Source of the DNA: an uncultured Gammaproteobacteria bacterium | Lineage (GTDB): Bacteria > Patescibacteriota > Microgenomatia > Levybacterales > UBA12049 | Assembly (NCBI GenBank): GCA_964503265.1 | Contig: CAZCYO010000001.1 | Coordinates: 226,064 to 290,063 of the forward strand | Direction of reading: 5' to 3' | DNA: 64,000 bases | Part shown: positions 1-64,000 of the stretch, piece after piece | Position numbering within the stretch: position 1 is the stretch's first letter | How the letters are laid out: each line of letters begins with the position of its first letter | Notes under the pieces: model-generated | Databases searched by the model: none | What the model was told of the DNA's origin: nothing | What the model saw: the letters and a program-made list of their open reading frames with translations, nothing else | Program-made: the position numbers and the translations under genes

Positions 1-856
1 CAGTTACTATAATTTCTCCTACATAGAACGGAAGTCTTAGTGATGAATTGTTTAAAAATGTATCAAGTGGCTTCAGGAGTCTATGAAATTCAGGACCAAA
101 ATTAGTAAGCATATTATAAACATATCCAATTGGAAGAATTTTTATATGTCTTTGGAATCGAATGTTTTTAAATCCTTGTGAGGTAAGTGCTTTGGTTATA
201 CTCTTTCTACTTGATAGATGAATGTGCTCGACAGGGGAGTAGGGTGGCCAATATTTCCCCATACATTTTGCCATGAGTGAAGAACTATCAGGAGTTTGTA
301 TGATAATTGTCCCATTTTTTTTGAGAAGTTCTGCCGATCGTTTAATAAGTTTTAATGGATCAGTAACATGCTCAACAATCCCAAGTAAACTAATTACATC
401 GTATTTTCTCTGAGGAAATTTGTGATCCATTACGTCAGCCTGGAAAACTTTTCCTGGAAGTTTTTTATTTGCTATTTTTACTGCTTCTTTTTGTAGTTCT
501 AAACCATAGACGTCTGCTCCTTCAGTAGAAAGTAATTCTAAAAATCCTCCCGTAAAACAACCAATATCGAGAACTTTCATTTTTTTCAATGTTACATTTT
601 TTTCTTTTAAATTATTTTTAATAATTTTTACAAAATATGCATAGACATCTTGATATTGTGAAGCATATTTATGGAGAAGTTCATAATTACCCTTTTTAAA
701 TTTACTTGTATAGTGTTTCTTAATACTTTCTATTGTTGGATAAGGATAGGTTGAAACGATGTCGCAGTTGCTACATTTAAAGTAATGATGATCTCTATAA
801 AAGAAAATTTCTTTTTGTTTCTTGCCGCAAATAATGCATGTTTTCAAATCTGCCAT
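1..856 (-). CDS. Class I SAM-dependent methyltransferase with an N-terminal CxxC...CxxC zinc ribbon. The 3' end runs off the window start.
   Basis: Reverse-strand frame is open from ATG at 856 (MADLKTCIICGKK...KCSNCD) through LDIGCFTGGFLELL (methyltransferase motif I) and DVISLLGIVEHV (motif II-like) to position 1 with no stop. Not in the ORF track because it is edge-truncated. Confidence 0.7.
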   Translation of the reverse strand, partial: MADLKTCIICGKKQKEIFFYRDHHYFKCSNCDIVSTYPYPTIESIKKHYTSKFKKGNYELLHKYASQYQDVYAYFVKIIKNNLKEKNVTLKKMKVLDIGCFTGGFLELLSTEGADVYGLELQKEAVKIANKKLPGKVFQADVMDHKFPQRKYDVISLLGIVEHVTDPLKLIKRSAELLKKNGTIIIQTPDSSSLMAKCMGKYWPPYSPVEHIHLSSRKSITKALTSQGFKNIRFQRHIKILPIGYVYNMLTNFGPEFHRLLKPLDTFLNNSSLRLPFYVGEIIVT

Positions 857-948
857 GTGAATAATATGAATGAATTATACGTAAGGACCTCTTATATGTA
901 AACATGCATCTTGTTCTATACTTTACATTTTTATGTATTTCTAATAAG

Positions 949-2022
949 ATGAGCAATATGAAAAAAACACTTATAGTAACCGGGGGATGTGGATTTATTG
1001 GAACCAATATTTGTTTATTGGCAATTAAAAAAGGATATCATGTTGTTGCATTTGATTCTTTTATTCGCCCGCATACTGAAGAGAATGCTGTTATCCTCAA
1101 AGAGTCAGGTGTCGAGATTATCAGGGGAGATGTACGAAGTGAACACGATTTCGAGAGACTACCCAAAAAAGCAAATGGGATTATCCATCTGGCTGCAAAT
1201 CCTGGTATACCATGGTCTATTAAGTGGCCAATGTATGATTTTTCTGTAAACGCTATGGGTACTCTCAACGTATTGGAATTTGCTCGCAAAAACAACTTAA
1301 TTCCAGTTATATTTGCATCAACCAATAAAGTTTACTCAGAAGAAATAAATCTTATTCCAGTTAAAGAAGAAAAAACTAGACATGTCTGGAATTTTGAAAA
1401 AAATGTAAAACCGCCACTGCGAAGCTCAGTTCTTGAAGGTCTTACAGAAAAAGGAGTAAATGAAAATTTCCCTATGGATAGCGCTGGAAAATTCCCACAT
1501 AGTCCTTATGGAGTATCTAAAGCAACAGGGGATCTATATTGTCAAGAATATTATCATATGTATGGTGTTCCGACGGTTGTCAATAGAATGTCTTGTATTT
1601 ATGGTCTATATCAAAAAGGAGTTGAAGATCAGGGTTGGACTGATTGGTTTGTTCAAGCGAAAATACATAATAGGCCACTCAATATTTATGGAGATGGAAA
1701 ACAGGTAAGAGATTGTTTATTTGGTGGAGATGTGGCTGAGTTATATTTATTAGAATTAGAAATGATCGAGAAAGTTAAAGGACAGATTTTTAATGTCGGA
1801 GGTGGAATAACGAATACCATCAGCCTTCTTGAAACAATTACTTACTTAAATGAAAAAGGTGGCAAGCCACTATCTTTATCCTTTAAACCATGGCGCCCTG
1901 CAGATCAAAAGATTTATATCTCTGATATCAGTAAAGTTAAAAAAGCAACAGGTTGGAAACCAAAAACATCAATTGTAGATGGGCTTGATCAAATTTGGAA
2001 TCAATATAATGATAAAAAGTAA
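949..2022 (+). CDS. NAD-dependent sugar epimerase/dehydratase, SDR family, CDP-paratose/tyvelose 2-epimerase-like.
   Basis: Rossmann motif KTLIVTGGCGFIGTN, catalytic YGVSK (YxxxK), length about 360 aa. Start trimmed to MSNMKK just before the Rossmann fold. Confidence 0.75.
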   Translation: MSNMKKTLIVTGGCGFIGTNICLLAIKKGYHVVAFDSFIRPHTEENAVILKESGVEIIRGDVRSEHDFERLPKKANGIIHLAANPGIPWSIKWPMYDFSVNAMGTLNVLEFARKNNLIPVIFASTNKVYSEEINLIPVKEEKTRHVWNFEKNVKPPLRSSVLEGLTEKGVNENFPMDSAGKFPHSPYGVSKATGDLYCQEYYHMYGVPTVVNRMSCIYGLYQKGVEDQGWTDWFVQAKIHNRPLNIYGDGKQVRDCLFGGDVAELYLLELEMIEKVKGQIFNVGGGITNTISLLETITYLNEKGGKPLSLSFKPWRPADQKIYISDISKVKKATGWKPKTSIVDGLDQIWNQYNDKK

Positions 2023-2729
2023 CCCAAATACTTTTTTTTAATTCCATAAAAATACCATCGAATATAATAGCGGATATTACTTTTTAAGGTAAACTGTGAA
2101 GTACCATGCATTCTATCCTGCCATGTAGTTGGTACTTCTGTTATTCTATATCCTAAGTTATAGGCTTTTACTGCTAACTCTAGTGGCATTTCAAACCCTT
2201 CCTTACTTTCGATTTGTATATCTTTCATCACTTTTTTTCTAAAACATTTATATGCGTTTGTTGCATCATTTGTCGGTATTCCTGTTAAAGTCCTCAGTGT
2301 TAGACAACCGAGCCGTGAGAGTAGTCCTTTTATAAGTGGTCCTCCTATATGTTTTCCATCTTTCATATAGCGAGAGGCACAGACGAGATCATATCCTTCA
2401 TTAATTTTTGATACCATTTTATCAATATCTCGTGGATCATCTGATAAATCGGCCATCGATATAACAATAATCTCTGATTTTGCATAATCAATACCAGTTT
2501 TAAGTGCTTTTAACATGCCTTTTCCATCTTTGGTGAAGATGATTGTTAGATTGCTAACGTTATTTTTAATTTTAGTAAGTACTTTGATTGTCGGATCTTT
2601 TTTATCCTGAAGGACAATTATAATTATATGAGGAGTCTTTACATATTTCTCAATACCATTTATTACTTGCTCAATATTTTTCTCTTCATGATAGGTTGGG
2701 AGGATAATTGTAATGGCATTTTTTGTCAT
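2001..2729 (-). CDS. GT2 glycosyltransferase, polyprenol-phosphate sugar transferase (DPM1/ArnC-like).
   Basis: ITIILPTYHEEKNIEQV N-terminal GT-A motif, DLSDDP (DxD-type), about 240 aa, no TM domain. Confidence 0.75.
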   Translation of the reverse strand: MTKNAITIILPTYHEEKNIEQVINGIEKYVKTPHIIIIVLQDKKDPTIKVLTKIKNNVSNLTIIFTKDGKGMLKALKTGIDYAKSEIIVISMADLSDDPRDIDKMVSKINEGYDLVCASRYMKDGKHIGGPLIKGLLSRLGCLTLRTLTGIPTNDATNAYKCFRKKVMKDIQIESKEGFEMPLELAVKAYNLGYRITEVPTTWQDRMHGTSQFTLKSNIRYYIRWYFYGIKKKYLGYFLSLY

Positions 2730-2819
2730 AAAGGCCTCAATTATATGTAATAAATCACAGGAATACAAACTCTTAATACGATGTGTATACTGTATGCAGT
2801 ATTATTTTATAATGAGTAA

Positions 2820-4328
2820 ATGAAAAAATCAGAAAAGGTACTAATTAAGTATAAAAATATACTGACAAAAAATCTTAGTATTGAAAAAATAATCTTTGCA
2901 GCGTGTTCAAGTGTTATTTTCTTTATTCTTCTTTACTTTTATACACACGGTTTTATTCCACATGATGAAGGTTGGATTATTAATCCAGCAGCGCGAATTT
3001 TATATGGAGATATTCCATATCGAGATTTTCATTACATTTATACTCCTGGGGTTGCATATAGTAATGCATTAGTATTTAAATTGTTTGGCATTAGTATTCT
3101 AACTTCTCGTATTTTCACGATGGGAATTGCGTTATTAACAGTGCTTCTTTTTTATAAGATTTCTCTCTCTATTTCTGATAAGCGATACTATTCACTTCTT
3201 CCTATCTCAATTTATCTTACTTGGGGGCCGATGCATATTAATTTCGCATGGCCGATTATCTATACAATTTTTAGTGGATTACTTTGTATTTATCTTCTCT
3301 TAGTTGCAAAGGAAAAAGAAAAAGTTTCTTATTTTTTCTTTGCAGGTGTTGCAGCTGGTCTTACAATCCTTTTTAAACAAAATTTTGGCGCCGCACTGCT
3401 ATGTAACATCATTCTATTTTTTATACTAACTAAGGAGGTTAGGAAAGTGCAATACTTAACTTCTCTTATCGGTGGTGTACTTATTCTCCCGGTTATCATG
3501 TGTATTTATTTTATGATGAACCAGGCATTTATTCCTTTTATTCAAGATATGTACTTTTTTATGATTGATCAAATCTATCTAAAAGGAATGCAAAAAACTC
3601 AATTTATTTACCCGGATATATGGTACAAGCAAATTGCTAAAACATTCTTCTATCTGATACCTCTTATTGTTTCTGGGTATGCAAGTATTATCAGTGTTAA
3701 ATACAATAAATCATTTCTCTTTCTTTCTGGAATGTGCTTCTGGTATTACCTATTTGGTATCCGTCCAACAACTGATTATGTCCATTTAACTGGTCTTATG
3801 GCTTTAATTGGGATACCAATTATTCAAATACTTGTAAGTGATGTTAAACAAATTGTTAAAATAACTCTTTTATTACTTACTGGAATACTTGTTGTGGTTG
3901 GAATATATACCTCTCTTTTCCGAAACTATTATAGATGGGATACACCACTTATATATCAAAATAATTTTATAGAAAACCCCACTGTTCGAATTTCAACAGA
4001 TGCGATTTATATGAAGGTTATTCCTGAAGTGTCGAATTATATAAAAAGTACTACATCACAAAATGATCCGATATTTATCTATACTTTCTCACCTTCTTTT
4101 TATCTCATAACCAATAGGAGAAACCCTACTAAATATATTTTTGCACCCCCACAACTTCTTTCTTTAAACGATCAGGAAGAAATAGTAAAAAACCTTATAG
4201 ATAATAATGTAAAACTTATTTTGGCTGATATTCGACTACAAGATGATCATTCATTTTTATCTCGGTATATTCAGAAACATTATAAAGAAGTGAAGCATGT
4301 GAACAACTATACCTTTTGGAAAAAATAA
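2820..4328 (+). CDS. Polytopic membrane protein, GT-C-fold glycosyltransferase-like (PMT/ArnT-like).
   Basis: More than 10 predicted hydrophobic helices. The first extracytoplasmic loop carries PHDEGW...YGDIPYRDF, an acidic DE motif typical of GT-C enzymes. Confidence 0.5.
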   Translation: MKKSEKVLIKYKNILTKNLSIEKIIFAACSSVIFFILLYFYTHGFIPHDEGWIINPAARILYGDIPYRDFHYIYTPGVAYSNALVFKLFGISILTSRIFTMGIALLTVLLFYKISLSISDKRYYSLLPISIYLTWGPMHINFAWPIIYTIFSGLLCIYLLLVAKEKEKVSYFFFAGVAAGLTILFKQNFGAALLCNIILFFILTKEVRKVQYLTSLIGGVLILPVIMCIYFMMNQAFIPFIQDMYFFMIDQIYLKGMQKTQFIYPDIWYKQIAKTFFYLIPLIVSGYASIISVKYNKSFLFLSGMCFWYYLFGIRPTTDYVHLTGLMALIGIPIIQILVSDVKQIVKITLLLLTGILVVVGIYTSLFRNYYRWDTPLIYQNNFIENPTVRISTDAIYMKVIPEVSNYIKSTTSQNDPIFIYTFSPSFYLITNRRNPTKYIFAPPQLLSLNDQEEIVKNLIDNNVKLILADIRLQDDHSFLSRYIQKHYKEVKHVNNYTFWKK

Positions 4329-4387
4329 CTCATTAACATTACAAAGAATATGATAGAATTGGCCTACAATTCAGCCAAATTAATTCT

Positions 4388-6937
4388 ATGATATCTCCCA
4401 AATTTTCATTTGTTACAACGGTTTATAACGAAGAGAAGACTATTGAGAAATTTCTTGACTCTCTTTTCTTTCAAACTAAAAAAGTTGATGAAATTATTAT
4501 CGTAGATGGAGGAAGCACAGATACTACAGTAGAAAAAATCAAGTTTCAAACCACAAGATTCAAGAAAAAGAATATATCATTTAATTTTTTTGTCAAAAAA
4601 GGAAATAGATCAGTCGGAAGAAATGAAGCGATAAAGCATACAAGTGGTGATATTATTCTTTGCTCTGATGCTGGAAATATTTTAGATAAAAAATGGGTGG
4701 AAAATATTATAAAACCATTTTCTGACGAATCTGTAGATGTCGTAGCGGGATATTATAAAGGAAAAGCATCTAATACTTTTCAGAAATGTTTAATTCCATA
4801 TGTCCTTGTAATGCCAGACAAAGTTGATGAATCTACATTTCTTCCTGCAACACGCTCAGTTGCGTTCACGAAAGCTATATGGAAAAAAGTAGGGAAGTTC
4901 CCAGAAGAATTTAGTCATAACGAAGATTATGTTTTTGCTAATAAACTAAAAGAGAAAAAAGCAAATATGGTATTTGCTCGCGATGCGATTGTATATTGGA
5001 TTCCAAGAAATACCTGGAATGAAGTGTTTGTTATGTTCTTTCGGTTTGCGTATGGAGATACTGAATCGAACATAATTCGAACGAATGTTTTACTTCTTTT
5101 TGCAAGATATTTTCTGGGAGTGTATCTTATTTTTCTTACAATTCTTTATAAGAGTTTATTTGGTATGTTGCTTTTAATTTGCATCATTTTGGTATATGGC
5201 ATTTGGTCAATAACAAAAAATTATCGATATGTGAAAAAAAATAAAGCCCTCTATTTACTTCCATCCATGCAGGTTGTTGCTGATGCAGCTGTTATAAGTG
5301 GGACATCAGTAGCGTGTGTTCGAATACTATTACGGTACAACTATATTTCTTTTGCAAAACGGAATATATTTCTCCTTTTAATGATAAGTATTTATTCATT
5401 TTTGATGATCCTAACGATTCACTCGGGAGCTCCAAATAGTAATCATCCGTACCCTTATAACATGGATGAATGGCACCAGTTACAAGCGGTGCGTGAGACC
5501 TTTATTAAAGGCACTCCAAATACGGCAGGTGCTGCAAATGGAACAATGTTTCACTTTTTCCTATCAGGTTTATATCTAACTCCTTTTGTATTGAGTAAAT
5601 ATATTAGCGTTACAAACATGACGGTTTTTGACTTAGAAATGAGGAGTAAAGTATTTGAGGTTCTACGATTTAGCACAATACTTTGGGGAGTCTTGTCACT
5701 ATTTATGCTTAATAAAATTATTGATTTAACCGGAGCAGCTAAAAAAATAACATTATTCCTTTTTACATTTTGTCCATTATGGTTGAGTTTAAGTGGCTAT
5801 TTTAAATACGATATTGGATTGATGTTTTGGCTACTAGCTGCAGTATATACGCTTATTTATTTTGCAAAAAATCCCACCAATAGAAATTTTATTATTGCAG
5901 CAATCCCATCAGCCCTCTCTTTTGCTGTTAAAGTAAGTGCGATTCCACTTTTCCCAATATTCATAATTTCTTTTTTCTGGTTTCACCCTACATGGAAGCA
6001 GAACATAAAATATTTATTCATTGGAATTTTTATCTATTTAAGTATAACTATTCTCTTTGGAATGCCTGACACGCTATTTGGGAAAGGGAATATTATAGAT
6101 TATTTAATAAATAATATTCTTCAAACGCCAACGACGACAGATAACATTACTTTCGGTATAAATCCATGGGTATATCTTTTCGTTCGTCATTACCCAATTA
6201 TATTTGGACCAGGACTTATCGTAACATTTATTATCTCCCTGTATGTTATTTTATATAATACTCTTAAAGAAGGTCTAAAAAAACATAGCATTGATTTATT
6301 TCTAGTTGTTATGTGTATAGCCTTTATTGCGAGTATCTTACCCTTACAGATTTTGGGAGGAGGGAACAGGAGTTTAGTGATGTTACCGTTTTTTGCATTG
6401 ATTAGTGGGATTGGAATCAATGTGTTAATAAAGCGTAAAAAAAATATAGTATTAGTTGTTTGTTTCATTTTACTAGTTTTTTTTACCCAAGCTTACTACT
6501 CATTTGCTATCGTTTATTTAAAATCAATTCCGTCTCCACAAGAGAATTCCTCATATTGGCTTACTAAACATATTCAGCATCGAGCAATGATAGGACTAGA
6601 AAATATACCAATTTATCAAAATATCCCAGATTTACTGCAAAAAGAATTTTATTTTACTCAATCAAAAGGAGGAAAGAATAATATATTTAATTATGTCGTT
6701 ATTGATAGTAAATCAATAAAACTACCTCCTGTTGTTGTTATAACAAATGATAATATCGAAGAGAAATATATTAAAGCATCTCCTAAAAAAGATTTGATTT
6801 CGCGCTTAAAAAAAGAAAACTACGTTGTTGTTGCTAGGTTTTATCCAGATATTCGCTTTTTAGGACTGAACGATCTTGACTATTCTTTCTCTGCTCTCAT
6901 ACCTTCTCCTTATGTAACATCGGTGTATATTAAATGA
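4388..6937 (+). CDS. Fusion protein: N-terminal GT2 glycosyltransferase, large polytopic GT-C-like membrane domain, C-terminal soluble domain.
   Basis: N-terminus FSFVTTVYNEEKTIEKFL...IIIVDGGSTDTT (GT2). Residues about 230-700 are hydrophobic multi-TM with an MDEW motif. The C-terminal about 150 aa is soluble. 849 aa. Confidence 0.7.
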   Translation: MISPKFSFVTTVYNEEKTIEKFLDSLFFQTKKVDEIIIVDGGSTDTTVEKIKFQTTRFKKKNISFNFFVKKGNRSVGRNEAIKHTSGDIILCSDAGNILDKKWVENIIKPFSDESVDVVAGYYKGKASNTFQKCLIPYVLVMPDKVDESTFLPATRSVAFTKAIWKKVGKFPEEFSHNEDYVFANKLKEKKANMVFARDAIVYWIPRNTWNEVFVMFFRFAYGDTESNIIRTNVLLLFARYFLGVYLIFLTILYKSLFGMLLLICIILVYGIWSITKNYRYVKKNKALYLLPSMQVVADAAVISGTSVACVRILLRYNYISFAKRNIFLLLMISIYSFLMILTIHSGAPNSNHPYPYNMDEWHQLQAVRETFIKGTPNTAGAANGTMFHFFLSGLYLTPFVLSKYISVTNMTVFDLEMRSKVFEVLRFSTILWGVLSLFMLNKIIDLTGAAKKITLFLFTFCPLWLSLSGYFKYDIGLMFWLLAAVYTLIYFAKNPTNRNFIIAAIPSALSFAVKVSAIPLFPIFIISFFWFHPTWKQNIKYLFIGIFIYLSITILFGMPDTLFGKGNIIDYLINNILQTPTTTDNITFGINPWVYLFVRHYPIIFGPGLIVTFIISLYVILYNTLKEGLKKHSIDLFLVVMCIAFIASILPLQILGGGNRSLVMLPFFALISGIGINVLIKRKKNIVLVVCFILLVFFTQAYYSFAIVYLKSIPSPQENSSYWLTKHIQHRAMIGLENIPIYQNIPDLLQKEFYFTQSKGGKNNIFNYVVIDSKSIKLPPVVVITNDNIEEKYIKASPKKDLISRLKKENYVVVARFYPDIRFLGLNDLDYSFSALIPSPYVTSVYIK

Positions 6938-6958
6938 CTCAGCTGATATACTAATTGT

Positions 6959-8200
6959 ATGGGTTATAAATCAAATGCACTAAAAGGTGTTTCATGGATT
7001 ACCTTACTTCGAGGTCTCACAAGAATTGTAACGATTCTCCGTCTTTCTGTATTAGGAAGACTTCTTACACCGGCTGAATTTGGATTTTTCGGTATCGCCT
7101 CACTCCTTCTTTCGCTTCTTGAAATACTTACTGAAACTGGAATAAATGTGTTTTTAGTCCAGGAAAAAAAAGATTTAAAAGAATATATTAATTCTGCCTG
7201 GATTGTTTCCCTTCTGCGAGGAATTATTCTGACAATAGTTATTATTCTTACGGCTCCTATTATTACAAGTTTTTTCAATTCTCCTGAGGCGTTAAATATC
7301 ATATTACTTATTTCTATCGTTCCATTTATTCGAGGGTTTATTAACCCTGAAATAATTACGTATCAAAAAGACTTATCTTTTGATAAAGAATTTCGACTAC
7401 GATTCGTGTTATTTCTAGTTGATGTAGGTGTCTCAATTACTGTAGGGTTTATAACTCGGAGCGCTGAAAGTTTCGTATGGGGATTAATTGCATCTGCGCT
7501 CATTGAGGTGATTCTTTCTTATGTTCTTTTCCCTCTAAGACCAAAGCTTAAAGGCGAACTGGAACAGATAAAACTTATTTTAAGACGGGGATTTTGGGTA
7601 ACGGTAACGGGTATATTTTCTTATTTCGCGGATAATGGAGATAATATTACTGTTGGTAAGTTGTTGGGATCTGGATCACTTGGTATTTATCAAATTGCAT
7701 ATAAATTTTCTACACTTCCAATCAGCGAAATAACCAACGTCGTAAATCAAGTTATTTTCCCTGTATATACCAAGTTTCATAATGATAGAGAGAGATTGAT
7801 AAAAGCTTTTATAAAAGTAACTTTCGCTAGTTCACTAGTCGGAATTGTTTTAGGTAGTGGAATCTTTTTACTTGCTCAACCTATTATTCTTATTTTTATG
7901 GGTGTACAATGGGTAGCTGCTGTTCCCGTGATACAAGTTCTCTCGATTTACGGTATATTGAGAACCATTTTTGGAAGTTTTTCACCTCTTTTTCTTGCTG
8001 TGGGAAAGCAAGATTTTGTGGCTCGAATGCTCTTTTTCCGTGTTGTGACACTATTAGTTAGTATTGTGCCACTAGTTCAGATGTATGGGATGATAGGTGC
8101 TGCATATGCAATGGTTCTTTCAGTACTCATTGAGATACCTATCATCATATTTCTTACCCGTTCTGTTTTTCAAAAGCATAATTTCCCCTCTCCCGCTTAA
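6959..8200 (+). CDS. Polysaccharide biosynthesis protein, Wzx-like flippase (MOP superfamily).
   Basis: 413 aa, about 12 hydrophobic helices, typical flippase architecture. Lies inside the glycosyltransferase cluster. Confidence 0.6.
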   Translation: MGYKSNALKGVSWITLLRGLTRIVTILRLSVLGRLLTPAEFGFFGIASLLLSLLEILTETGINVFLVQEKKDLKEYINSAWIVSLLRGIILTIVIILTAPIITSFFNSPEALNIILLISIVPFIRGFINPEIITYQKDLSFDKEFRLRFVLFLVDVGVSITVGFITRSAESFVWGLIASALIEVILSYVLFPLRPKLKGELEQIKLILRRGFWVTVTGIFSYFADNGDNITVGKLLGSGSLGIYQIAYKFSTLPISEITNVVNQVIFPVYTKFHNDRERLIKAFIKVTFASSLVGIVLGSGIFLLAQPIILIFMGVQWVAAVPVIQVLSIYGILRTIFGSFSPLFLAVGKQDFVARMLFFRVVTLLVSIVPLVQMYGMIGAAYAMVLSVLIEIPIIIFLTRSVFQKHNFPSPA

Positions 8201-8237
8201 GTTAGAATGTTTATGCTTGCTCTGTGTTTAACTAAGT

Positions 8238-9389
8238 ATGTGTAGTATAATTTCTGAAGTTTATATGTCACGTGATTTACAGATTAATAGAAAAGAACGA
8301 ATAGCCTTTTTTCATGAGTTACATGTAGGCGGGGCACGAAGAGCGTGTGATGAATTTGCAACTGCGTTAAAAAATAAATACTTTGTCGATTTATACTATG
8401 TTGATGAAGATGCAGATAAGACTTCAACGAATATTTTTGACCGAGTCTACTTTTCTCCCTTTATTCCTAAACTGTGGAAAGGTGGAAACTGGAAAGTTAA
8501 ATTATATAAAGATACAATTGAACTCTATAATCTGTATAGATTACATAAGAAAATTGCAAAAAAAATTAATAATAAAGATTACTCATACGTTTTTATTCAT
8601 GGTTCAAAGTATACTCAAGCCCCGTTTCTTCTTCGTTTCGTAAACCATAAGAAAATTTATTACTGCCAAGAACCATTGCGAATTGCATATGAAGAGTATT
8701 TTGCAATCGATAAAAACCTTAGTTTTCCTAAGAAAGTATATGAATCAACAATTCGGTATGTCAGAAAGATAATTGATAAAAAGAATGCTCTCTCTGCAGA
8801 TATATTGCTTGCTAACTCAACTTTTACTAAAGAAAATATCTCTCATGCATTTGATCGAGAAGCAGTTGTATGTCATATGGGTGTTAAAACTGAAGTCTTT
8901 TATCCTGAGAAGAAGAAAAAAGATATTGATGTCTTATTTATTGGTTCATATGACTTTATCGATGGTTATTCGTTATTAGTTGACTCCCTCCAGGTATTGA
9001 AAGATAAAAAAGTAAAAGTAAAATATATTACTCGAGAAACAGAATGGATTAGTGATGATGCTATACTTCGTGATTATTACAATCGATCTAAATCTGTGAT
9101 AGCTTTTGGATATAAAGAACCTTTTGGCCTTATTCCCCTTGAAGCGATGAGTTGTGGTACACCAGTTATTGCTTTAAATGAGGGTGGATATAAGGACTCA
9201 GTCATTGAGGGAAAGACTGGGTTTCTTGTTCCTAGAGACAAAAAAGTTATTGCTGAGAGAATAGCATATCTCATTTCTCATCCGACTATAGTTCGTTATA
9301 TGGGTAAAAATGCGAGGCAGCAGATACTTAACCATTGGACATGGTCAGCTAGTTCAACTTACTTAGAAAGTCTATTAATACATGAATAG
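8238..9389 (+). CDS. GT4 (GT-B fold) glycosyltransferase.
   Basis: C-terminal EPFGLIPLEAMSCGTPVIALNEGGYKDSVIEGKTGFLV is the canonical GT4/GT1 E-x7-E region. Confidence 0.8.
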   Translation: MCSIISEVYMSRDLQINRKERIAFFHELHVGGARRACDEFATALKNKYFVDLYYVDEDADKTSTNIFDRVYFSPFIPKLWKGGNWKVKLYKDTIELYNLYRLHKKIAKKINNKDYSYVFIHGSKYTQAPFLLRFVNHKKIYYCQEPLRIAYEEYFAIDKNLSFPKKVYESTIRYVRKIIDKKNALSADILLANSTFTKENISHAFDREAVVCHMGVKTEVFYPEKKKKDIDVLFIGSYDFIDGYSLLVDSLQVLKDKKVKVKYITRETEWISDDAILRDYYNRSKSVIAFGYKEPFGLIPLEAMSCGTPVIALNEGGYKDSVIEGKTGFLVPRDKKVIAERIAYLISHPTIVRYMGKNARQQILNHWTWSASSTYLESLLIHE

Positions 9390-11655
9390 TATCAATCCCA
9401 CTCTTTCTATTATTATCGTACATTATCATGTGGAACATGAATTAGTTGATTTGTTGCAGTCACTTGGAACTTCCCGGGAGCAGGAGATTATTGTAGTAGA
9501 TAATGACGAAAAGCCATTCATAGAGAAGCAGTTGACCAAGCAGTTTCCGTCCGTTATTTATCTGAAAAATAAAAAAAATCTTGGATTTGGAGTAGCAAAT
9601 AATATTGGCTCTAGAGTTGCAAAAGGAAAATATCTTTTTTTCATTAATCCCGACACCATAGTTGAAAAAGGTACAGTTGAAAAACTAATAACATTTTTAG
9701 ATAATCACAAAAAAGCTGGCGCTGTAGCGCCACTTCTTTACCACCCTGACGGAACTATTTTTGAGAAGCAAGGTGTTAAGACACTTACACCTCTTCGTGC
9801 ACTATTTTCAACTTCTCTTATTCATCGAATATGGCCAAATAATCCGATTGCACGTATGTATTGGAATGCTTCCTGGAAAAAAAAGACAGTTAAAGAAGTT
9901 GGTGCCTTACCTGGGACTGCATGTATGATAAGAAAAGAGTTGTTCGACGCAGTAGGCGGTTTTGATGAGAAATTCTTTTTATACTTTGAAGAATTTGATC
10001 TATGCCAAAGAATTAATCAGGGGGGATTATCGTTATATATGATTCCTGATACTAAAGTCATACATTTATGGGGTGTTTCAACTGGACAAAAAGATGATAA
10101 AGACCTTATCTTTAAGGAAAGCCAAGAGTATTATTTTAGAAAATATTATGGTTATGTTATAGCAAAGATTCTTACGACTTTCTTAACATTTGATAAATAC
10201 TCCCTACTGTTACTTCTTCTCTTACTACTCGGATTATTTCTGAGGACATACAGGATTACTGAATTATTTATGTTTATTGGGGATTTCGGATGGTTTTACT
10301 TATCTGCCTGGGATATGGTAACCAAAGGAATAATACCGCTAGTGAGTATTCCCTCCTCTGTCGTCTGGCTTCACCAGGGGCCACTCGCTACGTATATGAT
10401 GGCATTTGCATTATGGGCAGGGAGAATGAACCCTGTGGCTCCAGCACTTCTTTTTTCAGTTATTGATATGGTAACTATTTATTTCGTTTTTTTGCTGGGA
10501 AAAAAAATACGGAACGTAGAAACAGGAATAGTAGCTGCGCTTCTTTATGCTACGTCACCGTTAGTGTTAATCAATGTTCGAATGCCATATCACACGGCAA
10601 TTATTCCGTTTTTTGCTTGTAGTGTTATTTTAATGACGTTACTGGTATTGGAAAAGAAAAGATATTACTTCTGGCTTTTTTTCCTATCAGGACTGCTCAT
10701 ACAATTAGAGCTTTCCAATGCCATCGTTATGCTAATCTTTATGTTTCTTTTTATTTTCTATCGAGAAGAGATTACACTTCGTGTTTCTATTATTCGCGAG
10801 AGTGTATGTGGAATGTTACTGGGGATTTCCCCTTTTATTCTCTATGATGTAACCCATCATTTTACCCAAACACTTGGGTTTCCCTTATGGGTGCTTAATC
10901 GCGTTAGGTTATTCTTAGGTCTTACTACTAGTGGAAACGCCACTACTCATAATCTTCCACAAGTATTTGTGGTCTTGTGGGAGCATATTGCAAGAATTAT
11001 ATTTCCGTACTCAGAAATAATCGTTGCCATCGTTATACTGCTTGCTGTTACTATAATAGGAAGAAAAATAGTAACTACAAAGAAAGCGCTGTTACATAAT
11101 AAATCTTTTATTTTATTATTATTGTGGATCATTGTTCCATTTGTTAGTTTCATAGTTCATGCGGCGCCGGGAGATGCTTATTTTCCATTTCTCTTCCCAG
11201 CCATTATTCTGGGCGTAGCATATGCTTTCTCAGAGCTTTCTAACAATAAACGTATATTCACGTTATTTGTGGTTGTTTTTTTAAGTGTTTTTAATGCAGG
11301 GTACACTCTTTCACAAGATTATTTTCTTTCCACAGAAACTGGTGCTCATTATATGCCACCACATGGATATGGTTTTGGGCCAGCTTTTTATATTCAGAAT
11401 ACAGTTGCAAATAAGGTAACGAAGGATGCTGATGGTAACTCTATTCGTTTACGGGTAGGAGGATATCAAGGAAGTGTTAAAACAGGTGGGGATCAGTTTA
11501 AATATCTGCTTATGCAAAAAGGAGTGAAGCTTTCCTCCAATGCATCGTTAACGTATACAATTTATGAATCAAAGCGTGATATTCCACCAAATGAATCTGT
11601 CTTTTATCAAAATAATTACTATTTTGTAACAAAGACAACTAATGTTAATTTATAG
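9382..11655 (+). CDS. Fusion protein: N-terminal GT2 glycosyltransferase plus polytopic GT-C-like membrane domain.
   Basis: LSIIIVHYHVEHELVDLLQSL...IIVVDNDEKP and FINPDT (GT2), followed by about 400 aa of TM helices and a short C-terminal soluble tail. 757 aa. Confidence 0.7.
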   Translation: MNSINPTLSIIIVHYHVEHELVDLLQSLGTSREQEIIVVDNDEKPFIEKQLTKQFPSVIYLKNKKNLGFGVANNIGSRVAKGKYLFFINPDTIVEKGTVEKLITFLDNHKKAGAVAPLLYHPDGTIFEKQGVKTLTPLRALFSTSLIHRIWPNNPIARMYWNASWKKKTVKEVGALPGTACMIRKELFDAVGGFDEKFFLYFEEFDLCQRINQGGLSLYMIPDTKVIHLWGVSTGQKDDKDLIFKESQEYYFRKYYGYVIAKILTTFLTFDKYSLLLLLLLLLGLFLRTYRITELFMFIGDFGWFYLSAWDMVTKGIIPLVSIPSSVVWLHQGPLATYMMAFALWAGRMNPVAPALLFSVIDMVTIYFVFLLGKKIRNVETGIVAALLYATSPLVLINVRMPYHTAIIPFFACSVILMTLLVLEKKRYYFWLFFLSGLLIQLELSNAIVMLIFMFLFIFYREEITLRVSIIRESVCGMLLGISPFILYDVTHHFTQTLGFPLWVLNRVRLFLGLTTSGNATTHNLPQVFVVLWEHIARIIFPYSEIIVAIVILLAVTIIGRKIVTTKKALLHNKSFILLLLWIIVPFVSFIVHAAPGDAYFPFLFPAIILGVAYAFSELSNNKRIFTLFVVVFLSVFNAGYTLSQDYFLSTETGAHYMPPHGYGFGPAFYIQNTVANKVTKDADGNSIRLRVGGYQGSVKTGGDQFKYLLMQKGVKLSSNASLTYTIYESKRDIPPNESVFYQNNYYFVTKTTNVNL

Positions 11656-13024
11656 GATATATCATACGTAGAAATTTCATAATGCCTTGTGAATTGGTAT
11701 TAACTCCTAAATCGTACGTAGGGGACTGATAAAATCCTAGGAAATAAATGATAAGAGAAAAATTTATAAGTATAAATAGAAAACAAATAATATACATTGT
11801 TTTTGTATTAAATCGATTTTTTAGATAATCAAATAAACATGCTATTCCAAATGAAAGGAAGGGAAGCGTAGAGGTTAACATTCTTACGCTAAATGATTCT
11901 CCTTGTTGCCACGCAGACCAACTAGCTATGAGGTAATACTCTACTACAAATAAGGTAATGAAATACCATCCAAGAGATTTTTCTTTTTTACTAAACGGTA
12001 CTAACCCTAGAATTCCTATGATAACTCCTGGTGACCACCAGAGAAGTCCAATTTTAGAGTTAATAAGTAGCTCAAGCAAATGGGGATTGAGTAAATAAAA
12101 CCCTTCTTTACCGGCAATATATGGACTACGCGTGAACGTCCCGTACATAAGATACCAAACATACATTTGAATCGAGAAAACTAATAGGAAGCCTGCAAAG
12201 AGTACTAGTATATAAAGAAAGTTAGCTACAATGGCACGAAAATTATGTGATTGTATTTTTTGCACTGCATGTTTTCCTATCGCGATAACTGGAAGAAGCA
12301 AAAATATACCCTCTTGTGTCCTAGTCATTGCCATATATCCAACAGTCATGCCAATTGTAAAATAGAGTAATTTTGAAGGATTTGAAATACTCCGTATAAA
12401 TAATAATAAAAAAATACAACTAAGGAGAAATGTTAATGGAAGTGAGTTAACGACATCGATAGCAGCGTAATAGAAAAGAAATGTCGCAAACGTCAGAAAA
12501 ATAATTGTCAACATTGTTACCGATTTACTAAAATATTTTTTAAGCTGAAGAGAAAGTAGATATAGTCCGAGAGAAACAAATAGTACGTTCCATACGCCAG
12601 TTATAATTTGGTATATATCGGAATAACCCAAATTGCTAATATTTGGATTAAAGAAACGTAGTGTATTTGATATACTATCTGCAAATGTAAAAGCTGGAAG
12701 CCATGAGAGAGGAGCTCCCACAGGATATCTGTTCACTGTATAACCAGTTTTTGTATAGTCATTGACGTAACCTAGGGGTTCTTCTACCGCTCTATTATTA
12801 TTTTCGTGAGAATAGTGATGTCCGAGTTCATTTTTAAATTGTATGTCATGATCTTTATAAATTGATCTCGTGAATGCATAGTAAAAAATTCCATCACCAT
12901 AGACTGCTTGACCGACAATTATATAGTGAAGAAGAAAAACTCCAACTAAAAAAGGGAAGATACCAAAGAATATTAATCGCTTAAAAAGCATCTTTTTATT
13001 ATACTGTGGTAGAATTAAATACAC
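11645..13024 (-). CDS. Polytopic membrane protein, GT-C-like. Converges on the previous gene with an 11-bp tail-to-tail overlap.
   Basis: 459 aa, many hydrophobic helices, extracytoplasmic loop YGDGIFYY... Confidence 0.45.
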   Translation of the reverse strand: MYLILPQYNKKMLFKRLIFFGIFPFLVGVFLLHYIIVGQAVYGDGIFYYAFTRSIYKDHDIQFKNELGHHYSHENNNRAVEEPLGYVNDYTKTGYTVNRYPVGAPLSWLPAFTFADSISNTLRFFNPNISNLGYSDIYQIITGVWNVLFVSLGLYLLSLQLKKYFSKSVTMLTIIFLTFATFLFYYAAIDVVNSLPLTFLLSCIFLLLFIRSISNPSKLLYFTIGMTVGYMAMTRTQEGIFLLLPVIAIGKHAVQKIQSHNFRAIVANFLYILVLFAGFLLVFSIQMYVWYLMYGTFTRSPYIAGKEGFYLLNPHLLELLINSKIGLLWWSPGVIIGILGLVPFSKKEKSLGWYFITLFVVEYYLIASWSAWQQGESFSVRMLTSTLPFLSFGIACLFDYLKNRFNTKTMYIICFLFILINFSLIIYFLGFYQSPTYDLGVNTNSQGIMKFLRMIYPIN

Positions 13025-13027
13025 CAG

Positions 13028-13789
13028 ATGAACACATCAGTTATAATTATAACGAAAAACGAAGAAAAGAATATCGAAGAGTGTATTAAAACACTTGAAG
13101 GATACGATGAAATTATTGTGGTAGATGATAATTCATCGGATGCAACTGCAAAAATTGCTAAAAAACTTGGTGCCCAAGTATATGAGCATTCACTTGAGGG
13201 TGATTTTGCCGCCCAGCGGAATTTTGGGCTACAGAAAGCGAAAGGATCATGGATTCTTTTTATTGATGCAGACGAACGGATGAGCCCACAGCTTAATTAC
13301 GAAATTCATAGTCAGATTAATGATGCTATGAGTATTTACAGTGGGTTTTATATTCGGCGAATTGATAAAATGTGGGGAAAGACTATAACACATGGTGAAA
13401 GTAGTCAAACGAAATTTCTACGACTTGCTAAAAAGGGAAGTGGAGACTGGATAGGAATGGTGCACGAGCGATGGATGGTAAACGGAAAAGTTGGGATGCT
13501 TAAACATCCACTCATGCATTTTCCCCATCAAACGATTCGTGAATTTGTTACTGAGATTAATTATTATACTGATTTAAGAGCAGGGGAACTTAATGATAGA
13601 AAAGTAAAAGTTCGAAGACGTGATATTTTCCTTTTTCCATTAGGTAAATTTATTCAAAACTATTTTTTTCGATTAGGAATACTCGATGGGTTAATTGGAT
13701 TACTTCAAGCGATTCTCATGAGTTTTCATTCGTTTTTAGTTCGAGGTAAGCTTTGGTTGCTACAAAATAAAAACTATGAGCAGCTATAA
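13028..13789 (+). CDS. GT2 glycosyltransferase (LPS-core-type, WaaE/KdtX-like).
   Basis: SVIIITKNEEKNIEECIKTL...IIVVDDNSSD, FIDADE (DxD). Confidence 0.75.
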   Translation: MNTSVIIITKNEEKNIEECIKTLEGYDEIIVVDDNSSDATAKIAKKLGAQVYEHSLEGDFAAQRNFGLQKAKGSWILFIDADERMSPQLNYEIHSQINDAMSIYSGFYIRRIDKMWGKTITHGESSQTKFLRLAKKGSGDWIGMVHERWMVNGKVGMLKHPLMHFPHQTIREFVTEINYYTDLRAGELNDRKVKVRRRDIFLFPLGKFIQNYFFRLGILDGLIGLLQAILMSFHSFLVRGKLWLLQNKNYEQL

Positions 13790-14483
13790 AGGGCTACCAA
13801 CACTTGAAGTACTTGAAGGAGCTTGGAGATATAATACTTGGATATCTGAAGCCATACTTCCACATCTTCACAGTCCTATCCTTGAGGTTGGGGCTGGGAC
13901 CGGAAATATAAGTTCAATAGTATTGCGGCATCACTCTCTGTATGTTTCAGATGTAGATGAATATCTTGTAAATACACTAAAAAAGAAACTATCAAAAAAT
14001 GGAAATGTTAATTGTGAAAAACTAGATATAACAAAAAATAATTCCCGTTTCACTAATTATTTTTCTTCACTTTACGCAATTAATGTACTTGAACATATAG
14101 ACGACGATTTACAAGCTTTAAAAAACATGTATAGTCTACTTAATGATGGTGGTACTTTGGTGATACTTGTTCCAGCAAAACAAAATGTATATTCTCGACT
14201 TGATAAGGTACTTGGGCACTATCGAAGATATGAAAAAGAAGGATTGAAAATAAAAGTAGAAGAAGCAGGCTTTATAGTAAAAAAAATATATTTTTTTAAT
14301 TTTCTTGGTCTTATTAGCTGGAGAATTCGTGATCTCTTTGATAAGAGATCTATTCATCTATCTTCTACGCAGATAGCATTATTTGATACACTTGTGCCGT
14401 TATTAAAAAGAGTTGAAAAATATTTTCATATTCCAATCGGAATTTCACTAATTGTTGTTGCGAGGAAGCCGAATGAAAAATAA
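13776..14483 (+). CDS. Class I SAM-dependent methyltransferase.
   Basis: ILEVGAGTGNISS glycine-rich motif I. Overlaps the upstream GT2 gene by 14 nt. Confidence 0.75.
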   Translation: MSSYKGLPTLEVLEGAWRYNTWISEAILPHLHSPILEVGAGTGNISSIVLRHHSLYVSDVDEYLVNTLKKKLSKNGNVNCEKLDITKNNSRFTNYFSSLYAINVLEHIDDDLQALKNMYSLLNDGGTLVILVPAKQNVYSRLDKVLGHYRRYEKEGLKIKVEEAGFIVKKIYFFNFLGLISWRIRDLFDKRSIHLSSTQIALFDTLVPLLKRVEKYFHIPIGISLIVVARKPNEK

Positions 14484-14582
14484 GGGTATAATCATTTTTC
14501 TTATTTGGAGCATCAGTATCTTTTTTTTATATTTCTTTTTTCTTTTCCAGCGTAATATTAGTTCTATAACTACTATTTTAAA

Positions 14583-16322
14583 ATGAAAAATATTTGGTTT
14601 AAAATATTTATTTCTTGTATATTTTTTCTTGGACTATCAACGTATCTCACGTATCCTCTTATTTTTCATTTCACTGATAGTGTAACTAGTCTCGGTGATG
14701 AGCTTCTTATAATATGGATACAAAACTGGGTAATTCACTCATTGCAAACAAATATATGGGGAATTTTTCAAGCAAATATATTTTATCCTTATCATAATTC
14801 TCTAGCATTTTCTGAGACATTTATTACCACAAGTGTATTAGCATATCTCCCATATCTGTTAACTAAGCAGCCGGTAATTACCTTGAATTTCACACTTTTT
14901 ACGTCGACATTTCTTTTTGGTTTTTCTGTTTACTTACTCTGTTTTTATGTGACAAAAAAGAATGCTATTGCATTGGTATGTGGAACACTGGCTATATGCT
15001 CACCAGTGGTGTTAGACAAATCAGTACACTTGCAAGTACTTTCAATTTCGTTTGTACTATTTGCATTACTGGCATACATAGCATTCCTAAAGCGTAAAAA
15101 GATTTCCTATTTTCTTTTATTTCTTTTCTTTTTTCTTTTACAAGTCTATAACAGTTTTTTACCTGGTTACTTTATTATTTGTAGTTCAGTTATTCTAACG
15201 TATTTTTTTGTTCAATATAAGAAAGCTTCGATTACTATTTTTTGGAATAAATACATTGTTATTTCTACTCTATTTTGTGTAATGCTTTGTCTGCCAGTTA
15301 TAGTCCCATACTATCAAGTATCAAAAGAATTTAATTTTGTTCGTGATATCCGAGAATCGATTCATTTGGGACTTCAGCCTGAAGATCTTCTTTATGGGAG
15401 TCAGTATACTCGATTAGCTCCTTTTCTCACGAAGAATTTGAGTTTCTTACATCAATCAACTATTGAACTAAAAAATGGATATTTGGGGGTAGTATTGACG
15501 CTGTTAAGTATTATAGCAGTAGGGTATGGATGTAAAAAATGGAAAAAAAAGGACCCGCTGTCAAATGGGTTTCTCTCGATTGCCTTATTTGGGTTGATAT
15601 TAAGTTTCGGCCCATTTCTCCATCTTGGAAGACACACAATTCATACACCCTTTCCAATTCCTCTTCCTTACGCTCTATTTTATGCTCTTGCACCAGGTTT
15701 TAAAGGATTTCGAAATGCAGCTCGATGGGAAATGTTATTTGTTATAGGGATCACTGTCGTTATCGCAATTATGCTTTCAGATTTTCTCAAAAACAAAACT
15801 AAAATAGTTGTATGTATCATTCTTTTTAGTTTATTAGTAGGAACTGTTATTGAATATGATTTTCCTAGGCATCTTCAGCCTATCCCTTCAATTCCAAAAG
15901 TAAACCAATGGCTTACAACGAGATTAGATACGAGTGTTGTAATAGAAATGCCGATATATGCATGGTATATGCATCCATATGCAACTCAGGAGCTGTTTAG
16001 AGATTATTATTCAGTCTCGAACTTTCTTCCGTTAGTAAATGGTGCCAGTGGGTATTCACCAATTCCTTGGGAAAAAAACTCCAAGCAACTGATGATAGAA
16101 TTTCCCTATGAGCCTTCGTTTGTTAGAATGAAAAAAATTGGTATAAATTATATTATTTTTCATAAAAATGAATTTGACATGCTTAATAAAAATAATTTCA
16201 TGATTGATAGTAAACGAATAGATGATGGAGAAACAATACTCAATCAGCTAAAAAATAATAGAAATGTTACCTTAGTGAAAGAATTCCCTGGTGATTATGT
16301 TTTCAAAATAAATTATGATTAG
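14583..16322 (+). CDS. Polytopic membrane protein with C-terminal soluble domain, GT-C-like.
   Basis: About 400 aa hydrophobic N-terminal region with an LGDELL acidic loop motif. About 150 aa soluble C-terminus. Confidence 0.45.
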   Translation: MKNIWFKIFISCIFFLGLSTYLTYPLIFHFTDSVTSLGDELLIIWIQNWVIHSLQTNIWGIFQANIFYPYHNSLAFSETFITTSVLAYLPYLLTKQPVITLNFTLFTSTFLFGFSVYLLCFYVTKKNAIALVCGTLAICSPVVLDKSVHLQVLSISFVLFALLAYIAFLKRKKISYFLLFLFFFLLQVYNSFLPGYFIICSSVILTYFFVQYKKASITIFWNKYIVISTLFCVMLCLPVIVPYYQVSKEFNFVRDIRESIHLGLQPEDLLYGSQYTRLAPFLTKNLSFLHQSTIELKNGYLGVVLTLLSIIAVGYGCKKWKKKDPLSNGFLSIALFGLILSFGPFLHLGRHTIHTPFPIPLPYALFYALAPGFKGFRNAARWEMLFVIGITVVIAIMLSDFLKNKTKIVVCIILFSLLVGTVIEYDFPRHLQPIPSIPKVNQWLTTRLDTSVVIEMPIYAWYMHPYATQELFRDYYSVSNFLPLVNGASGYSPIPWEKNSKQLMIEFPYEPSFVRMKKIGINYIIFHKNEFDMLNKNNFMIDSKRIDDGETILNQLKNNRNVTLVKEFPGDYVFKINYD

Positions 16323-17916
16323 TGCTGCAATTCTAATAGGTATTTATGCATATAGCATTTTTTTTCTTGGAATTGCAAAAGTTCTAACATCATTTACTAT
16401 TGGCATAGTTACAATAGTATTTGTTTCTATTCTTTTAGCTCTCTTTCTAAAAAAGAGAAGAGATTTTTCTTTCTCGTTTCAACAGTTCGATACTACAAAT
16501 CTAATTGTATTACTAATTCTCTTGTTACAAGCTGTTTTTAATCTTATCGGTGCGTTGGGTCCTGAATATTCATTTGATGCGCTGTGGTATCATTTAATGC
16601 TTCCGAAATTGTATCTTACGCATCATGCCATATACCATGTTCCTGGTGGCTTACTCTATTATTCCGACATGCCAAAACTAGGAGAGATGCTGTTTGTAGC
16701 TGCGCTAACTTTTCATACTGAAATACTCGCTAAGCTTATTCAATTTTCTTTCGGAGTCCTAATTTCTGTTCTCATATATCAAACTTCACGAAAATACTTC
16801 TCTTACTTCATATCACTTCTTGTCGTGCTATTGTTTTATGGAAATCTAGTTGTTGCTTGGGAATCCACAGTAGCGTACATAGATCTTATCAGAACATTTT
16901 ATGAATTTTTTTCATTACTTATTTTTCTAACATGGGTTAAAGAATCAAAAGATCGTTACTTGTATTTGAGTGGAGTGATACTTGGGTTTGCAATTTGTAC
17001 AAAACTTCTTTCTCTTAGTTCACTAGTTATTCTTAGCGGTATGGTTCTCTTTTTTGTAGGTAAGCAGAGAAAAGAAATAGCAATAAAAAAAATGATTTAT
17101 TTTTTGTTTTCTGCACTAATTATTCCTCTCCCTTGGTTTGTTTTTTCTTTTATAAATACGCACAATCCAGTATACCCATTTTTTACTCCTCTCTATCCTA
17201 CTCACGTTTCATGGACTCTTTTACATCCTTTTATTTTTTTTCGGGATATAGTTCAGATTTTTACTCAAGCTGCCGATCCTATTTCACCAGTTTATTTAGT
17301 TGTTCTGCCTTTTTTGTTATTTTATCCTTCTTTTCGAAAAGAAATCAAGATTATTGCAATTTATAGTTTGGGGTCGATTATTCTTTGGTATATCACACCA
17401 CGAACAGGTGGGGGAAGATTCATGCTGCCTTATTTACCAGGTTTTTCTCTGATTGTAGGTGAAATACTTTTCATTCTCTCAAAAGATAAAAAGTATAATT
17501 TCTATCGTATTGCGATTACAGGAATGATTATTTGTATCTCCGTAAGCACACTTATCTATAGAGGAGTTGCCAGTGCTAAATATTTTCCATATCTGTTAGG
17601 AAAAGAGTCGAAGCAATCGTTTCTTGTTAATCATTTGAATTTTTCTTTTGGGGATTTTTTAGATATCGATGGGAAAATACAAAAAATGCTACTACCTACT
17701 GATGTCGTGTTACTTATTGGTTTTCATAATCTTTATTACGTAGATTTTCCATTTATTGACATGTCATATATTCGCAATGGTGATAGGTTCACCTATATCG
17801 CTACACAATATGCATCTCTTCCGCTTAACTATACCAACGCACAGAAGGTCTACGAAGAAAAAAAGACAGGGGTTGTACTCTATCGAGTTGGAGAAGAAAC
17901 ATGGAAAAGCGAATAA
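16315..17916 (+). CDS. Polytopic membrane protein, GT-C-like (GT39/ArnT-like).
   Basis: 533 aa, more than 10 TM helices. In operon with the other GT-C-like genes. Confidence 0.45.
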   Translation: MISAAILIGIYAYSIFFLGIAKVLTSFTIGIVTIVFVSILLALFLKKRRDFSFSFQQFDTTNLIVLLILLLQAVFNLIGALGPEYSFDALWYHLMLPKLYLTHHAIYHVPGGLLYYSDMPKLGEMLFVAALTFHTEILAKLIQFSFGVLISVLIYQTSRKYFSYFISLLVVLLFYGNLVVAWESTVAYIDLIRTFYEFFSLLIFLTWVKESKDRYLYLSGVILGFAICTKLLSLSSLVILSGMVLFFVGKQRKEIAIKKMIYFLFSALIIPLPWFVFSFINTHNPVYPFFTPLYPTHVSWTLLHPFIFFRDIVQIFTQAADPISPVYLVVLPFLLFYPSFRKEIKIIAIYSLGSIILWYITPRTGGGRFMLPYLPGFSLIVGEILFILSKDKKYNFYRIAITGMIICISVSTLIYRGVASAKYFPYLLGKESKQSFLVNHLNFSFGDFLDIDGKIQKMLLPTDVVLLIGFHNLYYVDFPFIDMSYIRNGDRFTYIATQYASLPLNYTNAQKVYEEKKTGVVLYRVGEETWKSE

Positions 17917-19016
17917 AAATAATACTCTATTTAATTGCAATTTTACTAGCGCTTATCGTTAGTAAAGTATTTTTTCAAGATTCCTATTTGGACTTCCGAG
18001 TGTATTATGAAGCTGCTATAAATACATTACAGTATGGTGATCCTTACTCCACGACAGATCCAAACATGTCGTATTTATACCCTCCTTTAACAATTATTCT
18101 TTTTTTACCTCTTACTGTTTTTTCTGTGACGAGTGCAGAAAAAATATGGCTTGTTTTATCAATACTTCTTTTAATTATTTCATTATGGATACTATTTAAA
18201 TTACTTCGTATTTCGTGGAGATCTTATGAGGGACTAGCGTATAGTATATGCTGTTTAGTTTTTTTTCCATTTAAATTCACACTTGGCATGGGACAAATCA
18301 ATATCGTTATTCTTTTTTTTCTTATTCTTTTTTTATATTTCTATGAAAAACAGAAAACATTGTCAGGATTATTTTTAACAGTCGCTATTTTTATCAAAAT
18401 CTCACCCCTTCTATTTCTTGGCGAACTTTTTCTGAGAAAACAGTGGAATATCCTGTTTGGGGTGGTGATCACGGCACTTTGTTTAAGTATTATGTCACTC
18501 TTTATGTTTCCACTTCCGACTGCATATTATGTTTCTTCGATCCTTCCGAGTATTTCACAAGCTTGGCCAACTGCATATTTCAATCAATCACTTACCGGAT
18601 TTTTAGGGAGATTGCCTGTTATGGCATATATGCTTATTATCGCTCGTAGCCTAATTGTTTTAGGAGTACTTGTTATAACAAGTGTGATAGTTAAAAAATA
18701 TGAAAAAGAACGAAATCAACTGCTTGTACTGAGTAGTATCTTTCCAGTACTTTTGATTATTAGTAGCTTTTCATGGCAACATCATTTTATCCTGCTTATC
18801 CCGTCTTATATTATTCTGAGTCATGTGGTCGTTTGCCGTAACGTATTTAATCGCCAAACTATAGTAATTCTCATAAGTATTTTGATAAGTTATCTTTTAG
18901 TTGGGTATAATATAAAGCAACCTGAACTCATGCCCGTACTAGTACAGTCACATGTCTTTTATGGAACCGTAATGCTATGGATAGTGCATTTGTATGTTAT
19001 TCAGAAAGAGTTATGA
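17901..19016 (+). CDS. Polytopic membrane protein, GT87/DUF2029-like mannosyltransferase family.
   Basis: 371 aa, multi-TM, size and hydropathy typical of DUF2029 proteins. Confidence 0.4.
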   Translation: MEKRIKIILYLIAILLALIVSKVFFQDSYLDFRVYYEAAINTLQYGDPYSTTDPNMSYLYPPLTIILFLPLTVFSVTSAEKIWLVLSILLLIISLWILFKLLRISWRSYEGLAYSICCLVFFPFKFTLGMGQINIVILFFLILFLYFYEKQKTLSGLFLTVAIFIKISPLLFLGELFLRKQWNILFGVVITALCLSIMSLFMFPLPTAYYVSSILPSISQAWPTAYFNQSLTGFLGRLPVMAYMLIIARSLIVLGVLVITSVIVKKYEKERNQLLVLSSIFPVLLIISSFSWQHHFILLIPSYIILSHVVVCRNVFNRQTIVILISILISYLLVGYNIKQPELMPVLVQSHVFYGTVMLWIVHLYVIQKEL

Positions 19017-20221
19017 AAAAAATACTTCTTACTTGTTTACTCATAAGTTTCATAGGGGGCGAAGTGACTCGTTTTACTATTTTTAGTAATATTTCTTTTC
19101 GATTACTTGATGTCATTGCACTGTGTATATTCTTAGCATGTATCTTTGAAAATGTTCGTTCAATCTCTAAAAAAAATGTATTTAATTTCACAGCAGCTAA
19201 ATGGTTAGGCGGATTTTTTATAATTGGAATCTTATCGCTTCTTTTTAATCTTCCTAATTTCCCTATTTCTGAGGTTGGTGAAGGATTACTCTATCTGATG
19301 CGACTTGTACTGTATAGTGGCATCTTCTTTTATCTAAAGGATATAAGGAAAGATGAACAATCATACGTAGTTACAGGTATTACGATTACCGGAAGTATAT
19401 TAGTGGTCTTCGGGTTTATCCAGTATTTTTATTATAACAATCTTCGCAATGTGTATTATCTTGGGTGGGATGATCATATGTATCGCATCTTTTCAGTATT
19501 TTTAGATCCTAATTTTACTGGTATGCTTTTTTCACTTTTTGCTCTTTTTCTGATGGGAAGAATTTGGTCGAAACGAAAAGATTCGCAGAAAAATGGTATA
19601 TATTTATTGGTGTGTATACTTGCCGTTACACTTGTGGCTGTCGTAATGACGTTTTCACGAAGTGCACTGATTTCACTTGGAACTGGGAGTATCATCTTTT
19701 TATCGCTAATTGGTAGAAAGAAATATTTTCTTTATTTACTATTAGTACTTGGTGGAATGATAGTTTTGACAATTCCATTCTTTTATATTGAAAATGTAAA
19801 TTTGTTTCGATCAGCATCCAGTGAAGCCCGAATTGAATCAGCACGAAATGCGATTAGTATTAGTAAAGATCATCTTTTAACAGGAGTTGGGTTCAATACC
19901 TACCGCTATGTACAGGTAAAATATGGGTTTAGGCAGGGAATAGGAGCTGAAGTGAGTCATGCAGATAGTGGCACTGATAATAGTTATCTTTTTATTCTCG
20001 CAACGACAGGAATAGGGGGACTTATTGTGTATATTGGTTTTTTGCGTTCACTTTTTCAAATGTCGTGGAATGCGTATAAAGAGAAAAGATCTATTTTTGC
20101 TATCGTTTTTATTGCGTCACTCTCAAGTGTGCTTATTGATAGTTTATTTATCAACAGCTTGTTTTATCCGTTTATTATTGTATGGCTCTGGATGCTCGTA
20201 GGACTCATTAATTATAGTTGA
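19013..20221 (+). CDS. O-antigen ligase/polymerase family protein (Wzy_C-like).
   Basis: TFSRSALISLGTG motif typical of the O-antigen ligase family. Multi-TM. ATGA start/stop overlap with the upstream gene. Confidence 0.65.
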   Translation: MKKILLTCLLISFIGGEVTRFTIFSNISFRLLDVIALCIFLACIFENVRSISKKNVFNFTAAKWLGGFFIIGILSLLFNLPNFPISEVGEGLLYLMRLVLYSGIFFYLKDIRKDEQSYVVTGITITGSILVVFGFIQYFYYNNLRNVYYLGWDDHMYRIFSVFLDPNFTGMLFSLFALFLMGRIWSKRKDSQKNGIYLLVCILAVTLVAVVMTFSRSALISLGTGSIIFLSLIGRKKYFLYLLLVLGGMIVLTIPFFYIENVNLFRSASSEARIESARNAISISKDHLLTGVGFNTYRYVQVKYGFRQGIGAEVSHADSGTDNSYLFILATTGIGGLIVYIGFLRSLFQMSWNAYKEKRSIFAIVFIASLSSVLIDSLFINSLFYPFIIVWLWMLVGLINYS

Positions 20222-20915
20222 TATGAATGGTTTGCTGTTTCGTGTTTCCTGCCATGTCTGTGGCCACTACAGAGATATCGTTGCCACCGTCGTGGAGTGG
20301 GAGATTGTAAGAATACCCACCATTGCTATCCATCACTGCTTGAAAGCCATTTACTTTTACTTGTGCGTTTATATCGGTTTTGCCTCGTACGGTGATTGAC
20401 CTATTATCTTTAAATGTTGCGCCGTCACTTGGATAGTCTATAGAAAGGCTTGGTTCTTTATTTGAGTATAGTACGTGGGTGATCTCAGAATCTTTACTCT
20501 GTTTATTTTTCTTCGTATCTTTCGCAATTACTTTTAGAGCGTTGTCTCCGTCTTTGAGGTGTACATTACGGAATTGAAATGTTCCGTTATCTTTTGAAGA
20601 CATTTCTTCAAGAAATGTATCATTATTATATAAACGGATAGTATATGAGCCAGTACTAGATCCACTAACGGTAATCGTTGCACTATTTGTCGCACTAAAT
20701 AGGGGATCAATCGATGGAGGGGCGATAAAAGTAGTAGCATCTGTCTGTGCCTCGATATTTGTATCACTGTGAGAGAGCGCGCTTCCGAGCTTTATGATAG
20801 CAGGAACACCAAAAAATATGAGAAGGAGAATAATTGCGATAGACCCGAGAATACTAAGAATGATAGTATGCATCGATTTTTCTTGGAGTTGACGGTTAAT
20901 TCGTGATCGAGCCAT
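20208..20915 (-). CDS. Membrane-anchored surface protein with Ig-like beta domains.
   Basis: N-terminal TM anchor (IILSILGSIAIILLLIFF) followed by a Thr/Ser/Asn-rich region typical of bacterial Ig-like folds. Confidence 0.4.
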   Translation of the reverse strand: MARSRINRQLQEKSMHTIILSILGSIAIILLLIFFGVPAIIKLGSALSHSDTNIEAQTDATTFIAPPSIDPLFSATNSATITVSGSSTGSYTIRLYNNDTFLEEMSSKDNGTFQFRNVHLKDGDNALKVIAKDTKKNKQSKDSEITHVLYSNKEPSLSIDYPSDGATFKDNRSITVRGKTDINAQVKVNGFQAVMDSNGGYSYNLPLHDGGNDISVVATDMAGNTKQQTIHINYN

Positions 20916-20957
20916 ATGTGTAGAATAAAGAATTATGAATTAAGAATCAAGTATGTG

Positions 20958-21029
20958 AGCCGAAGGTGGGATTCGGACCCACGACTTGCTCTTTACGAAA
21001 GAGCTACTCTACCCCTGAGTTACTCCGGC
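20958..21029 (-). tRNA. tRNA-Thr (anticodon CGT).
   Basis: Cloverleaf folded by eye: acceptor GCCGGAG/CTTCGGC, D-arm, anticodon stem GCTCT/AGAGC with loop TTCGTAA, T-arm GTGGG-TCCGAAT-CCCAC, discriminator U. Confidence 0.8.
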
Positions 21030-21300
21030 ACAGGTGTTATTTTAGGAGATTTTACACATGGAAGCAATACTCGAGAAAATAATCGTCTCATAGTTTGATT
21101 ATACAAAAATAATTTAGTATACTCTCGTAGTCTTTTAGGAAAGAATCATAATTGCATGATCTCTTTGCTATTAGTGCATTTTTTAGCACATTAATAGTTT
21201 TTGCGAACAAATTATCTACTTGGACGAGGTGATAGGTGAGTAATTCATTACTTTTCTTTCTTCTCGTCCAAGTTGGACGAACACAAAAAAGGAGGAGTCG

Positions 21301-21666
21301 ATGTCTACTATCTTTGCACAATCTGATCTCGATGCTGCAAAACGACGAGCGATAGATCGCTATTTTTTTACACAGCTGGAAAAACAGCTTGCTAGTGCGA
21401 CTACCATACCTCTGGAAATCCGCCTTAGCGGAGCTCGGGTTATCTTTACTGTTTTCGGGGGCAAAGCCCACCGTGAGCAGTACAAGAAGAATTGGGTACT
21501 ACCATTAGGCATTATCGAGCTATTGATTGCTGCGGAAGTGCCGCCGGCGATGCTTATTCACTTCCTGGAGGAGGATTTACTGCTGATTCCAGGTATTGGA
21601 GAGGAGGAGGAGGAACAGATTCTCATTGCTCGTGCCCCGTTTCTCCCGGTATTCACCGGAAGTTGA
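21301..21666 (+). CDS. Hypothetical small protein with a C-terminal helix-hairpin-helix motif (GC-rich islet 1, ORF 1).
   Basis: AAAAGGAGGAG Shine-Dalgarno 7 nt upstream of ATG. GC-rich codon usage. LLLIPGIGEEEEEQILIAR matches the HhH consensus L-P-G-I-G...I. Confidence 0.55.
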   Translation: MSTIFAQSDLDAAKRRAIDRYFFTQLEKQLASATTIPLEIRLSGARVIFTVFGGKAHREQYKKNWVLPLGIIELLIAAEVPPAMLIHFLEEDLLLIPGIGEEEEEQILIARAPFLPVFTGS

Positions 21667-21684
21667 AGGTTCAGGAGGTATACT

Positions 21685-21891
21685 ATGGTGGAAGACGTCC
21701 GATATGACTTGGCAGGTCTCGAAGAGATCTGTCATAGCATCTTCCGAGGTCACAATCAGGTTATTCTTCTGGCTGAAAACTATTCTGGTCGCGAGCTGGA
21801 AGCAGTTATGCGGCGACTCAAGGAGGCTACCGGGAAGAACTATACCTATGAATGGGAGCCCGGAAAGCGCATCGAAGTTCGGTGCACATAG
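21685..21891 (+). CDS. Hypothetical small protein (GC-rich islet 1, ORF 2).
   Basis: AGGAGG SD 8 nt upstream. 68 aa. GC-rich codons. Confidence 0.5.
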   Translation: MVEDVRYDLAGLEEICHSIFRGHNQVILLAENYSGRELEAVMRRLKEATGKNYTYEWEPGKRIEVRCT

Positions 21892-21922
21892 TACTTACAT
21901 GCCGAAAGGCAAGGAGGAGGTC

Positions 21923-22201
21923 ATGGAATTTGAACGTGCGTGTATCGCGTATGGCATGCATTTGATGACATTGTCTATGACTCTGTCACAAATGAAGGAC
22001 ATCACCGAAACACCAGCATTTGACGTATTTCTTCACGCATTGAAGGAGACGTCAACGTCTATGGCGTATGGGTCTCTCACAAAGGAGGAGGTGAGTGCTT
22101 TTAGCGCTTCTCTTGGTATTTTGCTCCAAGTTGGTGGGGCGCAGCTAGCTGAAATCAACTTCCAGAAGATGCTGAAGTCATTGGCCGCATTGCAACAATA
22201 G
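21923..22201 (+). CDS. Hypothetical small protein (GC-rich islet 1, ORF 3).
   Basis: AAGGAGGAGG SD directly upstream of ATG at 21923. The long 201-aa form in the ORF track spans the upstream gene and is unlikely. Confidence 0.5.
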   Translation: MEFERACIAYGMHLMTLSMTLSQMKDITETPAFDVFLHALKETSTSMAYGSLTKEEVSAFSASLGILLQVGGAQLAEINFQKMLKSLAALQQ

Positions 22202-22320
22202 AATAGCAAGAGAATGGCGTTTTTGTGAGAAGAATTATTCACAAATGTATAACGTAGTGTTCAACTGATTGCCATCGCGATTTGCGTGTATGGAGTACCA
22301 GTTGGCACAACACTATACAT

Positions 22321-22349
22321 GTTCTTCTTCACAAGAACGCCTTTTTTAT
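22321..22349 (+). terminator. Candidate intrinsic terminator for the islet 1 operon.
   Basis: GTTCTT-cttcac-AAGAAC hairpin followed by gccTTTTTTaT. Confidence 0.35.
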
Positions 22350-22394
22350 GTCTTTTTTCTCTGAAACTTTGAAACTATGAGGCTCTGAAACTAT

Positions 22395-22823
22395 TTAGGA
22401 GATTGGTGTGGTTCTTCGGTGGCGGTATTTGTTTCCGATTTCTAGTTCCATGATGGCTCGTCTCATGTCGGCTTGGGCGAGGGCGTAATCTCGTTCACTG
22501 ACTCCGTCTTCTTTTTTCTTTATGATTTCTTCTGCTTTCTTTTGTGCTGCGAGTGCTTTTTCTACTTCGATTTCTTCCACTCGTACTGCATAATCTGAGA
22601 GAATAACACACTTACCATCAGTGATTTGAAGAAATCCACCAGTCGCACCAAGTGATTGCTGCTTGCCCTTCATTTTAATAATGAGCTCACCTGGGAGAAC
22701 TTCTGTCATGAGATTAACGTGATGGGGGAGAATTGCGAGCTGACCTTTTGGTGTTTGCAGTAAAAATTCATCGACTTCGTCGGTAAACATTACTTTTTCT
22801 GGGGTGATGATTTCTAGGTGCAT
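22395..22823 (-). CDS. atpC: F0F1 ATP synthase subunit epsilon.
   Basis: Position after beta. 142 aa with an N-terminal beta-sandwich-like sequence (MHLEIITPEKVMF...). Confidence 0.85.
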   Translation of the reverse strand: MHLEIITPEKVMFTDEVDEFLLQTPKGQLAILPHHVNLMTEVLPGELIIKMKGKQQSLGATGGFLQITDGKCVILSDYAVRVEEIEVEKALAAQKKAEEIIKKKEDGVSERDYALAQADMRRAIMELEIGNKYRHRRTTPIS

Positions 22824-22868
22824 AGTATGTGTTTTATTGAAGTTTGTATAATCTTCACATTATTTACT

Positions 22869-22894
22869 GGATCCTGAATCAAGTTCAGGATGAC
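22869..22894. repeat. Intergenic palindromic repeat (GGATCCTGAA-tcaa-GTTCAGGATGAC), member of the GTCAT/ATGAC-ended family.
   Basis: Read directly. Copies with the same architecture: 27201..27226, 46048..46071, 46114..46135, 38313..38335, 57252..57274, 57288..57344. GTCATTGCGAG-type copies: 35830..35893, 48807..48850, 53213..53251. Confidence 0.8.
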
Positions 22895-22905
22895 ATAAAG
22901 AAGAA

Positions 22906-25267
<2,362 letters not shown>

Positions 25268-25274
25268 ATCTTAT

Positions 25275-26801
25275 TCATTTTTCAACTGAAAAAACTTTCT
25301 TGAATTTCTCAACGATTTTCTTAAGTTCTTCATTTGCTTCGTCATCTAATTTTTTACCATTACTCAGTCTTTCGACGAGTTTTTTCGCATTTGCTTCGAT
25401 GTAATCATGAAGTTCTAGTTCAAATCGAACAACAGATGGAACTGGAATGTCATTCATGTAGCCATTATTTACAGACCACATACTAGCAATTTCTTTCCAT
25501 TCAGGAAGTGGCTGGTATTGAAGCTGTTTTAAAAGTTCAGTCATTCTTTTTCCACGTTCTAGCTGTTCCATGGTCGCTTTATCTAACTCTGATCCGAACT
25601 GCGCGAATGCTGCAAGTTCGCGATATTGTGCAAGTTCGAGTTTTAATTTTCCTGCAACAGATTTCATCGCACCAGTTTGAGCAGCACTTCCTACGCGTGA
25701 CACTGAAATACCTACGTTTACCGCTGGACGAATACCACTGTTAAATAAGTCACCTTGAAGGAAAATTTGTCCATCAGTAATCGAAATAACGTTCGTTGGA
25801 ATATATGCTGAGATATCTCCTGCTTGGGTTTCGATAATAGGGAGTGCTGTGATAGATCCTCCGCCATTTTCTTTATTTAATTTTACTGCACGTTCAAGAA
25901 GTCTACTGTGAAGGTAAAAAACATCTCCTGGATATGCTTCTCGTCCTGCAGGGCGGCGAAGAACAAGACAGAGTTGGCGATATGCCCATGCTTGTTTGGT
26001 TAAATCGTCATATACGATCAGTACATCTTCACCTTTTTCCATGAAGTATTCAGCAATAGCTGTTCCGCCATATGGTGCTAAGTACTGAAGTGCTGCTGGA
26101 TCTGGAGCATTTGCTGCAACGATAACTGTATATTCCATAGCTCCAGCTTCTTTAAGGCGTTGTGCAATTTGAGCGACGGTACTCTGTTTCTGTCCGATCG
26201 CGACATAAATACAAATAACACGCTTTTGATCTTTACCGACATTCTTCTGGTTAATGATCGTATCAACAGCGATAGCTGTTTTACCAAGTCCGCGATCTCC
26301 AATAATAAGCTCACGCTGTCCACGTCCGACTGGAATCATCGCATCGATACCTTTAATACCTGTTTTCATCGGGGTATCAACCGGTTCGCGCTCTACGACT
26401 CCTGCAGCGATTCTTTCAAGTGGCATGAGTTTACCCTTTGTGATTGCTGGTTTTCCATCAAGTGGGACACCTAGTGTATTTACAACCCTACCAAGTAAAC
26501 TATCATCTGCAGTAATCGAAAGGAGTTCTTCTGTTCTTTTAATGGTATCGCCTTCTTTTACATCTGTTCGAGTGTCCATGAGAATAACTGATGCATAGTC
26601 TTCATCAAGTCCGAAGATGACGCCGTTAATACCATTTTCGGTAACCACACGTTCTCCCATGACTGCTTTTGAAAGCCCTGACACAGTGAGTACACCGTCA
26701 TTGTTCTTCTCGACGATACCGACGTTCTCAATTTTTGCATTTCCTGAGAAAGAGGTAAGTCGTGATTCTAGTTGTTTTAAAATGTCTTCTGTATTTGCCA
26801 T
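25275..26801 (-). CDS. atpA: F0F1 ATP synthase subunit alpha.
   Basis: GDRGLGKT Walker A. 508 aa. Confidence 0.95.
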   Translation of the reverse strand: MANTEDILKQLESRLTSFSGNAKIENVGIVEKNNDGVLTVSGLSKAVMGERVVTENGINGVIFGLDEDYASVILMDTRTDVKEGDTIKRTEELLSITADDSLLGRVVNTLGVPLDGKPAITKGKLMPLERIAAGVVEREPVDTPMKTGIKGIDAMIPVGRGQRELIIGDRGLGKTAIAVDTIINQKNVGKDQKRVICIYVAIGQKQSTVAQIAQRLKEAGAMEYTVIVAANAPDPAALQYLAPYGGTAIAEYFMEKGEDVLIVYDDLTKQAWAYRQLCLVLRRPAGREAYPGDVFYLHSRLLERAVKLNKENGGGSITALPIIETQAGDISAYIPTNVISITDGQIFLQGDLFNSGIRPAVNVGISVSRVGSAAQTGAMKSVAGKLKLELAQYRELAAFAQFGSELDKATMEQLERGKRMTELLKQLQYQPLPEWKEIASMWSVNNGYMNDIPVPSVVRFELELHDYIEANAKKLVERLSNGKKLDDEANEELKKIVEKFKKVFSVEK

Positions 26802-26804
26802 ATA

Positions 26805-27152
26805 TTACTTTGAAACGTATGTTTCAAGATCTGTTAATTGTTGTTTCAAGTTCATATTATACACTATGTCGCCACTGACTATGCGAGTACCTAATAATAG
26901 CGATTTGTCAGTATTATACGAAACTTTTTTATCTGAAAAAAGAGCTTCTAATTCTTTTTTCTGCTCGCTACCTAGTGGAAGAGCATTTGTAACAGTGACT
27001 GATCTTCGACTAATCTCGAGTTTGAGTAATCTAATATAATCTTTTAGCTCACTTCTGGTTAGTGCATCACCAATTCTTTTTATAACAGGTTCATTGAGTT
27101 CTGTTTTATCAAAACTAATGTCGATTAATTGTTTTAAGTCTCTTTTTGTCAT
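26805..27152 (-). CDS. atpH: F0F1 ATP synthase subunit delta, unusually short (about 115 aa).
   Basis: C-terminal LLLGTRIVSGDIVYNMNLKQQLTDLETYV matches the delta/OSCP C-terminus. Start set at MTKRDL because the longer ORF would read through an intergenic palindromic repeat. Confidence 0.7.
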   Translation of the reverse strand: MTKRDLKQLIDISFDKTELNEPVIKRIGDALTRSELKDYIRLLKLEISRRSVTVTNALPLGSEQKKELEALFSDKKVSYNTDKSLLLGTRIVSGDIVYNMNLKQQLTDLETYVSK

Positions 27153-27239
27153 ATTTTTATTTATTTGTCTTCCGCCAGCTGGCGGATCTATTTTAATACT
27201 GGATCCTCGATCACGTCGAGGATGACACAAGAGTGACAG

Positions 27240-27746
27240 CTAGTCAGCTTTTGTTTTTAAACTTTTCATTGCTTGTTTCATTATTACTTCTTGTTCTTTG
27301 TCGGTGAAGGCATTTTCTAGAGATTTCTGAAGGAATTGTACAGCGAGTGTGCTGATATGTCCTGTTAATCTCTTTTCTGTTTCTTTTGCTTCAAATGCGA
27401 TTTGTTCTCGTGCTTCTTTAAGAATGATGTCTGCTTGATTTTTTGCATTCTCTTGTGCAATTTGGAGCATTTCTGCATGCTGCTTCTTTGCTTCTTCAAG
27501 AAGTTTTTTAGATTCAACTTGTGCTTTTTTGAGAATTTCTTTTTCTTTCTCTTCAGCTTTTTCATACATGAGACGTGCTTCTTCTGCTTCTTTAAGGCCC
27601 GTAGCTATCGTTTCACGGCGAGTTTTAAGTGTATCGAGAATTGGTTTATATAAAAACTTTTTTAGGATCCACAAAACGATCAAAAAATTGACGATTTGTG
27701 CTACGAGTAATATTGGATTAAATCCAAATTCGTGTAATAATTCCAT
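27240..27746 (-). CDS. atpF: F0F1 ATP synthase subunit b.
   Basis: N-terminal TM helix followed by a long charged coiled-coil. 168 aa. Confidence 0.85.
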   Translation of the reverse strand: MELLHEFGFNPILLVAQIVNFLIVLWILKKFLYKPILDTLKTRRETIATGLKEAEEARLMYEKAEEKEKEILKKAQVESKKLLEEAKKQHAEMLQIAQENAKNQADIILKEAREQIAFEAKETEKRLTGHISTLAVQFLQKSLENAFTDKEQEVIMKQAMKSLKTKAD

Positions 27747-27857
27747 GGTTTTTTTATTTGATTAACAACAATCAAAAGGCAAAAGCAAAATTAACAATTC
27801 AAAAGAAATATACTTTAAAATCTTGTAATTTTGACTTTTGACCTTTAACTTTTGCCT

Positions 27858-28825
<968 letters not shown>

Positions 28826-28882
28826 ATTTGAAGCATATGGCTTATGGCACATGGCAAATAGTTATTACTTATTTTGAAAAAC

Positions 28883-28910
28883 TATTAGCTATACGCTATT
28901 AGCTATACGC
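28883..28910. repeat. Perfect 14-bp tandem duplication (TATTAGCTATACGC x2) upstream of atpB.
   Basis: Read directly from the sequence. Confidence 0.9.
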
Positions 28911-29023
28911 TAGATTCTATTTTACCTCGTGAGCCTATTTCGAGTCAAGGCGGAAATTGGATGGGCGCTGGCGCCCACCCGTGATAAGTGGTGCGCCAGC
29001 ATGTGTGCACTGGGAATTTGTTG

Positions 29024-29557
29024 TTAGTTGCAGTTTATCTTCAGCAGTGGTGACAGTGTGTGTTGACCTCCGAGAATGAACCCTTCGAGTATGTTCCCTT
29101 CGTGCTCGGCGAGAGTGCACGTCTGCGTGATGAGCGTGCGGGCATCATGGATATCGCTCAGAAGCACGTTTGCGGTAAATGTTTCTCCCCGCCTAAGCCC
29201 AAGGGCTCGTTTCCGGAATTCATCGCGACTGAGAGTAGAGTATTCCTCGACGGTCTCCTCCTTCGCACGTATGTTTTCCACGCTTGTCCAGTTGACATGG
29301 TGCAGAGCTTTGAAAACGCCGTTGAGCATGATCGAGAAGACGAGTGTGAACTGTTCAGGGGTACTGTCGGCGCAGAGTTCCAGAGTATCCATCAACTTGT
29401 GGATGAGGAAGTGGACCTGTTCGTAGATCTCCGCGTAGGTGAGATGAACGCCCGTGAGCGTTTGTGATGCTTCCATCAGTTTCTTGATGTGCATCTCGGT
29501 TAGCTTCGGGGTAGACATAATACCTTCTGCAGTGACAGTAACTTCGATCTCATCCAT
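29024..29557 (-). CDS. Hypothetical protein (GC-rich islet 2, ORF 2).
   Basis: AAAGGAG SD upstream of ATG. 177 aa. GC-rich codon usage (GAG, CTG, GTC) unlike neighbouring genes. Confidence 0.5.
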   Translation of the reverse strand: MDEIEVTVTAEGIMSTPKLTEMHIKKLMEASQTLTGVHLTYAEIYEQVHFLIHKLMDTLELCADSTPEQFTLVFSIMLNGVFKALHHVNWTSVENIRAKEETVEEYSTLSRDEFRKRALGLRRGETFTANVLLSDIHDARTLITQTCTLAEHEGNILEGFILGGQHTLSPLLKINCN

Positions 29558-29646
29558 GAACAGACTCCTTTCGTTGGGGAGATATCATGACAGAGAGGAA
29601 GGCGGTCCTCTCATTGAGTGCCGGTAACCTACCGGCAGGATGGACC

Positions 29647-30042
29647 TCAAGTTGCAGTCTCATTTTCCTCGCCACGAATGACGAGGTCAATGGGTTGATC
29701 ATTGAAAACGATGAGCGTAGGTATATCGCTCTTTTCGTCTTCAGAATCATCAGGGCTTGTTTCCAGAACGAGTCGTGGCTGAGTAGACAGGACGATGTCA
29801 GATTTCATGCAGACTTCTACGACCTGTCCTAGCTCATCACTGCTATATACAATGATGAAGACAAGAAGCGAAGAATTCTCAAGCTTAATCCAGCCGTGAT
29901 TATCTATTTGCTCGAGAAGTTCGTCGATCGATTCACTGGATGCACCAGGAATAATCGAGATATCGAGCACATAGATTAACGGTTTTAGCTCGAGAAAAAA
30001 ATCACTAGGTGCGTCAGGTATATTCAGCATCGGAACCTCCAC
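29647..30042 (-). CDS. Hypothetical protein (GC-rich islet 2, ORF 1).
   Basis: GGAGGTTCCG SD upstream of ATG. 131 aa, acidic. Confidence 0.5.
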   Translation of the reverse strand: MEVPMLNIPDAPSDFFLELKPLIYVLDISIIPGASSESIDELLEQIDNHGWIKLENSSLLVFIIVYSSDELGQVVEVCMKSDIVLSTQPRLVLETSPDDSEDEKSDIPTLIVFNDQPIDLVIRGEENETAT

Positions 30043-30273
30043 AGTACGCTAATTGTCTATGTACCTTCCGCCCAAGGCAAAGACACGAGATGGAGAAGTA
30101 CTTCTCGACCTGGTGACTGTGCCTTAGGCGTTATAACAACAAATTTTAATGTGCGAAAAAATGATGCTTTCTCAAGATACATACGCAAATACTATGCTCT
30201 TTTGAAAGCAGGGGGATTATACTAAAAATAGAGCACGAGAACAATTATAGGACTGTATACTATATATACTATA

Positions 30274-33200
30274 TTAATTAAGGGTTTTTCGAGGGTTGAT
30301 GATTCGCTCTGCTAAGATGACTTGTTTGTCATCTTTCGTGTTTAATTTCCCGTCAATCACGACGACATTATCCTGAACGAGGACGTCTTTAAAGAGTTCA
30401 TATACTTTCGGGAAAACGACGACCTCAACGGTAATACCTTTTTCGTTCGCAATCGTGATAAACGCCATTTCAGCATTATTTTTCTTTGTAAAGATTTTTT
30501 TCGCAGATTCGATGATGCCACCTATTTTAACGATCATTCCTTCTTCTTCACCTTCAAGCAGTTCAATTTCATGCGTGATCACTTCTTTAATTTGAAGGAG
30601 CGTATCCTGGTAGGGGTGGGCTGTTAAGTAAAAGCCTAAGTATTCTTTCTCAAAATTAAGGCGCTCTTCGTTCGTAAATTCTTCGATGTCTTCAGCTGGA
30701 TTAAACGCAATCTCATTCGCGTCATCATCACCAAAAAGAGAAACTTGGCCTTCGGCAGCATCTTTTTTCGTTTTGTTACACATGTTTATAATCTCAGGCA
30801 TGTCCATAAGCATCTGTGCTCTTTTTCCAAATGCGTCCATCGCGCCTGCCTTAATCAGGCTTTCCATAGTCTTTTTATTTACAGTTCCCATATCGACACG
30901 TGAACAAAAGTCCGTAAGACTGATAAATGGTCGTATTTTTCTCGCAGCGAGAATTTTCTCGATCGCTGCTGTCCCGACGTTTTTGACAGCCGTAAATCCA
31001 AACCGCACATTTGTCTCGTCTTCGATGGAGAATTCATGAATAGATTTATTAATATCTGGTGGAAGGACCGGAACACCCAGGCGTTTACATTCAGCGACAG
31101 CCATAGCGATTTTTTCGTTTTTTGCAGGCCCTGTGGTGCCTCTAGACTCAGCGGTTAAGAGGGCTGCCATAAATTCGACAGGATAATGAGCTTTTAGATA
31201 CGCAGTTCGAAAAGCGATAGTGGCATAACATGATGCGTGAGCTTTATTAAATCCATATCCAGCAAATGGTGCGATAAGCTCAAACATGTCTTTGGCTTTT
31301 TTCTCACTTAAGCCTTTTTCAATCGCGCCAGAGATGAACTGTACCTCCTGTTTTTTCATCTCTGCTGGAATTTTCTTTCCCATAGCCTTACGGAATTTGT
31401 CCGCATCAAGCCAGGTATATCCTGCTATTTCAATCGCAGTGAGAAGTACATCATCTTGAAACGCGAGAATACCATATGAAGGTTTTAGAATCGTCTCAAG
31501 TCTTGGATCTGGATAGGTGATCGGCAGGCGACCATGTTTTCGAGCGATGAATTCAGGAATTGCAGCCATCGGACCTGGCCTGTAGAGTGCGACCATCGCC
31601 ATGAGATCGAAAATAGTGGTTGGACGAAGTTCTTTAATATATTTTCTCATGCCTGCAGACTCCAGCTGGAAAATACCTGTCGTTTCTCCTTGTGATAACA
31701 AACGGTAGGTAGGTGGATCATCGACGTCAACTTTCGTGAAATCTATGTCTATATTTTGATTTATTTTTACGAATTTCAGCGTTTCCTCGATAATAGTTAA
31801 ATTACGAAGACCTAAAAAGTCCATCTTGAGAAGTCCCACACCATCTTCACCGACAGTGTACATATCGTACTGAGTCACGACTTTATCTCCGTTCGTCTCT
31901 CGTTGAAGCGGAACGTACTCCGTGAGTGGTTTATCTGCGATCACGACTCCAGCTGCATGGATCGAAGCGTGTCTGGCGACACCTTCTAATTTTTGAGCGA
32001 TTTGAATGAGCTTTTGGGTTTCAGGTTCTGTATCGTATGCTCTTTTCAGGTCAGGGGACTGTTTCATGGCCTGCTCAAGTGACATTGAATGTCCCTGCCA
32101 TCCCGGTGGAATCATTTTCGAAATACGATCTGGTCCTGTGTATGGCATGCCAAGTGCACGCCCAGCATCTTTCACAGCCCCCTTTGCCTCCATCGTTCCA
32201 AAGGTAATAATTTGTGCGACTTTATCTTCACCGTATTTCTCAGTTACATATTTGATCACTTCCTCGCGACGAGTATCTGCAAAGTCGAGGTCGATATCTG
32301 GTGCAGAGGGACGCAGTGGATTTAAAAATCGTTCAAACGGAAGTTTAAAGTAAAATGGATCGACGTCAGTAATGCGAAGAATATATCCGACGACAGAGCC
32401 TGCAGCTGATCCTCTTCCAGGTCCCACAGCAATGCCATGATCCTTCGCCCAGTTCACGAAATCCTGTACAACGAGGAAATATGTTTCATATCCCTTCGTG
32501 ATAATAATCTCAAGCTCATACTTAACACGTTCCATAACTTCATCAGTGGCCTGAGGATATCGATTTGGCAACCATTCATAGACAAGTTCTTCCAAATATT
32601 CTTTCGCTGTTTTTCCATCTGGTACATCAAAAATAGGCATGATCCATTTACCAAGTGTTATCTCGACATTACATTTCTCAGCGATTTTGACTGAATTCTC
32701 AAGCGCTTCAGGTAAATCTGGGAATTCAGCTTCCATTTCCGCTGCACTTTTAATATAAAAATCAGGGGAGTTAACCATGGAGAGTTTACGGTTTTTATCA
32801 AGCATGGTCGACTGTGTTTGGATACAAAGGAGAATTTCATGAGCCTCGGCGTCTCCTTTACGGGTATAGTGGTTATCATTTGTGGCGACGAGCGGGATGC
32901 CGAGCTTTTTAGAGAGTGCGATCAGTTTTTCATTTGCTTTTTTTTGTGGGGGAACATCGATATGGCGCTGGATTTCGAGATAAAAATTATCTTGGCCAAA
33001 TATTTCATTTAATTTCTTCGCTCGTTTTTCTCCTTCTTCATCCTGGTCATTAACAAGTGGTTCAGTCACATAGCCATTGACACACGCTGAGAGACAAATG
33101 AGTCCTTGGCTATGCTTCTTAAGCAGTTCTAGATCGGTTCGAGGTTTATAATAGTAACCTTCAAGATAGGAAACAGAGACGATCTTCATGAGATTCTTAT

Positions 33201-33495
33201 ATCCTTCGTGATCTTTCGCAAGTAAAATCAAATGGTTATAATTTTTATCAATTCCAGCTTCTTTATCTTTCAGTGAACGGGAAGCGACATAGATCTCGCA
33301 TCCAATAATAGGTTTGATTTCTTGTTTTTTACATTCTTGGTAGAACTTAATGACACCATACATGCTGCCATGGTCAGTAATCGCTATCGAATCCATCTCA
33401 AGCTCTTTAGCCCGCGTCACCATATCCTTAACACGATTAAGGCCATCTAGGAGCGAAAACTCTGAGTGGTTATGGAGGTGAACAAATTTAGCCAT
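30274..33495 (-). CDS. dnaE: DNA polymerase III subunit alpha.
   Basis: N-terminal PHP domain FVHLHNHSEFSLLDG. 1073 aa. C-terminal OB-fold region. Confidence 0.95.
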   Translation of the reverse strand: MAKFVHLHNHSEFSLLDGLNRVKDMVTRAKELEMDSIAITDHGSMYGVIKFYQECKKQEIKPIIGCEIYVASRSLKDKEAGIDKNYNHLILLAKDHEGYKNLMKIVSVSYLEGYYYKPRTDLELLKKHSQGLICLSACVNGYVTEPLVNDQDEEGEKRAKKLNEIFGQDNFYLEIQRHIDVPPQKKANEKLIALSKKLGIPLVATNDNHYTRKGDAEAHEILLCIQTQSTMLDKNRKLSMVNSPDFYIKSAAEMEAEFPDLPEALENSVKIAEKCNVEITLGKWIMPIFDVPDGKTAKEYLEELVYEWLPNRYPQATDEVMERVKYELEIIITKGYETYFLVVQDFVNWAKDHGIAVGPGRGSAAGSVVGYILRITDVDPFYFKLPFERFLNPLRPSAPDIDLDFADTRREEVIKYVTEKYGEDKVAQIITFGTMEAKGAVKDAGRALGMPYTGPDRISKMIPPGWQGHSMSLEQAMKQSPDLKRAYDTEPETQKLIQIAQKLEGVARHASIHAAGVVIADKPLTEYVPLQRETNGDKVVTQYDMYTVGEDGVGLLKMDFLGLRNLTIIEETLKFVKINQNIDIDFTKVDVDDPPTYRLLSQGETTGIFQLESAGMRKYIKELRPTTIFDLMAMVALYRPGPMAAIPEFIARKHGRLPITYPDPRLETILKPSYGILAFQDDVLLTAIEIAGYTWLDADKFRKAMGKKIPAEMKKQEVQFISGAIEKGLSEKKAKDMFELIAPFAGYGFNKAHASCYATIAFRTAYLKAHYPVEFMAALLTAESRGTTGPAKNEKIAMAVAECKRLGVPVLPPDINKSIHEFSIEDETNVRFGFTAVKNVGTAAIEKILAARKIRPFISLTDFCSRVDMGTVNKKTMESLIKAGAMDAFGKRAQMLMDMPEIINMCNKTKKDAAEGQVSLFGDDDANEIAFNPAEDIEEFTNEERLNFEKEYLGFYLTAHPYQDTLLQIKEVITHEIELLEGEEEGMIVKIGGIIESAKKIFTKKNNAEMAFITIANEKGITVEVVVFPKVYELFKDVLVQDNVVVIDGKLNTKDDKQVILAERIINPRKTLN

Positions 33496-33500
33496 TATAA

Positions 33501-34487
33501 TTACGCAGCAAGAGCGAAATGTTCATCAATTCGTTGGAAAATAAAAGGTTGTTCTGGATCGTTTTCTGGGTTTTTTCTTATATATGTAGCATGATCTTTA
33601 CCATGATCTTTGGAGTACTTTGCTGCCACACTAGCTTTTTTAATGAGATCTTCGGCTGATTCACCTTCCCATATAGCAACTCCTAAGCTCATTGTTACCT
33701 CAGTAGGCCTATTTTCATCCGGTAATTCATCTTTCTTGCGATTTTCATCTAAAGGTAAGGTGGCGAGTAATGTTTTACTATTTCTATCTAATGTCTGTTG
33801 ATATCTCTGAGTTAAAGGAAAGAAGTCTGTAGGTTGGATTGGTTCTGTTAATAATTGTGCGAATTCATCTCCACCATATCGTGCGACTGTTTCTTTTTCC
33901 CGGTAAGGTAATGTATGCATTAATTCTAGTACTTTATTTCCGCCATCATAAGAATAGTAACTGTTATAGTCTTTGAAGCGATCAAGGTCTAAGAAAACAA
34001 TATGTACAGGCTGTTCGGTAATTTTTGCTTGTTCAATTTGCTTTTCAGTAGTCTCCAGTAGCCATTTTCTATTTAGAAATCCACCGTCTGCCGTATACGC
34101 TGCTTCTTGTGCCTGCATCGCCATTTCTTGAGCTTGATGGGCTGTAACTGTAGCAAACCCTGCTTGTAGTCTTTCAATCTCCGCTCTTCGATCAGCAAGT
34201 TCTTTTTCTGTTTGAGCAGCTTCCTTTGCTCTATTTGCTTCTTCTAAAGCTGCAACTAGTTCGTTAATTCGGACTCTCGATTCATTTTGACCTTGTCGAA
34301 GCTGACGTAAGGCCAATTCTTTTCCAACTTCTTCTAAACTTTTTACTGTTTCATCTTTTAGGGGATGTTGCGGTTCTGGGTCACTAACTCTTCGTCCTTG
34401 AGTTTCAGCGATTCGCTTATTTAAAGGACCTTTATTAGGGTCCGCAATAAAAGAAGGTGGTCTATTTTCTGAATTGCTATCTATCAT
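33501..34487 (-). CDS. GGDEF-domain diguanylate cyclase with an N-terminal coiled-coil region.
   Basis: FLDLDRFKDYN...ARYGGDEFAQLL (intact GGDEF active-site motif). Confidence 0.8.
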   Translation of the reverse strand: MIDSNSENRPPSFIADPNKGPLNKRIAETQGRRVSDPEPQHPLKDETVKSLEEVGKELALRQLRQGQNESRVRINELVAALEEANRAKEAAQTEKELADRRAEIERLQAGFATVTAHQAQEMAMQAQEAAYTADGGFLNRKWLLETTEKQIEQAKITEQPVHIVFLDLDRFKDYNSYYSYDGGNKVLELMHTLPYREKETVARYGGDEFAQLLTEPIQPTDFFPLTQRYQQTLDRNSKTLLATLPLDENRKKDELPDENRPTEVTMSLGVAIWEGESAEDLIKKASVAAKYSKDHGKDHATYIRKNPENDPEQPFIFQRIDEHFALAA

Positions 34488-35818
34488 TGTTTCAACAAGG
34501 CCTCAAGTCGTTCTTTTACTGTCTTTGCATCAGCACTACCACTGAGGGTTTTCATGACTTGGCCTACTAAATACATTATGACACTTTCTTTACCAGATTT
34601 ATAGTCTGTGACTGCTTTTTCATTCGCTTGGAGGACATCATTGAGAGCTTTCTTAAATGTATCTTCATCGACAGTTGGGCGAGCGTTATTTTTTTCGATG
34701 ATGTCGATAATTTCGATAGCGTCAGTAGTTGCGAGATCAATTTTTTTATTAATAATGATATTAGCGATTTGTTTGGGTGTTATCTCTTTCCTCCCAGCTT
34801 CAGCTACCACTAATTCGAAAGCGTCAGCTGTATCTTTCTCTCGTGTAAGGATTTCAGAATCGTACTCAGATAGTGAAAATAGCTTGATAAACCGGGCTTT
34901 TTTGATTTCCGGAAGCTCTGGCACTTGTAGTCTTAGAGTGCTAATCTGGTCTTCTGTGAATCTGAATGGGGGGATATCTGGTTCTGGAAAATAGCGATAA
35001 TCATTCGCTTCTTCTTTCACTCGTTGAGAAAAAGTGAGTGCACGCTTTTCGTCCCAGCCTCGAGTTTCTTGTAACGGATTTTTTCCAGTTTCAAGGATTT
35101 CTTCCTGACGAGTTAGCTCATAGTTTATTGCTTTCTCGACGAATTTAAAAGAGTTAATATTTTTTACCTCTACTTTATATTTTGGAAGACGATCGAGTGA
35201 TATCGGGAACTCTGAAAAGGGAATTGTACTGAGTGAAATATTTGGTTCAAGTCGCATATCACCTTTATCCATGTCGGCATTTGAAACCCCAAGGTATCTA
35301 ACTATTTGCTGAAGATTTTGTAAATATTCTTTTACTTCAAGTGCGTCATGAAAATCAGGTTCTGTCACAATCTCAACAAGGGGAACACTTGAACGGTTAA
35401 AATCAATCGAGCTTTCACCATCGACGTGAGATAACTTTCCCGTATCTTCTTCCATGTGAACCCGTGTGATTCCAATTTTTTTACCATTTTTGAGTATCAT
35501 ATGTCCGTTTTTTCCGAAAGGAAGGTCATATTGGCTGATTTGATAGCCTTTAGGCAGATCTGGGTAGAAATAATTCTTACGATCGAACTTAGAAAACATC
35601 GAGATCTCGCAGTTAAGGCTCATAGCGATGAGGATACACCAGTCGATTGCCTGTTTGTTCGTGACGGGAAGTGCACCAGGGAGACCAAGACAAACTGGGC
35701 ACGTATGCGTATTCGGTTCAGCTCCGAAATAGTCAGCAGAACAAGAACAGAACATTTTTGATTTCGTTTTGAGCTCAACATGAACCTCTAGACCAATAAT
35801 TGGGGTATATTTATTCAT
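34484..35818 (-). CDS. gatB: Asp/Glu-tRNA amidotransferase subunit B.
   Basis: IGLEVHVELKTKSKMFCSC...CPVCLGLPGALPV conserved N-terminus. Confidence 0.9.
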   Translation of the reverse strand: MNKYTPIIGLEVHVELKTKSKMFCSCSADYFGAEPNTHTCPVCLGLPGALPVTNKQAIDWCILIAMSLNCEISMFSKFDRKNYFYPDLPKGYQISQYDLPFGKNGHMILKNGKKIGITRVHMEEDTGKLSHVDGESSIDFNRSSVPLVEIVTEPDFHDALEVKEYLQNLQQIVRYLGVSNADMDKGDMRLEPNISLSTIPFSEFPISLDRLPKYKVEVKNINSFKFVEKAINYELTRQEEILETGKNPLQETRGWDEKRALTFSQRVKEEANDYRYFPEPDIPPFRFTEDQISTLRLQVPELPEIKKARFIKLFSLSEYDSEILTREKDTADAFELVVAEAGRKEITPKQIANIIINKKIDLATTDAIEIIDIIEKNNARPTVDEDTFKKALNDVLQANEKAVTDYKSGKESVIMYLVGQVMKTLSGSADAKTVKERLEALLKQ

Positions 35819-35894
35819 ATTTCATCCTTGTCATTGCGAGGACTGGAATGACGAATCAATCTTAAAAGATCGCCACGCTTTGCTCGCGATGACA

Positions 35895-37310
35895 TTATAG
35901 TTTTGGTGCCTCCTTCCACCATTGATGCTGTTCTTCGTATGCGTATCCTACTTGATAAAGCAAATCTTCTCTAAAATGAGGTGCGAATATCTGCATTCCA
36001 ATTGGGAGATTGGTTCCACTATCGAATCCCACAGGCACGGAAAGTCCAGGAATACCGGCTAAGTTACCAGTAACAGTGAAAATATCAGATAAGTACATTT
36101 TCAGTGGATCACTCATCTTCTCTCCTAATTTCCAAGGAAGAGTAGGGGACGATGGTGTAATAATGACATCCACTTTTTTGAATGCTTCTTCAAAGTCTTT
36201 AAGTATAAGCGTTCGCACTTTCATCGCCTTTTTATAGTACGCGTCGTAATATCCAGCTGAAAGGACGTAGGTTCCAAGCATTATACGGCGTTTAGCCTCA
36301 TCTCCAAATGTTTCCCTAGGATTCCCGAAGCGAATTCCATCAAATCTGGCGAGATTTGATGATACTTCAGCAGTCTGAACTATGTAGTAGACAGCAATTG
36401 CGTATTCTGTGTTTGGAAGAGATATGTCGACAATCTCAGCGCCCATAGATTCATATGCGTTAAGTGTCGTCTCCATCGCATCCGACACACTTTTATCCAT
36501 TCCAGAGGTGAAATATTCCTTCGGGCGACCAATCTTCATGCCTTTAACACCTTTTTTCATTCCAGACATATAATCTGGAACTTCTTTCTCAGGTGTTGTT
36601 CCGTCTTTTGGATCTTTTCCAGCAGTTATTGATAAGAAAAGCGCGTTATCTTCAACTGTTTTTGTAAAATGACCAATACTATCAAGTGACGAAGCCATAG
36701 AGATTACCCCATAGCGGCTAACACGACCATATGTGGGTTTAAGCCCCACAGTGTTCGTAAAGCTGGCTGGAAGGCGAATGGAGCCACCAGTATCAGTTCC
36801 TGTGGCAACAAGTGCCATAGAAGCCGCTACAGCGGCTGGAGAGCCACTGCTCGACCCACCAGGTATATAGTTTTTATTATATGGATTCTTGGTAGCCCCA
36901 AAATCTGAATTTTCACCACTTGAACCGTGAGCCCAGGCATCGCAGTTGGTTTTGCCGATAATGATGCCTCCAGCTTCTTTTATCTTAGTAACCACTGTTC
37001 CATCGTATTGTGGAATATAACCGCGAAGGACATTGGATGCTGCTGTTGTCTGGATGCCTTTGGTCATAAATATATCTTTTAGTGCTACCGGAATCCCAAG
37101 AAGAGGAGATGTATCACCAGCTGCTATTTTTTTATCCGCATCATATGCGCAAGCGAGCGCTTCTGTTTCAGATACAGTAATAAATGCATTGAGTGATTCG
37201 TTATGCTTTGTTATCTGTTCTAAACATGCTTTAGTGAGATCAGTTGAAGAAAACTCTTTTTCATAAAGTCCTTTTAAGGCTGATGTTATGGTGAGTGAGT
37301 GTATATTCAT
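35895..37310 (-). CDS. gatA: Glutamyl-tRNA(Gln) amidotransferase subunit A (amidase signature).
   Basis: GGSSSGSPAAVAA...GTDTGGSIRLPASF amidase signature. Confidence 0.9.
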   Translation of the reverse strand: MNIHSLTITSALKGLYEKEFSSTDLTKACLEQITKHNESLNAFITVSETEALACAYDADKKIAAGDTSPLLGIPVALKDIFMTKGIQTTAASNVLRGYIPQYDGTVVTKIKEAGGIIIGKTNCDAWAHGSSGENSDFGATKNPYNKNYIPGGSSSGSPAAVAASMALVATGTDTGGSIRLPASFTNTVGLKPTYGRVSRYGVISMASSLDSIGHFTKTVEDNALFLSITAGKDPKDGTTPEKEVPDYMSGMKKGVKGMKIGRPKEYFTSGMDKSVSDAMETTLNAYESMGAEIVDISLPNTEYAIAVYYIVQTAEVSSNLARFDGIRFGNPRETFGDEAKRRIMLGTYVLSAGYYDAYYKKAMKVRTLILKDFEEAFKKVDVIITPSSPTLPWKLGEKMSDPLKMYLSDIFTVTGNLAGIPGLSVPVGFDSGTNLPIGMQIFAPHFREDLLYQVGYAYEEQHQWWKEAPKL

Positions 37311-37312
37311 AT

Positions 37313-37936
37313 TTAGTTAGGTAATGGCCCACCAATTCCTTTCGTCTCTTTAACAGTAAATTCGACACCGTCTGATTCTAAAATAACATAAGCACCATTT
37401 GTAATTGAGCTATGATGATAGTCTTCATAGCGTAAGTTGCCAAGCTTAAGTAGAAGCGCTCTCATAATTCCTGCATGGGTTCCAACGAGTACGGTCTTAC
37501 CAGGGTGAGTGATAGCTGTTTCTCTAATAAATGTAATGAGTCTGGTTGAGATTTCTTCATCGCTTTCCATATCTTCAGTGAGTTTATAGGTAAACCGCTG
37601 TTCATTTGTTAATGTTTGGAGTAACGCATCATAGGCAGCAAATCCTTCTTTTGTTTTTCCTTCAAGTGGACCAAATTTGCGTTCTCTGAGTAATTCTGTG
37701 GTTATAACCTCGAGATTATGTTCAAGCGCGATAATTTCAGCAGTTCTTTTTGCACGGAGTAAATCTGATGAGAACGCAAGATCAAAACGTTCATGGCGAA
37801 GTTCTACAGCCAATTCTTTAGCTTGTGCTTCACCTTTTGCATTAAGGGGAATATCTGTTTGGCCTTGTGCCATATGTTTGGCATTCCAATCAGTCTCTCC
37901 GTGTCTAATGATATAAAATAATGTATTATTTTCCAT
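37313..37936 (-). CDS. Histidine phosphatase family protein (phosphoglycerate-mutase-like).
   Basis: FYIIRHGETDWN RHG motif. Sits between gatA and gatC. Confidence 0.75.
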   Translation of the reverse strand: MENNTLFYIIRHGETDWNAKHMAQGQTDIPLNAKGEAQAKELAVELRHERFDLAFSSDLLRAKRTAEIIALEHNLEVITTELLRERKFGPLEGKTKEGFAAYDALLQTLTNEQRFTYKLTEDMESDEEISTRLITFIRETAITHPGKTVLVGTHAGIMRALLLKLGNLRYEDYHHSSITNGAYVILESDGVEFTVKETKGIGGPLPN

Positions 37937-38219
37937 CTTCGTCTTTAAAAATACCTTTCACTTGAAACATTCCGTTTTTAGTCGCTTTTGCTGTTAAGAC
38001 TGCTTCTGCTTGTGAGAGGGAGGTGTCTGCGATATCTTCTCTAAGTACATTTTCAAGACCAGTGACCTGGCTTGTTTCTGTAATATCATCAGTATTTGCT
38101 TGATCTAATTTTTCGACATATTCAAGAACATCAGAAAGCTGTTTTTCGAACTTGGATATTTCGTCATCAGTTATAGTGAGGTTAGCGAGTTTTGCGATGT
38201 GAGGAACGTTGATTTTCAT
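37926..38219 (-). CDS. gatC: Glutamyl-tRNA(Gln) amidotransferase subunit C.
   Basis: 97 aa. Position upstream of gatA. Typical GatC length and composition. Confidence 0.75.
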   Translation of the reverse strand: MKINVPHIAKLANLTITDDEISKFEKQLSDVLEYVEKLDQANTDDITETSQVTGLENVLREDIADTSLSQAEAVLTAKATKNGMFQVKGIFKDEDGK

Positions 38220-38368
38220 GTTACATAGTCATTCCGGACTTGCGATTTTTCCTTTATTGAGGTTATTAACTCAAATCGCCCTTTAGGGCTCTGGAATTTA
38301 TTGTATGGCTGGATTCCTGCCTTCGCAGGAATGACAATAAAGGAGAATTCAAGCGTGAATTACAAGCA

Positions 38369-39130
38369 TTATACTCTAATTCCGAGCTTTCGTGCAATTG
38401 CTTTACGTGCTTGGTTTTCAAGTGAATCATCAAGTTGTGAGAGCGTTATTTCTTCTTTATATTTCTCCTCAAGTGCTTTCTTTATTAACCAATCAGCAAT
38501 TTGTGGGTTTTTAGGAAGAAGAGGTCCATGGAAATAGCAGCCAATGGCGTTTTTGTACAGCACACCTTCTGTTCCATCTTCACCATTATTTCCATTTCCT
38601 TTAATAACTTTTGCAAAAGGTTGTGCGCTTTTTCCGAGATATGTCCTGCCTCCATGGTTTTCAAATCCGATAATGAGTTTTTCACTAACACCTTCAAGTG
38701 TTACCTCGGCAGCGATATTTCCGATACACCGTTCTACATCTTTTCCTGGATGTTTCGATACCATATCGAAAATACCAAGTCCTTCTATTCGTGTTCCTTC
38801 AGCAGGTTCATAATACGTTCCCATAAGCTGTGGAGATCCGCATACGAATAGTGCAGGCTTTCCACCCTCAATAAGGCCACGAATAGTCGGACCTTTTTCG
38901 TGTAAATCTTCCATCACCATTTCTTGTTCTAAGTCCTGAGCACCACCGCCAAAAAGTATATCAATCGTACTAAGCTGGGTAAGTGAGGTTTCATTCGTTA
39001 TCGGCAAGATAATAACTTCTATATCTCTCCACTCGCAACGCTTCTGAAGAACAAGAATATTCCCACGGTCTCCATATGTACTCATAAGTTCTGGGTATAG
39101 CCAGCCAATAGTTAGTGTATATTTTGTCAT
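38369..39130 (-). CDS. gatD: Lipid II isoglutaminyl synthase, glutamine amidotransferase subunit (CobB/CobQ-like GATase).
   Basis: Class I GATase-like (CobB/CobQ-type) fold, about 250 aa, translationally coupled downstream of murT. Confidence 0.7.
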   Translation of the reverse strand: MTKYTLTIGWLYPELMSTYGDRGNILVLQKRCEWRDIEVIILPITNETSLTQLSTIDILFGGGAQDLEQEMVMEDLHEKGPTIRGLIEGGKPALFVCGSPQLMGTYYEPAEGTRIEGLGIFDMVSKHPGKDVERCIGNIAAEVTLEGVSEKLIIGFENHGGRTYLGKSAQPFAKVIKGNGNNGEDGTEGVLYKNAIGCYFHGPLLPKNPQIADWLIKKALEEKYKEEITLSQLDDSLENQARKAIARKLGIRV

Positions 39131-40410
39131 AATATTTTCTTTCCGGTTAACAGTTTTCGAACATCAAGCATGGCTGTGTAGGTTGGAAGTACATAAAGCG
39201 TTTCATCTGTTGGTGTTTTAGCTATACCAAGCTCAGTTGCTTTTATAAGATCTGCTTCGACTGAAAAATTGGTTGATTTTTCAGCGTATTTGAATCGAAG
39301 TGCCATATCAAAACATCTTGTTCCACTAATGGTAATAGTGCGCATTTCATCTACGTAGCTTTCTATCTCAGTATCCCAGATCCAAGAGATGTCTCTCCCG
39401 TCTGCTATTCCATCATTAAGTACGAGGAGTAAGTTTTTCCCCTGTAGTTCATGAATAGTTCTGAGTGACTGATTGAAGCTTGTTGGATTTTTTGAAAGAA
39501 AAATTTGAATCTTTCTCCCATCTTTACTTAGCAGTTCCTGTCTACCAAAAGCAGGAACGAATTCTTTACAGGCTGTGACAATTACTTTCTCATCGATCTC
39601 AAATAAGCGTGCTGTTAGTACTGCTGCATGGGTATTATACCGATTATAAATACCAGCAAGTGGATAGTGAGTAAATGATGAAATGTCGTGTGTGGGTCTA
39701 CTCAATTTGCATCGATTACACTGCCAGTCTCCCAAATGAGAATAGTAGATTTTCTTATATTCAAGCCTCGCATGACAACTAGGACAATGAACAGAATCAG
39801 CGGCATGATCACTTGTGACATCACTATCCTTAAGACCAAAATAACGAACAGTGGCCTTCATTTCTGTGCCTAGATGCGCGATCTCTGGGTCATCAGCGTT
39901 AAGAAGTAAATGAGTTTTGGAAGAAAGATGACTTAGTGCTTTTTGCCACCTCTGCGCAATTAAATGAACCTCACCATAGCGATCAAGTTGATCTCGAAAT
40001 AGGTTAAGAAGGATAAGCATATCCGGTGTAACTTCTTGTAAAAGATGGGGAAGTGCGTTCTCATCAGCTTCGAAGATTGCATAGTCATAAGGCAGTTGTC
40101 CTGTAGGCGTTGACGCAAGAAGGAGGGAAGATGCGATGCCGTTTAAAAGGTTAGCACCTGAGTCGTTTTGCAGCACGCGGTTTCCGTTTTTTACTAAGAT
40201 TGCTCGTAGTAACTTAGCGGTCGTAGTCTTACCATTTGTGCCTGCAATGATGATAACTTTAATCTGTGAAGAGGCAACGATTTGACGAATAAATTTTTTA
40301 TTCACTGTTAATGCGATATGCCCAGGCCAGGTTGATCCGTTTCCGAGGTTAAGACGTCTAAAAATTTTTGAGGTTACTTTCCCAAAAAGAATTAATGAAG
40401 AGTTTATCAT
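39127..40410 (-). CDS. murT: Lipid II isoglutaminyl synthase, Mur-ligase-like subunit.
   Basis: Mur ligase P-loop IIAGTNGKTTT plus four-Cys ribbon HCPSCH...CNRCK typical of MurT. Confidence 0.75.
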   Translation of the reverse strand: MINSSLILFGKVTSKIFRRLNLGNGSTWPGHIALTVNKKFIRQIVASSQIKVIIIAGTNGKTTTAKLLRAILVKNGNRVLQNDSGANLLNGIASSLLLASTPTGQLPYDYAIFEADENALPHLLQEVTPDMLILLNLFRDQLDRYGEVHLIAQRWQKALSHLSSKTHLLLNADDPEIAHLGTEMKATVRYFGLKDSDVTSDHAADSVHCPSCHARLEYKKIYYSHLGDWQCNRCKLSRPTHDISSFTHYPLAGIYNRYNTHAAVLTARLFEIDEKVIVTACKEFVPAFGRQELLSKDGRKIQIFLSKNPTSFNQSLRTIHELQGKNLLLVLNDGIADGRDISWIWDTEIESYVDEMRTITISGTRCFDMALRFKYAEKSTNFSVEADLIKATELGIAKTPTDETLYVLPTYTAMLDVRKLLTGKKIL

Positions 40411-40462
40411 TACATGTATTTTACGGTTATTGTTCGAGCTTGTCGAGAACTAGTGTGAGAGA

Positions 40463-41365
40463 TTACATTGAGCGGAGAATTTTAATTCGTTCTTCGATTG
40501 GTGGGTGAGTATTAAAAAGATTTGTAAACCACGCTTTACTGGTTTTTCCTGCAAGTGGGCTATCGATAAAAAGATGTGCGGTGGCGTTACTAGCTGTCTT
40601 AACTGGACGAGTGTCATCTCGAAGCTTTTCAAGCGCACTTGCTAAACCTTCTGGATATCGTGTGAGAAGTGCTCCTGATGCATCCGCTAAGAATTCACGA
40701 CGACGTGAAACAGCGAGTTGAATAAGCGTTGCAGCAATTGGTGAAAGAATAGCAAAAACAATACCTACTATGAGAAATATCATCTGAAGTTGGCCATTTC
40801 CCCTATCATCATCTCGTCTCATTCCACCAAACCAGAGAGAGCGCATAAACATGTCTGCAAGGATGGCTACAAAACCAACTAGAATTACGACGATAGCCAT
40901 GACGCGAATATCATAGTTTTTTACATGGGAAAGTTCATGTGCGATGACTCCTTCAAGTTCTGCTTTATTAAGGCGATCTAGCAGTCCTCTTGTGGCTACA
41001 ACCACTGCATGTTTTGGATCACGTCCTGTGGCAAAAGCATTTAAGGCTGCATCTTCAAGTATATATACCTTAGGCATTGGAAGCCCATCTGCCATGGCTA
41101 GATTTTCAACGATATGATAATACTCTGGATAATCATGTTCTTTAATTTCTTTAGCGCCTGTCGTGGCGATGACCATTTTATCTGAGAAAAAGAAGCTACC
41201 TGCACTTGAAATAATAGCGAAAATAAGTGCGATAAAGGCATAAGAAAGACCATATCCAGATGCTTTACCGAAGATAAAACCAAGTGTGGTTACGAAGATA
41301 ATAAAGAGTGCGATGATGAGATATGATTTCCAAATGTTGGAAGATATTTGATTATAGATGCTCAT
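40463..41365 (-). CDS. htpX: Zinc metalloprotease HtpX (M48).
   Basis: HELSHV zinc-binding motif. N-terminal TM helices. Confidence 0.85.
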   Translation of the reverse strand: MSIYNQISSNIWKSYLIIALFIIFVTTLGFIFGKASGYGLSYAFIALIFAIISSAGSFFFSDKMVIATTGAKEIKEHDYPEYYHIVENLAMADGLPMPKVYILEDAALNAFATGRDPKHAVVVATRGLLDRLNKAELEGVIAHELSHVKNYDIRVMAIVVILVGFVAILADMFMRSLWFGGMRRDDDRGNGQLQMIFLIVGIVFAILSPIAATLIQLAVSRRREFLADASGALLTRYPEGLASALEKLRDDTRPVKTASNATAHLFIDSPLAGKTSKAWFTNLFNTHPPIEERIKILRSM

Positions 41366-41465
41366 ATGAGTATTGGATTACGTATCAGGAAGTACGAATT
41401 ATGAATAATTTGAAGATATATTTTGCTTTGCTGTTTTTTCGTAATTCTTGATTCATTATTCAAGT

Positions 41466-42014
41466 CTAGAACTGGACTTTTACTTCTTTCTTCTCTTGTT
41501 CTGTTGCAGCAAAGAATTCAGCTGGGGTGAAATTGAACATATTAGCGAGAACGACGTTTGGAAATACCTGTATTTTTGTGTTGTAATCAAGTACATTATT
41601 GTTATAAAACTGTCGAGAATATGCAATTTTATTTTCAGTATCTGAGAGTTCCTCTTGAAGTTTTAAAAAGTTTTCATTTGCTTTAAGGTCTGGATAGCTT
41701 TCTGATACAGCAAAAAGACTTTTAAGGGTTTCTGTTACTTGGTTATTTGCTTCAGCTTTTTCAACTGTTGAATGAGCCGACATGAGGCTCGTTCGAGCTT
41801 TTGTAACACTTTCGAGGAGTTCTTTTTCATGTTTTGCATATCCTTTAACAGTCTCAATAAGATTAGGAATAAGGTCTGTACGGCGTTTTAACTGCACATC
41901 GATATGAGAAAGAGCCTCAGAAATACGAAGTTTTGCTGTCACGAGTGAATTGTATGTGAACCAGAAATATAGAGCGATAAGTATTGCGATTACAATGAGG
42001 ATTGTGTATGCCAT
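41466..42014 (-). CDS. lemA: LemA family protein.
   Basis: N-terminal TM followed by the conserved LemA region [45 protein letters not shown]. Confidence 0.8.
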
Positions 42015-42080
42015 ATAAATATATTGTATACGTGTATTTGCAAAAAGTCAAAGCCATCACTGATTAGTTTGAAAACACAA

Positions 42081-43868
42081 TCAAATCATTTCAAACCATT
42101 TTTTAACTTCTTCATATTTCCATGTGTTGACGACGTCTTTTTTCTCAAGCCAGCCTCGTCGTGCGACGTCTACACCATATTCCATCATATCCATCCCATC
42201 AAGTGAATGAGAATCTGTATCGATAAAAAAGACGTTTCCTGCGCTTTTAGCCTGTCTAATGAGTTCGTCAGGGAGATCTAATCGTTGTGGTGCAGCATTT
42301 ATCTCAAGTGCTTTATGGTGTTCTGCCGTAAATGCGAAGATTTGTTGCCAATCTGCGTTGATACTTGGTCGTTCATTTATCAGTCGTGCTGTAGGATGAG
42401 CGAATATTTTAACTTTTGGATGAGTAAGCCCTTTTATGATTCTTTTCGTCATTTCTTCACTCGTCATACTGAAAGAACTATGGATGGATACGAGTATTCC
42501 GTCGAGTAATTCTAAGGCTTCATCAGGGAGAGCGAGTTTCCCATCAGGGAGAATATCTGTTTCGATCAAGGAAAATATTCGAACACTATTTGTGTTCTTA
42601 ATATGATCAATAAATTTACTCCTTTTTTCAATAATACGCACAATTTCTTCCTGTGTATGCTTAGAGAGACTTGGGTTATGTTCGGAAAAACCGAGATAAT
42701 CGTAATGTAAATCTTTGGCTCGAGTTAACATTTGCTGCATTGTATGGCTTCCCATGTCGTGACTTGGCTCAAGATCATAATTTGAATGAAGATGAAAATC
42801 TCCTTTAATGTCTTTTAATTCGAGTAAAACTGGAAGTGCGTTTTTTTGAGCAAGTTCTATCTCTCCTGTATCTTCACGAATTTCTGGAGGAATATACGTT
42901 AATCCAATTGCTTCATAAAATTCTTTTTCTGTTTCGTATTTTTGAATTGTTTCAGTATCTCCCGATGTTTTTTTAATGCCCCATTCTGAAAGGGATAGTC
43001 CTTTTGAGAGTGCATATTCTCGTAAATGTACGTTATGATTTTTGCTTCCGGTGAAATGCTGAAGGAGAGATCCGAAGCTTTCTTTGGGTTGGGTTCGTAA
43101 ATCAACCCTAAACCCGCCAGCAGTCAGAAAGTTTGCTTCATTTTTCCCTTTACCAAGTATTCGCTCAATATATGGATATGCTACAAAATGTTCAATCACA
43201 GCAGCGTCGTTTTTTGTCGTAACAGCGATATCGACGTCACCAATAGTGTCACGCTTTCTACGCAAACTTCCCAGAGGATATGCCTCCAGCACATACGGAG
43301 ATTTTTTAAGAAAAGCAATTATTTTTTCAGCTAGTTCGTTTGCAAAGGGGAGAGGCATACGAATATTTTTTATTTTTCCAAGTCGATATTCATTTATAGC
43401 TGATAAAATAAGTTCTTGAGATTTTTCGCCGAATCCTTCGAGTTTTGCGATCTCACCAGATTTTGCTAGTTTTTCTACATCGTCGATAATCTTTTTTGGA
43501 TCTTCGAGGTTAAAATGTGTAACGAGTTTAAATGCTTTTTTCGGTCCAAAGCTTGGAATTTCTAACAGCGGGAACATAGCGGCTGGAAGTTCACCAAGTA
43601 GTTTCGTAAAATGGCTGGAAGACCCTTTAGAAAATAATTCAGTCAAATGTTCTCGAATAGATGGACCGACTCCAGGAATTCCCTCAGATCTTCCTTCTAA
43701 GAATAAACTTTCAATAGGGGTAGTCATTGATTCGATGGCTTCAGAAGCTTTGTTATACGCCATGATTTGAAAACGGAACTTACCTTCGTCTTTAATAGCG
43801 TAGGAGACTGCGACGTGGTGGAGGAGTGTGGCGACTTCTTTATTCGTCATTACTGACCAGTTTAGCAT
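42081..43868 (-). CDS. polX: DNA polymerase X family protein (HhH plus Pol-beta nucleotidyltransferase plus PHP domain).
   Basis: HhH motifs, GSLRRKRDTIGDVDI nucleotidyltransferase motif, C-terminal PHP histidine cluster (HLHSNYD...HTARL). Likely start MTNKEV. Confidence 0.8.
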   Translation of the reverse strand: MLNWSVMTNKEVATLLHHVAVSYAIKDEGKFRFQIMAYNKASEAIESMTTPIESLFLEGRSEGIPGVGPSIREHLTELFSKGSSSHFTKLLGELPAAMFPLLEIPSFGPKKAFKLVTHFNLEDPKKIIDDVEKLAKSGEIAKLEGFGEKSQELILSAINEYRLGKIKNIRMPLPFANELAEKIIAFLKKSPYVLEAYPLGSLRRKRDTIGDVDIAVTTKNDAAVIEHFVAYPYIERILGKGKNEANFLTAGGFRVDLRTQPKESFGSLLQHFTGSKNHNVHLREYALSKGLSLSEWGIKKTSGDTETIQKYETEKEFYEAIGLTYIPPEIREDTGEIELAQKNALPVLLELKDIKGDFHLHSNYDLEPSHDMGSHTMQQMLTRAKDLHYDYLGFSEHNPSLSKHTQEEIVRIIEKRSKFIDHIKNTNSVRIFSLIETDILPDGKLALPDEALELLDGILVSIHSSFSMTSEEMTKRIIKGLTHPKVKIFAHPTARLINERPSINADWQQIFAFTAEHHKALEINAAPQRLDLPDELIRQAKSAGNVFFIDTDSHSLDGMDMMEYGVDVARRGWLEKKDVVNTWKYEEVKKWFEMI

Positions 43869-43955
43869 ATGCGTTGAAAGACAGGCAATATTTTGGTAAA
43901 ATACGAACGTCCCTAATTCTAGCTTCTAGATTCTATCTTCTAGATGCTTAAATAA

Positions 43956-44032
43956 GGGGTGGTAGCTCAGTTGGTTAGAGCGCTTCCCTGTCACGGAAGA
44001 GGTCGCGGGTTCGAGTCCCGTTCATCCCGCCA
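43956..44032 (+). tRNA. tRNA-Asp (anticodon GTC), CCA encoded.
   Basis: GGGGTGGTAGCTCAGTTGGTTAGAGC...CCTGTCACGG...GGTTCGAGTCCCG...CCA. Cloverleaf folds with the anticodon loop CTGTCAC. Confidence 0.85.
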
Positions 44033-44120
44033 AATACATTTCACCCCATAGAACTTCTTGCCATCTCTAGAATTTGTGATATACTAAGCTCATAATCTTT
44101 TTCTGTCCGAGGAGTTATGT

Positions 44121-45056
44121 ATGGCAAATAAACGAACAGAAAAATCAGTAACCCCAAAGTCTTCAGCATCTCGTGCTAAAGAAACGATGAAAAAAACTCC
44201 AACTGAAAATTCAGTAAAGAGATCGTTTGACTATTTCCGAATTAGTGAATCATATACGAGTCTTATACTAGGAGTAGTCGTAGTAGTTATTACATCTATT
44301 CTTCTCATCGCATTTTTACGAAATCGTACGAATATGAATACTCCACAACCAACAAAAGATATTTCAACAGCGATGAAGATTGGTCCGACTATTTCTCCAA
44401 CTGATGCGCCAATCGATATCGTATCAAAAGCAATTTCTCAACCAATCACTCCAACTGTTACTCAAGGAGCAACGCCTACTCCTATAATTACTGTGACAAA
44501 TACACCAGTGCCGACAATGAAGCCAACCGCTATTCCAACAGTCAAACCAACGAGTATCCCAACTGAGATAGCTAAAAAAGTCACACCGATAGTTACTAAA
44601 AGTCCAGAGGTAAAGCCGACTGTTGTTGCAACTATAAAATCTGGACAGACTGTTAAAGCGACGACATATACGACTAAAGCCGGAGATGATCTGTGGGCGA
44701 TCGCTGAGAAGTATTATAATAGTGGGTACAACTGGACTGATATCGCTAAAGCAAATAATATTACTGACGGGAATGTTATTTACTCAGGAATGAAATTAGT
44801 AATTCCTAGTGTTGAGAAAAAAATTGCGACTGTAACCGTTACGCCGACACCTACGAACGCACCAACTGCTATGGCTAATTTAGGCAAACCATCACAAAAT
44901 CATGCAAAAACATATACTATTAATCCAGGTGATGATCTTTGGGATGTGGCAGTTGCGGTTTATAATGATGGATATCGATGGCCAGAAATCGCTAAAGCAA
45001 ATAATTTGACAGATCCAAATGTCATTCACTCAGGTAATGTACTTAAAATTCCGTAA
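44121..45056 (+). CDS. Membrane-anchored protein with two LysM peptidoglycan-binding domains and a Pro/Thr-rich linker.
   Basis: Two copies of GDDLW...IA...YNSGYNWTDIAKANN...G..L.IP. N-terminal TM helix. Confidence 0.8.
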   Translation: MANKRTEKSVTPKSSASRAKETMKKTPTENSVKRSFDYFRISESYTSLILGVVVVVITSILLIAFLRNRTNMNTPQPTKDISTAMKIGPTISPTDAPIDIVSKAISQPITPTVTQGATPTPIITVTNTPVPTMKPTAIPTVKPTSIPTEIAKKVTPIVTKSPEVKPTVVATIKSGQTVKATTYTTKAGDDLWAIAEKYYNSGYNWTDIAKANNITDGNVIYSGMKLVIPSVEKKIATVTVTPTPTNAPTAMANLGKPSQNHAKTYTINPGDDLWDVAVAVYNDGYRWPEIAKANNLTDPNVIHSGNVLKIP

Positions 45057-45095
45057 CTCTAGTCTTCAACGTAGTTTTCTTATACGATATATCTG

Positions 45096-46019
45096 ATGAA
45101 TAAAAAATCTGCTCCTCCTACGTCATCACATAAAAAAATAGTAGTGCTGATTTCTTGTTTAATTTTTTTGACATTAGCTACTTATTTAGGTATCAGTGTA
45201 TATGCAGCGTATGTATTTACACAGCCAAATAATAATCCTCTTGAAAAACCTGCGACAGTAATTAGTAAAAACTATGAAGATGTTAGTTTTACGACTTCAG
45301 ATAATGTGGTACTGAAAGGCTGGATTTTTCCAGGGGTGAGTAATAAAGCAGTGATTATGGTCCCTGGAATGTGGCAGAATCGACTGAACGCTGACTATGG
45401 TACTGTCGATATCGCGAAAGAATTACTCAGCTCTGGCTATACAGTCATGTTATTTGATCTACGCGGGAATGGAGAGTCACAAAAAGTACGAATAGGCTAT
45501 GGATTTGTCGAGAATCGAGATGTCGTGGCAGCGGTTAAAGTATTAACTGATAGACATTTTTTGGCTGCACGAATAGGGATTATCGGTGATTCACTGGGTG
45601 CGATTACTCTTCTTCACAGTGCTCCTGAATTATTCGATATTGGTGCAATTATCGCTGATAGCCCTGCAGCTGATATGAAACACCTCATCGCTGATCACAT
45701 GGTCTCAGACAAGCATCTTCCACGCTTTTTACATCCGGGTATTTTCTTTATGGCCGAACATCTATTTGGTATTCCGATAATTGATAGTATGCCGTTTTCA
45801 AGTGTGACTGCTACACCTGAAAGAACATATTTATATCTTCATGGAGAAAAAGACACATATATACCACTCGATAATAGTAAAAAACTATTATTTGAGTCAA
45901 ATATGTATTCAAAACTCATCACATTTAAGAACGCAGATCATATTCACACCTATAAAACAGATCCACAACTTTACCGAGAAACAGTGTTCTCATTCCTCGA
46001 ACAACAACTCGGGAAATAA
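45096..46019 (+). CDS. Alpha/beta hydrolase, membrane-anchored.
   Basis: IGDSLGAI (G-x-S-x-G nucleophile elbow), N-terminal TM. C-terminal HGEKD, with D and H completing a likely triad. Confidence 0.7.
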   Translation: MNKKSAPPTSSHKKIVVLISCLIFLTLATYLGISVYAAYVFTQPNNNPLEKPATVISKNYEDVSFTTSDNVVLKGWIFPGVSNKAVIMVPGMWQNRLNADYGTVDIAKELLSSGYTVMLFDLRGNGESQKVRIGYGFVENRDVVAAVKVLTDRHFLAARIGIIGDSLGAITLLHSAPELFDIGAIIADSPAADMKHLIADHMVSDKHLPRFLHPGIFFMAEHLFGIPIIDSMPFSSVTATPERTYLYLHGEKDTYIPLDNSKKLLFESNMYSKLITFKNADHIHTYKTDPQLYRETVFSFLEQQLGK

Positions 46020-46170
46020 ACCTTGGTGTGTTTTAATCTAAAATATTGTCATCCTCGACTAGATCGAGGATCTATATAATACTATTTTTTTTCAAAGGAC
46101 TTATCTAATAGATTCCCGATTTCACGGGAATGACAGTAATATGTCTTTTTGCTATACTTCGGTTAGTTCC

Positions 46171-46241
46171 GCGGGATTAGTACACCGGTAGTATGCTGCC
46201 TTCCCAAGGCAGAGAAGCGAGTTCAATTCTCGTATCCCGCT
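46171..46241 (+). tRNA. tRNA-Gly (anticodon CCC).
   Basis: Perfect acceptor stem GCGGGAT/ATCCCGC, anticodon stem CTGCC/GGCAG with loop TTCCCAA, T-arm GCGAG-TTCAATT-CTCGT, discriminator U. Confidence 0.7.
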
Positions 46242-46362
46242 CATAATATACAGAGAAAAATTAAAAGGAAAGTTATTTAGTCTTAAAAAATAGAGAGAGC
46301 TCTATATATAGCGTTATAAACTCCCACTTGACACCATTTGTCTTGATTTGTTAGCATAAATC

Positions 46363-48036
46363 GTGCCCCGAACAAATTCTAACAAACATACAAAGTTCAT
46401 TTTTGTCTCAGGCGGTGTCATCTCCGGCATCGGTAAAGGGATCACCTCGGCATCGATCGCACTTTTGCTTAAATCTGCAGGTTTTAAAGTAGCCCCTCTT
46501 AAATTTGAAAATTATCTCAACCTGGACGCTGGAACGATTAATCCTATTGAACATGGTGATCCATTCTTATGTGAAGACGGGACTGAAGGAGATATGGATA
46601 TCGGAACCTATGAGAAATTCTTAAGTCAAGATATGGGAAAACTTAATTTCGTGACGATGGGAAGAATTTATCAAACAGTTATCGATCGGGAGCGACGATT
46701 TGAATATAACGGAGAAGATGTTGAGGCGATTCCACATATTACTGATGAAATTACGAGACGAATTGATGAACTTGCCGATACGACAGGTGCAGACATCGTC
46801 ATGATTGAACTGGGGGGAACGGCTGGGGAATACCAGAACATTTTTTACTACGAAGCATCTCGAATCATGACACTTCGCCGTCCAGGAGATGTGATTCACG
46901 TTCACGTGAGTTACATGCCGACCCCGAACCATTTAGGTGAGCCAAAGACGAAACCCACGCAGCTTTCTGTTCGAACGCTTAACTCCATGGGTATTCAACC
47001 AGATTTTATTATCGCGCGTTCTGATAAATTCTTAGATCAGAGACGACGGGAGCGTTTCGCTCTATTTTGTAACATGCATCCAGAAGATATTATTTCAAAT
47101 CCAGATGTTAAATCAGTTTATGAAATACCACAAGTCTTACAAGATCAGGGAATAGTTGATCGTATTACACAGAAATTAAATCTTCCAAAAGCTACGCCAA
47201 AATTGACCGAATGGAATGCACTTGTTGAGCGAGTAAAAAAAGAAAAGAAGAAATCAATCGAAATCGCGATTGTCGGAAAATACTTTGGCACTGGTGAATA
47301 TGAACTGCGTGATTCATATGCAGCACTTCTGGATGCGATCGATCATGCGTGTTGGAAAGTCGGTGTAAATGTAAAAACGAAATGGGTAAGTGCTGAAAAG
47401 GTTGAAAAAAACGGAGTTGAAAAAGAAATTGGAAATCCAGATGGAATTATCGTTCCGATTGGTTGGGGAGAGCGAGGAACAGAGGGCATGATCTCGGCTG
47501 CTAGTTATGCTCGTACAAAGAAAATTCCGTATCTAGGACTCTGTTATGGTATGCAGTTAGCGACAATCGCTTTTGCACGTGATATGTTAGGCTGGAAAGA
47601 TGCGACTTCGACGGAAATCAATCCTGAGTCAAAACATCAGGTAATTCACCTGATTCCGTCTCAGAAAGAACTCATGGAACGACGAGCATATGGTGGGACG
47701 ATGAGACTGGGTGGATGGGAAGCTAAGGTTAAAAAAGGAACGAAATCTTATGACTTATATAAGAAGCATGATGAGATGACTGATGTAGAAAAAGGCTTAA
47801 CAAGTGAACGCCACCGACATCGATATGAATTTAATGATGACTATGCAAAAGAACTTGAAGATAAAGGACTTATCATCGCAGCACGCTCAGTTGTCGAGGG
47901 ATTAGTCGAAATTGTGGAGTTATCAGAAAAAGATCACCCATTTTACGTGGGAACACAGGGACATCCCGAATATAAAAGCAGACCGCTTAAACCACATCCA
48001 CTTTTCATTGGCTTTATCGAAGCGAGTGCGAAATAA
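46363..48036 (+). CDS. pyrG: CTP synthase.
   Basis: KFIFVSGGVISGIGKGI N-terminus. C-terminal GATase with GLCYGMQ. The start codon (GTG at 46363) is uncertain. Confidence 0.9.
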   Translation: MPRTNSNKHTKFIFVSGGVISGIGKGITSASIALLLKSAGFKVAPLKFENYLNLDAGTINPIEHGDPFLCEDGTEGDMDIGTYEKFLSQDMGKLNFVTMGRIYQTVIDRERRFEYNGEDVEAIPHITDEITRRIDELADTTGADIVMIELGGTAGEYQNIFYYEASRIMTLRRPGDVIHVHVSYMPTPNHLGEPKTKPTQLSVRTLNSMGIQPDFIIARSDKFLDQRRRERFALFCNMHPEDIISNPDVKSVYEIPQVLQDQGIVDRITQKLNLPKATPKLTEWNALVERVKKEKKKSIEIAIVGKYFGTGEYELRDSYAALLDAIDHACWKVGVNVKTKWVSAEKVEKNGVEKEIGNPDGIIVPIGWGERGTEGMISAASYARTKKIPYLGLCYGMQLATIAFARDMLGWKDATSTEINPESKHQVIHLIPSQKELMERRAYGGTMRLGGWEAKVKKGTKSYDLYKKHDEMTDVEKGLTSERHRHRYEFNDDYAKELEDKGLIIAARSVVEGLVEIVELSEKDHPFYVGTQGHPEYKSRPLKPHPLFIGFIEASAK

Positions 48037-48121
48037 GGCACGCTAGATAGTTTTTTAGACTTTTATGAGTATACTGTCTAACTATTGAGCAAATTCAAAA
48101 AATACGCTATAATACACACAT

Positions 48122-48409
48122 ATGATTTCAGATGTAACATTTGCACCAGGCGATATTGTTAAAGTTCACCAGAAAATCCAGGAAGGGGATAAAACTCGTA
48201 TCCAAATTTTTCAAGGAACTGTACTTGGTATGAAAGGACGAGGAATTAATCGTTCTTTTGAAGTACAGAAAATGGTAGGACAAATTTCAGTTGAAAGAAT
48301 TTGGCCTATATCTTCACCTAACATCGAAAAGGTTGAAGTCGTAGGACATCAAAAACGTCGCGTTCGTCGAGCAAAACTTAACCACATGCGAATTGCAAAA
48401 ACCTCCTAA
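48122..48409 (+). CDS. rplS: 50S ribosomal protein L19.
   Basis: GDIVKVHQKIQEGDKTRIQIFQGTVL...VERIWPISSP..EKVEVV...VRRAKL matches the L19 profile. Confidence 0.85.
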   Translation: MISDVTFAPGDIVKVHQKIQEGDKTRIQIFQGTVLGMKGRGINRSFEVQKMVGQISVERIWPISSPNIEKVEVVGHQKRRVRRAKLNHMRIAKTS

Positions 48410-48441
48410 TAGTTTTTCTTTCCCCTTGGTATACTATTCAT

Positions 48442-48801
48442 ATGAAACATAATCAAACATTTGGTTTTCGTGGAGAAGATAAAGCTGCGGCTTTTTTAAC
48501 ACGAAAAGGATATAAAATCGTAATTCAGAATTTTCGAACGAAAAATGGCGAAATAGACATCATCGCTACAAAAGATAATACCCTTGTCTTTATTGAGGTA
48601 AAAACACGCTTAACGACTGAATTCGGAACACCGCTTGAGGCAATCACTCCACGTAAAGTCATGATAATGGCACGAACTGCACAGTATTTCAAATCGACTC
48701 ACCTAAATCTTCCTGATCTCATGCGACTTGATGCAATAGCGATAACACTTGAACCTGATGGAAATGTGATCGAGATTGAACATATTGAAAACATAGGTTA
48801 A
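48442..48801 (+). CDS. yraN: YraN family endonuclease (UPF0102).
   Basis: GEDKAAAFL...GYKIV..NFRTK.GEIDIIA......FIEVKTR. Confidence 0.8.
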   Translation: MKHNQTFGFRGEDKAAAFLTRKGYKIVIQNFRTKNGEIDIIATKDNTLVFIEVKTRLTTEFGTPLEAITPRKVMIMARTAQYFKSTHLNLPDLMRLDAIAITLEPDGNVIEIEHIENIG

Positions 48802-48867
48802 GTATTGTCATTGCGAGATCTACGACTTCGTTATACTTTCTCTCAATGACATGTTGGTACAATAAGC

Positions 48868-50304
48868 TTGATAAATGAGCCTAAAAAAAGTACAATAATC
48901 TACATGCATGATAAAAAAGTAAAAATCATCGCCACAGTTGGACCTGCAAGTGACACGTTAGAGACGATTGAAGCTCTCGCACATGAAGGTGTCGATGTTT
49001 TCCGCATTAACCTCTCTCATTCCACCAAAGATTACGTTCAGAAAGTTGTTTCTCATATTCGTGCCGTTGAAAAAAAGAGTGGTCGACCACTAACTATCAT
49101 GGGGGATTTAGCAGGCCCAAAAATTCGTATCGGTGATGTCGAAGATAATGTAGAACTTGTTCGAGGAGAAATAATTAAAGTTCATAGAGATACTGTTCTC
49201 GGAACAGTAGAAGGATTTAGTCTGAATCGAAAAGAAATTGTTGATGCACTTGAGAAAGATGCTGAGGTATTTATCGATGATGGGAATCTAAAACTTGTGG
49301 TTGAGGACAAAATTCCAGAAGGAGTTCTTGCACGAGTACTTGTAGGTGGAATTCTTAAACCACGAAAAGGGTTTTCAGCTGAAGGACTATCTGTATCAAG
49401 TACAGGACTTTCTGCAAAAGATAAAGCAGATATCGAAATTATGTTAGAAGAAGGTACAGATGCATTTGCTGTATCTTTCGTTCAAAATGCGAAAGATATT
49501 GAAGCCGTACGTCACCATTTTCCCAAAGATTCACGTATTATGTTGATTGCAAAGATTGAAACAAAAGCTGGAATTGAAAATATTGAAGAAATTTTAGCCG
49601 TTGCAGATGGTATTATGGTGGCCAGAGGTGACATGGGACTTGCTGTTCCTATCGCTGAAGTTCCACATATTCAGAAAAAACTGATTGACCTGTGTCTCAA
49701 ATATGAAAAACCTGTTATTACAGCGACACAAATGCTTGAATCGATGGTAAATACACCTATGCCGACTCGTGCTGAGGTAACTGATGTGGCAAATGCGATT
49801 TTAGATGGAACTGATGCTGTGATGTTATCTGCTGAAACAGCGAGTGGAAAATTCCCTGTCGAGACAGTGCATATGATGGTCAAGATTATTAATGAAGCTC
49901 TCCATCACACAACTCCCCGTGAATTTAATGATGAAAAAGAGATAGGTAGTGCGGTAAGTGGATCTGTCGGATGGATAGCTGATCATATTAAGGCGAGATT
50001 AGTTATCGCATTTACCGAGACTGGCCGATGTGCGCGACGAGTATCGCGAACACGTCATTCACAGACGATCATCGCTCTTTCCCCAAACCAGCAGACCATC
50101 CACAATCTTAATTTCTCATGGGGAGTACACCCTCACTACATCCATTCAACCCATGATTTCGATAACATGCGTGAACAGGCGAAAGATTTCGCGAAGAAAA
50201 ATGAAATCACGAAACTTGAAAGTGGAGAACCATTTGTTATTGCAGCAGGAATGCCTTTCGGAACTACAGGCAGCACGAATATGGTGTATGTGGAAAAAGC
50301 CTAG
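48868..50304 (+). CDS. pyk: Pyruvate kinase.
   Basis: KIIATVGPAS, MVARGDLG, conserved barrel. The start may be internal (MHDKK). Confidence 0.9.
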   Translation: MINEPKKSTIIYMHDKKVKIIATVGPASDTLETIEALAHEGVDVFRINLSHSTKDYVQKVVSHIRAVEKKSGRPLTIMGDLAGPKIRIGDVEDNVELVRGEIIKVHRDTVLGTVEGFSLNRKEIVDALEKDAEVFIDDGNLKLVVEDKIPEGVLARVLVGGILKPRKGFSAEGLSVSSTGLSAKDKADIEIMLEEGTDAFAVSFVQNAKDIEAVRHHFPKDSRIMLIAKIETKAGIENIEEILAVADGIMVARGDMGLAVPIAEVPHIQKKLIDLCLKYEKPVITATQMLESMVNTPMPTRAEVTDVANAILDGTDAVMLSAETASGKFPVETVHMMVKIINEALHHTTPREFNDEKEIGSAVSGSVGWIADHIKARLVIAFTETGRCARRVSRTRHSQTIIALSPNQQTIHNLNFSWGVHPHYIHSTHDFDNMREQAKDFAKKNEITKLESGEPFVIAAGMPFGTTGSTNMVYVEKA

Positions 50305-50310
50305 GAAAAG

Positions 50311-50350
50311 AGGTATCAAGGGTATCAAAAAGTATCAGGGGTATCAGGAG
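50311..50350. repeat. Four direct GGTATCA(A/G) repeats at 9-10 bp spacing in the pyk/uvrB convergent gap.
   Basis: gaGGTATCAAgGGTATCAAaaaGTATCAGgGGTATCAGg, read directly from the sequence. Confidence 0.85.
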
Positions 50351-50415
50351 CTGTCTCTTCTTTAATAGTTTTGATTTCTAATTCAACAGATCGTTGCTTT
50401 TTCCCTTAATATCTT

Positions 50416-52413
50416 TTATTTATTCTCTAGCTCCTTAATCTTATCCCTTATTTGTAATGCACTTTCGAAATCTAAATGCTCTGCGGCTAATTTCATTTCT
50501 TTTCGCAATCGACTAATAACATCTTTTCGCTCATCTGGAAGAAGTACCTCTTTTGTTCCGAGTTCTACCATAAAATCGATTGATCGCTGTTCACCTTTTT
50601 GTTCTTTTTCCTCGACGAGCCGTGCACGAATCGATTTTTCAATTCCAACCGGGGTAATGCCATGTTTCTTATTGTAGGCTGTCTGAACTTCTCGTCGGCG
50701 TTCGACTTCATCTATCGCGTATTTCATCGAGTCAGTGATTCGGTCTGCATACATGATGACCTGTGAGTCGACGTGCCTGGCTGCGCGTCCCATGGTTTGG
50801 ATAAGAGACGTACGAGAACGTAAAAATCCTTCTTTATCTGCATCGAGAATCACGACGAGGGATACTTCTGGAAGATCGAGTCCTTCACGAAGAAGATTGA
50901 TTCCGACTAATACATCATAATCACCCACGCGAAGCTTATCGAGGACATCTTGGCGTTCAAGTGTAATAATATCTGAGTGAAGATATGCGACTTTTACTTT
51001 TTTATCGTCGAGATAGCTGGTCAGTTCTTCAGCCATACGCTTGGTGAGAGTTGTAACGAGTACACGTTCTTTTTTAACTACTCGTTTTTCAATTTCGAGC
51101 AAGAGATCTGGAATTTGTCCTGCTGATGGTTTGATCGTAATGACTGGATCGACGAGTCCTGTTGGACGGATAAGCTGTTCGGCGACATTTTCTGGACCAC
51201 TCAGGGACACTTCAAATTCATTTGGGGTTGCTGATACGAATACTTTGCGGTTTACCTTTCTCATAAATTCATCAAAGCGAAGTGGGCGATTATCTAGTGC
51301 TGAGGGAAGTCTGAATCCATAATCGATGAGTGTCCGTTTTCGAGCTTGGTCTCCGTTATACATTCCTCTGATTTGAGGAAGTGTTATATGAGATTCGTCG
51401 ATGATAAGTAGCCAATCATTTTTTGCAGCTGCTTTAAAGTATTCAAGAAGTGTATATGGTGGATCGCCAGGCTTACGGTCTTCGAAGTAAAATGAATAAT
51501 TTTCAATTCCGTTTACATATCCAACTTCTTGCATCATTTCAAGGTCAAATTGTGTTCGTTGGGCAAGGCGCTGAGCTTCAAGAAGTTTGTTCTCGCTTCG
51601 AAGCTCTGCCACACGTTTGTCGAGATCAGCTTTAATTCGAGCGAACGCATCATTACGTGTCGAGGGGTCTGTCATGTAATGTTTCGCTGGGTAAATCACA
51701 GTTTTCGGAAGAGCTTTCGTGATTTCACCAGATACAGGATTAAATTCAGACATTTTGGTAATAAATCCTTCATTTGTTTCAATACGGATCCCTATATCCA
51801 TGTAGGCTGGGAAGAGGTCAATAACGCCTCCACGAATGCGAAATGATCCTCGTTTAAATTCATAGTCATTTCGTAGATACTGAAGATCAGTGAGGCGAAC
51901 GAGGATATCTCGCATCTCGACTTTAAGCCCTTCCATCAGTTCGAGGACGAACTTTCCATATTCAAGAGGTGAACCTAAGTTATAAATACATGACACTGAT
52001 GCGACGACGATAGCGTCTTTACGTGTTAAGAGGTTAGTAGTGGCCGAGAGACGAAGTTTGTCTATCTCATCGTTAATTTCAGCTTCTTTCTCTATATATG
52101 TATCGGTAGTAGGCATGTATGCTTCTGGCTGATAGTAATCATAGTAAGAAACGAAGTAAGAGACAGCATTTTCAGGGAAGAAATCTCTGAACTCCTGGTA
52201 GAGTTGCCCTGCAAGTGTTTTATTATGCGAGATGATAAGAGTAGGTTTTTGAATTTGCTGGATGACATTTGCCATGGTAAACGTTTTACCACTTCCTGTA
52301 ACACCGAGAAGCACTTGGTTTTGTTCATCTTTTTTAAGTCCTGAGACGAGTTTCGCAATAGCATCAGGCTGATCACCCATAGGTTTGAAATCTGATTTAA
52401 GTTTAAAATCCAT
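50416..52413 (-). CDS. uvrB: Excinuclease ABC subunit B.
   Basis: LLGVTGSGKTFT Walker A, helicase motifs, C-terminal UVR domain. 665 aa. Confidence 0.95.
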   Translation of the reverse strand: MDFKLKSDFKPMGDQPDAIAKLVSGLKKDEQNQVLLGVTGSGKTFTMANVIQQIQKPTLIISHNKTLAGQLYQEFRDFFPENAVSYFVSYYDYYQPEAYMPTTDTYIEKEAEINDEIDKLRLSATTNLLTRKDAIVVASVSCIYNLGSPLEYGKFVLELMEGLKVEMRDILVRLTDLQYLRNDYEFKRGSFRIRGGVIDLFPAYMDIGIRIETNEGFITKMSEFNPVSGEITKALPKTVIYPAKHYMTDPSTRNDAFARIKADLDKRVAELRSENKLLEAQRLAQRTQFDLEMMQEVGYVNGIENYSFYFEDRKPGDPPYTLLEYFKAAAKNDWLLIIDESHITLPQIRGMYNGDQARKRTLIDYGFRLPSALDNRPLRFDEFMRKVNRKVFVSATPNEFEVSLSGPENVAEQLIRPTGLVDPVITIKPSAGQIPDLLLEIEKRVVKKERVLVTTLTKRMAEELTSYLDDKKVKVAYLHSDIITLERQDVLDKLRVGDYDVLVGINLLREGLDLPEVSLVVILDADKEGFLRSRTSLIQTMGRAARHVDSQVIMYADRITDSMKYAIDEVERRREVQTAYNKKHGITPVGIEKSIRARLVEEKEQKGEQRSIDFMVELGTKEVLLPDERKDVISRLRKEMKLAAEHLDFESALQIRDKIKELENK

Positions 52414-52493
52414 GCACCTATTCTATCACATGAGAGAGAAGAGTGCTTAAGTCCTATAAAAATATTGATATGCTTTGTCTATGTTTGTCCGAT

Positions 52494-52526
52494 TGTCTAA
52501 ATTATACGAAATTCGTATAATTTTCA
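52494..52526 (+). promoter_or_regulatory. lexA promoter (TTGTCT-17-TATAAT) overlapped by a perfect 9-1-9 palindrome TTATACGAA-a-TTCGTATAA (candidate SOS/LexA box).
   Basis: Palindrome at 52502..52520 spans the spacer and -10 hexamer. It lies between the divergent uvrB and lexA genes. Confidence 0.55.
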
Positions 52527-52563
52527 TATCATTAGTTTATTTTTATAACTGCTGATAATCATT

Positions 52564-53193
52564 ATGCCAGGCGTATTATATAAAAAAGAACGAGAACTCC
52601 TAGAATTTCTCGCACAATTCCAAAAACAGTATGGGTACTCACCAACTCTCGTCGAAATGGCGAAAGGAACAGGACATAAGAGTGTCTCAACGATCCACAC
52701 GATTATCCGAAATTTAGTTGAAAAAGGATATATCCAGAAAGTAGATGGAAACGCACGTGTACTTCGCATCATCGAAGATAACATTTCACCTAATATGTAT
52801 AAAGTCTCGCCATCTATCGAACTTCCTCTTATGGGTTTTATCGCAGCAGGCAAGCCACTTGAACCACACACAGATCCAAATGCGACATTCCCAGTTTCAG
52901 CGAGTCTGATCTCAGGTGGAAAAACAGCATATGTGCTTCAGGTAAAGGGAACATCGATGATAGATGATGGTATTATGGATGGTGATTATGTCGTAATCGA
53001 AAAAGTATCAGAAGCACGTAATGGTGAGATCGTGGTCGCACTCGTTGATGATAACCTCGCGACATTAAAACGATTTTATATGGAAGATGGAAGAGTAGTA
53101 CTTAAGCCAGCTAATGCAACCATGGAACCGATCTATCCTAAAAGCATCCGCATCCAAGGAAGAGCAGTCTCTCTCGTTCGTAAATTCCTCTAA
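52564..53193 (+). CDS. lexA: LexA repressor (S24 peptidase).
   Basis: N-terminal wHTH. C-terminal S24 domain GTSMIDDGIMDGDYVV with the Ser...Lys catalytic pair in context. Confidence 0.9.
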   Translation: MPGVLYKKERELLEFLAQFQKQYGYSPTLVEMAKGTGHKSVSTIHTIIRNLVEKGYIQKVDGNARVLRIIEDNISPNMYKVSPSIELPLMGFIAAGKPLEPHTDPNATFPVSASLISGGKTAYVLQVKGTSMIDDGIMDGDYVVIEKVSEARNGEIVVALVDDNLATLKRFYMEDGRVVLKPANATMEPIYPKSIRIQGRAVSLVRKFL

Positions 53194-53459
53194 TTAGCTT
53201 ATTGTCATTGCGAGAAGCCAAGCGACGAAGCAATCTCTTCTCCTGTTATTCTGGAAAGCACCGACTTTTCCAGAATCCTATATCAAAATTAACCCCATAG
53301 TTCTATTTTTCCTTATCTTTTGTTATAATTCAGGCGTACATTTACATTGTGAGATATCACACATGGTCGGCTTTTTGTTCATTCACGAAGTGAATAAGAA
53401 GCTTGCCATGTGGCAGCCAAGTTGTACTACAATTTGCATTACTACGGTTGGAGAAAAAG

Positions 53460-53762
53460 ATGGAAAACATGTTCGGAGGAAAAGTTGTCTATCGACCGGA
53501 GTTCATGCCCGAAGATGGGAAGTACATGCTGATCCTCTTTACGGTAGAAGAAATCAATGTGCCTGCTCATGGTGAAACTGCCGAAAAGCAGTTGGTCGTA
53601 CCTACTCATCAGATTGAAGCCTATGTCGATCTCGAGAGCATTTCTCAACGTGTCGAAGGTCTGATGAAACGTGAGCCAGGTCGAACTGACTTCATTATCC
53701 TGCATGCCGACCAGCTCCAGGTCGTGACGAATTATACCCTCACGGGCTGTAGTAGGACATAA
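53460..53762 (+). CDS. Hypothetical small protein (GC-rich islet 3, ORF 1).
   Basis: GGAG 7 nt upstream of ATG. 100 aa. GC-rich codons. Confidence 0.45.
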   Translation: MENMFGGKVVYRPEFMPEDGKYMLILFTVEEINVPAHGETAEKQLVVPTHQIEAYVDLESISQRVEGLMKREPGRTDFIILHADQLQVVTNYTLTGCSRT

Positions 53763-53818
53763 TCACTGCATACAGTCAATTCTTGCACCATATAGGTGCT
53801 GAACTTAGGGGGGTCTCT

Positions 53819-54037
53819 ATGGACGAGAAGGATGTCCTGCGGATCAAGAATCGGCACTCTCGGCAGTTGAGGCAGAGGCCGAAAGTTAACGGTGTTGGCA
53901 CGTGTGTGATTAACGGAGTGCACTGTGTGCACGTCTGGCTGACAAGTGAAGCTGAACCGTCTGACAACCTGCCGGCGACCCTTGAGGGTGTTCCGGTGGT
54001 CTACGAAGTTCTCGGCGAGATCATTCCTCGGAACTAG
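53819..54037 (+). CDS. Hypothetical small protein (GC-rich islet 3, ORF 2).
   Basis: AGGGGGG upstream of ATG. 72 aa. GC-rich codons. Confidence 0.45.
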   Translation: MDEKDVLRIKNRHSRQLRQRPKVNGVGTCVINGVHCVHVWLTSEAEPSDNLPATLEGVPVVYEVLGEIIPRN

Positions 54038-54220
54038 AAGCTGTATGATTTTCTCATTCACCAATCACAGTAACTATACATAAGCACCAGAAGGGTGCGG
54101 AAGTAAAAGGAGGATTTGGCCTGTCACTCGCTGATAGGACGCAAAAACCCTTGGTCTTCCGACCACACCCCAAGGTGCTTTTTGCGTTTTATACAGCTGT
54201 TTTGTGCTAAAATACGCACA

Positions 54221-54943
54221 ATGGGAATTTTATTTGTGGTGGGGACACCGATTGGGAACTTACAAGACATTACGATTCGTGCGATTCATACACTTTTTCA
54301 TGTAGATACGATTGCATGTGAAGATACGAGACGTACTGGGAGTCTTCTGCAGTCCCTCATGCCTGTGTATGAAACGCTCATGCATGTGGAAGATAGAGCA
54401 CTTAAACGTCCGAAACTCCTTTCATATTTCGAACAGAACGAGCTTCGGCGTATTCCAGAGATCCTATCCCTACTTCATAATGATGAACATGTCGCACTCG
54501 TATCAGATGCAGGCATGCCAGCGATTTCAGACCCGGGATATAAACTCATTCGCGAATGTATTAGAGCCGGGGTAAAGATAGAGGTAATTCCTGGGCCTTC
54601 AAGTACGCTTATGGCCTTGGTTGGATCAGGGATGCCGACTGATAAATGGACATTTGTCGGTTATCCTCCACATAAATCAGGACATCGAAAATCACTGTTT
54701 GAAAGTGTTAAAAAAGCAAATGAATTTATTAAATCCACGATTATAATGTTTGAAGCGCCTCATAAAATTATTAAAACACTTGAAGAGATGCAGATGGTAT
54801 TTGGAGATATCGAAGTAGTACTTGCGAGGGAGCTGACGAAAATCCATGAAGAATCACGACATTTCAGAATCTCAGAAGCTCTCATTCATTTCTCCAAAAC
54901 CAACCCTAAAGGAGAATACGTGGTAGTATTTTCATTGAGTTAA
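54221..54943 (+). CDS. rsmI: 16S rRNA 2'-O-ribose C1402 methyltransferase RsmI (tetrapyrrole methylase fold).
   Basis: ILFVVGTPIGNLQDIT..A...L...D.IACEDTRRT. Confidence 0.85.
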   Translation: MGILFVVGTPIGNLQDITIRAIHTLFHVDTIACEDTRRTGSLLQSLMPVYETLMHVEDRALKRPKLLSYFEQNELRRIPEILSLLHNDEHVALVSDAGMPAISDPGYKLIRECIRAGVKIEVIPGPSSTLMALVGSGMPTDKWTFVGYPPHKSGHRKSLFESVKKANEFIKSTIIMFEAPHKIIKTLEEMQMVFGDIEVVLARELTKIHEESRHFRISEALIHFSKTNPKGEYVVVFSLS

Positions 54944-56274
54944 ATCAAGAAAAGACCCAATACACTTGTGACGATAATACACATGACACTCAGTCCAAAT
55001 TTTACTGTAAATTCTTTGGTTCCTAGAAAGTAACTATATGCTGTTTTACCGATTAGATTTACTGCATTAGCTAGAATAAAGGCGATAGCGGCTAGTTGGT
55101 ATGAAACGGTAGTTCCTGAAAGTTGGGCGGTGTTAATCATGACTGCATCTAGCCCTGCGAGCGCTCCAATTCCAGTGGTTACTAAAAAACCACTGCTGCC
55201 AAAATACTTCAATGCTACTTTCGAAAGAATGCTTATCACAAGAAATATTCCTGCAAACTTTATTGCAGGTGACAAGGCAAAAATCTCAGTCTCTTTTTCA
55301 TGTGACTTGTCTGGCTTGAGTTTCTTTTTACTTGATTGCATGGTGAAAAATATTGTGACGGCCAGACTGCTCACGATCATTAATCCAAGAATCGGGAGGA
55401 GTCTGATTACAAAAGTGATATTAAGCGGGGAAAGAAGAATCGCAATCTGAAAAAAGCTGACCAAATTCGCGATCAGTGCAGCTGAAAGGAGATGATTTAC
55501 ATCTTTTGACGTCTTACTTTGCAGTGCAAGAGACTGAGTGGTCGCAGTACTTGAGATAAAGCCTCCAGCGATACTTGCTAGTATCCATCCTTTTTGGCGT
55601 CCAAGTGTTCGCTCGAGAATGTATCCGATAAGGTCGACTCCGGTAATGAGTGCGACTATCAGCCACAATTTAAATGGGTTAACTATCTCAAGCTGAAAAA
55701 GACCGTTTACTGGCACCTGTGCGTTATTAAAGAAATTGGTTAGTCCGGGGATATCCTTTAGTGCATACGATGTATTTGGTAGAAAGGGAAGGATAACCAG
55801 GGCGATGATGGCATAACTAATAAAAGCGTTAAGTTCTGCGCGCTTTATACCTCCGATCACCTGTTTAATAGCTCTTTTTTGAGAGAGAGTGAGTGCCAGA
55901 ACTGCAGTCATAGCTATTGTTACTTGTACTGGAATAATCGTGGTTGCGATCAGTATGCCGATGATAAAACAGAAAAGCATGGCTAATTCAGTAGTAATTC
56001 CTGTATCTTTTGTTTGGTTTGTATCAAGGACATAAAACACGATAAGAAGAACGAGAAACGCTGCGCTAATGAGGATAGAGAATCCAATAAAATTGGTATA
56101 GAGTATCCCTGCAACTGCTCCTAACGTCGCGATAAGCGCGAAGCTGCGCAATCCCAGAACCGAAACAATCTTACCATTAATGATGTTTTTTTCATTAATT
56201 TCTCGTTCTATCCCGATCGCTGCACCAAGAATAAATGAAATAAGTAGAGTAAACGAAATAGTTATGCTATCCAT
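54940..56274 (-). CDS. MgtC/SapB-family membrane protein with extended C-terminal multi-TM domain (DUF4010-like).
   Basis: N-terminal GAAIGIEREINEK matches the MgtC G-x-E-R-E motif. About 12 TM helices overall. Confidence 0.6.
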   Translation of the reverse strand: MDSITISFTLLISFILGAAIGIEREINEKNIINGKIVSVLGLRSFALIATLGAVAGILYTNFIGFSILISAAFLVLLIVFYVLDTNQTKDTGITTELAMLFCFIIGILIATTIIPVQVTIAMTAVLALTLSQKRAIKQVIGGIKRAELNAFISYAIIALVILPFLPNTSYALKDIPGLTNFFNNAQVPVNGLFQLEIVNPFKLWLIVALITGVDLIGYILERTLGRQKGWILASIAGGFISSTATTQSLALQSKTSKDVNHLLSAALIANLVSFFQIAILLSPLNITFVIRLLPILGLMIVSSLAVTIFFTMQSSKKKLKPDKSHEKETEIFALSPAIKFAGIFLVISILSKVALKYFGSSGFLVTTGIGALAGLDAVMINTAQLSGTTVSYQLAAIAFILANAVNLIGKTAYSYFLGTKEFTVKFGLSVMCIIVTSVLGLFLI

Positions 56275-56348
56275 AGGCAGGTATTGTACTGCATCATGCG
56301 TAAAATGAAAAGCATTTTCATATGTATTTCATATGTTAAAATCAACAT

Positions 56349-56621
56349 ATGGAAGAAATCGAACAGGTAAAAAAAGAATTAGCCGAGATAAAAGCGCGAA
56401 ATAAGCGGGTTGAAATGCAAAAAGCGTGGGAAACATCAAATACTCGTCGATTATCTATTATTTGCTTAACATATATCGTGATGGTGGTACTGCTTTCTAT
56501 TATCGGTACACCAGTTCCCTTCATGAATGCAGTTGTTCCAACGCTAGGATTTTTCTTATCTACCGTTTCAATTAGTGTTATTAAAACATGGTGGATTAAA
56601 AAGAACAACTTAGGAGTCTAA
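56349..56621 (+). CDS. Hypothetical small membrane protein with an N-terminal coiled-coil.
   Basis: 90 aa. Charged helix followed by two hydrophobic helices. Confidence 0.4.
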   Translation: MEEIEQVKKELAEIKARNKRVEMQKAWETSNTRRLSIICLTYIVMVVLLSIIGTPVPFMNAVVPTLGFFLSTVSISVIKTWWIKKNNLGV

Positions 56622-57244
56622 ACAGTATTCTCTCTATGATGGCGGAGTTCTTTTGAGGTTACTTTTCCTGAAGAATCTAATTGATATAGATAAATTTCAC
56701 CAGTCGCGATTTCAAGCGAGGCTACTTCCTCATCGGGCATATTGTCTAAATACTTGACCAATGCTCTGAGTGCATTTCCACTTGAGGCAAGGATAACGTT
56801 TTTTCCGTCCTTTAGGTGGGGAAGAATTTCAGATTCAAAATATGGAATTTCACGTTCATATACTTGTTTTAGTGATTCACCGTTTGGAACAGGGTAATCC
56901 CATGCACGGCGTAATTTCAAAAAGTCTTCCTCACCAAGTGTTTCTTTCACTTCCCATTTATTTTTAGCAGTAAAATCACCATAATTTCGTTCATTAAGAG
57001 CTTTATTTTCAGTAGTAGGAATAGATGAGAGGTTGAGTGATTCTAGAATAATATGGAGTGTGTGTTTTGCACGAGTGAGAACGGAGGAATATGCTAGGTC
57101 AAATGAAATGTCTTTCAGTTCTGAACCTGCAACTTTTGCTTCTTCAATTCCTTTTTCGGTTAGTTCTGGATCATCCCAGCCAGCCCAAATACCTTTTTTA
57201 TTATATTCAGATTCACCATGTCGTACGAGTGCTAGGTAGGCCAT
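56618..57244 (-). CDS. gpmA: 2,3-bisphosphoglycerate-dependent phosphoglycerate mutase (histidine phosphatase superfamily).
   Basis: LALVRHGESEYN RHG motif. Adjacent to eno. Confidence 0.75.
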   Translation of the reverse strand: MAYLALVRHGESEYNKKGIWAGWDDPELTEKGIEEAKVAGSELKDISFDLAYSSVLTRAKHTLHIILESLNLSSIPTTENKALNERNYGDFTAKNKWEVKETLGEEDFLKLRRAWDYPVPNGESLKQVYEREIPYFESEILPHLKDGKNVILASSGNALRALVKYLDNMPDEEVASLEIATGEIYLYQLDSSGKVTSKELRHHRENTV

Positions 57245-57352
57245 AAAAATTGTCATTCCCGCGAAGGCGGGAATCTATTGAAAGTCTGGATCCCCGATCC
57301 CAACTTCGCCAAGGCTTCGCTGGGCGAGGCAGGTCGGGGATGACACAATGAT

Positions 57353-58612
57353 TTATTGTGTTTGTAATTGTCTGTCGATTTGTGAGAGTCTGTTGTATTT
57401 GGCGATGCGTTCACCACGGGCTGGGGCGCCGAATTTGACGTAGTCTGCTGTCACTCCGACAGCGAAATCAGCGATGAAATCGTCGTTCGTCTCGCCACTT
57501 CGATGTGAGGTAATGACTTTTATACCTGCTTCCCGAGCCATTTCAACGACTGCAATTGATTCAGATACAGATCCGATTTGGTTTGGTTTTATGATAATGC
57601 CAGAAATAGTTTTTTTCTCAAGTGCCATCTGTAGTCTAATGGGATTTGTGACTGTTAAATCATCACCAGTTAAAATAATGTCTTTATTAATACTCGTATA
57701 TGCTACCTGCCATCCCTCCCAGTCGTCTTCAGCTAGTGCGTCTTCAAGGTAAAGAATATGATATTTCTCGATGAGTTCTTTATAAAATTCTACCAACTCA
57801 GCTGCATTTAATGCGATATTTTTATCCTTTACTGAATATTTTTTATTTAGGTAGAAACTACTCCCAGCTGCATCAATGCCTGTAAAAACGTCATACCCTA
57901 GTCTATATGTTGCTGCTTCAATTGCTTGAGAAATAAGTGATAATGCATCTTCATTCGTTGAAAGTGTTGGGCCATATCCACCTTCATCTCCGACAAGTGT
58001 ACTAAAATTTCCTTTATGTAATACTTCATGAAGTTTTTTATAAATCGTAACACCCATTTCAAGGCCTTGCGTGTATGATTTGGAACTCGCTGGAGTCACG
58101 ATAAATTCTTGCATATTAATATTATCTCCAGCATGTTTTCCACCATTTATAATATTAAAAAGGGGAGTGGGGACTTTCATTTCAGTGTCTTCTCGTTTTG
58201 TTAATGAATGAATATATCGGTATAGTGGGACTCCAGCTGAGATAGCAGCAGCTTTAGCAGTACTCATTGAAACAGCCAAAATTGCGTTCGCACCAAGTTT
58301 GCTTTTATTTTCTGTACCATCTAGATCAATCATTGCTTTATCTACTTCAGATTGAACTCCAGCATCCATTCCAACTAATTGCTTGGCGATGATTTTTTCA
58401 ACATTCTCTACTACTTTTAGCATACCATTGCCTGAGTATCGTTTCGGATCCATATCTTTGAGTTCAAATGCTTCATAGGTACCAGTTGATGTGCCACTTG
58501 GAACATCAGAGACACCGATACTTCCGTCATCGAGTATCACGACAGCTTCAACAGTGGGATTACCTTTAGAATTGAGGATTTCGAATGCTTTAATTTCTGC
58601 AATTTTCGCCAT
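57353..58612 (-). CDS. eno: Enolase.
   Basis: Conserved N-terminus (ILNSKGNPTVEA), SHRSGETED-like active site (SHRSGETND), and the eno-typical IKPNQIGSVSE segment (IKxNQIGTxxE). 419 aa. Confidence 0.95.
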   Translation of the reverse strand: MAKIAEIKAFEILNSKGNPTVEAVVILDDGSIGVSDVPSGTSTGTYEAFELKDMDPKRYSGNGMLKVVENVEKIIAKQLVGMDAGVQSEVDKAMIDLDGTENKSKLGANAILAVSMSTAKAAAISAGVPLYRYIHSLTKREDTEMKVPTPLFNIINGGKHAGDNINMQEFIVTPASSKSYTQGLEMGVTIYKKLHEVLHKGNFSTLVGDEGGYGPTLSTNEDALSLISQAIEAATYRLGYDVFTGIDAAGSSFYLNKKYSVKDKNIALNAAELVEFYKELIEKYHILYLEDALAEDDWEGWQVAYTSINKDIILTGDDLTVTNPIRLQMALEKKTISGIIIKPNQIGSVSESIAVVEMAREAGIKVITSHRSGETNDDFIADFAVGVTADYVKFGAPARGERIAKYNRLSQIDRQLQTQ

Positions 58613-58675
58613 ATGTTTCTATAAGAATATATATACTGTAGCAAATAAAGATTGTATTTACAATGTATTCTGATG

Positions 58676-60943
58676 CTATTTAAGTATTTTCCGTTCAATT
58701 TTAGCAATGTGTTCTCGAACACGAGGAACGACATCTGATGAAACAGAAACACTCGTTACACCCCATTCTAATAATTTTTCAAGAAGTTCTGGATAAAGTG
58801 ATGCAGCCTGCCCACAGACTGAAGAAGTGATATGATTTTTACGCGCAGTCTTAATAGTGTGCTCAAGTGCCCAGAGCATCGCTGGGTTTTGTTCATCATA
58901 AGATCGTGCTACTTCGCTATTATCTCGATCAGTTCCAAGCATAAGCATTGTTAAATCATTTGTCCCCACAGAAACACCATCGATGCCTACTTTTATGAAC
59001 TCATCAAGAAGTACAACGTTTGCTGGGATTTCAACCATCATCCAGAGTCTAAAGAGAGGAGAACGTTGTAACCCTGCATCATTAATGATTTTTTTTACTT
59101 CAATTAATTCTCGAACAGTTCTCACGAATGGAACCATAAGCCAAAGATTTTTAAGATTTTTTTTCTGTCTTACAATTTTAATTGCTTCTAGCTCAAGTGC
59201 GAAAACCTCAGGATCATGAATATATCGAAATGCACCTCGATATCCAAGCATGGGATTTGCTTCGACTGGCTCATATTCGCGACCACCGACGAGTCCTCGA
59301 TATTCATTTGTTTTAAAATCAGATGCTCGATAAATAACAGGGCGAGGATTAAAAGCAGTACAGAATATTTCAATTTGTGATGCTAATTTTTCGATAAATT
59401 CTTGTTTCTTGCCATCTCTAATCATTTTCTTTGGATGAACACCAATTCCAGCCATCATAAATTCAGCTCTCAGTAGTCCAATCCCATCGACATTTTTAGC
59501 GGCCATACTACTTGCTAGTTCTGGCTCAGCAAGATTTATATATACTTTGGTAGCTGTTTTCGTATGAATATTTTCATCGTGTGGGGAGTTCTGATCGTTT
59601 GATAAAAAGGTCGCACCTTTATAGACTTCACCTTTGGATCCGTTGACTGTAACGACCATGCCATTTTTAAGTATCGACAATGCATGTTCTGTCCCGACGA
59701 CAGCTGGAGTTCCAAGTTCTCGTGACACAATGGCAGCATGGGATGTTCGTCCACCCTTTTCAGTGATTATGGCAGCTGCTTTTTTCATCGCAGGAACAAA
59801 GTCCGGGTTGGTCTGTGAAGCAACTAGAATATCTCCTGGCATGAGTGATTCCATATCTCGAATTGAATGAAGTATCTTAACCGGTCCTGAAGCAAGACCA
59901 GGGGAAGCAGGTGAGCCTTGAAGCAGTAGTTCTAATTTTGTTGATGGAGTATGCGTCTCAGCTACCTTTTTATTATGAAGTGTTGTAATCGCACGAGTCT
60001 GGACGACATAAATATGATTTTTTTCAATAGCCCATTCTATGTCTTGTGGAAAATAATAGTGCTTCTCAAGCTTACGACCAAGATCTGCCAGGCCTAATAT
60101 TTCCATTTCTGTTAGTTTTTGTGTTTTTCCTTCTCGAGCAGATAGTTTACTTTCTTTATTCTTTCCGTTAATTCTTTCTAATTTCACATCTTGTGTCGCA
60201 ACGCTCGTTTTTAAAATTGTATTTCTATCTTTTGCAACTTCATAGTGATCTGGTGTTACCTTGCCCCCGACGATGTATTCTCCGAGTCCATAAATCGCTT
60301 CAATAATAATCTTTGATTTATCCTGTAACACAGGATCAACTGTGAACATAATACCTGATTTCTCAGACTCGATCATTGCCTGCACGACAACTGCGATGCC
60401 AACTCTAAAGTGGTCAAATTTTTGTTCATGTCGATAAAAAATTGCCCGTGCGTCAAATAATGATGCCCAGGCATCTTTTATTTTTAGAATCAGGTTGGCT
60501 TCGCCTTTAACATTGAGATATGTTTCTTGTTGGCCAGCAAATGAGGCAGTAGGGAGGTCTTCAGCGGTAGCACTTGAGCGAACTGCAACAAGTGGATCTT
60601 CAAGCACGCCACCTAATGATTTGTAGAAATGAAAAATTTCTTGAATTAGTTCTTCTGAGAGATGTTCATGCGTAATGAGATTTTTTATATGACTTGAGAC
60701 TTGCATGAGAGATTCTGGATGATCGAAGTTAACTGTACGCAAGAGGTGATTTATTTTTGTGGTAAGATTATTTTCTTTAAGAAATTGGAAATACGCTTTG
60801 GACGAAACAATAAATCCTGGAGGGACAGGAAAACCAGCTTTCGTCATTTCACCTAAGTTAGCACCTTTGCCACCAACGAGTGAAATATCATCTTTAGTAA
60901 CTTCTTTAAACCAGTAGATCTGATTCGTTCGTTTCGTGGGCAT
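58676..60943 (-). CDS. ppsA: Phosphoenolpyruvate synthase / pyruvate,water dikinase family.
   Basis: N-terminal ATP-grasp (SLVGGKGANLGEM), central phospho-His domain (GGRTSHAAIVSRELGTPAVVG), C-terminal PEP-utilising TIM barrel. Confidence 0.85.
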   Translation of the reverse strand: MPTKRTNQIYWFKEVTKDDISLVGGKGANLGEMTKAGFPVPPGFIVSSKAYFQFLKENNLTTKINHLLRTVNFDHPESLMQVSSHIKNLITHEHLSEELIQEIFHFYKSLGGVLEDPLVAVRSSATAEDLPTASFAGQQETYLNVKGEANLILKIKDAWASLFDARAIFYRHEQKFDHFRVGIAVVVQAMIESEKSGIMFTVDPVLQDKSKIIIEAIYGLGEYIVGGKVTPDHYEVAKDRNTILKTSVATQDVKLERINGKNKESKLSAREGKTQKLTEMEILGLADLGRKLEKHYYFPQDIEWAIEKNHIYVVQTRAITTLHNKKVAETHTPSTKLELLLQGSPASPGLASGPVKILHSIRDMESLMPGDILVASQTNPDFVPAMKKAAAIITEKGGRTSHAAIVSRELGTPAVVGTEHALSILKNGMVVTVNGSKGEVYKGATFLSNDQNSPHDENIHTKTATKVYINLAEPELASSMAAKNVDGIGLLRAEFMMAGIGVHPKKMIRDGKKQEFIEKLASQIEIFCTAFNPRPVIYRASDFKTNEYRGLVGGREYEPVEANPMLGYRGAFRYIHDPEVFALELEAIKIVRQKKNLKNLWLMVPFVRTVRELIEVKKIINDAGLQRSPLFRLWMMVEIPANVVLLDEFIKVGIDGVSVGTNDLTMLMLGTDRDNSEVARSYDEQNPAMLWALEHTIKTARKNHITSSVCGQAASLYPELLEKLLEWGVTSVSVSSDVVPRVREHIAKIERKILK

Positions 60944-61009
60944 TACATCTATTATGTATTAAATGGATAGGATGTATCAAGAGTATTTTAGGGGTTTTTA
61001 AGAATGGTT

Positions 61010-61036
61010 GTACCGGGGATTTGAGATCCCCGGTAC
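61010..61036. terminator. Perfect 11-bp GC-rich hairpin (GTACCGGGGAT-ttgag-ATCCCCGGTAC) between the islet 4 operon end and the ppsA start.
   Basis: Read directly from the sequence. No clear U-tract on either side. Confidence 0.35.
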
Positions 61037-61067
61037 ATCTGATTGCACTGAAATGGCGAGAGTGAGA

Positions 61068-61376
61068 TTAATAGTTGATCTGAATTCCTGAAGCTGTTTC
61101 TATGCTTTTTTTGAAGAGTTTTCCCCGCATCAGCCAATGCTGTTTGTTAGGCATTGCTTTGAACGGGACTGGCTTTTCGAGAGCGATGAAAACGCTAGAA
61201 AGAGAGATGGGCATCAAGTTGTGCGTATATCGGACACGAATCCAGACATTTGGACTCATTCCCGGTAGACGCCATTCTACGAACACGCGAGGTGACAAAT
61301 CTGGAATATTTTCCAGAGTCTCCCAGTCATCGGGTGGATTCTGAAGTAATTCGACAGGAATGTGAATCGTCGGCAT
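61068..61376 (-). CDS. Hypothetical small protein (GC-rich islet 4, ORF 2).
   Basis: AGGAGGTG SD directly upstream of ATG. 102 aa. Confidence 0.5.
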   Translation of the reverse strand: MPTIHIPVELLQNPPDDWETLENIPDLSPRVFVEWRLPGMSPNVWIRVRYTHNLMPISLSSVFIALEKPVPFKAMPNKQHWLMRGKLFKKSIETASGIQINY

Positions 61377-61386
61377 GTGGCACCTC

Positions 61387-61782
61387 CTACAGATGTGTTA
61401 TGACGATATGGTCGATGTGATCCTGCATCGAGATAAGTTGTTCATGACGCATCCGATTCTTGTTTGAGTATACGACACCTTTGATTTGCTTTTTCTTCCA
61501 GACAACCTCGATTCGAGTGATCTTTAGTGGATGGTCACTCGATTGTACATGTGCCCTGACCTGGAAAAGGTTTTTGTGATACTTTTTCCAGGAAATTACA
61601 TAGCCAGCGGCTACTGCATCAGGACAATCTACTATCGTCCAGTCACTGGGTATAGTGCCGAGAAAACGCGAGATCGGAATGGTAATCTTCAGGGGTTTTT
61701 TCAACTGACTCTCCTTTACTTTCTGTTCATCTTGAACAGGACGAGAGAAGGGGAATCTATCCCATCCTTTCTTCCTGTTCAA
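61387..61782 (-). CDS. Hypothetical small protein (GC-rich islet 4, ORF 1). Start uncertain.
   Basis: The ORF-track start is TTG without an SD. An internal AAGGAG-N7-TTG is an alternative start. Confidence 0.4.
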   Translation of the reverse strand: MNRKKGWDRFPFSRPVQDEQKVKESQLKKPLKITIPISRFLGTIPSDWTIVDCPDAVAAGYVISWKKYHKNLFQVRAHVQSSDHPLKITRIEVVWKKKQIKGVVYSNKNRMRHEQLISMQDHIDHIVITHL

Positions 61783-61912
61783 AACTATTCTTATAAAAGT
61801 GCAAAGCTAACTATGATTTCTTGTAGTATAAAACGCAAAAATGTTCTATAAGACGCGAAACTTGTTTTGATTATACTAGATTTAGAGGAAAAGTGTAAGT
61901 TATAGGATGTGA

Positions 61913-62968
61913 CTAGCTTTTTTTGAGTTCGTCTTTAAACCAATCTACCCATGGGTTGGTTGCAGGGTTTTGATCATAGCGAAGTCCTAGATAAAGTGTT
62001 AGATAACTTCCGTAAGCCAGAACTTCTAAGAAATCATCATAAATAGTGGCTCCCGAAGTCATCATCTCGTGTACGACATGATTATTTTGTTTGACGACAT
62101 CAATCGTGAGTTCCATTCTTTTTTTAATTTTAGGCGAGTAATTTGGTGAGTTAAGGACGATAAAATGAAGTGGTGATTCAGTCGGGAATTGAAGTCCTTC
62201 CATTAAGTGATGATTTAAATCTGGTACGAGATAGAAAGCTGAGAACGCTTTACTTGTTTCGTTAAACTGATTTCTAAAGATTTGACCGTTACCTGATAAA
62301 TGTTCAGCTGCGAAAATGACGGGAATTTTATTCACGAATGTTTCTGAATCCTGCATCGCTCGTGCTTTAATATTAGGAAGGTTTTCTTTGAGTCTCGTGA
62401 CAGCATCACGAATTTCACGTTCTTCGACATCTATGATACCTGTCTTATTAAGAAGTCCGATAAGACCAAGGATGGTATATCCATTTCCAAGTCGTGGAAC
62501 ACCAGCTGGATTTAATTTTCCGTCAAAGATATATGCAGGAATAGAGTTTGTTTTCGCAAATTCTGCCAACTGACCACCTTTGGTGAGAATAACCATCTTC
62601 GCACTTTTATCTTTCGCTTCCTGTGCACATGACAAAACTTCTTCAGTTGTTCCAGAATAACTAGTCAGAACCACGAGGGTGTTTTCATTAACATACGAGG
62701 GAAGGTGATAATCAGAAATTACTTCAGTTGGATATGGCATTTCTGAACCTTGAAGAGCTTTAATAACAAGTGCACCATAGACAGATGCTCCCATACCGCA
62801 GAAGACGATATTTTGAATATTTCCCAGGTCAGTCGGAAGATCAAGCGCATTCACTTGCTGCCAAGCTGCTTCCATCTGCTCAGCCATCATTTCAGTTGAG
62901 GCTACAGTATCCTGTGGATCGATTTTTTTAATTGCTTCTAAGTCAGTTAAATTTTGCATATATTTCAA
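61913..62968 (-). CDS. pgi: Bifunctional phosphoglucose/phosphomannose isomerase (SIS domain, archaeal-type PGI/PMI).
   Basis: SIS motif FCGMGASVYGAL, about 350 aa, two SIS halves. Confidence 0.75.
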   Translation of the reverse strand: MKYMQNLTDLEAIKKIDPQDTVASTEMMAEQMEAAWQQVNALDLPTDLGNIQNIVFCGMGASVYGALVIKALQGSEMPYPTEVISDYHLPSYVNENTLVVLTSYSGTTEEVLSCAQEAKDKSAKMVILTKGGQLAEFAKTNSIPAYIFDGKLNPAGVPRLGNGYTILGLIGLLNKTGIIDVEEREIRDAVTRLKENLPNIKARAMQDSETFVNKIPVIFAAEHLSGNGQIFRNQFNETSKAFSAFYLVPDLNHHLMEGLQFPTESPLHFIVLNSPNYSPKIKKRMELTIDVVKQNNHVVHEMMTSGATIYDDFLEVLAYGSYLTLYLGLRYDQNPATNPWVDWFKDELKKS

Positions 62969-63093
62969 AAAACATATAGAGTATGAAAATAACAGCCCCT
63001 ACCTTCGCGATAAAAGCTTTTGATCCCCAATATGTATCAAGTCTGAGACCCCCAATTTTATAACAAATCTCAAATAGGACTTGTCTTAAAGTA

Positions 63094-63531
63094 CTAGGAT
63101 TCTCCACGCTCTTTTGCTCGCTGCTCTTCTGTTTCATCAGGTCGTTTAAAGTCGTCCTCTAGTCTAAAAGTTGTGCCAATTTCAGGAGTAGAAACTTCGA
63201 TAACGTCACAATCAGTTATACCACAAAGTCTATGCTTTTGACCAATAAGAGACGTATATCCAACTCCTGGTTGAAGAACTGTTTCGATCAGTTCTCCTGA
63301 ATTATTCTCCCAAACAACTTTTGCTTCACCACTCATGAGTGTCCAAGATTCTTGTTTTTGATCATGTACTTGAAGTGAAAGCCGTTTCCCGGCGTCGATG
63401 TGAAGAATTTTACCCATGTAGGGAAGAGTGTCTGGTGTCCAGTGGAGTTCGTATCCCCATGGCTTTTCTACTCGTTTAATGTAGGGTTCGTTTGAAAACT
63501 GTGATTTATTAATACTGTTCAGATCAAACAT
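63094..63531 (-). CDS. Cupin-domain protein, type II mannose-6-phosphate-isomerase-like.
   Basis: RVEKPWGYE followed by an HxH metal site (LQVHDQK) typical of cupin_2/PMI type II. Confidence 0.6.
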   Translation of the reverse strand: MFDLNSINKSQFSNEPYIKRVEKPWGYELHWTPDTLPYMGKILHIDAGKRLSLQVHDQKQESWTLMSGEAKVVWENNSGELIETVLQPGVGYTSLIGQKHRLCGITDCDVIEVSTPEIGTTFRLEDDFKRPDETEEQRAKERGES

Positions 63532-63572
63532 ACAGATATACTATCACTCCTTTTTTATTAATACAATACTAT

Positions 63573-64000
63573 TTATTTATCTTTTGGAAAAATAAGTCCT
63601 TCAGATTCGTTAGCAAATATATTGGGAGTAAATGCAATGTAATTATGCATTGCTCCAGCTGAGAAATCGAGATGGAATTCATCCCCGTAGAGGTCTTTTA
63701 TAACAGCGCCTGCTTCTTCCATAAGAAAACATTCAGGAGCCGTATCCCATAGAGGTTGATCAAGTTTAATTAATACATCAATGCTGCCACTCGCTAAGTA
63801 ACTGCTTTCAACACCTGCACTGTGAGCGATTCTGGTTCGGTGTTTTTCGGCAATCGATTCAAGGTGATCTTTATATCGATCATTATAAAAATTCTTGTGC
63901 GTTAATGACACAATGCCATAATCTTTTCCAAGCGCTTCGATAGTACTGACAACAATTTTCTTTCCATCTCTGAATGCTCCTTCACCTTTTTTAGCTGAAT
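63573..64000 (-). CDS. Inositol monophosphatase / FBPase family protein. The 5' end lies beyond the window end.
   Basis: WDTAPECFLMEEAG matches the IMPase C-terminal WD-x-AAG motif. The frame stays open upstream of the track ATG through position 64000. Confidence 0.6.
   Translation of the reverse strand, partial: SAKKGEGAFRDGKKIVVSTIEALGKDYGIVSLTHKNFYNDRYKDHLESIAEKHRTRIAHSAGVESSYLASGSIDVLIKLDQPLWDTAPECFLMEEAGAVIKDLYGDEFHLDFSAGAMHNYIAFTPNIFANESEGLIFPKDK

Follow-up and report, generated by a model that had tools for sequence, protein, structure and literature searches.

The locus at the start of the window (the 64,000-nucleotide stretch of DNA analysed here) raises the question of what a bacterium would build with seven membrane-embedded glycosyltransferases encoded in a single cluster. 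Sixteen glycan-biosynthesis genes are encoded between positions 1 and 20915, and their products contain seven GT-C-fold membrane glycosyltransferase domains, five stand-alone and two fused to GT2 domains. A first-pass annotation, made from the sequence alone, had described a surface-glycan locus unusually rich in GT-C enzymes. All of the gene classes that it listed are present where it placed them, and the richness is reflected in a ratio of seven GT-C to five GT-A/GT-B domains in 20 kb. It had counted at least seven GT-C-like polytopic proteins; their GT-C identity holds, but the number is reached only if both GT2 fusions are included. Two stand-alone GT2 enzymes, not three as annotated, are found in the window.

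The locus does not start at position 857, the boundary first proposed, as genes run past the window start for at least a further 7 kb, and more epimerases and a C-methyltransferase are encoded close to this edge on the upstream side. A tRNA-Thr(CGU) gene (20957–21029, minus strand; ARAGORN and Rfam) marks its downstream edge. The host belongs to the Levyibacteriota (Patescibacteria). Since the relatives are Patescibacteria/Levyibacteriota and MurT is also encoded in the window, the Gram-positive-like envelope suggested by the annotation is supported.

GT-C membrane glycosyltransferases

The GT-C assignments are based on Pfam PMT_2 and GT87 matches, AlphaFold2 models searched with Foldseek, and profile-profile comparisons. 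TM3 (2820–4328, plus strand) is a stand-alone GT-C of the PMT_2 type (34.9 bits, cut-off 26.1) with about eight or more transmembrane (TM) segments and an acidic 'HDEG' motif past the first of them. TM12 (16315–17916, plus strand; PMT_2 28.5 bits) is also stand-alone and PMT_2-type, and is part of a conserved core, with homologues in at least 26 related loci at 40–50% identity. The adjacent gene (17901–19016, plus strand) encodes a GT87-family GT-C of the PimE-like, polyprenyl-P-mannose-dependent mannosyltransferase type (GT87 108.7 bits; NCBIfam PRK13375 64 bits, under its cut-off), which is found in about 12 related loci.

In GT2_TM4 (4388–6937, plus strand) an N-terminal cytoplasmic GT2 domain (82 bits), nearest to TarS, GalT1 and PcManGT-type enzymes, is followed by TM helices and a C-terminal GT-C domain. 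The latter scores 23.8 bits against PMT_2, below the cut-off, has an invariant 'DEWH' loop motif and matches the PMT_2-type TM12 family (hhalign probability 97.6%, E 2.7e-12) and the TM8 family (92.4%). GT2_TM7 (9382–11655, plus strand) joins a WbbL/GlfT1-like GT2 domain (67 bits) to a C-terminal PMT_2-type GT-C domain (25.6 bits; hhalign 96.7% with the TM12 family and 95.2% with the TM8 family). About 110 of its best 120 homologues carry both PF00535 and PF13231, and about eight relatives encode the two halves separately. The GT2 domains of both fusions resemble glycan-extending GT2s and not dolichol-P-mannose synthase (DPMS).

TM8 (11645–13024, minus strand; 448 aa from the called start) and TM11 (14583–16322, plus strand) have no Pfam match of their own; structure prediction, which had been proposed as a check, gave GT-C folds for both (pLDDT 94 and 89.5, respectively). 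TM8 is a stand-alone enzyme with an invariant 'YGDG' motif in loop-1, and PF13231 is detected in 16 of its homologues; its Foldseek matches are ALG12, STT3, AftA, PglB, Pmt4 and ArnT (E down to 8e-5, TM-score ~0.5). TM11, a conserved core protein with a globular C-terminal domain and an invariant 'GDE' in loop-1, belongs to an uncharacterised DUF6311/DUF7657-like family of 2,331 representative clusters at E ≤ 1e-30. It matches DPY19 (2e-8), STT3 (3.5e-8), AglB, PglB, AftD and AftA.

Loop-1 acidic residues are conserved in the alignments of TM11 (A1, D39/E40), TM12 (A4, E84/D88) and GT2_TM4 (A6, D10/E11), as well as in further GT-C alignments (D33 in A2; D42/D52 in A3). There is no recent paralogy among the seven GT-C domains, which therefore represent seven different enzymes. 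Genes overlap at TM11/TM12 (8 nt), TM12/GT87 (16 nt) and GT87/Wzy_C (40 nt).

Sugar tailoring, soluble glycosyltransferases and export

Methyltransferase 1 (1–857, minus strand; NCBIfam UbiG-like 65.8 bits) is a class I SAM methyltransferase whose C-terminal end lies beyond the window edge; the full-length protein of 289 aa is encoded on a matching Logan contig (L056:7168-8037). Its N-terminal zinc ribbon (CxxC...CxxC), read from the sequence, agrees with the annotation. Methyltransferase 2 (13776–14483, plus strand; Pfam Methyltransf_12/11/25/23), also class I, is found in about 10 related loci. The SDR protein (904–2022, plus strand; Pfam Epimerase 146 bits) had been labelled a CDP-sugar 2-epimerase, correctly: its best solved relatives are the CDP-tyvelose 2-epimerases 9rl0 (E 2.5e-67) and 1orr (E 3.4e-61), the next best PDB match being at 1e-32, and it is assigned to the CDP-tyvelose/CDP-hexose 2-epimerase type.

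GT2a (2001–2768, minus strand) is a soluble GT2 of the DPMS/GtrB/ArnC family, in which no TM segment was found; translation probably starts at 2729, giving 242 aa. Its best PDB matches are DPMS (5mlz, E 1.8e-20), GtrB (5ekp, 7e-14) and ArnC (2e-9), and it matches the NCBIfam models AglJ, PgfS, Dol-P-hexose transferase, ArnC and PpgS, each below the cut-off. Based on these comparisons, GT2a is a candidate polyprenyl-phosphate-sugar (donor) synthase. In the related locus L037 a single gene encodes the GT2a orthologue (36% identity, E 7e-53) together with a TM8-like GT-C domain (hhalign 95.6%), a fusion linking donor synthase and GT-C in function. The small GT2b (13028–13789, plus strand; Pfam GT2 86 bits) has a C-terminal hydrophobic helix, and its best PDB matches are GmaR (1.6e-19) and SunS (2e-7); it is a core gene, always immediately 5′ of TM11, in at least 27 related loci. 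The remaining soluble enzyme is a cytoplasmic GT4 of GT-B fold (8238–9389, plus strand; Glycos_transf_1 76 bits).

A Wzx-type MOP flippase for lipid-linked oligosaccharide is encoded at 6959–8200 (plus strand; Polysacc_synt_3 233 bits), with NCBIfam matches to MOP flippase (185 bits) and TuaB (158 bits), both under their cut-offs. No GtrA/GtcA-type small flippase was detected, and an upstream ORF of 137 aa with four TM segments has no GtrA match. The Wzy_C-domain membrane protein (18977–20221, plus strand; 57.3 bits, cut-off 31.7) is a core protein, for which 26 homologues were aligned and a PDB sequence search gave no match; it may act as polymerase, ligase or O-oligosaccharyltransferase, and Wzy_C domains are also present in enzymes of the last kind. 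The final gene (20208–20915, minus strand) encodes an Ig-like protein with an N-terminal membrane anchor, a S/T-rich linker and two Ig-like domains (Glucodextran_B 81.5 bits, Big_6, Big_13; PamR no more than 32 bits, cut-off 300). It shares its strand with the ATP synthase operon and is counted in the locus only through its conserved adjacency to Wzy_C, seen in 26 related loci.

Searches with Pfam and NCBIfam found no initiating phosphoglycosyltransferase, chain-length regulator or LCP-type wall ligase in the window's locus, and all three are absent among the commonest families of the relatives' loci.

Conservation in the lineage

In 27 of 54 species-level relatives the core genes have the order GT2–GT-C fusion, GT2, GT-C, GT-C, (GT87), Wzy_C, Ig-like, and adjoin the ATP synthase operon (atpC-D-G-A). 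Full-length related clusters encode four to nine polytopic proteins, and three short, truncated loci two to three. Among 35 polytopic proteins of related loci not previously classed as GT-C, matches were found to PMT_2 (16), PMT (3), TMEM260-like (2), YfhO (1) and PTPS_related (1), which are mostly GT-C-type families. GT-C richness, as judged from these comparisons, is thus a phylum-level trait and not peculiar to this genome. The upstream parts vary among relatives and contain GT4s, methyltransferases, nucleotidyltransferases, DegT aminotransferases and acetyltransferases, a content that resembles serotype-variable polysaccharide loci.

Comparison with known systems

Wall polymers of Gram-positive bacteria are glycosylated extracytoplasmically by multi-component systems that pair a GT2 with a GT-C, as has been established (PMC8035078, PMC11127046). 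These three-component systems (a GtrB/CsbB-type GT2, a GtrA/GtcA flippase and a GT-C such as YfhO, GtlB or CsdB/D/F) share with the present locus a cytoplasmic DPMS/GtrB-family GT2, polytopic GT-Cs, a monoderm envelope and the logic of a lipid-phosphate sugar made inside and used outside. They have one GT-C each, whereas the present locus has seven GT-C domains, two of them fused to GT2; the GtrA/GtcA flippase has no counterpart here, and the TM helices at the C-terminus of GtrB are missing from GT2a. The GT-C genes here are a conserved core and not accessory side-chain modifiers.

Mycobacterial and corynebacterial arabinogalactan and LM/LAM assembly involves Ppm1, PimE, MptC (GT87), EmbA/B/C (for EmbB, PMC7341804), AftA-D and Rv3779. 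There, too, many different GT-Cs, partly clustered in the genome, use polyprenyl-phosphate sugars to extend and branch an envelope glycan on the outside of the membrane. The present locus likewise has a GT87 member and a Ppm1/DPMS-like GT2, and there are Foldseek matches to AftA, AftD and EmbA/B. However, its proteins have no sequence-level Emb/Aft membership, no decaprenyl-phospho-arabinose pathway genes were seen, and it has Wzx and Wzy_C in a small genome of an unrelated phylum.

The Wzx/Wzy-dependent teichuronic acid operon tuaA-H of Bacillus subtilis is similar in its flippase (TuaB), in a TuaE-like role for Wzy_C and, weakly, in GT2/GT4 enzymes (TuaG/TuaC). The NCBIfam scores are far under equivalog cut-offs, TuaA-type initiating transferase and TuaF-type regulator were not found in the present locus, and the tua operon has no GT-C enzymes. 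The trio at 904–4328 (SDR epimerase, DPMS-like GT2, PMT_2-type protein) has the same composition as the protein-glycosylating Pgf machinery of Streptococcus mutans (PgfS GT2, PgfE epimerase, PgfM1/PgfM2 membrane proteins), but GT2a matches the PgfS model at only 53 bits (cut-off 500) and the SDR protein belongs with the CDP-hexose 2-epimerases and not with the UDP-4-epimerases.

Proposed function and alternatives

The preferred reading, to which we give a probability of about 0.55, is that the locus directs envelope-glycan biosynthesis in a monoderm Levyibacteriota bacterium by two combined modes of assembly, its product being a lineage-typical wall-linked or lipid-anchored glycopolymer. By homology, the SDR 2-epimerase and the two methyltransferases, with the epimerases and C-methyltransferase upstream, are tailoring enzymes for nucleotide sugars. 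The cytoplasmic GT4 and GT2 domains would then build a lipid-linked oligosaccharide, which Wzx would move across the membrane and the Wzy_C protein would polymerise or ligate to an acceptor. In the second mode GT2a, from a family of makers of polyprenyl-phosphate monosaccharides, would supply the donor, and the seven GT-C domains, which have diverged from one another and all carry conserved acidic residues past the first TM helix, would each spend lipid-phosphate sugars at the outer membrane face for one branch or extension. Sugar addition by the GT-Cs is probably extracytoplasmic and extensive, as first annotated. The core steps (GT2_TM7, GT2b, TM11, TM12, Wzy_C) are conserved, and the upstream part varies by species in the manner of serotype genes.

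The same proteins point in part to protein glycosylation, the main rival, which we regard as possible but doubtful. The lipid-linked glycan would be placed on pilins, an S-layer protein or the S/T-rich Ig-like protein by Wzy_C (as a PglL/PilO-type O-oligosaccharyltransferase) or by TM11 (OST/DPY19-like), and PMT_2-type enzymes would O-glycosylate Ser/Thr or extend protein-bound glycans. The glycopolymer reading is weakened in that no initiating phosphoglycosyltransferase, chain-length regulator, LCP-type ligase or GtrA/GtcA-type flippase was found in the locus, that one clear lipid-phosphate-sugar synthase stands beside seven GT-C domains, and that the GT2 domains of the fusions are unlike DPMS. 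Also against a glycopolymer are the nearest relatives of TM11 (DPY19, STT3) and of GT2b (SunS and the flagellin O-GlcNAc transferase GmaR), which glycosylate proteins or peptides; GT2a is weakly similar to AglJ and PgfS. TM11 shares with STT3/AglB/PglB (GT66) and DPY19 (GT98) a GT-C_A membrane domain, an acidic first-external-loop motif and an extracytoplasmic C-terminal globular domain, weakly matching that of AglB by Foldseek. It is, however, only ~10% identical to them (TM-score ~0.5), without WWDXG or a STT3 Pfam match, and falls in a separate large family (weak DUF6311/DUF7657 matches); Foldseek rank among GT-C_A enzymes at such scores does not discriminate acceptors. The Ig-like gene is kept beside Wzy_C, but it is encoded on the other strand, 3′ of the atp operon. 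In three loci of other arrangement (L025, L031, L046) the TM11 homologue has an Ig-like/fn3 membrane protein directly 5′ of it and two PMT_2 genes on its 3′ side, and in two (L014, L017) it adjoins a type IV pilus operon; genes for a pilin or an S-layer protein are absent from the window's locus. For protein O-mannosylation as it is known, a single PMT suffices and seven different GT-Cs would not be required.

A recently acquired, strain-specific O-antigen- or capsule-like island beside tRNA-Thr would account for the low G+C of the locus (0.31–0.35 against ~0.40 across the remaining window; GC3 0.25 against 0.31, p = 1.5e-4) and for the differing upstream genes. We consider this very unlikely, and for the core genes it is largely refuted by their constant order and position beside atpC in the 27 species-level relatives, at 40–50% identity; moreover, the G+C dip recurs in the clusters of all 18 relatives examined, whose GC3 differences are small and inconsistent, and the ORF list shows neither an integrase nor a repeat boundary. 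The locus is lineage-typical, not an acquired island. That most polytopic proteins are transporters or permeases, raised by the annotation as a refutation and left conceivable by the missing Pfam matches of TM8 and TM11, is extremely improbable. MFS and other transporters match these two high-confidence models only at Foldseek probability ~0.1 and TM-score ~0.1, leading us to reject this identity for both; the remaining polytopic domains match PMT_2 or GT87, directly or via profiles, and Wzx is the sole transporter.

For the glycopolymer reading, GT2a would supply a lipid-phosphate sugar of the type that GT-C enzymes require as donor. As the core is conserved across the lineage, the product is most likely a standard component of the envelope.

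Gene content of the glycan locus

Positions 1-20915 of the window are coding sequence almost without gaps, and annotation with Pfam and NCBIfam gave 16 genes. The locus opens with a class I SAM methyltransferase that carries an N-terminal CxxC...CxxC zinc ribbon (minus strand, from 857, cut by the window edge), followed by an SDR (904-2022) and by GT2a, a stand-alone GT2 protein of 255 amino acid residues (2001-2768, minus strand), both assigned with Pfam/NCBIfam. Next come the polytopic protein TM3 (502 residues), GT2_TM4 (849 residues), which joins an N-terminal GT2 to a polytopic domain, a Wzx-type MOP flippase (Polysacc_synt_3, 233 bits), a GT4 and a second fusion of the GT2-polytopic type, GT2_TM7 (757 residues). 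These are followed by the polytopic protein TM8 (459 residues, minus strand), the stand-alone GT2 protein GT2b (253 residues), a second methyltransferase and three polytopic proteins whose reading frames overlap, TM11 (14583-16322), TM12 and GT87 (17901-19016). The last two genes, which are convergent, encode a Wzy_C-domain protein (57.3 bits) and an Ig-like protein with an N-terminal anchor (minus), and a tRNA-Thr (20957-21029) lies at the downstream end. Promoter and terminator scans gave no excess over shuffled sequence and operons were not delimited.

Among solved structures the SDR is closest to CDP-tyvelose 2-epimerases (E 2.5e-67 and 3.4e-61), with GalE and RmlB well behind, so the fine-grained label that it had received in the first-pass annotation, a CDP-sugar 2-epimerase type, is correct. 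The same annotation had counted three stand-alone GT2 enzymes; there are two in the window, GT2a and GT2b. Overall, the locus has seven GT-C domains against five GT-A/GT-B domains.

A Logan contig (L056) is identical to the window over 14.3 kb and reaches upstream of window position 1. The glycan locus continues on this contig (L056:1-7181) over at least 7.2 kb upstream of the window, with a G+C content of 0.32. This part includes the full methyltransferase of 289 residues, a sugar C-methyltransferase (Methyltransf_13/14), a UDP-GlcNAc 2-epimerase, an RmlD-like reductase and a further GT2 and SDR. It also encodes a 659-residue protein that has about 10 TM segments and a soluble C-terminal domain; its gene shows translational coupling to that of a 137-residue four-TM protein (L056:4776-5189). 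The larger protein has no Pfam match, and in hhalign it matches the TM8 family with a probability of 71% (96 columns) and the others with 1-10%; the four-TM ORF gave no GtrA match.

Seven of the membrane domains belong to the GT-C superfamily

The polytopic proteins have 7-13 TM segments each in a hydropathy scan. TM3 and TM12 exceed the Pfam PMT_2 threshold, and the gene at 17901-19016 scores 108.7 bits with Pfam GT87 (gathering score 25) and 64 bits with the PimE equivalog model (cut-off 413); it is therefore placed in GT87, though probably not as an orthologue of PimE. The C-terminal domains of GT2_TM4 and GT2_TM7 are slightly under the PMT_2 threshold. These domains were aligned with homologues from related loci and submitted to profile-profile comparison (hhalign), where that of GT2_TM4 matched the TM12 family at 97.6% (E 2.7e-12) and the TM8 family at 92.4%, and that of GT2_TM7 matched the same families at 96.7% (E 3.5e-10) and 95.2%, respectively.

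TM8 has no Pfam match and only a weak NCBIfam match, to the LA_3751/LA_3752 family (40.5 bits, cut-off 200), while TM11 has no match in either database. PF13231 is carried by 16 TM8 homologues, and DUF6311/DUF7657 is the sole Pfam content of some TM11 homologues. Sequence and profile searches of the PDB with TM8, TM11 and the Wzy_C family found nothing. AlphaFold2 models of TM8 and TM11, built on alignments of 48-49 sequences (pLDDT 94.0 and 89.5, respectively), are helical bundles of 11-13 long helices. Their significant Foldseek matches in the PDB are GT-C enzymes only, with TM-scores of about 0.5: DPY19, yeast and human STT3, AglB, PglB, AftD and AftA for TM11, and ALG12, STT3, AftA, PglB, Pmt4, ArnT and EmbA for TM8. 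For MFS and other transporters the Foldseek probability and the TM-score were both about 0.1.

Acidic residues of the first extracytoplasmic loop are a catalytic signature of GT-C enzymes. Invariant or near-invariant acidic residues are located just past the first TM helix in the families of TM11 (D39/E40, 'GDE'), TM8 (D33, 'YGDG'), TM12 (E84/D88) and the C-terminal domains of GT2_TM7 (D42/D52, 'GD...RD') and GT2_TM4 (D10/E11, 'DEWH'); the motifs of TM3 ('HDEG') and GT87 ('FQDSYLD') were read from single sequences only. The PMT_2 and GT87 matches, the hhalign and Foldseek results and the acidic motifs together identify seven GT-C domains. They refute the alternative that most of the polytopic proteins are transporters, which the first-pass annotation had named as the outcome that would overturn its reading. 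All-against-all BLASTP of the locus proteins revealed no recent paralogy among the membrane proteins, which argues against tandem duplication as the origin of the seven GT-Cs, and this origin was rejected.

The TM11 family

TM11 represents a separate GT-C family, since its hhalign probability to the TM12 family is only 34%. Neither TM11 nor 48 of its homologues has an STT3 Pfam match, the WWDXG motif is absent from the family consensus and, as judged from the model, the resemblance to STT3/PglB/AglB (GT66) is at the fold level only. At E <= 1e-3 the family has 16,255 representative clusters, of which most are without Pfam coverage; at E <= 1e-30 there are 2,331. Many members are 700-1000 residues long, with extra C-terminal regions, and in ten sampled distant members Pfam coverage was almost nil, with only weak matches to PTPS_related, PMT_2 and DUF6541.

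Some TM11 homologues are found outside the syntenic cluster. In one related locus (L014, ~1-9000) the homologue adjoins a type IV pilus operon that encodes a PilB ATPase and several single-TM proteins resembling pilins, and a second locus (L017, ~1-9000) has the same context, judged by matching ORF sizes. In a third (L025, ~8500-16300) an Ig-like/fn3 membrane protein is directly upstream of the TM11 homologue, and an amine oxidase and two PMT_2 proteins are downstream; matching ORF sizes place L031 and L046 (~8500-16300) in this context as well.

A candidate donor synthase and the Wzx/Wzy-like module

GT-C enzymes take sugars from polyprenyl-phosphate carriers at the outer face of the membrane. 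The best solved relatives of GT2a are the Pyrococcus dolichol-P-mannose synthase (5mlz; E 1.8e-20), GtrB (5ekp; 7e-14) and ArnC (2e-9). By sequence, GT2a is a member of the GtrB/CsbB/DPMS family, without GtrB-like C-terminal TM helices, and it is the only obvious donor synthase in the locus. A 749-residue protein from a Levyibacteriota MAG (L037:1122-3368, minus strand) consists of a GT2a orthologue (36% identity to GT2a, E 7e-53) fused to a TM8-like GT-C domain (hhalign 95.6%). Donor synthase and GT-C transferase are thereby connected, and to judge from its two domains the polypeptide could both make and use a lipid-phosphate sugar. The DPMS-like GT2a and this fusion suggest, indirectly, that the seven GT-C domains may use lipid-phosphate-linked sugar donors. 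The three-component GtrB/GtrA/GT-C system is comparable in its DPMS-family GT2, but the locus is without a GtrA/GtcA-type flippase, no small four-TM protein of that family being present among the ORFs of window 1-21000.

A DPMS-like donor-synthase role was rejected for the GT2 domains of the two fusions, which resemble TarS, GalT1, chondroitin synthase and heparosan synthase; together with GT2b they are similar to glycan-extending GT2s, a set that also includes WbbL/GlfT1 and GmaR/SunS. The fusion architecture of GT2_TM7 is kept in about 110 of its 120 best homologues. The MOP-family Wzx and the Wzy_C protein form a Wzx/Wzy pathway pair, in which the latter is a candidate polymerase, ligase or O-oligosaccharyltransferase. 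With the GT2 domains and the GT4 they make up a Wzx/Wzy-like module, weakly resembling the teichuronic acid genes TuaB, TuaC and TuaG. Neither an initiating phosphoglycosyltransferase nor a chain-length regulator was found among the 16 genes of the locus or the 25 commonest families of the relatives' clusters, and both could be encoded elsewhere in the genome. An LCP ligase is absent from the locus.

Conservation and genomic setting

Outside the locus the window encodes housekeeping functions (F-type ATP synthase operon, DnaE, GatA/B, MurT, CTP synthase, pyruvate kinase, UvrB, enolase and PPDK). MAGs designated Levybacteria/Levyibacteriota, Microgenomates or Patescibacteria are the source of the homologues of TM8, TM11 and GT2_TM7, and AtpD is 80-90% identical to AtpD of MAGs with these designations. 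Among the records with a Levyibacteriota-type cluster and ATP synthase operon, many have 'uncultured Gammaproteobacteria', 'Negativicutes' or 'Pseudomonadales' as their title (L002, L004, L010, L013, L014, L016, L017 and others), and the submitters' taxonomic labels of these MAGs appear unreliable.

A scan for TM11 relatives, with one genome per species, gave 54 loci. The order GT2_TM7, GT2b, (methyltransferase), TM11, TM12, (GT87), Wzy_C, Ig-like (minus) is kept in 27 of them, with the C-terminal half of GT2_TM7 as a separate gene in some, and in most of the 27 atpC, atpD, atpG and atpA are directly next. Upstream of this core the gene content varies between species and includes GT4s, methyltransferases, nucleotidyltransferases, DegT aminotransferases, HAD phosphatases, acetyltransferases and further polytopic proteins. 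A scan of 35 of these upstream polytopic proteins gave 16 PMT_2, 3 PMT, 2 TMEM260-like, 1 YfhO and 1 PTPS_related, and only 2 flippases, 2 acyltransferases and 1 EpsG-type polymerase. Full-length clusters have 4-9 polytopic proteins (2-3 in three short, truncated loci); the nine in the window, Wzx and Wzy_C included, are at the top of this range and inside it. GT-C richness is a lineage trait. In one relative (L043:1-16300) the cluster is fragmented into many short ORFs, with TM11, TM12, GT87, GT2b and the Ig-like gene all split, which suggests either frameshift errors of long-read assembly or a decaying locus.

The G+C content of the locus is 0.31-0.35 compared with about 0.40 in its surroundings (GC3 0.25 and 0.31, respectively), which, with a tRNA at the end of the locus, would be in keeping with an acquired island. 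Against this, the core order is kept in half of the species-level loci and the G+C dip is common to all 18 relatives examined (the GC3 difference is little and inconsistent), and horizontal transfer as the reason for the low G+C was rejected for the core. As the dip recurs in every one of these relatives, the low G+C reflects mainly protein composition and is a long-standing property of the cluster.

Between the tRNA-Thr and atpC (21030-22395) are three small plus-strand ORFs (21301-21666, 121 residues; 21685-21891, 68 residues; 21923-22201, 92 residues), each preceded by a strong GGAGG ribosome-binding site, with a G+C content of 0.48 (genome 0.40) and no Pfam match. The region looks like a small insertion, because the Ig-like gene directly precedes atpC in most relatives. 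Further downstream (38369-40410) a MurT ligase gene (39127-40410; MurT_C, Mur_ligase_M) is followed by a 253-residue ORF at the GatD position, a pair compatible with amidation of lipid II of the Gram-positive kind. Between dnaE and gatB (33501-34487) is the gene of a GGDEF-domain protein, which may be a diguanylate cyclase.

Proposed pathway and protein glycosylation as the alternative

We favour, with a probability of roughly 0.55, a pathway in which a short glycan would first be built up on its lipid carrier on the cytoplasmic side, then flipped by Wzx and polymerised or ligated by Wzy_C. Outside the membrane it would be elaborated by up to seven different GT-Cs with sugars from lipid phosphates, GT2a supplying the missing half of the system, the lipid-phosphate sugar donor. 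The product would be a wall- or lipid-linked glycopolymer. The enzyme classes in this pathway rest on homology and fold; the donors, step order, acceptor and product are as we infer them from these classes. Counting against it are the lack, within the locus, of genes for an initiating phosphoglycosyltransferase, a chain-length regulator, an LCP ligase and a GtrA-type flippase, and the single obvious donor synthase.

The main alternative, that the locus is a protein glycosylation system, seems to us rather doubtful, though several features point to it. TM11 is nearest in fold to DPY19 and the catalytic subunits of OST, whose substrates are proteins, and in its C-terminal domain it is weakly like AglB, but it is without WWDXG and any STT3 signature. 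The nearest solved relative of GT2b is the flagellin glycosyltransferase GmaR, and Wzy_C domains are also found in O-oligosaccharyltransferases of the PglL/PilO type; seven distinct GT-Cs, however, exceed any known protein-glycosylation system. The S/T-rich, membrane-anchored Ig-like protein conserved next to Wzy_C could be an acceptor. In the other arrangement an Ig-like/fn3 membrane protein is immediately upstream of the TM11 homologue, and in two loci such a homologue adjoins a type IV pilus operon. The Ig-like gene of the window shares its strand with the ATP synthase operon, though, and is thus tied to the locus by adjacency only, nor is its product the pilus anchor PamR: it scores 32 bits (cut-off 300) and its anchor is N-terminal, whereas PamR of the CPR Pam pilus has two FnIII domains and a C-terminal TM helix (bioRxiv 10.64898/2026.03.03.709456).

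Discussion

The closest functional analogues of the locus are the multi-component GT2 + GT-C systems that glycosylate Gram-positive wall polymers (PMC8035078, PMC11127046) and the mycobacterial arabinogalactan/LAM machinery, in which many GT-Cs, GT87 members among them, use polyprenyl-phosphate sugars (PMC7341804). The locus differs in having seven GT-C domains in one cluster and two conserved GT2-GT-C fusions, in setting its GT-Cs within a Wzx/Wzy_C framework and in including TM11, of a very large GT-C family without a characterised member. In full-text literature searches no relevant paper was found that connects Patescibacteria, Microgenomates or Levybacteria to GT-C, GT39, GT83, GT87, ArnT or mannosyltransferases. 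All the enzyme folds are known and the pathway logic has precedents, and the finding extends known biology without overturning it.

A bolder and quite tentative proposal is that Levyibacteriota, and perhaps Microgenomates more widely, have a lineage-defining envelope glycopolymer or lipoglycan, built largely outside the cytoplasm by a conserved, chromosomally fixed 'assembly line' of unrelated GT-Cs adjoining the ATP synthase operon. Such a line, in an ultrasmall monoderm, would be equivalent to the mycobacterial arabinomannan/arabinogalactan machinery but independent of it. Its members would include the GT2-GT-C fusions and the large TM11 family with its OST/DPY19-like architecture, and in the donor-synthase-GT-C fusion of L037 a single polypeptide would combine the half-reactions of the inner and the outer side.

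Almost nothing is known of the envelope chemistry of the Patescibacteria (CPR), epibiotic, genome-reduced bacteria that meet hosts and phages through their surface. At least 20 kb of a small genome is given to a locus with seven different membrane glycosyltransferases, and its core is fixed across the phylum. The locus offers well-modelled representatives of GT-C families without a characterised member, namely the TM11 family and the GT2-PMT_2 fusions, and the L037 fusion is useful for assigning donor-transferase pairs. It matters mainly as a way into CPR envelope chemistry: the conserved core suggests a major surface glycoconjugate, likewise conserved, and shows which genes to target.

What the first reader, a model, noticed from the sequence alone, without database searches (positions are those of the whole stretch)
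4388..6937. Single-polypeptide fusion of a GT2 transferase to a large polytopic membrane domain, first of two
GT2 polyprenol-phosphate sugar synthases (ArnC/DPM1-type) make the lipid-linked donors that GT-C enzymes (ArnT/PMT-type) use on the outer face of the membrane. In well-studied systems they are separate proteins. Here an 849-aa protein carries a clear GT2 N-terminal domain fused to a polytopic membrane domain of about 470 aa with an MDEW acidic loop motif, plus a soluble C-terminal domain. A GT-C assignment for the membrane domain is an inference from hydropathy and one DE motif. The fusion implies a self-contained donor-synthesis plus transfer module, or a GT2 domain used for processive polymerisation and export as in cellulose-synthase-like enzymes.
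Basis: partly seen in the sequence, partly recalled or inferred. Interest (0 to 1): 0.6.

Follow-up and report, generated by a model that had tools for sequence, protein, structure and literature searches.

The report
Two-faced GT2–GT-C membrane glycosyltransferase fusion
One 849-residue membrane protein of an uncultured Levybacteria-type (candidate phyla radiation) bacterium joins a sugar-adding enzyme facing the cell interior to a second sugar-adding enzyme facing the outside. Related genomes fuse or place the same parts next to a lipid-sugar flippase, which suggests the three work as one surface-glycan assembly machine.

Summary
ORF 4388..6937 (+) encodes an intact 849-aa protein with three parts:
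- a GT2 catalytic domain with its own membrane helices (residues 1-316);
- an 11-TM GT-C domain (327-713) with an invariant MDEWH loop motif;
- a C-terminal alpha/beta domain (714-849).

It is not an assembly artefact. The exact sequence occurs in two assemblies, and the fusion is in frame in 60 of 80 species-level loci.

The GT-C fold is confirmed: pLDDT is 92-93, and the 30 best Foldseek hits, all with probability at or near 1.0, are GT-C enzymes. But the GT2 is not ArnC/DPM1-type. It keeps the TarS/PcManGT-type catalytic base (E179-D180) and belongs to the membrane GT2 lineage (Glyco_tranf_2_3, GT21-like). A genuine DPM1/GtrB-like GT2 is a separate neighbouring gene (2001..2768, minus strand).

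New finding: the GT2 module, the GT-C module and the adjacent Wzx flippase form a linked triad. In other genomes they are separate genes in one cluster. In some, the same GT2 module is fused seamlessly to Wzx instead.

Most likely the protein is part of a Wzx-dependent surface-glycan assembly line. The GT2 works on a lipid-linked glycan inside, Wzx flips it, and the GT-C acts outside.

It is an uncharacterised new variant of known multi-component transmembrane glycosylation systems, of moderate interest.

The parts
4388..6937 (+). Whole fusion gene (849 aa plus stop): GT2 module, linker, GT-C module and C-terminal domain.
   Evidence: ORF list and translation. Full-length AlphaFold model: pLDDT 91.9, pTM 0.88. 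Family of at least 424 homologs. Exact sequence in two assemblies.
4388..5071 (+). Cytoplasmic GT-A fold GT2 catalytic domain (residues 1-228). Signature residues: D40 (VDGGSTD), D94 (SDAG, a DXD-like motif) and E179-D180 (catalytic-base position, nt 4922-4927).
   Evidence: Pfam PF00535 82 bits and PF13641 39.9 bits. Invariant residues. The alignment to TarS places E179-D180 on the TarS ED. Foldseek GT-A hits.
5015..5335 (+). Membrane part of the GT2 module: interface helix 210-226 (FFRFAYGD), TM1 232-253, TM2 257-282, and a third long helix 287-316 carrying invariant Q295, D299 and G305. The third helix probably makes no net crossing.
   Evidence: AlphaFold secondary structure. Family-wide hydropathy and K/R counts. 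Foldseek match of GT2 plus helices to PcManGT 6yv7 (323 columns, TMt 0.58) and to Chlorella virus hyaluronan synthase. The module exists alone as proteins of 300-330 aa.
5336..5365 (+). Fusion junction or linker (residues 317-326). It is poorly conserved and K/R-rich, and is predicted to be cytoplasmic.
   Evidence: Low conservation in A1. The GT2-Wzx fusion P0271 has its junction at the same position, F1 residue ~319.
5366..6526 (+). GT-C module (residues 327-713), about 11 TM helices. TM1 is 327-342 and the first outer loop EL1 is 343-415. Other invariant residues: R427, F472-K473-Y474-D475, K515, P560-D561, N660-R661, Q701.
   Evidence: Model of residues 318-849: pLDDT 92.9, pTM 0.92. The 30 best Foldseek hits are all GT-C enzymes. 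Pfam PMT_2 is sub-threshold in this protein (23.8-25.4 bits against a cutoff of 26.1) but is found in 19 of 20 family members, and PF02366 PMT in 13 of 20.
5462..5476 (+). MDEWH motif (M359-H363) at the start of the first EL1 helix. D360/E361 is the putative catalytic acid pair of the GT-C.
   Evidence: Invariant in 62 of 62 and 20 of 20 sequences including unfused GT-Cs. Coordinates verified. Outward-facing location inferred from the positive-inside pattern and from the topology of the fusion partners.
6527..6934 (+). C-terminal alpha/beta domain (residues 714-849), predicted to be extracytoplasmic. Function unknown; possibly binds the acceptor.
   Evidence: AlphaFold secondary structure with high pLDDT. 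Conserved G736, P741, Y743, P780. No Pfam hit.
6959..8200 (+). Wzx-type MOP flippase (413 aa), 21 nt downstream. It is the conserved partner of the fusion.
   Evidence: Pfam Polysacc_synt_3 233 bits; NCBIfam MOP flippase. Wzx starts within 150 nt of the GT-C module's end in 28 of 61 loci, and is present in 53 of 65 long loci. In P0271 and relatives it is fused to the GT2 module.
2001..2768 (-). Small DPM1/GtrB/ArnC-type GT2 (255 aa), the likely polyprenyl-phosphate sugar synthase of the island.
   Evidence: PDB phmmer: DPMS 5mlz 1.8e-20 (residues 17-238), GtrB 7e-14, ArnC 2e-9. NCBIfam: AglJ, PgfS, Dol-P hexose transferase, ArnC, PpgS. Homologs lie next to the fusion in 38 of 63 long loci that carry the GT-C module.
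9382..11655 (+). Second, independent GT2-GT-C fusion (757 aa). It has a rhamnosyltransferase-like GT2 plus a PMT_2-type GT-C.
   Evidence: Pfam and NCBIfam. Family of 611 hits. Only 24% identity to F1, over the GT2 N-terminus. Its GT2 half occurs unfused in L090-L092.
8238..9389 (+). GT4 glycosyltransferase, a conserved member of the same gene cluster.
   Evidence: Pfam Glycos_transf_1. Present in 44 of 65 long loci.

Best explanation
F1 is a two-faced integral-membrane glycosyltransferase that belongs to a Wzx-dependent surface-glycan assembly line of Levybacteria-type (Patescibacteria/CPR) bacteria.

Shown:
- The protein has an N-terminal GT-A fold GT2 with its own membrane helices, then an 11-TM GT-C domain with an invariant D360-E361, then a C-terminal domain.
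- The GT2 module, the GT-C module and the neighbouring Wzx flippase are genetically tied. They occur fused as GT2-GT-C, fused as GT2-Wzx, or as adjacent separate genes.

Inferred topology: the GT2 is in the cytoplasm, the junction at about residue 319 is in the cytoplasm, and the MDEWH loop and C-terminal domain are outside.

Inferred mechanism:
1. The GT2 module is a conventional inverting GT2. It uses a nucleotide sugar and its E179/D180 base to add a sugar to a hydroxyl of a membrane-anchored, polyprenyl-phosphate-linked glycan on the cytoplasmic face.
2. Together with the cluster's GT4 and other GT2s, it builds the lipid-linked unit.
3. Wzx flips that unit.
4. The GT-C domain acts on it outside.

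Favoured sub-variant for step 4: the GT-C decorates the flipped glycan with a sugar taken from a polyprenyl-P-sugar made by the separate DPM1-like GT2 at 2001..2768(-). Alternative sub-variant: the GT-C transfers or polymerises the flipped glycan itself.

On this reading, the fusion holds the inside and outside steps together around the flippase.
For: Architecture and fold.

The GT2 is not of the DPM1 type but has a TarS/PcManGT-like catalytic base. Family members exceed the Pfam gathering scores for the membrane-GT2 families Glyco_tranf_2_3, Glyco_transf_21 and Glyco_trans_2_3.

Triad linkage:
- Wzx lies directly downstream in the window and in L001, L002, L006 and L007, and within 150 nt in 28 of 61 loci.
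- The GT2 module and GT-C module are separate genes in the same cluster in 8 species-level loci.
- The unfused GT-C is still followed by Wzx in L071 and L078.
- The GT2 module is fused seamlessly to a homolog of this very Wzx in P0271 (53% and 46% identity; junction at F1 residue ~319) and in relatives.

Core versus accessory: loci L090-L092 keep GT2-Wzx, GT4, the unfused F2-type GT2 and a further GT2, but lack both GT-C modules and the DPM1-like gene.

Topology: K/R-rich short loops fall on the GT2 side, the long outer loops are net negative, and both flanks of helix 287-316 are K/R-rich. Both fusion partners start with a TM helix that, from established knowledge of Wzx and GT-C topology, begins in the cytoplasm.

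Precedent for GT-A plus Wzx-type flippase plus GT-C systems, and for cytoplasmic elongation on C55-P-GlcNAc: PMC10821137, PMC8035078.
Against: - No biochemical data exist for any family member. Donor sugar, lipid carrier and acceptor are all unknown.
- Integral TM helices on a GT2 are typical of polyprenyl-P sugar synthases and of synthases. They are less typical of repeat-unit GTs, which are usually peripheral.
- From my recollection of the abstract (paper not held), the best structural match, PcManGT, was reported as dolichyl-phosphate-dependent, and its acceptor is unresolved (PMC8993221). The structural match therefore does not exclude a lipid-phosphate acceptor.
- The DPM1-like gene is found within 6 kb in only 38 of 63 long GT-C-containing loci.
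- L090 and L091 contain other GT-C genes (GT87, PMT_2) but no DPM1-like gene, so something else must supply lipid-sugar donors there.
- I could not inspect 3D coordinates, so the position of helix 287-316 and the interface between the modules are inferred.
Confidence: 0.55

Rival explanations
1. Self-contained donor synthesis plus transfer. The fused GT2 is a non-canonical polyprenyl-phosphate sugar synthase. Wzx flips the polyprenyl-P-sugar, as GacK does. The fused GT-C then uses it as donor on an extracytoplasmic acceptor. This would be a GtrB/GacI-flippase-GtrC/GacL three-component system condensed into a fusion plus its neighbour.
For: - The GT2-Wzx-GT-C triad is exactly the component list of three- and four-component transmembrane glycosylation systems, including a Wzx-type flippase (PMC10821137, PMC8035078).
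- A GT-A domain followed by an interface helix and two C-terminal TM helices matches the GtrB/DPMS layout (plus my own knowledge of those structures).
- The GT2-Wzx fusions suggest that the GT2's product is what Wzx flips.
- L090 and L091 have GT87 and PMT_2 genes but no DPM1-like gene.
- Invariant basic residues R231, R240 and K277 near the membrane could bind a lipid phosphate.
Against: - No sequence similarity to DPMS, GtrB or ArnC beyond the nucleotide-binding half.
- From motif knowledge, the DADLQxPP, SRY and DxTSGFR-type signatures are absent in F1 but present in the neighbouring 2001..2768(-) protein, which matches DPMS, GtrB and ArnC over its full length.
- An invariant ED sits at the TarS catalytic-base position, with TarS-like spacing from the DXD motif.
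- A dedicated DPM1-like GT2 lies next to the fusion in many loci.
Confidence: 0.25
2. Processive synthase-type enzyme. The GT2 module polymerises a glycan and exports it through a channel formed with the following TM helices (BcsA/HAS-like). The GT-C part serves as channel or modifier.
For: - The GT2 plus its helices resemble PcManGT ('minimal cellulose-synthase-like fold') and Chlorella virus hyaluronan synthase in Foldseek.
- Pfam hits to synthase-type families Glyco_tranf_2_3 and Glyco_trans_2_3.
Against: - No QxxRW motif. The equivalent helix reads FFRFAYGD, and neither the Q nor the W is conserved.
- The autonomous module has only two TM helices plus one further helix.
- The cluster carries Wzx, Wzy_C and several single-addition GTs, typical of a Wzx-dependent rather than a synthase-dependent pathway.
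- The GT-C domain keeps its own invariant catalytic motif.
Confidence: 0.04
3. Artefact: two adjacent genes merged by an assembly or frameshift error, or a chance ORF.
For: In 8 of 80 related loci the two modules are separate genes, so a split state does exist in nature.
Against: - The identical 849-aa product occurs in two independent assemblies.
- The fusion is in frame in 60 of 80 species-level loci and in more than 120 full-length homologs.
- Where the modules are separate they are not adjacent, so a single frameshift could not merge them.
- The full-length model is confident, pTM 0.88.
Confidence: 0.01

Closest known systems
GacI/GacJ/GacK/GacL of Streptococcus pyogenes, and lactococcal WpsA/B-WpsC..F-WpsG-WpsH/J (multi-component transmembrane glycosylation with a Wzx-type flippase)
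   Same: A cytoplasmic GT-A enzyme, a Wzx-type flippase and an extracytoplasmic GT-C encoded together. A separate small DPM1/GacI-like GT2 is also present in the island. In lactococci, cytoplasmic GTs elongate a C55-P-linked sugar before Wzx flipping and GT-C transfer. That matches the gene content here (PMC10821137, PMC8035078).
   Different: Here the GT-A and GT-C are one polypeptide, or in relatives the GT-A and Wzx are. The fused GT2 is not GacI/DPM1-like. No GacJ-like activator was identified. The organism is a CPR bacterium and the glycan and acceptor are unknown.
GtrA/GtrB/GtrC and ArnC/ArnE-F/ArnT three-component systems
   Same: The logic of an inside GT2, a flippase and an outside GT-C with an acidic residue in the first outer loop.
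   Different: E. coli GtrB and ArnC align only with the first ~90-130 residues of F1. ArnT aligns at 2.9% probability. The flippase is a 12-TM MOP/Wzx protein, not the small GtrA or ArnE/F type. The components are separate proteins in those systems.
PcManGT (Pyrobaculum calidifontis membrane GT2, PDB 6yv7)
   Same: It is the best structural match to the GT2 module including its membrane helices: E = 3.9e-10, 323 aligned columns, TMt 0.58. The catalytic-base Asp is at the aligned position.
   Different: 16% identity. It is archaeal and stand-alone. Its own acceptor is unresolved.
PMT / PMT_2 (GT39/GT83-like) GT-C enzymes, and ALG12/ALG9
   Same: GT-C fold. TM-scores (query/target) are 0.53/0.57 to ALG12, 0.52/0.55 to Pmt4 and 0.46/0.46 to ArnT. 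Pfam PMT_2 and PMT hits occur across the family. From memory, the DE-x-H motif in loop 1 resembles the PMT 'DE' motif.
   Different: No PDB chain is detectable by sequence profile, with 0 hits at E <= 10. No MIR domains. There is a distinct C-terminal domain. The module is fused to a GT2.
Mycobacterium tuberculosis Ppm1 (GT2 Ppm synthase fused to an Lnt-like membrane domain) and GacJ-GacI fusions
   Same: Natural fusions of a GT2 to a membrane partner that is a separate protein in other species. The GacJ-GacI fusions are noted in PMC10821137. Ppm1 is from my own knowledge.
   Different: In those cases the partner is an anchor or activator, not a second glycosyltransferase or a flippase.

Membership tests
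GT2 (GT-A fold, inverting Leloir glycosyltransferases) | Pfam PF00535 match above the gathering score, and a GT-A fold | tested here: met
   82.1 bits against a cutoff of 23.3. Foldseek GT-A hits include 6p61 with TMt 0.82, plus TarP, TarS and WrtF.
GT2 (GT-A fold, inverting Leloir glycosyltransferases) | Conserved nucleotide/metal-binding Asp residues and a catalytic-base Asp/Glu | tested here: met
   D40, D94, E179 and D180 are invariant in 62 sequences. The ED aligns with the TarS ED. The base role of TarS D178 and PcManGT D223 is stated in PMC12595478. The DXD motif is degenerate (DAG).
Polyprenyl-phosphate glycosyltransferases (DPM1 / GtrB / ArnC type) | Sequence similarity across the whole catalytic domain, including the acceptor half | tested here: not met
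   The family profile aligns to E. coli ArnC only over columns 6-135 and to GtrB only over 6-97. With the single sequence, ArnC scores 8.9e-4, and DPMS and GtrB do not reach 1e-3. The neighbouring protein at 2001..2768(-) does meet this test: DPMS 1.8e-20 over residues 17-238.
Polyprenyl-phosphate glycosyltransferases (DPM1 / GtrB / ArnC type) | Formation of polyprenyl-P-sugar from a nucleotide sugar and polyprenyl phosphate | not testable with these tools
   Needs an enzyme assay.
Processive membrane GT2 synthases (BcsA / HAS / NodC type) | A Q(Q/R)xRW motif on the interface helix after the ED motif | tested here: not met
   The equivalent segment is M-F-F-R-F-A-Y-G-D (residues 216-224). Neither the Q nor the W is conserved in the family consensus.
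Processive membrane GT2 synthases (BcsA / HAS / NodC type) | A transmembrane channel built from six or more TM helices of the synthase | tested here: inconclusive
   The autonomous module has two TM helices plus one long helix. Whether helices of the fused partner complete a conduit could not be examined without coordinates.
GT-C superfamily | GT-C fold: polytopic, with a conserved N-terminal TM module and a long first outer loop containing helices | tested here: met
   Model of residues 318-849: pLDDT 92.9. The 30 best Foldseek hits are all GT-C enzymes, with probability 0.99-1.00 for ranks 1-29 and 0.89 for rank 30; the best is ALG12 at E = 6.8e-8 and TM 0.53/0.57.
GT-C superfamily | Conserved acidic residue(s) in the first extracytoplasmic loop | tested here: met
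   D360-E361 are invariant in 62 of 62 and 20 of 20 sequences. They sit at the start of the first EL1 helix. The outside location is inferred from charge bias and fusion-partner topology, not measured.
GT-C superfamily | Use of a polyprenyl-phosphate-linked sugar donor | not testable with these tools
   Needs biochemistry. Conserved K473, K515 and R661 are candidate phosphate ligands only.
Pfam PMT_2 / PMT (GT39, GT83-like) families | Match above the Pfam gathering score | tested here: inconclusive
   F1 itself scores 23.8-25.4 bits against a cutoff of 26.1. However, 19 of 20 family GT-C modules match PMT_2 (best 1.3e-14) and 13 of 20 match PMT (best 1.3e-9). No MIR domains were detected, so it is not a PMT in the strict sense. 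E. coli ArnT aligns at only 2.9% probability.
Multi-component transmembrane glycosylation system (GT-A + flippase + GT-C) | All three components encoded together and conserved as a set | tested here: met
   Synteny in 7 inspected loci and in an 80-locus census. Alternative GT2-Wzx fusions.
Multi-component transmembrane glycosylation system (GT-A + flippase + GT-C) | The GT-A makes the lipid-monophosphate sugar that the GT-C uses | not tested
   Sequence evidence leans against this for the fused GT2 and towards the separate DPM1-like GT2. There are no functional data.

The most novel reading that the evidence does not exclude
The GT2 module's three membrane helices form only a 'half tunnel', as described for PcManGT. 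That half tunnel would be completed by the TM helices of whichever partner it is fused to, GT-C or Wzx. The lipid-linked product would then pass from the cytoplasmic active site, across the membrane, to the outside active site without ever leaving the protein. This would be a hybrid between synthase-dependent and Wzx-dependent glycan export, and direct evidence for substrate channelling in a GT-flippase-GT-C machine.
Probability: 0.1. Interest if true: 0.8.

Novelty: new variant of a known kind. Interest (0 to 1): 0.5.

Why it matters
Inside-flip-outside glycosylation systems (Gtr, Arn, Gac, Wps, CsbB/YfhO) are described as sets of separate proteins. Whether the cytoplasmic transferase, the flippase and the outer GT-C physically cooperate is largely unresolved.

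This family provides natural covalent versions of two of the three possible pairings, GT2-GT-C and GT2-Wzx, with the same junction point. That is classic Rosetta-stone evidence that the three act as one complex. It also gives single-polypeptide targets for cryo-EM and for reconstitution.

The locus is a conserved glycan-assembly island in Levybacteria/Microgenomates. These are ultra-small, uncultured CPR bacteria whose cell-surface chemistry is essentially unknown, and public records call these proteins only 'glycosyltransferase'.

In the literature I could search, I found no description of either fusion type.

Tried and rejected

2. A sequence-profile search of the GT-C module against PDB found nothing at E <= 10. 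The full-length profile gave only Pmt1 at E = 0.93. hhalign against E. coli ArnT gave 2.9% probability. The GT-C assignment therefore rests on fold and on Pfam hits at family level.

3. The idea that the two fusions in the window are paralogs was rejected: 24% identity, limited to 111 aligned positions of GT2. No GT-C of the island shows BLAST similarity to another.

4. The idea that the 551-556-aa ORFs following the stand-alone GT2 modules in L074 and L077 are the split-off GT-C was rejected. They have no similarity to F1 and no Pfam hit. The real GT-C homolog lies 1.7-4 kb further downstream in those loci.

5. I tested whether presence of the DPM1-like gene tracks presence of the GT-C module. 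The result is suggestive only: 38 of 63 GT-C-containing long loci have it, and none of the 3 GT2-Wzx loci (L090-L092, two of them at least 12 kb long) do. That is too few negatives.

6. Nine literature searches found no paper describing GT2-GT-C or GT2-Wzx fusion proteins. The one apparent lead (PMC11340318) uses 'fused' only for cloning. The PcManGT paper itself is not held.

7. The word-indexed homolog search did not return F1's own sequence (best hit 63%), although the exact protein is on record. I treated this as a tool quirk, not biology.

8. Source names for the stand-alone modules were sought, but none exist.


Full report
**1. The observation**

The window has an uninterrupted ORF at 4388..6937 (+), with an ATG start, encoding 849 aa.

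- Pfam gives a clear GT2 hit: PF00535, residues 7-125, E = 5.9e-23. It also gives a sub-threshold PMT_2 hit: residues 421-551, 23.8 bits against a cutoff of 26.1.
- The MDEW motif is at residues 359-362, nt 5462-5473.
- A second GT2 + PMT_2 protein of 757 aa is at 9382..11655.
- The two fusions are not duplicates of each other. They share only 24% identity over 111 aligned positions of the GT2 N-terminus.

**2. Not an artefact**

- The exact 849-aa product is encoded on two independently assembled contigs.
- A word-indexed search found 424 homologs. The best 120 were nearly all ~835-900 aa long, apart from three truncated entries, with 44-63% identity and mostly ~100% coverage. Source names were 'Candidatus Levybacteria' or 'Patescibacteria group'.
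- An exhaustive phmmer search against 1.84 billion cluster representatives gave 603 clusters at E <= 1e-30.
- A scan of one genome per species returned 80 loci. In 60 of them the two halves are contiguous and in frame.
- GC content is equal in both halves.

**3. Structure**

With a 62-sequence alignment (A1), AlphaFold gave a confident full-length model: pLDDT 91.9, pTM 0.88. Its elements are:

| Residues | Element |
|---|---|
| 1-228 | GT-A domain |
| 210-226 | amphipathic helix |
| 232-253, 257-282, 287-316 | three long helices |
| 327-342 | a TM helix |
| 343-415 | a 73-residue loop with two helices, the first beginning exactly at MDEWH |
| to 713 | about ten more TM helices |
| 714-849 | an alpha/beta domain |

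Foldseek against the PDB matched the GT2 plus its helices best to PcManGT 6yv7 (E = 3.9e-10, 323 columns, TMt 0.58), and then to Chlorella virus hyaluronan synthase.

A separate model of residues 318-849 (pLDDT 92.9, pTM 0.92) hit only GT-C enzymes in its 30 best Foldseek matches. Probability was 0.99-1.00 for ranks 1-29 and 0.89 for rank 30 (PimE). They were ALG12 (E = 6.8e-8, TM 0.53/0.57), ALG9, STT3, AglB, ArnT, PglB, AftD, ALG3, Pmt4, Emb, GPI-MT-I and PimE.

At the family level, 19 of 20 GT-C modules match Pfam PMT_2 and 13 of 20 match PMT.

**4. Conserved residues**

- GT2: D40, D94 and E179-D180 are invariant.
- Membrane part of the GT2 module: R231, R240, Y241, Y270, K277, N278, Y281, Q295, D299 and G305 are invariant.
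- GT-C: M359-D360-E361-W362-H363(-Q364), R427, F472-K473-Y474-D475, K515, P560-D561, N660-R661 and Q701 are invariant.

Both catalytic centres therefore look intact.

**5. Topology**

Across the family, the short loops 533-539, 629-633 and 683-686 are K/R-rich. The long loops 343-415 and 559-592 are net negative. This places the MDEWH loop and the C-terminal domain outside, on the opposite side from the GT2.

Helix 287-316 is only marginally hydrophobic, and both of its flanks are K/R-rich. It probably makes no net crossing.

There is independent support. In other proteins the same GT2 module is fused at the same point (F1 residue ~319) directly to residue 2 of a Wzx flippase. From established knowledge, both Wzx and GT-C enzymes begin with an in-to-out helix, so the junction must be cytoplasmic. 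I could not inspect coordinates, so this remains an inference.

**6. What kind of GT2?**

- The family profile aligns with E. coli ArnC and GtrB only over the generic nucleotide-binding part, columns 6-135 and 6-97.
- With the single sequence, the best PDB matches are TarS (residues 5-203), GalT1, PcManGT and TarP. ArnC is marginal (8.9e-4), and DPMS and GtrB fall below threshold.
- The invariant E179-D180 aligns with the ED of TarS. PMC12595478 identifies TarS D178 and PcManGT D223 as the general base of inverting GT-A enzymes.
- Family members pass the Pfam thresholds for the membrane-GT2 families Glyco_tranf_2_3, Glyco_transf_21 and Glyco_trans_2_3.

In contrast, the small divergent gene at 2001..2768(-) matches DPMS 5mlz at 1.8e-20 over its whole catalytic domain, then GtrB and ArnC and nothing else of note. 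It also hits NCBIfam AglJ, PgfS, Dol-P-hexose transferase, ArnC and PpgS.

The island therefore already has a conventional, separate DPM1-type donor synthase. The fused GT2 looks like an enzyme that glycosylates a hydroxyl group of a membrane-bound acceptor.

The processive-synthase alternative is weak. There is no QxxRW motif (FFRFAYGD instead), and the module has only two TM helices plus one further helix.

**7. Context**

Positions 1-20 kb form a glycan island of lower GC, 0.31-0.35 against about 0.38-0.44 elsewhere. It contains, in order:

- an epimerase/dehydratase;
- the DPM1-like GT2;
- a stand-alone PMT_2;
- F1;
- Wzx;
- a GT4;
- F2;
- an LA_3751-like membrane protein;
- a GT2;
- a methyltransferase;
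- an unannotated polytopic ORF;
- a PMT_2;
- a GT87;
- a Wzy_C protein;
- an Ig-like surface protein.

Housekeeping genes follow.

Wzx lies directly downstream of the fusion in the window and in L001, L002, L006 and L007, and within 1-3 genes in L008 and L009. Wzx starts within 150 nt of the end of the GT-C module in 28 of 61 loci.

**8. Modularity (the main new result)**

- In 8 species-level loci, the GT2 module (~307 aa) and the MDEWH-type GT-C (~530 aa) are separate genes in the same cluster. These are L071, L073, L074, L077, L079, L080, L081 and L087. Wzx sits next to one or the other.
- Twelve further loci show the GT-C alone within the fetched flanks. Where examined (L071, L078), Wzx still follows it.
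- The exhaustive search shows many stand-alone GT2 modules of 300-335 aa, with 38-54% identity to residues 5-312.
- It also shows the same module fused to other partners:
  - Wzx: P0271, P0301, P0303, P0333 and P0341;
  - different PMT_2 GT-Cs: P0289 and P0305;
  - a GT4: P0358.
- P0271 is a seamless join of an F1-type GT2 module (53% identity) and a homolog of this window's Wzx (46% identity). Seven close clusters of this fusion exist, one from Woesebacteria.
- Their loci (L090-L092) carry a pared-down version of the same island: [GT2-Wzx], GT4, an unfused F2-type GT2, a GT2, GT87, Wzy_C and a surface protein. They lack both GT-C modules and the DPM1-like gene.

GT2, Wzx and GT-C are therefore linked pairwise, by fusion or by adjacency. 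The GT-C modules look like accessory additions to a core Wzx-dependent pathway.

**9. Mechanism**

Best-supported model, at about 0.55:
1. The GT2 domain, inside the cell, adds a sugar to a polyprenyl-phosphate-linked glycan.
2. Wzx flips that glycan.
3. The GT-C domain acts on it outside.

For step 3, the most likely action is decoration with a sugar from the polyprenyl-P-sugar made by the separate DPM1-like GT2. The alternative is transfer or polymerisation of the flipped glycan itself.

- integral TM helices are typical of polyprenyl-P GTs;
- the GT2-Wzx fusion suggests that the GT2 product is the flipped species;
- L090 and L091 have GT-C genes but no DPM1-like gene;
- the acceptor of the best structural match, PcManGT, is unresolved.

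Only biochemistry can decide between the two.

**10. Novelty**

The components and the logic are known. The covalent GT2-GT-C and GT2-Wzx arrangements, and the resulting evidence for a physical GT-flippase-GT-C unit, are not described in the review of these systems, which has no mention of 'fused' or 'fusion'. Nor are they described in any paper I could find.

Public annotations say only 'glycosyltransferase'. A few JGI names for the F2 family read 'GT2 family glycosyltransferase/4-amino-4-deoxy-L-arabinose transferase-like glycosyltransferase', so automated annotation pipelines already see that domain pair.

I rate this a new variant of a known kind, with interest about 0.5.

Noticed in passing
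window 2001-2768 (-): A small 255-aa GT2 that is the true DPM1/GtrB/ArnC-type polyprenyl-phosphate sugar synthase candidate of the island: DPMS 5mlz 1.8e-20, with NCBIfam AglJ, PgfS and PpgS hits. It has no TM helices, like GacI/WpsA. No GacJ-like partner was looked for.
   Followed up: yes
window 9382-11655 (+): A second, independent GT2-GT-C fusion (757 aa). Its GT2 is rhamnosyltransferase-like (GGFDE...EEFD motif) and a single TM helix precedes a PMT_2-type GT-C. The family has 611 hits. Its GT2 half occurs unfused (253-270 aa) in L090-L092. P0274 combines an F2-like GT2 with an F1-like GT-C.
   Followed up: partly
L090 6001-8181; L091 6001-8256; L092 6001-8193 (proteins P0271, P0395, P0398): In other CPR genomes (one labelled Woesebacteria), the same GT2 module is fused seamlessly to the Wzx flippase instead of to a GT-C. 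I found no description of this architecture in the literature.
   Followed up: yes
window 1-20000 versus 20000-64000: A composition shift: the glycan island has GC 0.31-0.35, while the housekeeping remainder (ATP synthase, DnaE, PolX, PPDK) has 0.38-0.44. This is typical of variable surface-glycan loci and is a possible sign of lateral exchange.
   Followed up: no
window 2820-4328, 11645-13024(-), 14583-16322, 16315-17916, 17901-19016, 18977-20221: An unusual density of polytopic, GT-C-like or related membrane proteins within 20 kb: two stand-alone PMT_2, an LA_3751/3752-like protein, a 579-aa polytopic ORF with no Pfam or NCBIfam hit, a GT87 and a Wzy_C/O-antigen-ligase-like protein. None is BLAST-similar to another.
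   Followed up: partly
window 20208-20915 (-); L090 13219-13947 (-): A small protein with Glucodextran_B/bacterial Ig-like domains closes the island here and, at 41% identity, in the distant locus L090. It may be a surface protein linked to the glycan, possibly an acceptor.
   Followed up: no
F1 residues 287-316 (window 5246-5335): A 30-residue helix of borderline hydrophobicity with invariant polar residues Q295, D299 and G305. It ends the autonomous GT2 module just before every fusion junction. Its position (interfacial, re-entrant or transmembrane) and its role are unexplained.
   Followed up: partly
L011, L013, L017, L020-L029 and many others (record titles): Many third-party MAG records that carry this Levybacteria-type locus are titled 'uncultured Gammaproteobacteria bacterium' or 'Pseudomonadales'. 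Given 40-55% identity and shared synteny with Levybacteria records, these titles look like placeholder or wrong taxonomy.
   Followed up: no
L083 5869-7452 (Limisphaerales MAG), L081 (Amesbacteria), L089 (Paceibacterota): Unfused MDEWH-type GT-C homologs (32-35% identity) occur outside Levybacteria, including one Verrucomicrobia-labelled MAG. The GT-C module is therefore older or more mobile than the fusion.
   Followed up: no
L074 6899-8569; L077 4764-6419: ORFs of 551-556 aa with no Pfam hit and no similarity to F1 directly follow the stand-alone GT2 modules. They are possibly yet another membrane partner of that module.
   Followed up: partly

Follow-up and report, generated by a model that had tools for sequence, protein, structure and literature searches.

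The cell surfaces of bacteria of the Candidate Phyla Radiation, all of them uncultivated, are essentially uncharacterized, and a locus in the DNA analyzed here (the window, a stretch of 64,000 nucleotides assigned to the Levybacterales) raises the question of whether an open reading frame that seems to join a GT2 domain to a set of membrane helices encodes a genuine two-domain protein and, if so, what each part contributes. The sequence-only reading of this DNA had described the product as a 757-amino-acid GT2 fusion with a polytopic membrane domain. The fusion holds up, given that the frame is intact, the GT2 match is unequivocal and full-length homologs abound, and the membrane part is real as well, but that reading missed that this part is of the GT-C glycosyltransferase kind. 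The gene thus very probably encodes a genuine, conserved enzyme made up of a GT2 and a GT-C domain. Both domains and the logic of the pathway are of kinds already known.

Table 1. The fusion gene, its domains and its neighbors (coordinates are positions in the window)
Feature	Residues	DNA	Strand	Basis or remark
GT2–GT-C fusion gene	1-757	9382..11655	+	Intact ORF, ATG start, 757 aa
GT-A fold GT2 catalytic domain, predicted cytoplasmic	1-239	9382..10098	+	PF00535 and model
Two helices ending the GT2 module and leading into the first membrane helix	240-271	10099..10194	+	Model, hydropathy
Predicted GT-C fold membrane domain	272-644	10195..11313	+	PMT_2 hit, model, Foldseek
C-terminal alpha/beta globular domain, predicted extracytoplasmic as in ArnT/PglB	645-757	11314..11652	+	Model
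Tail-to-tail overlap of the fusion with the convergent gene		11645..11655		11 bp, exact; shared letters TTAATTTATAG
459-aa polytopic membrane protein, convergent		11645..13024	-	Weak LA_3751/LA_3752 putative glycosyltransferase match
GT4 glycosyltransferase		8238..9389	+	Pfam; conserved upstream partner
Wzx-type (MOP family) flippase		6959..8200	+	Polysacc_synt_3 E = 5e-69; MOP flippase E = 3e-54
253-aa GT2		13028..13789	+	Pfam; conserved downstream partner
255-aa DPMS/GtrB/ArnC-like GT2		2001..2768	-	PDB profile and NCBIfam matches
First GT2+PMT_2 fusion, 849 aa		4388..6937	+	Unrelated in sequence beyond family level to the second fusion

The coding frame of the fusion gene contains a single stop codon, the terminal one, whereas 51 and 55 stops interrupt the two alternative forward frames, so that an open frame of 757 codons in DNA of ~35% GC is far beyond chance expectation. 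Both GT2 motifs that had been picked out from the letters, HYHVEHELVDLL...VVDNDEKP and FINPDT, are readily found in the translation. An artifact, that is, two genes spuriously merged by an overlooked frameshift or stop codon or by faulty assembly, deserves consideration because the sequence probably stems from a metagenome-assembled genome and because the gene contains homopolymers, namely, A8 runs at 9571, 9877 and 10500 as well as T7 runs. All of these, however, are located away from the domain junction, and the frame runs unbroken, colinear with the homologs. The junction itself (DNA 10080-10320), where the sequence-only reading had placed the danger of a frameshift hot-spot, harbors no homopolymer longer than 5 nt. 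Moreover, of the 621 homologs found, more than 100 span the full length (about 730-770 aa, 35-65% identity) and show an identical Pfam architecture; those with a named source belong to Candidatus Levybacteria, Microgenomates and Patescibacteria. Over 100 independent assemblies thus yield the same colinear protein, and AlphaFold models the whole chain with a pLDDT of 93.6 and a pTM of 0.90. The probability of an artifact is accordingly negligible, and we consider this reading refuted by the architecture of the homologs and the conservation in their alignment.

Conservation does not differ between the two halves of the protein, in which identity to the query averages 41.7% (GT2 part) and 41.5% (membrane part), and the hallmark residues of both are invariant in an alignment of 63 sequences. 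That the fusion is functional had been argued from the occurrence of two such fusions in one locus; the conclusion stands, although its main support comes from the conserved homologs and not from that coincidence. The statement that the second fusion is not a recent duplicate of the first also proved correct, since the similarity between the two is limited to 111 aa in the N-terminus of the GT2 domain, at 24% identity (E = 0.004), and a profile of the second membrane domain retrieved nothing significant from the membrane part of the first.

At its 3' end, the gene runs into a convergent gene for a membrane protein, with the plus-strand stop TAG at 11653-11655 and the minus-strand stop TAA being the reverse complement of 11645-11647. 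The overlap is exactly as long as had been reported but, contrary to what had also been supposed, is not unusual here, because all three convergent pairs in the first 21 kb of the window overlap (2001-2022, 22 bp; 11645-11655; 20208-20221, 14 bp). It touches only the non-conserved C-terminal tails of both proteins, and a search for a terminator-like site or an unusual RNA fold at 11645..11655 found none. The convergent protein has no Pfam match, and its match to the LA_3751/LA_3752 NCBIfam model (E = 1.6e-10) is below the cutoff. A counterpart was detected beside the fusion in one of 29 related fused loci. In the related locus L002, which also encodes an ortholog of the first fusion, the convergent gene is present with an overlap of 17 bp; the gene is missing in L001, L084 and L085, including relatives at 65% and 59% identity. 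Judging from this distribution, the convergent gene is a variable insertion outside the conserved cassette.

The GT2 half matches PF00535 at 67 bits over residues 9-157 (cutoff 23.3) and displays the expected hallmarks, namely, D40-N41, N89-P90-D91 at the DXD position (an NPD variant), E203-E204-x-D206 and H228; N41, N89, D91, E204, D206 and H228 are invariant in the 63 sequences. The confident model resembles GT-A enzymes, with the acidic metal/nucleotide motif and the downstream acidic residue retained, and Foldseek ranks ppGalNAc-T2/T12, TarS and a GT from Leptospira as the best matches of the domain. In a profile search of PDB sequences, the whole domain was covered only by ppGalNAc-T-type chains, with a weak and partial match to GlfT2. 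Membership in the DPMS/GtrB/ArnC group requires whole-domain similarity, but these proteins match only the N-terminal, nucleotide-binding half (the first 110-130 residues, within aa 3-132), and the NCBIfam models of ArnC, PgfS, AglJ and PpgS do not match the fusion GT2 at all. The NCBIfam models that do match include MftF (the best), rhamnosyltransferase TIGR01556, EpsD, HpsN and GlfT1, with scores that are all far below the family cutoffs, namely, 36-46 bits against 200-425 for the WbbL/GlfT1/HpsN/EpsD-type models. Enzymes of the latter type are Leloir glycosyltransferases that extend lipid-linked glycans; the N-terminus of the fusion aligns with most of the length of each of these models (positions 1-246 of 317 in the case of HpsN) and shares with them an acidic motif followed by a histidine. 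It nevertheless falls outside every one of the named families, and none of these enzymes is known to be fused to a GT-C domain. By this weak similarity in sequence and fold, the GT2 half resembles the WbbL/GlfT/HpsN/ppGalNAc-T-like type rather than the donor-making type.

Of the two helices at the end of the GT2 module, one is charged (240-256) and the other is hydrophobic (258-268). Stand-alone GT2 homologs align up to residues 255-304, mostly to ~268, and K254 is invariant among the aligned homologs. The conserved helices at residues 240-271, along with the high pTM of the whole chain, would fit a fixed interface between the GT2 and membrane domains.

The nature of the membrane half is revealed primarily by its predicted structure. 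PMT_2 (PF13231) matches residues 333-487 with E = 1.7e-5 and 25.6 bits, 0.5 below the gathering cutoff of 26.1, and most of the homologs bear a precomputed match to the same family, whereas sequence profile searches against solved structures found no GT-C enzyme for this half, ArnT included. The AlphaFold model of residues 258-757 (pLDDT 89.7) has as its best Foldseek match ArnT of Cupriavidus metallidurans, a GT-C enzyme of the PMT_2 family (PDB 5f15/5ezm; 5f15 with E = 4e-6 and TM 0.56/0.53), followed by ALG12, AglB/PglB/STT3, Pmt4, DPY19 and AftB/AftD; all 21 matches with E <= 1e-3 are chains of ArnT, ALG9/ALG12 or oligosaccharyltransferases (AglB/PglB/STT3). The likeness to the solved GT-C enzymes is moderate, with TM about 0.5-0.6 and 10-13% identity (~10% for ArnT). 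GT-C enzymes contain an essential acidic (D/E) motif just past the first membrane helix, in the extracytoplasmic loop that follows it, and their N-termini face the cytoplasm (PMC6801728). In the fusion, the first membrane helix spans residues 272-289 according to both the model and hydropathy, and the invariant Asp301 (DNA 10282-10284), 12 residues past this helix, lies at the expected place in the first external loop. The loop bears the signature FIGDxG[WR][FD]Y..ARD..IPLVGIPSS..WLHQGP, in which D311 is present in 54 of the 63 sequences; the other conserved motifs are RMPYHT (aa 400-405), QLELSN (E443), LYD (D489) and PGxAYFP (aa 596-602). The fusion shares with ArnT the acidic residue of the first external loop and, by prediction, a C-terminal domain outside the cytoplasm, which is the least conserved part of the chain (29.5% mean identity over aa 645-757). 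ArnT, in which the N-terminus is cytoplasmic, as predicted for the fusion, differs in that it has no fused GT2 domain and acts on lipid A as the acceptor. Because GT-C N-termini face the cytoplasm, an N-terminal cytoplasmic GT2 domain is topologically compatible with this fold. As modeled, then, the membrane half is a glycosyltransferase of the GT-C fold, so the fusion would possess two catalytic domains, with the two active sites most likely facing opposite sides of the membrane.

The genes around the fusion are consistent with such a role. The upstream GT4 gene overlaps the start of the fusion by 8 bp, which suggests that the two belong to the same operon; its homolog is the immediate upstream neighbor of the fusion in 18 of 29 fused loci, is found within 3 kb in 22-23 of them, and also precedes the stand-alone GT-C gene in two further loci (L048 and L050). 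A homolog of the small GT2 gene (best PDB sequence matches GmaR, E = 1.6e-19, and SunS) directly follows the fusion in 16 of the 29. The Wzx flippase gene, two genes upstream, is conserved there in the relatives, which argues against self-flipping by the fusion protein. The order Wzx, GT4, fusion, small GT2 recurs, whole or in part, across the relatives. The GT2 at 2001-2768 serves as an internal control for the fusion GT2: it matches DPMS and ArnC over the whole catalytic domain (with E = 1.8e-20 for DPMS 5mlz, aa 17-238) and GtrB over the greater part of this domain, and hits the NCBIfam models of AglJ, PgfS, dolichyl-phosphate hexose transferase, ArnC and PpgS. It is likely, on these similarities, to be a polyprenyl-phosphate sugar synthase that supplies donors to the GT-C enzymes of the locus. 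Pfam further identifies one GT87 and one Wzy_C gene as well as additional genes of the PMT_2 type, whereas the scan of proteins from the locus turned up no phosphoglycosyl transferase.

This gene content recalls the GtrA/GtrB/GtrC, CsbB–GtcA–YfhO, GacI/J/K/L and ArnC/ArnT systems, which bring together a GT2 on the cytoplasmic side, a flippase and a GT-C enzyme that uses a polyprenyl-phosphate-linked sugar outside the cytoplasm. The locus encodes all three roles, in the form of the synthase at 2001-2768, the Wzx flippase and, as GT-C candidates, the fusion, whose fold was tested, and the PMT_2 and GT87 genes. In the known systems, however, the GT2 and GT-C components are separate proteins and the GT2 is of the GtrB/DPM1 type; here, the GtrB-like enzyme is encoded separately, and a GT2 of another subtype is fused to the GT-C domain. 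In the lactococcal PSP pathway (WpsA–WpsJ), an oligosaccharide that a GtrB-like GT2 has started on undecaprenyl monophosphate and that cytoplasmic glycosyltransferases have extended is flipped by a Wzx-type flippase, after which GT-C enzymes polymerize and transfer it (PMC10821137). By gene content, the locus fits this scheme. All the lactococcal components are separate proteins, unlike the fusion. Ppm1 of Mycobacterium tuberculosis likewise joins a GT2 to a polytopic membrane domain in one natural protein and functions in a polyprenyl-phosphate sugar pathway; its GT2, however, is a DPM1-type synthase, and its membrane domain is an Lnt-like acyltransferase rather than a GT-C.

We favor, with moderate confidence, a division of labor in which the metal-dependent GT2 domain, tethered by the two helices directly to the first membrane helix, would add a residue from a nucleotide sugar to a polyprenyl-phosphate-linked glycan at the cytoplasmic face, with the neighboring GT4 and small GT2 enzymes helping to build the same glycan. 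The Wzx flippase would then carry the lipid-linked intermediate across the membrane, and at the outer face, the GT-C domain, with Asp301 in its first external loop, would transfer a sugar to a cell-envelope acceptor. From the fold and from the presence in the locus of a DPMS/GtrB-like synthase and a Wzx flippase, we infer that the GT-C half uses a polyprenyl-phosphate-linked donor on the outside; this could be a monosaccharide produced by the 2001-2768 enzyme or the flipped oligosaccharide itself. The fusion would hold an inner-face and an outer-face step of one pathway together, in fixed proportion.

Among the other readings, the one with an appreciable, although clearly smaller, chance is that the fused GT2 is itself a GtrB/ArnC/DPM1-like synthase, making a lipid-linked monosaccharide for its own GT-C domain after flipping, in effect a covalent version of the ArnC and ArnT or GtrB and GtrC pairs. 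A GT2 and a GT-C form the classic pair of donor synthase and transferase in multi-component glycosylation systems (PMC10821137), helices 240-268 hold the GT2 at the membrane surface, and in a locus with many candidate GT-C enzymes but only one clear DPMS-like synthase, extra synthases would be useful. Against this speak the confinement of the DPMS, GtrB and ArnC matches to the nucleotide-binding half, the EExD...H motif and the ppGalNAc-T-type likeness that extend into the C-terminal half, and the rhamnosyltransferase and HpsN matches, whereas the stand-alone 2001-2768 protein does score as DPMS/GtrB/ArnC-like in the same test; in addition, many members of the GT-C subfamily have no GT2 domain at all. 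Rather unlikely is a self-contained, two-sided machine, in which the GT2 would make or extend a polyprenyl-linked intermediate and hand it directly to the GT-C domain of the same chain, and the membrane domain may aid translocation of the lipid-linked sugar; if that were true, one polypeptide would couple synthesis, translocation and transfer.

Less likely still, the GT2 could act on an unrelated cytoplasmic protein, peptide or small molecule independently of the GT-C domain, the fusion merely anchoring it to the membrane or co-regulating it. The polypeptide GalNAc-transferases are indeed the best structural matches of the GT2 domain and mycofactocin glycosyltransferase MftF is its best NCBIfam match, but this likeness is generic to that branch of GT-A enzymes and far below the family cutoffs. 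The GT-C subfamily does occur without a GT2 domain in many genomes: among the best 150 cluster representatives, 62 are of fused size and 70 are of stand-alone size, so this subfamily can do without a fused GT2, and in one relative (L044), a 307-aa GT2 homolog (E = 1e-34) is encoded directly upstream of a stand-alone GT-C, as a split form. Nevertheless, the fusion is stable in more than 100 homologs with equally conserved halves, and the gene sits in a probable membrane-glycan operon. Even so, the two activities might act on different glycans. Finally, a processive synthase akin to BcsA, hyaluronan synthase or PgaC, with the membrane domain as a channel exporting a polymer made by the GT2, is very improbable: the order of a GT2 followed by many membrane helices is superficially alike and there are weak NCBIfam PgaC/IcaA matches in the N-terminal 110 aa, but no membrane helix precedes the GT2 domain, which starts at residue 8, the membrane domain matches GT-C enzymes instead of synthase channels, and its first external loop holds an invariant acidic residue. 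A synthase of the BcsA/HAS/PgaC/NodC type is effectively refuted by the GT-C Foldseek matches; the fusion also lacks a QxxRW motif.

Established concepts are unchanged by a division of labor between an inner-face GT2 and an outer-face GT-C. In the Levybacteria and Microgenomates, the conserved locus, with its several GT-C-type genes, probably builds a major surface glycan. The covalent link between the two faces could serve as a 'Rosetta stone' that shows which cytoplasmic and extracytoplasmic steps share a pathway, and the fusion would be a compact target for structural study of how lipid-linked intermediates pass between the faces of the membrane.

The open reading frame of the GT2-GT-C fusion starts with an ATG and encodes an uninterrupted protein of 757 amino acids (aa); stop codons across the same interval number 51 and 55 in the two remaining forward frames, so the reading frame is not a product of chance in AT-rich DNA. 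The frame is undisturbed by the A8 and T7 runs elsewhere in the gene, and at the domain junction (10080-10320), the place that the sequence-only reading had named to be checked for a frameshift or homopolymer hot-spot, the longest homopolymer does not exceed 5 nt. A search of 5.8 billion proteins yielded 621 homologues of the fusion, and among the best 120, the lengths are approximately 680-770 aa, with the exception of two proteins of about 1,100 aa; nearly all of these 120 align with the query over almost its full length, with 35-65% identity, and nearly all combine the GT2 and PMT_2 Pfam hits. The few homologues that bear a name are assigned to Candidatus Levybacteria, Microgenomates or Patescibacteria. 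In a second survey, in which each species was represented by a single genome, full-length matches came from assemblies of Levyibacteriota, Microgenomates, Gottesmanbacteria, Chisholmbacteria and further Patescibacteria; in other taxa, such as Anaerolineae, cyanobacteria and Ignavibacteria, the match was limited to the GT2 part, at 29-37% identity. Over 63 aligned full-length sequences, the identity to the query averages 41.7% in aa 1-239 and 41.5% in aa 272-644; the two halves are equally conserved, and both carry invariant residues where an active enzyme would have them. The architecture of the homologues, together with the junction sequence, excludes a frameshift or an assembly artefact, and sequence comparison led us to reject a recent duplication of fusion 1, the other GT2+PMT_2 fusion of the locus. 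Thus, the initial description of an intact fusion of a GT2 domain to a multi-TM domain, functional and not a recent duplicate of fusion 1, holds, and the motifs quoted in it from the GT2 domain are found in the translated ORF.

Several family members exceed the standard size of the fusion by 100-350 aa (P0057, 1092 aa; P0083, 1118 aa; P0122, 878 aa; P0134, 859 aa), and the GT-C part of two of them, P0122 and P0134, begins at residue 376-395, which suggests the presence of extra domains. Full-length fusions of the Levybacteria type, in the same synteny, also occur in many metagenome-assembled genomes that are TPA records with the title 'uncultured Gammaproteobacteria bacterium' (L005, L013, L016-L021, L024 and others), and these labels look wrong.

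The N-terminal half matches the GT2 family profile PF00535 at 67 bits and, in the alignment of 63 sequences, contains the invariant residues N41, N89, D91, E204, D206 and H228, of which N89 and D91 form an NPD variant of the DXD motif. When the family profile was compared with solved structures, the matches that spanned the whole domain (positions 5-235) were polypeptide GalNAc-transferases; for GlfT2, the match was weak and covered part of the domain (positions 68-246, E = 0.03-0.4), and the polyprenyl-phosphate glycosyltransferases DPMS, GtrB and ArnC aligned to the first 110-130 residues only. The NCBIfam matches of this domain, namely, MftF, the rhamnosyltransferase TIGR01556, EpsD, HpsN and GlfT1, all fell far under the family cutoffs. 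An internal control is provided by the 255-aa stand-alone, DPMS-like GT2 of the same locus, which matched DPMS over aa 17-238 (E = 1.8e-20) as well as GtrB, ArnC and the NCBIfam models AglJ, PgfS, ArnC and PpgS. Because this protein passes where the fused GT2 matches only in part, the locus seems to encode a donor synthase of its own, and the GT2 domain in the fusion appears to belong to a branch other than the DPMS/GtrB/ArnC type.

In the membrane half, a PMT_2 match (Pfam) was detected at aa 333-487 with E = 1.7e-5, 0.5 bit under the curated cutoff, and neither the single sequence nor a profile of 63 sequences found a GT-C chain in the PDB, so that the link to solved structures comes from fold comparison only. 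The full-length AlphaFold model is of high confidence (pLDDT 93.6, pTM 0.90); its Foldseek list consisted throughout of GT-A enzymes aligned to the N-terminal domain, and for this reason aa 258-757 were modelled separately (pLDDT 89.7). This model matched the structure of ArnT in complex with undecaprenyl phosphate (5f15; E = 4e-6, TM 0.56/0.53) and, further, ALG12, the oligosaccharyltransferases AglB, PglB and STT3, Pmt4, DPY19, AftB and AftD. The membrane half accordingly has the GT-C fold and is very probably a second glycosyltransferase. In GT-C enzymes, the N-terminus is cytoplasmic and an essential acidic motif lies in the first external loop, soon after the first membrane helix (PMC6801728). 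The first membrane helix of the GT-C half spans aa 272-289, and Asp301, inside the signature FIGDxG[WR][FD]Y..ARD..IPLVGIPSS..WLHQGP, is invariant in the 63 sequences, as are His404 and Thr405 (RMPYHT), Glu443 (QLELSN), Ala599 and Tyr600; Asp489 (LYD) is an aspartate in 62 of the 63. The end of the chain (aa 645-757) forms a less conserved alpha/beta domain, and such a domain after the GT-C part is common to the fusion, ArnT and PglB. A comparison by profile with the remaining membrane proteins encoded in the locus (11645-13024, 14583-16322 and fusion 1, of which the C-terminal part was used) yielded nothing significant and gave no sign that the product of the convergent gene or of ORF 14583 is a GT-C enzyme.

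The two halves also occur apart. A profile of the GT-C half retrieved 829 cluster representatives at E <= 1e-30, and among the best 150 of these, 62 are of fused size (match from about residue 255-265) and 70 of stand-alone size (match from about residue 1-20), most of the latter sharing the FIGD signature. A stand-alone GT-C lies directly behind a GT4 gene in the locus L048 and in the acidobacterial contig L050, and L044 harbors a split version, in which a homologous 307-aa GT2 (29% identity, E = 1e-34) directly precedes a 496-aa GT-C; the GT2 domain is hence an add-on to a GT4/GT-C core. Stand-alone GT2 homologues end mostly at about aa 255-290 and stand-alone GT-Cs start at the first membrane helix, and the fusion point is clean.

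Pfam and NCBIfam scans indicate that the first 20 kb of the window are a glycan locus, with generic NCBIfam matches below cutoffs for the neighbors of the fusion and no phosphoglycosyl transferase among the locus proteins scanned. The ORFs that follow appear, by synteny with relatives, to be an ATP synthase operon.

Features of the putative glycan locus, and two features downstream of it (window positions)
Feature	Position	Strand	Remark
SDR epimerase/dehydratase	904-2022	+	
DPMS-like GT2	2001-2768	-	
PMT_2 protein	2820-4328		
Fusion 1 (GT2+PMT_2)	4388-6937	+	
Wzx flippase	6959-8200	+	
GT4	8238-9389	+	8-bp overlap with fusion start
Fusion (GT2-GT-C)	9382-11655	+	
Convergent membrane protein	11645-13024	-	
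253-aa GT2	13028-13789	+	
Methyltransferase	13776-14483		
579-aa polytopic protein	14583-16322	+	no Pfam or NCBIfam match
Second PMT_2 protein	16315-17916		
GT87 protein	17901-19016		
Wzy_C protein	18977-20221		
Ig-like protein	20208-20915	-	
GGDEF diguanylate cyclase domain protein	33501-34487	-	
MurT ligase-family protein + CobB/CobQ-type glutamine amidotransferase (MurT/GatD-like pair)	38369-40410	-	

Synteny was counted over 29 related loci in which the fusion is colinear. Of these, 18 carry a GT4 homologue immediately upstream of the fusion and 22-23 carry one within 3 kb, and 16 have the 250-aa GT2 directly downstream. In the closest relative (L084, 65% identity), the gene call splits the latter gene (3677-4427) into ORFs of 137 and 128 aa, which points to either a pseudogene with a frameshift or a fault in the assembly. 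The best solved relative of the 253-aa GT2 is the Listeria flagellin glycosyltransferase GmaR (E = 1.6e-19), followed by the peptide S-glycosyltransferase SunS, so this enzyme might act on a protein or peptide instead of a lipid-linked glycan.

Other members of the locus deserve brief comment. The SDR protein matches its family in two stretches (approximately aa 24-158 and 186-362) separated by an unmatched insert. The 579-aa protein has homologues of 44-57% identity in the same position in several relatives and is possibly a further GT-C-like enzyme, although the profile comparison yielded nothing significant. The Ig-like protein, which is conserved in this terminal position in many relatives, contains a Glucodextran_B domain, weakly matches the CPR pilus protein PamR and an adhesin repeat stabilised by Ca2+, and could be a surface or glycosylated protein tied to the pathway. 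The GC content is 0.31-0.35 in positions 1-20000 and 0.38-0.44 in 20001-64000, with the step at about 20 kb, at the onset of apparent housekeeping genes; given that the glycan locus is syntenic in relatives and adjoins ATP synthase genes in L001 and L002 as well, its low GC need not imply recent acquisition. Further downstream, the MurT/GatD-like pair suggests lipid II amidation, and this would be consistent with peptidoglycan of the Gram-positive type in this member of the Patescibacteria.

At its 3' end, the fusion overlaps the convergent membrane protein gene. The stop codon of the fusion, TAG (+), occupies 11653-11655 and that of the convergent gene is the reverse complement of 11645-11647, so the tail-to-tail overlap of 11 bp (TTAATTTATAG) is exact, as the sequence-only reading had it. 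The claim that such packing is unusual did not survive: all three convergent pairs of the locus overlap (2001-2022, 22 bp; 11645-11655, 11 bp; 20208-20221, 14 bp), the Wzy_C and Ig-like genes overlap in L001 (by 17 bp) and L002 (by 14 bp) as well, and the 11-bp overlap is ordinary for this genome. The 11 bp code only for non-conserved final residues of both proteins, and no terminator-like site was found there, the RNA fold being unremarkable (z-score -0.76). The convergent gene is present in one relative at 62% identity, with an overlap of 17 bp, is absent from relatives at 65% and 59% identity, and was detected in only one of the 29 fused loci; it is a variable insertion.

The fusion, then, consists of two intact catalytic modules, placed by the predicted topology on opposite faces of the membrane, and its gene shares a conserved operon with those of a flippase and of cytoplasmic glycosyltransferases. 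The most probable mechanism is one in which the GT2 domain would transfer, at the inner face, a sugar from a nucleotide sugar onto a polyprenyl-phosphate-linked glycan, Wzx would then flip the lipid-linked intermediate, and the GT-C domain would transfer, at the outer face, a sugar from a polyprenyl-phosphate-linked donor onto an envelope acceptor. The nearest described logic is that of the lactococcal PSP pathway, in which synthesis of an oligosaccharide is initiated on undecaprenyl monophosphate by a GtrB-like enzyme and continued by cytoplasmic enzymes, the product is translocated by a Wzx-type flippase, and its polymerisation and attachment fall to GT-C enzymes (PMC10821137). As the main alternative, the GT2 domain could itself produce the donor that the GT-C domain of the fusion uses; we consider this less likely because the subtype of the fused GT2 is different and the locus contains a separate DPMS-like gene. 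A BcsA-like synthase with an export channel was rejected given the GT-C fold of the membrane part; moreover, the fusion lacks both a QxxRW motif and a membrane helix ahead of the GT2 domain, which rules out a cellulose-synthase-like design.

The database labels of the fusion homologues are generic ('glycosyltransferase', 'hypothetical protein', 'GT2 family glycosyltransferase/ArnT-like'), and among the open-access papers searched for GT2-GT-C fusions or glycosylation in these bacteria, no description of such a fusion was found. Both kinds of domain and the logic of the pathway are known; the covalent GT2-GT-C fusion, and the GT-C subfamily, which is centred on Patescibacteria and has a signature of its own, have yet to be characterised.
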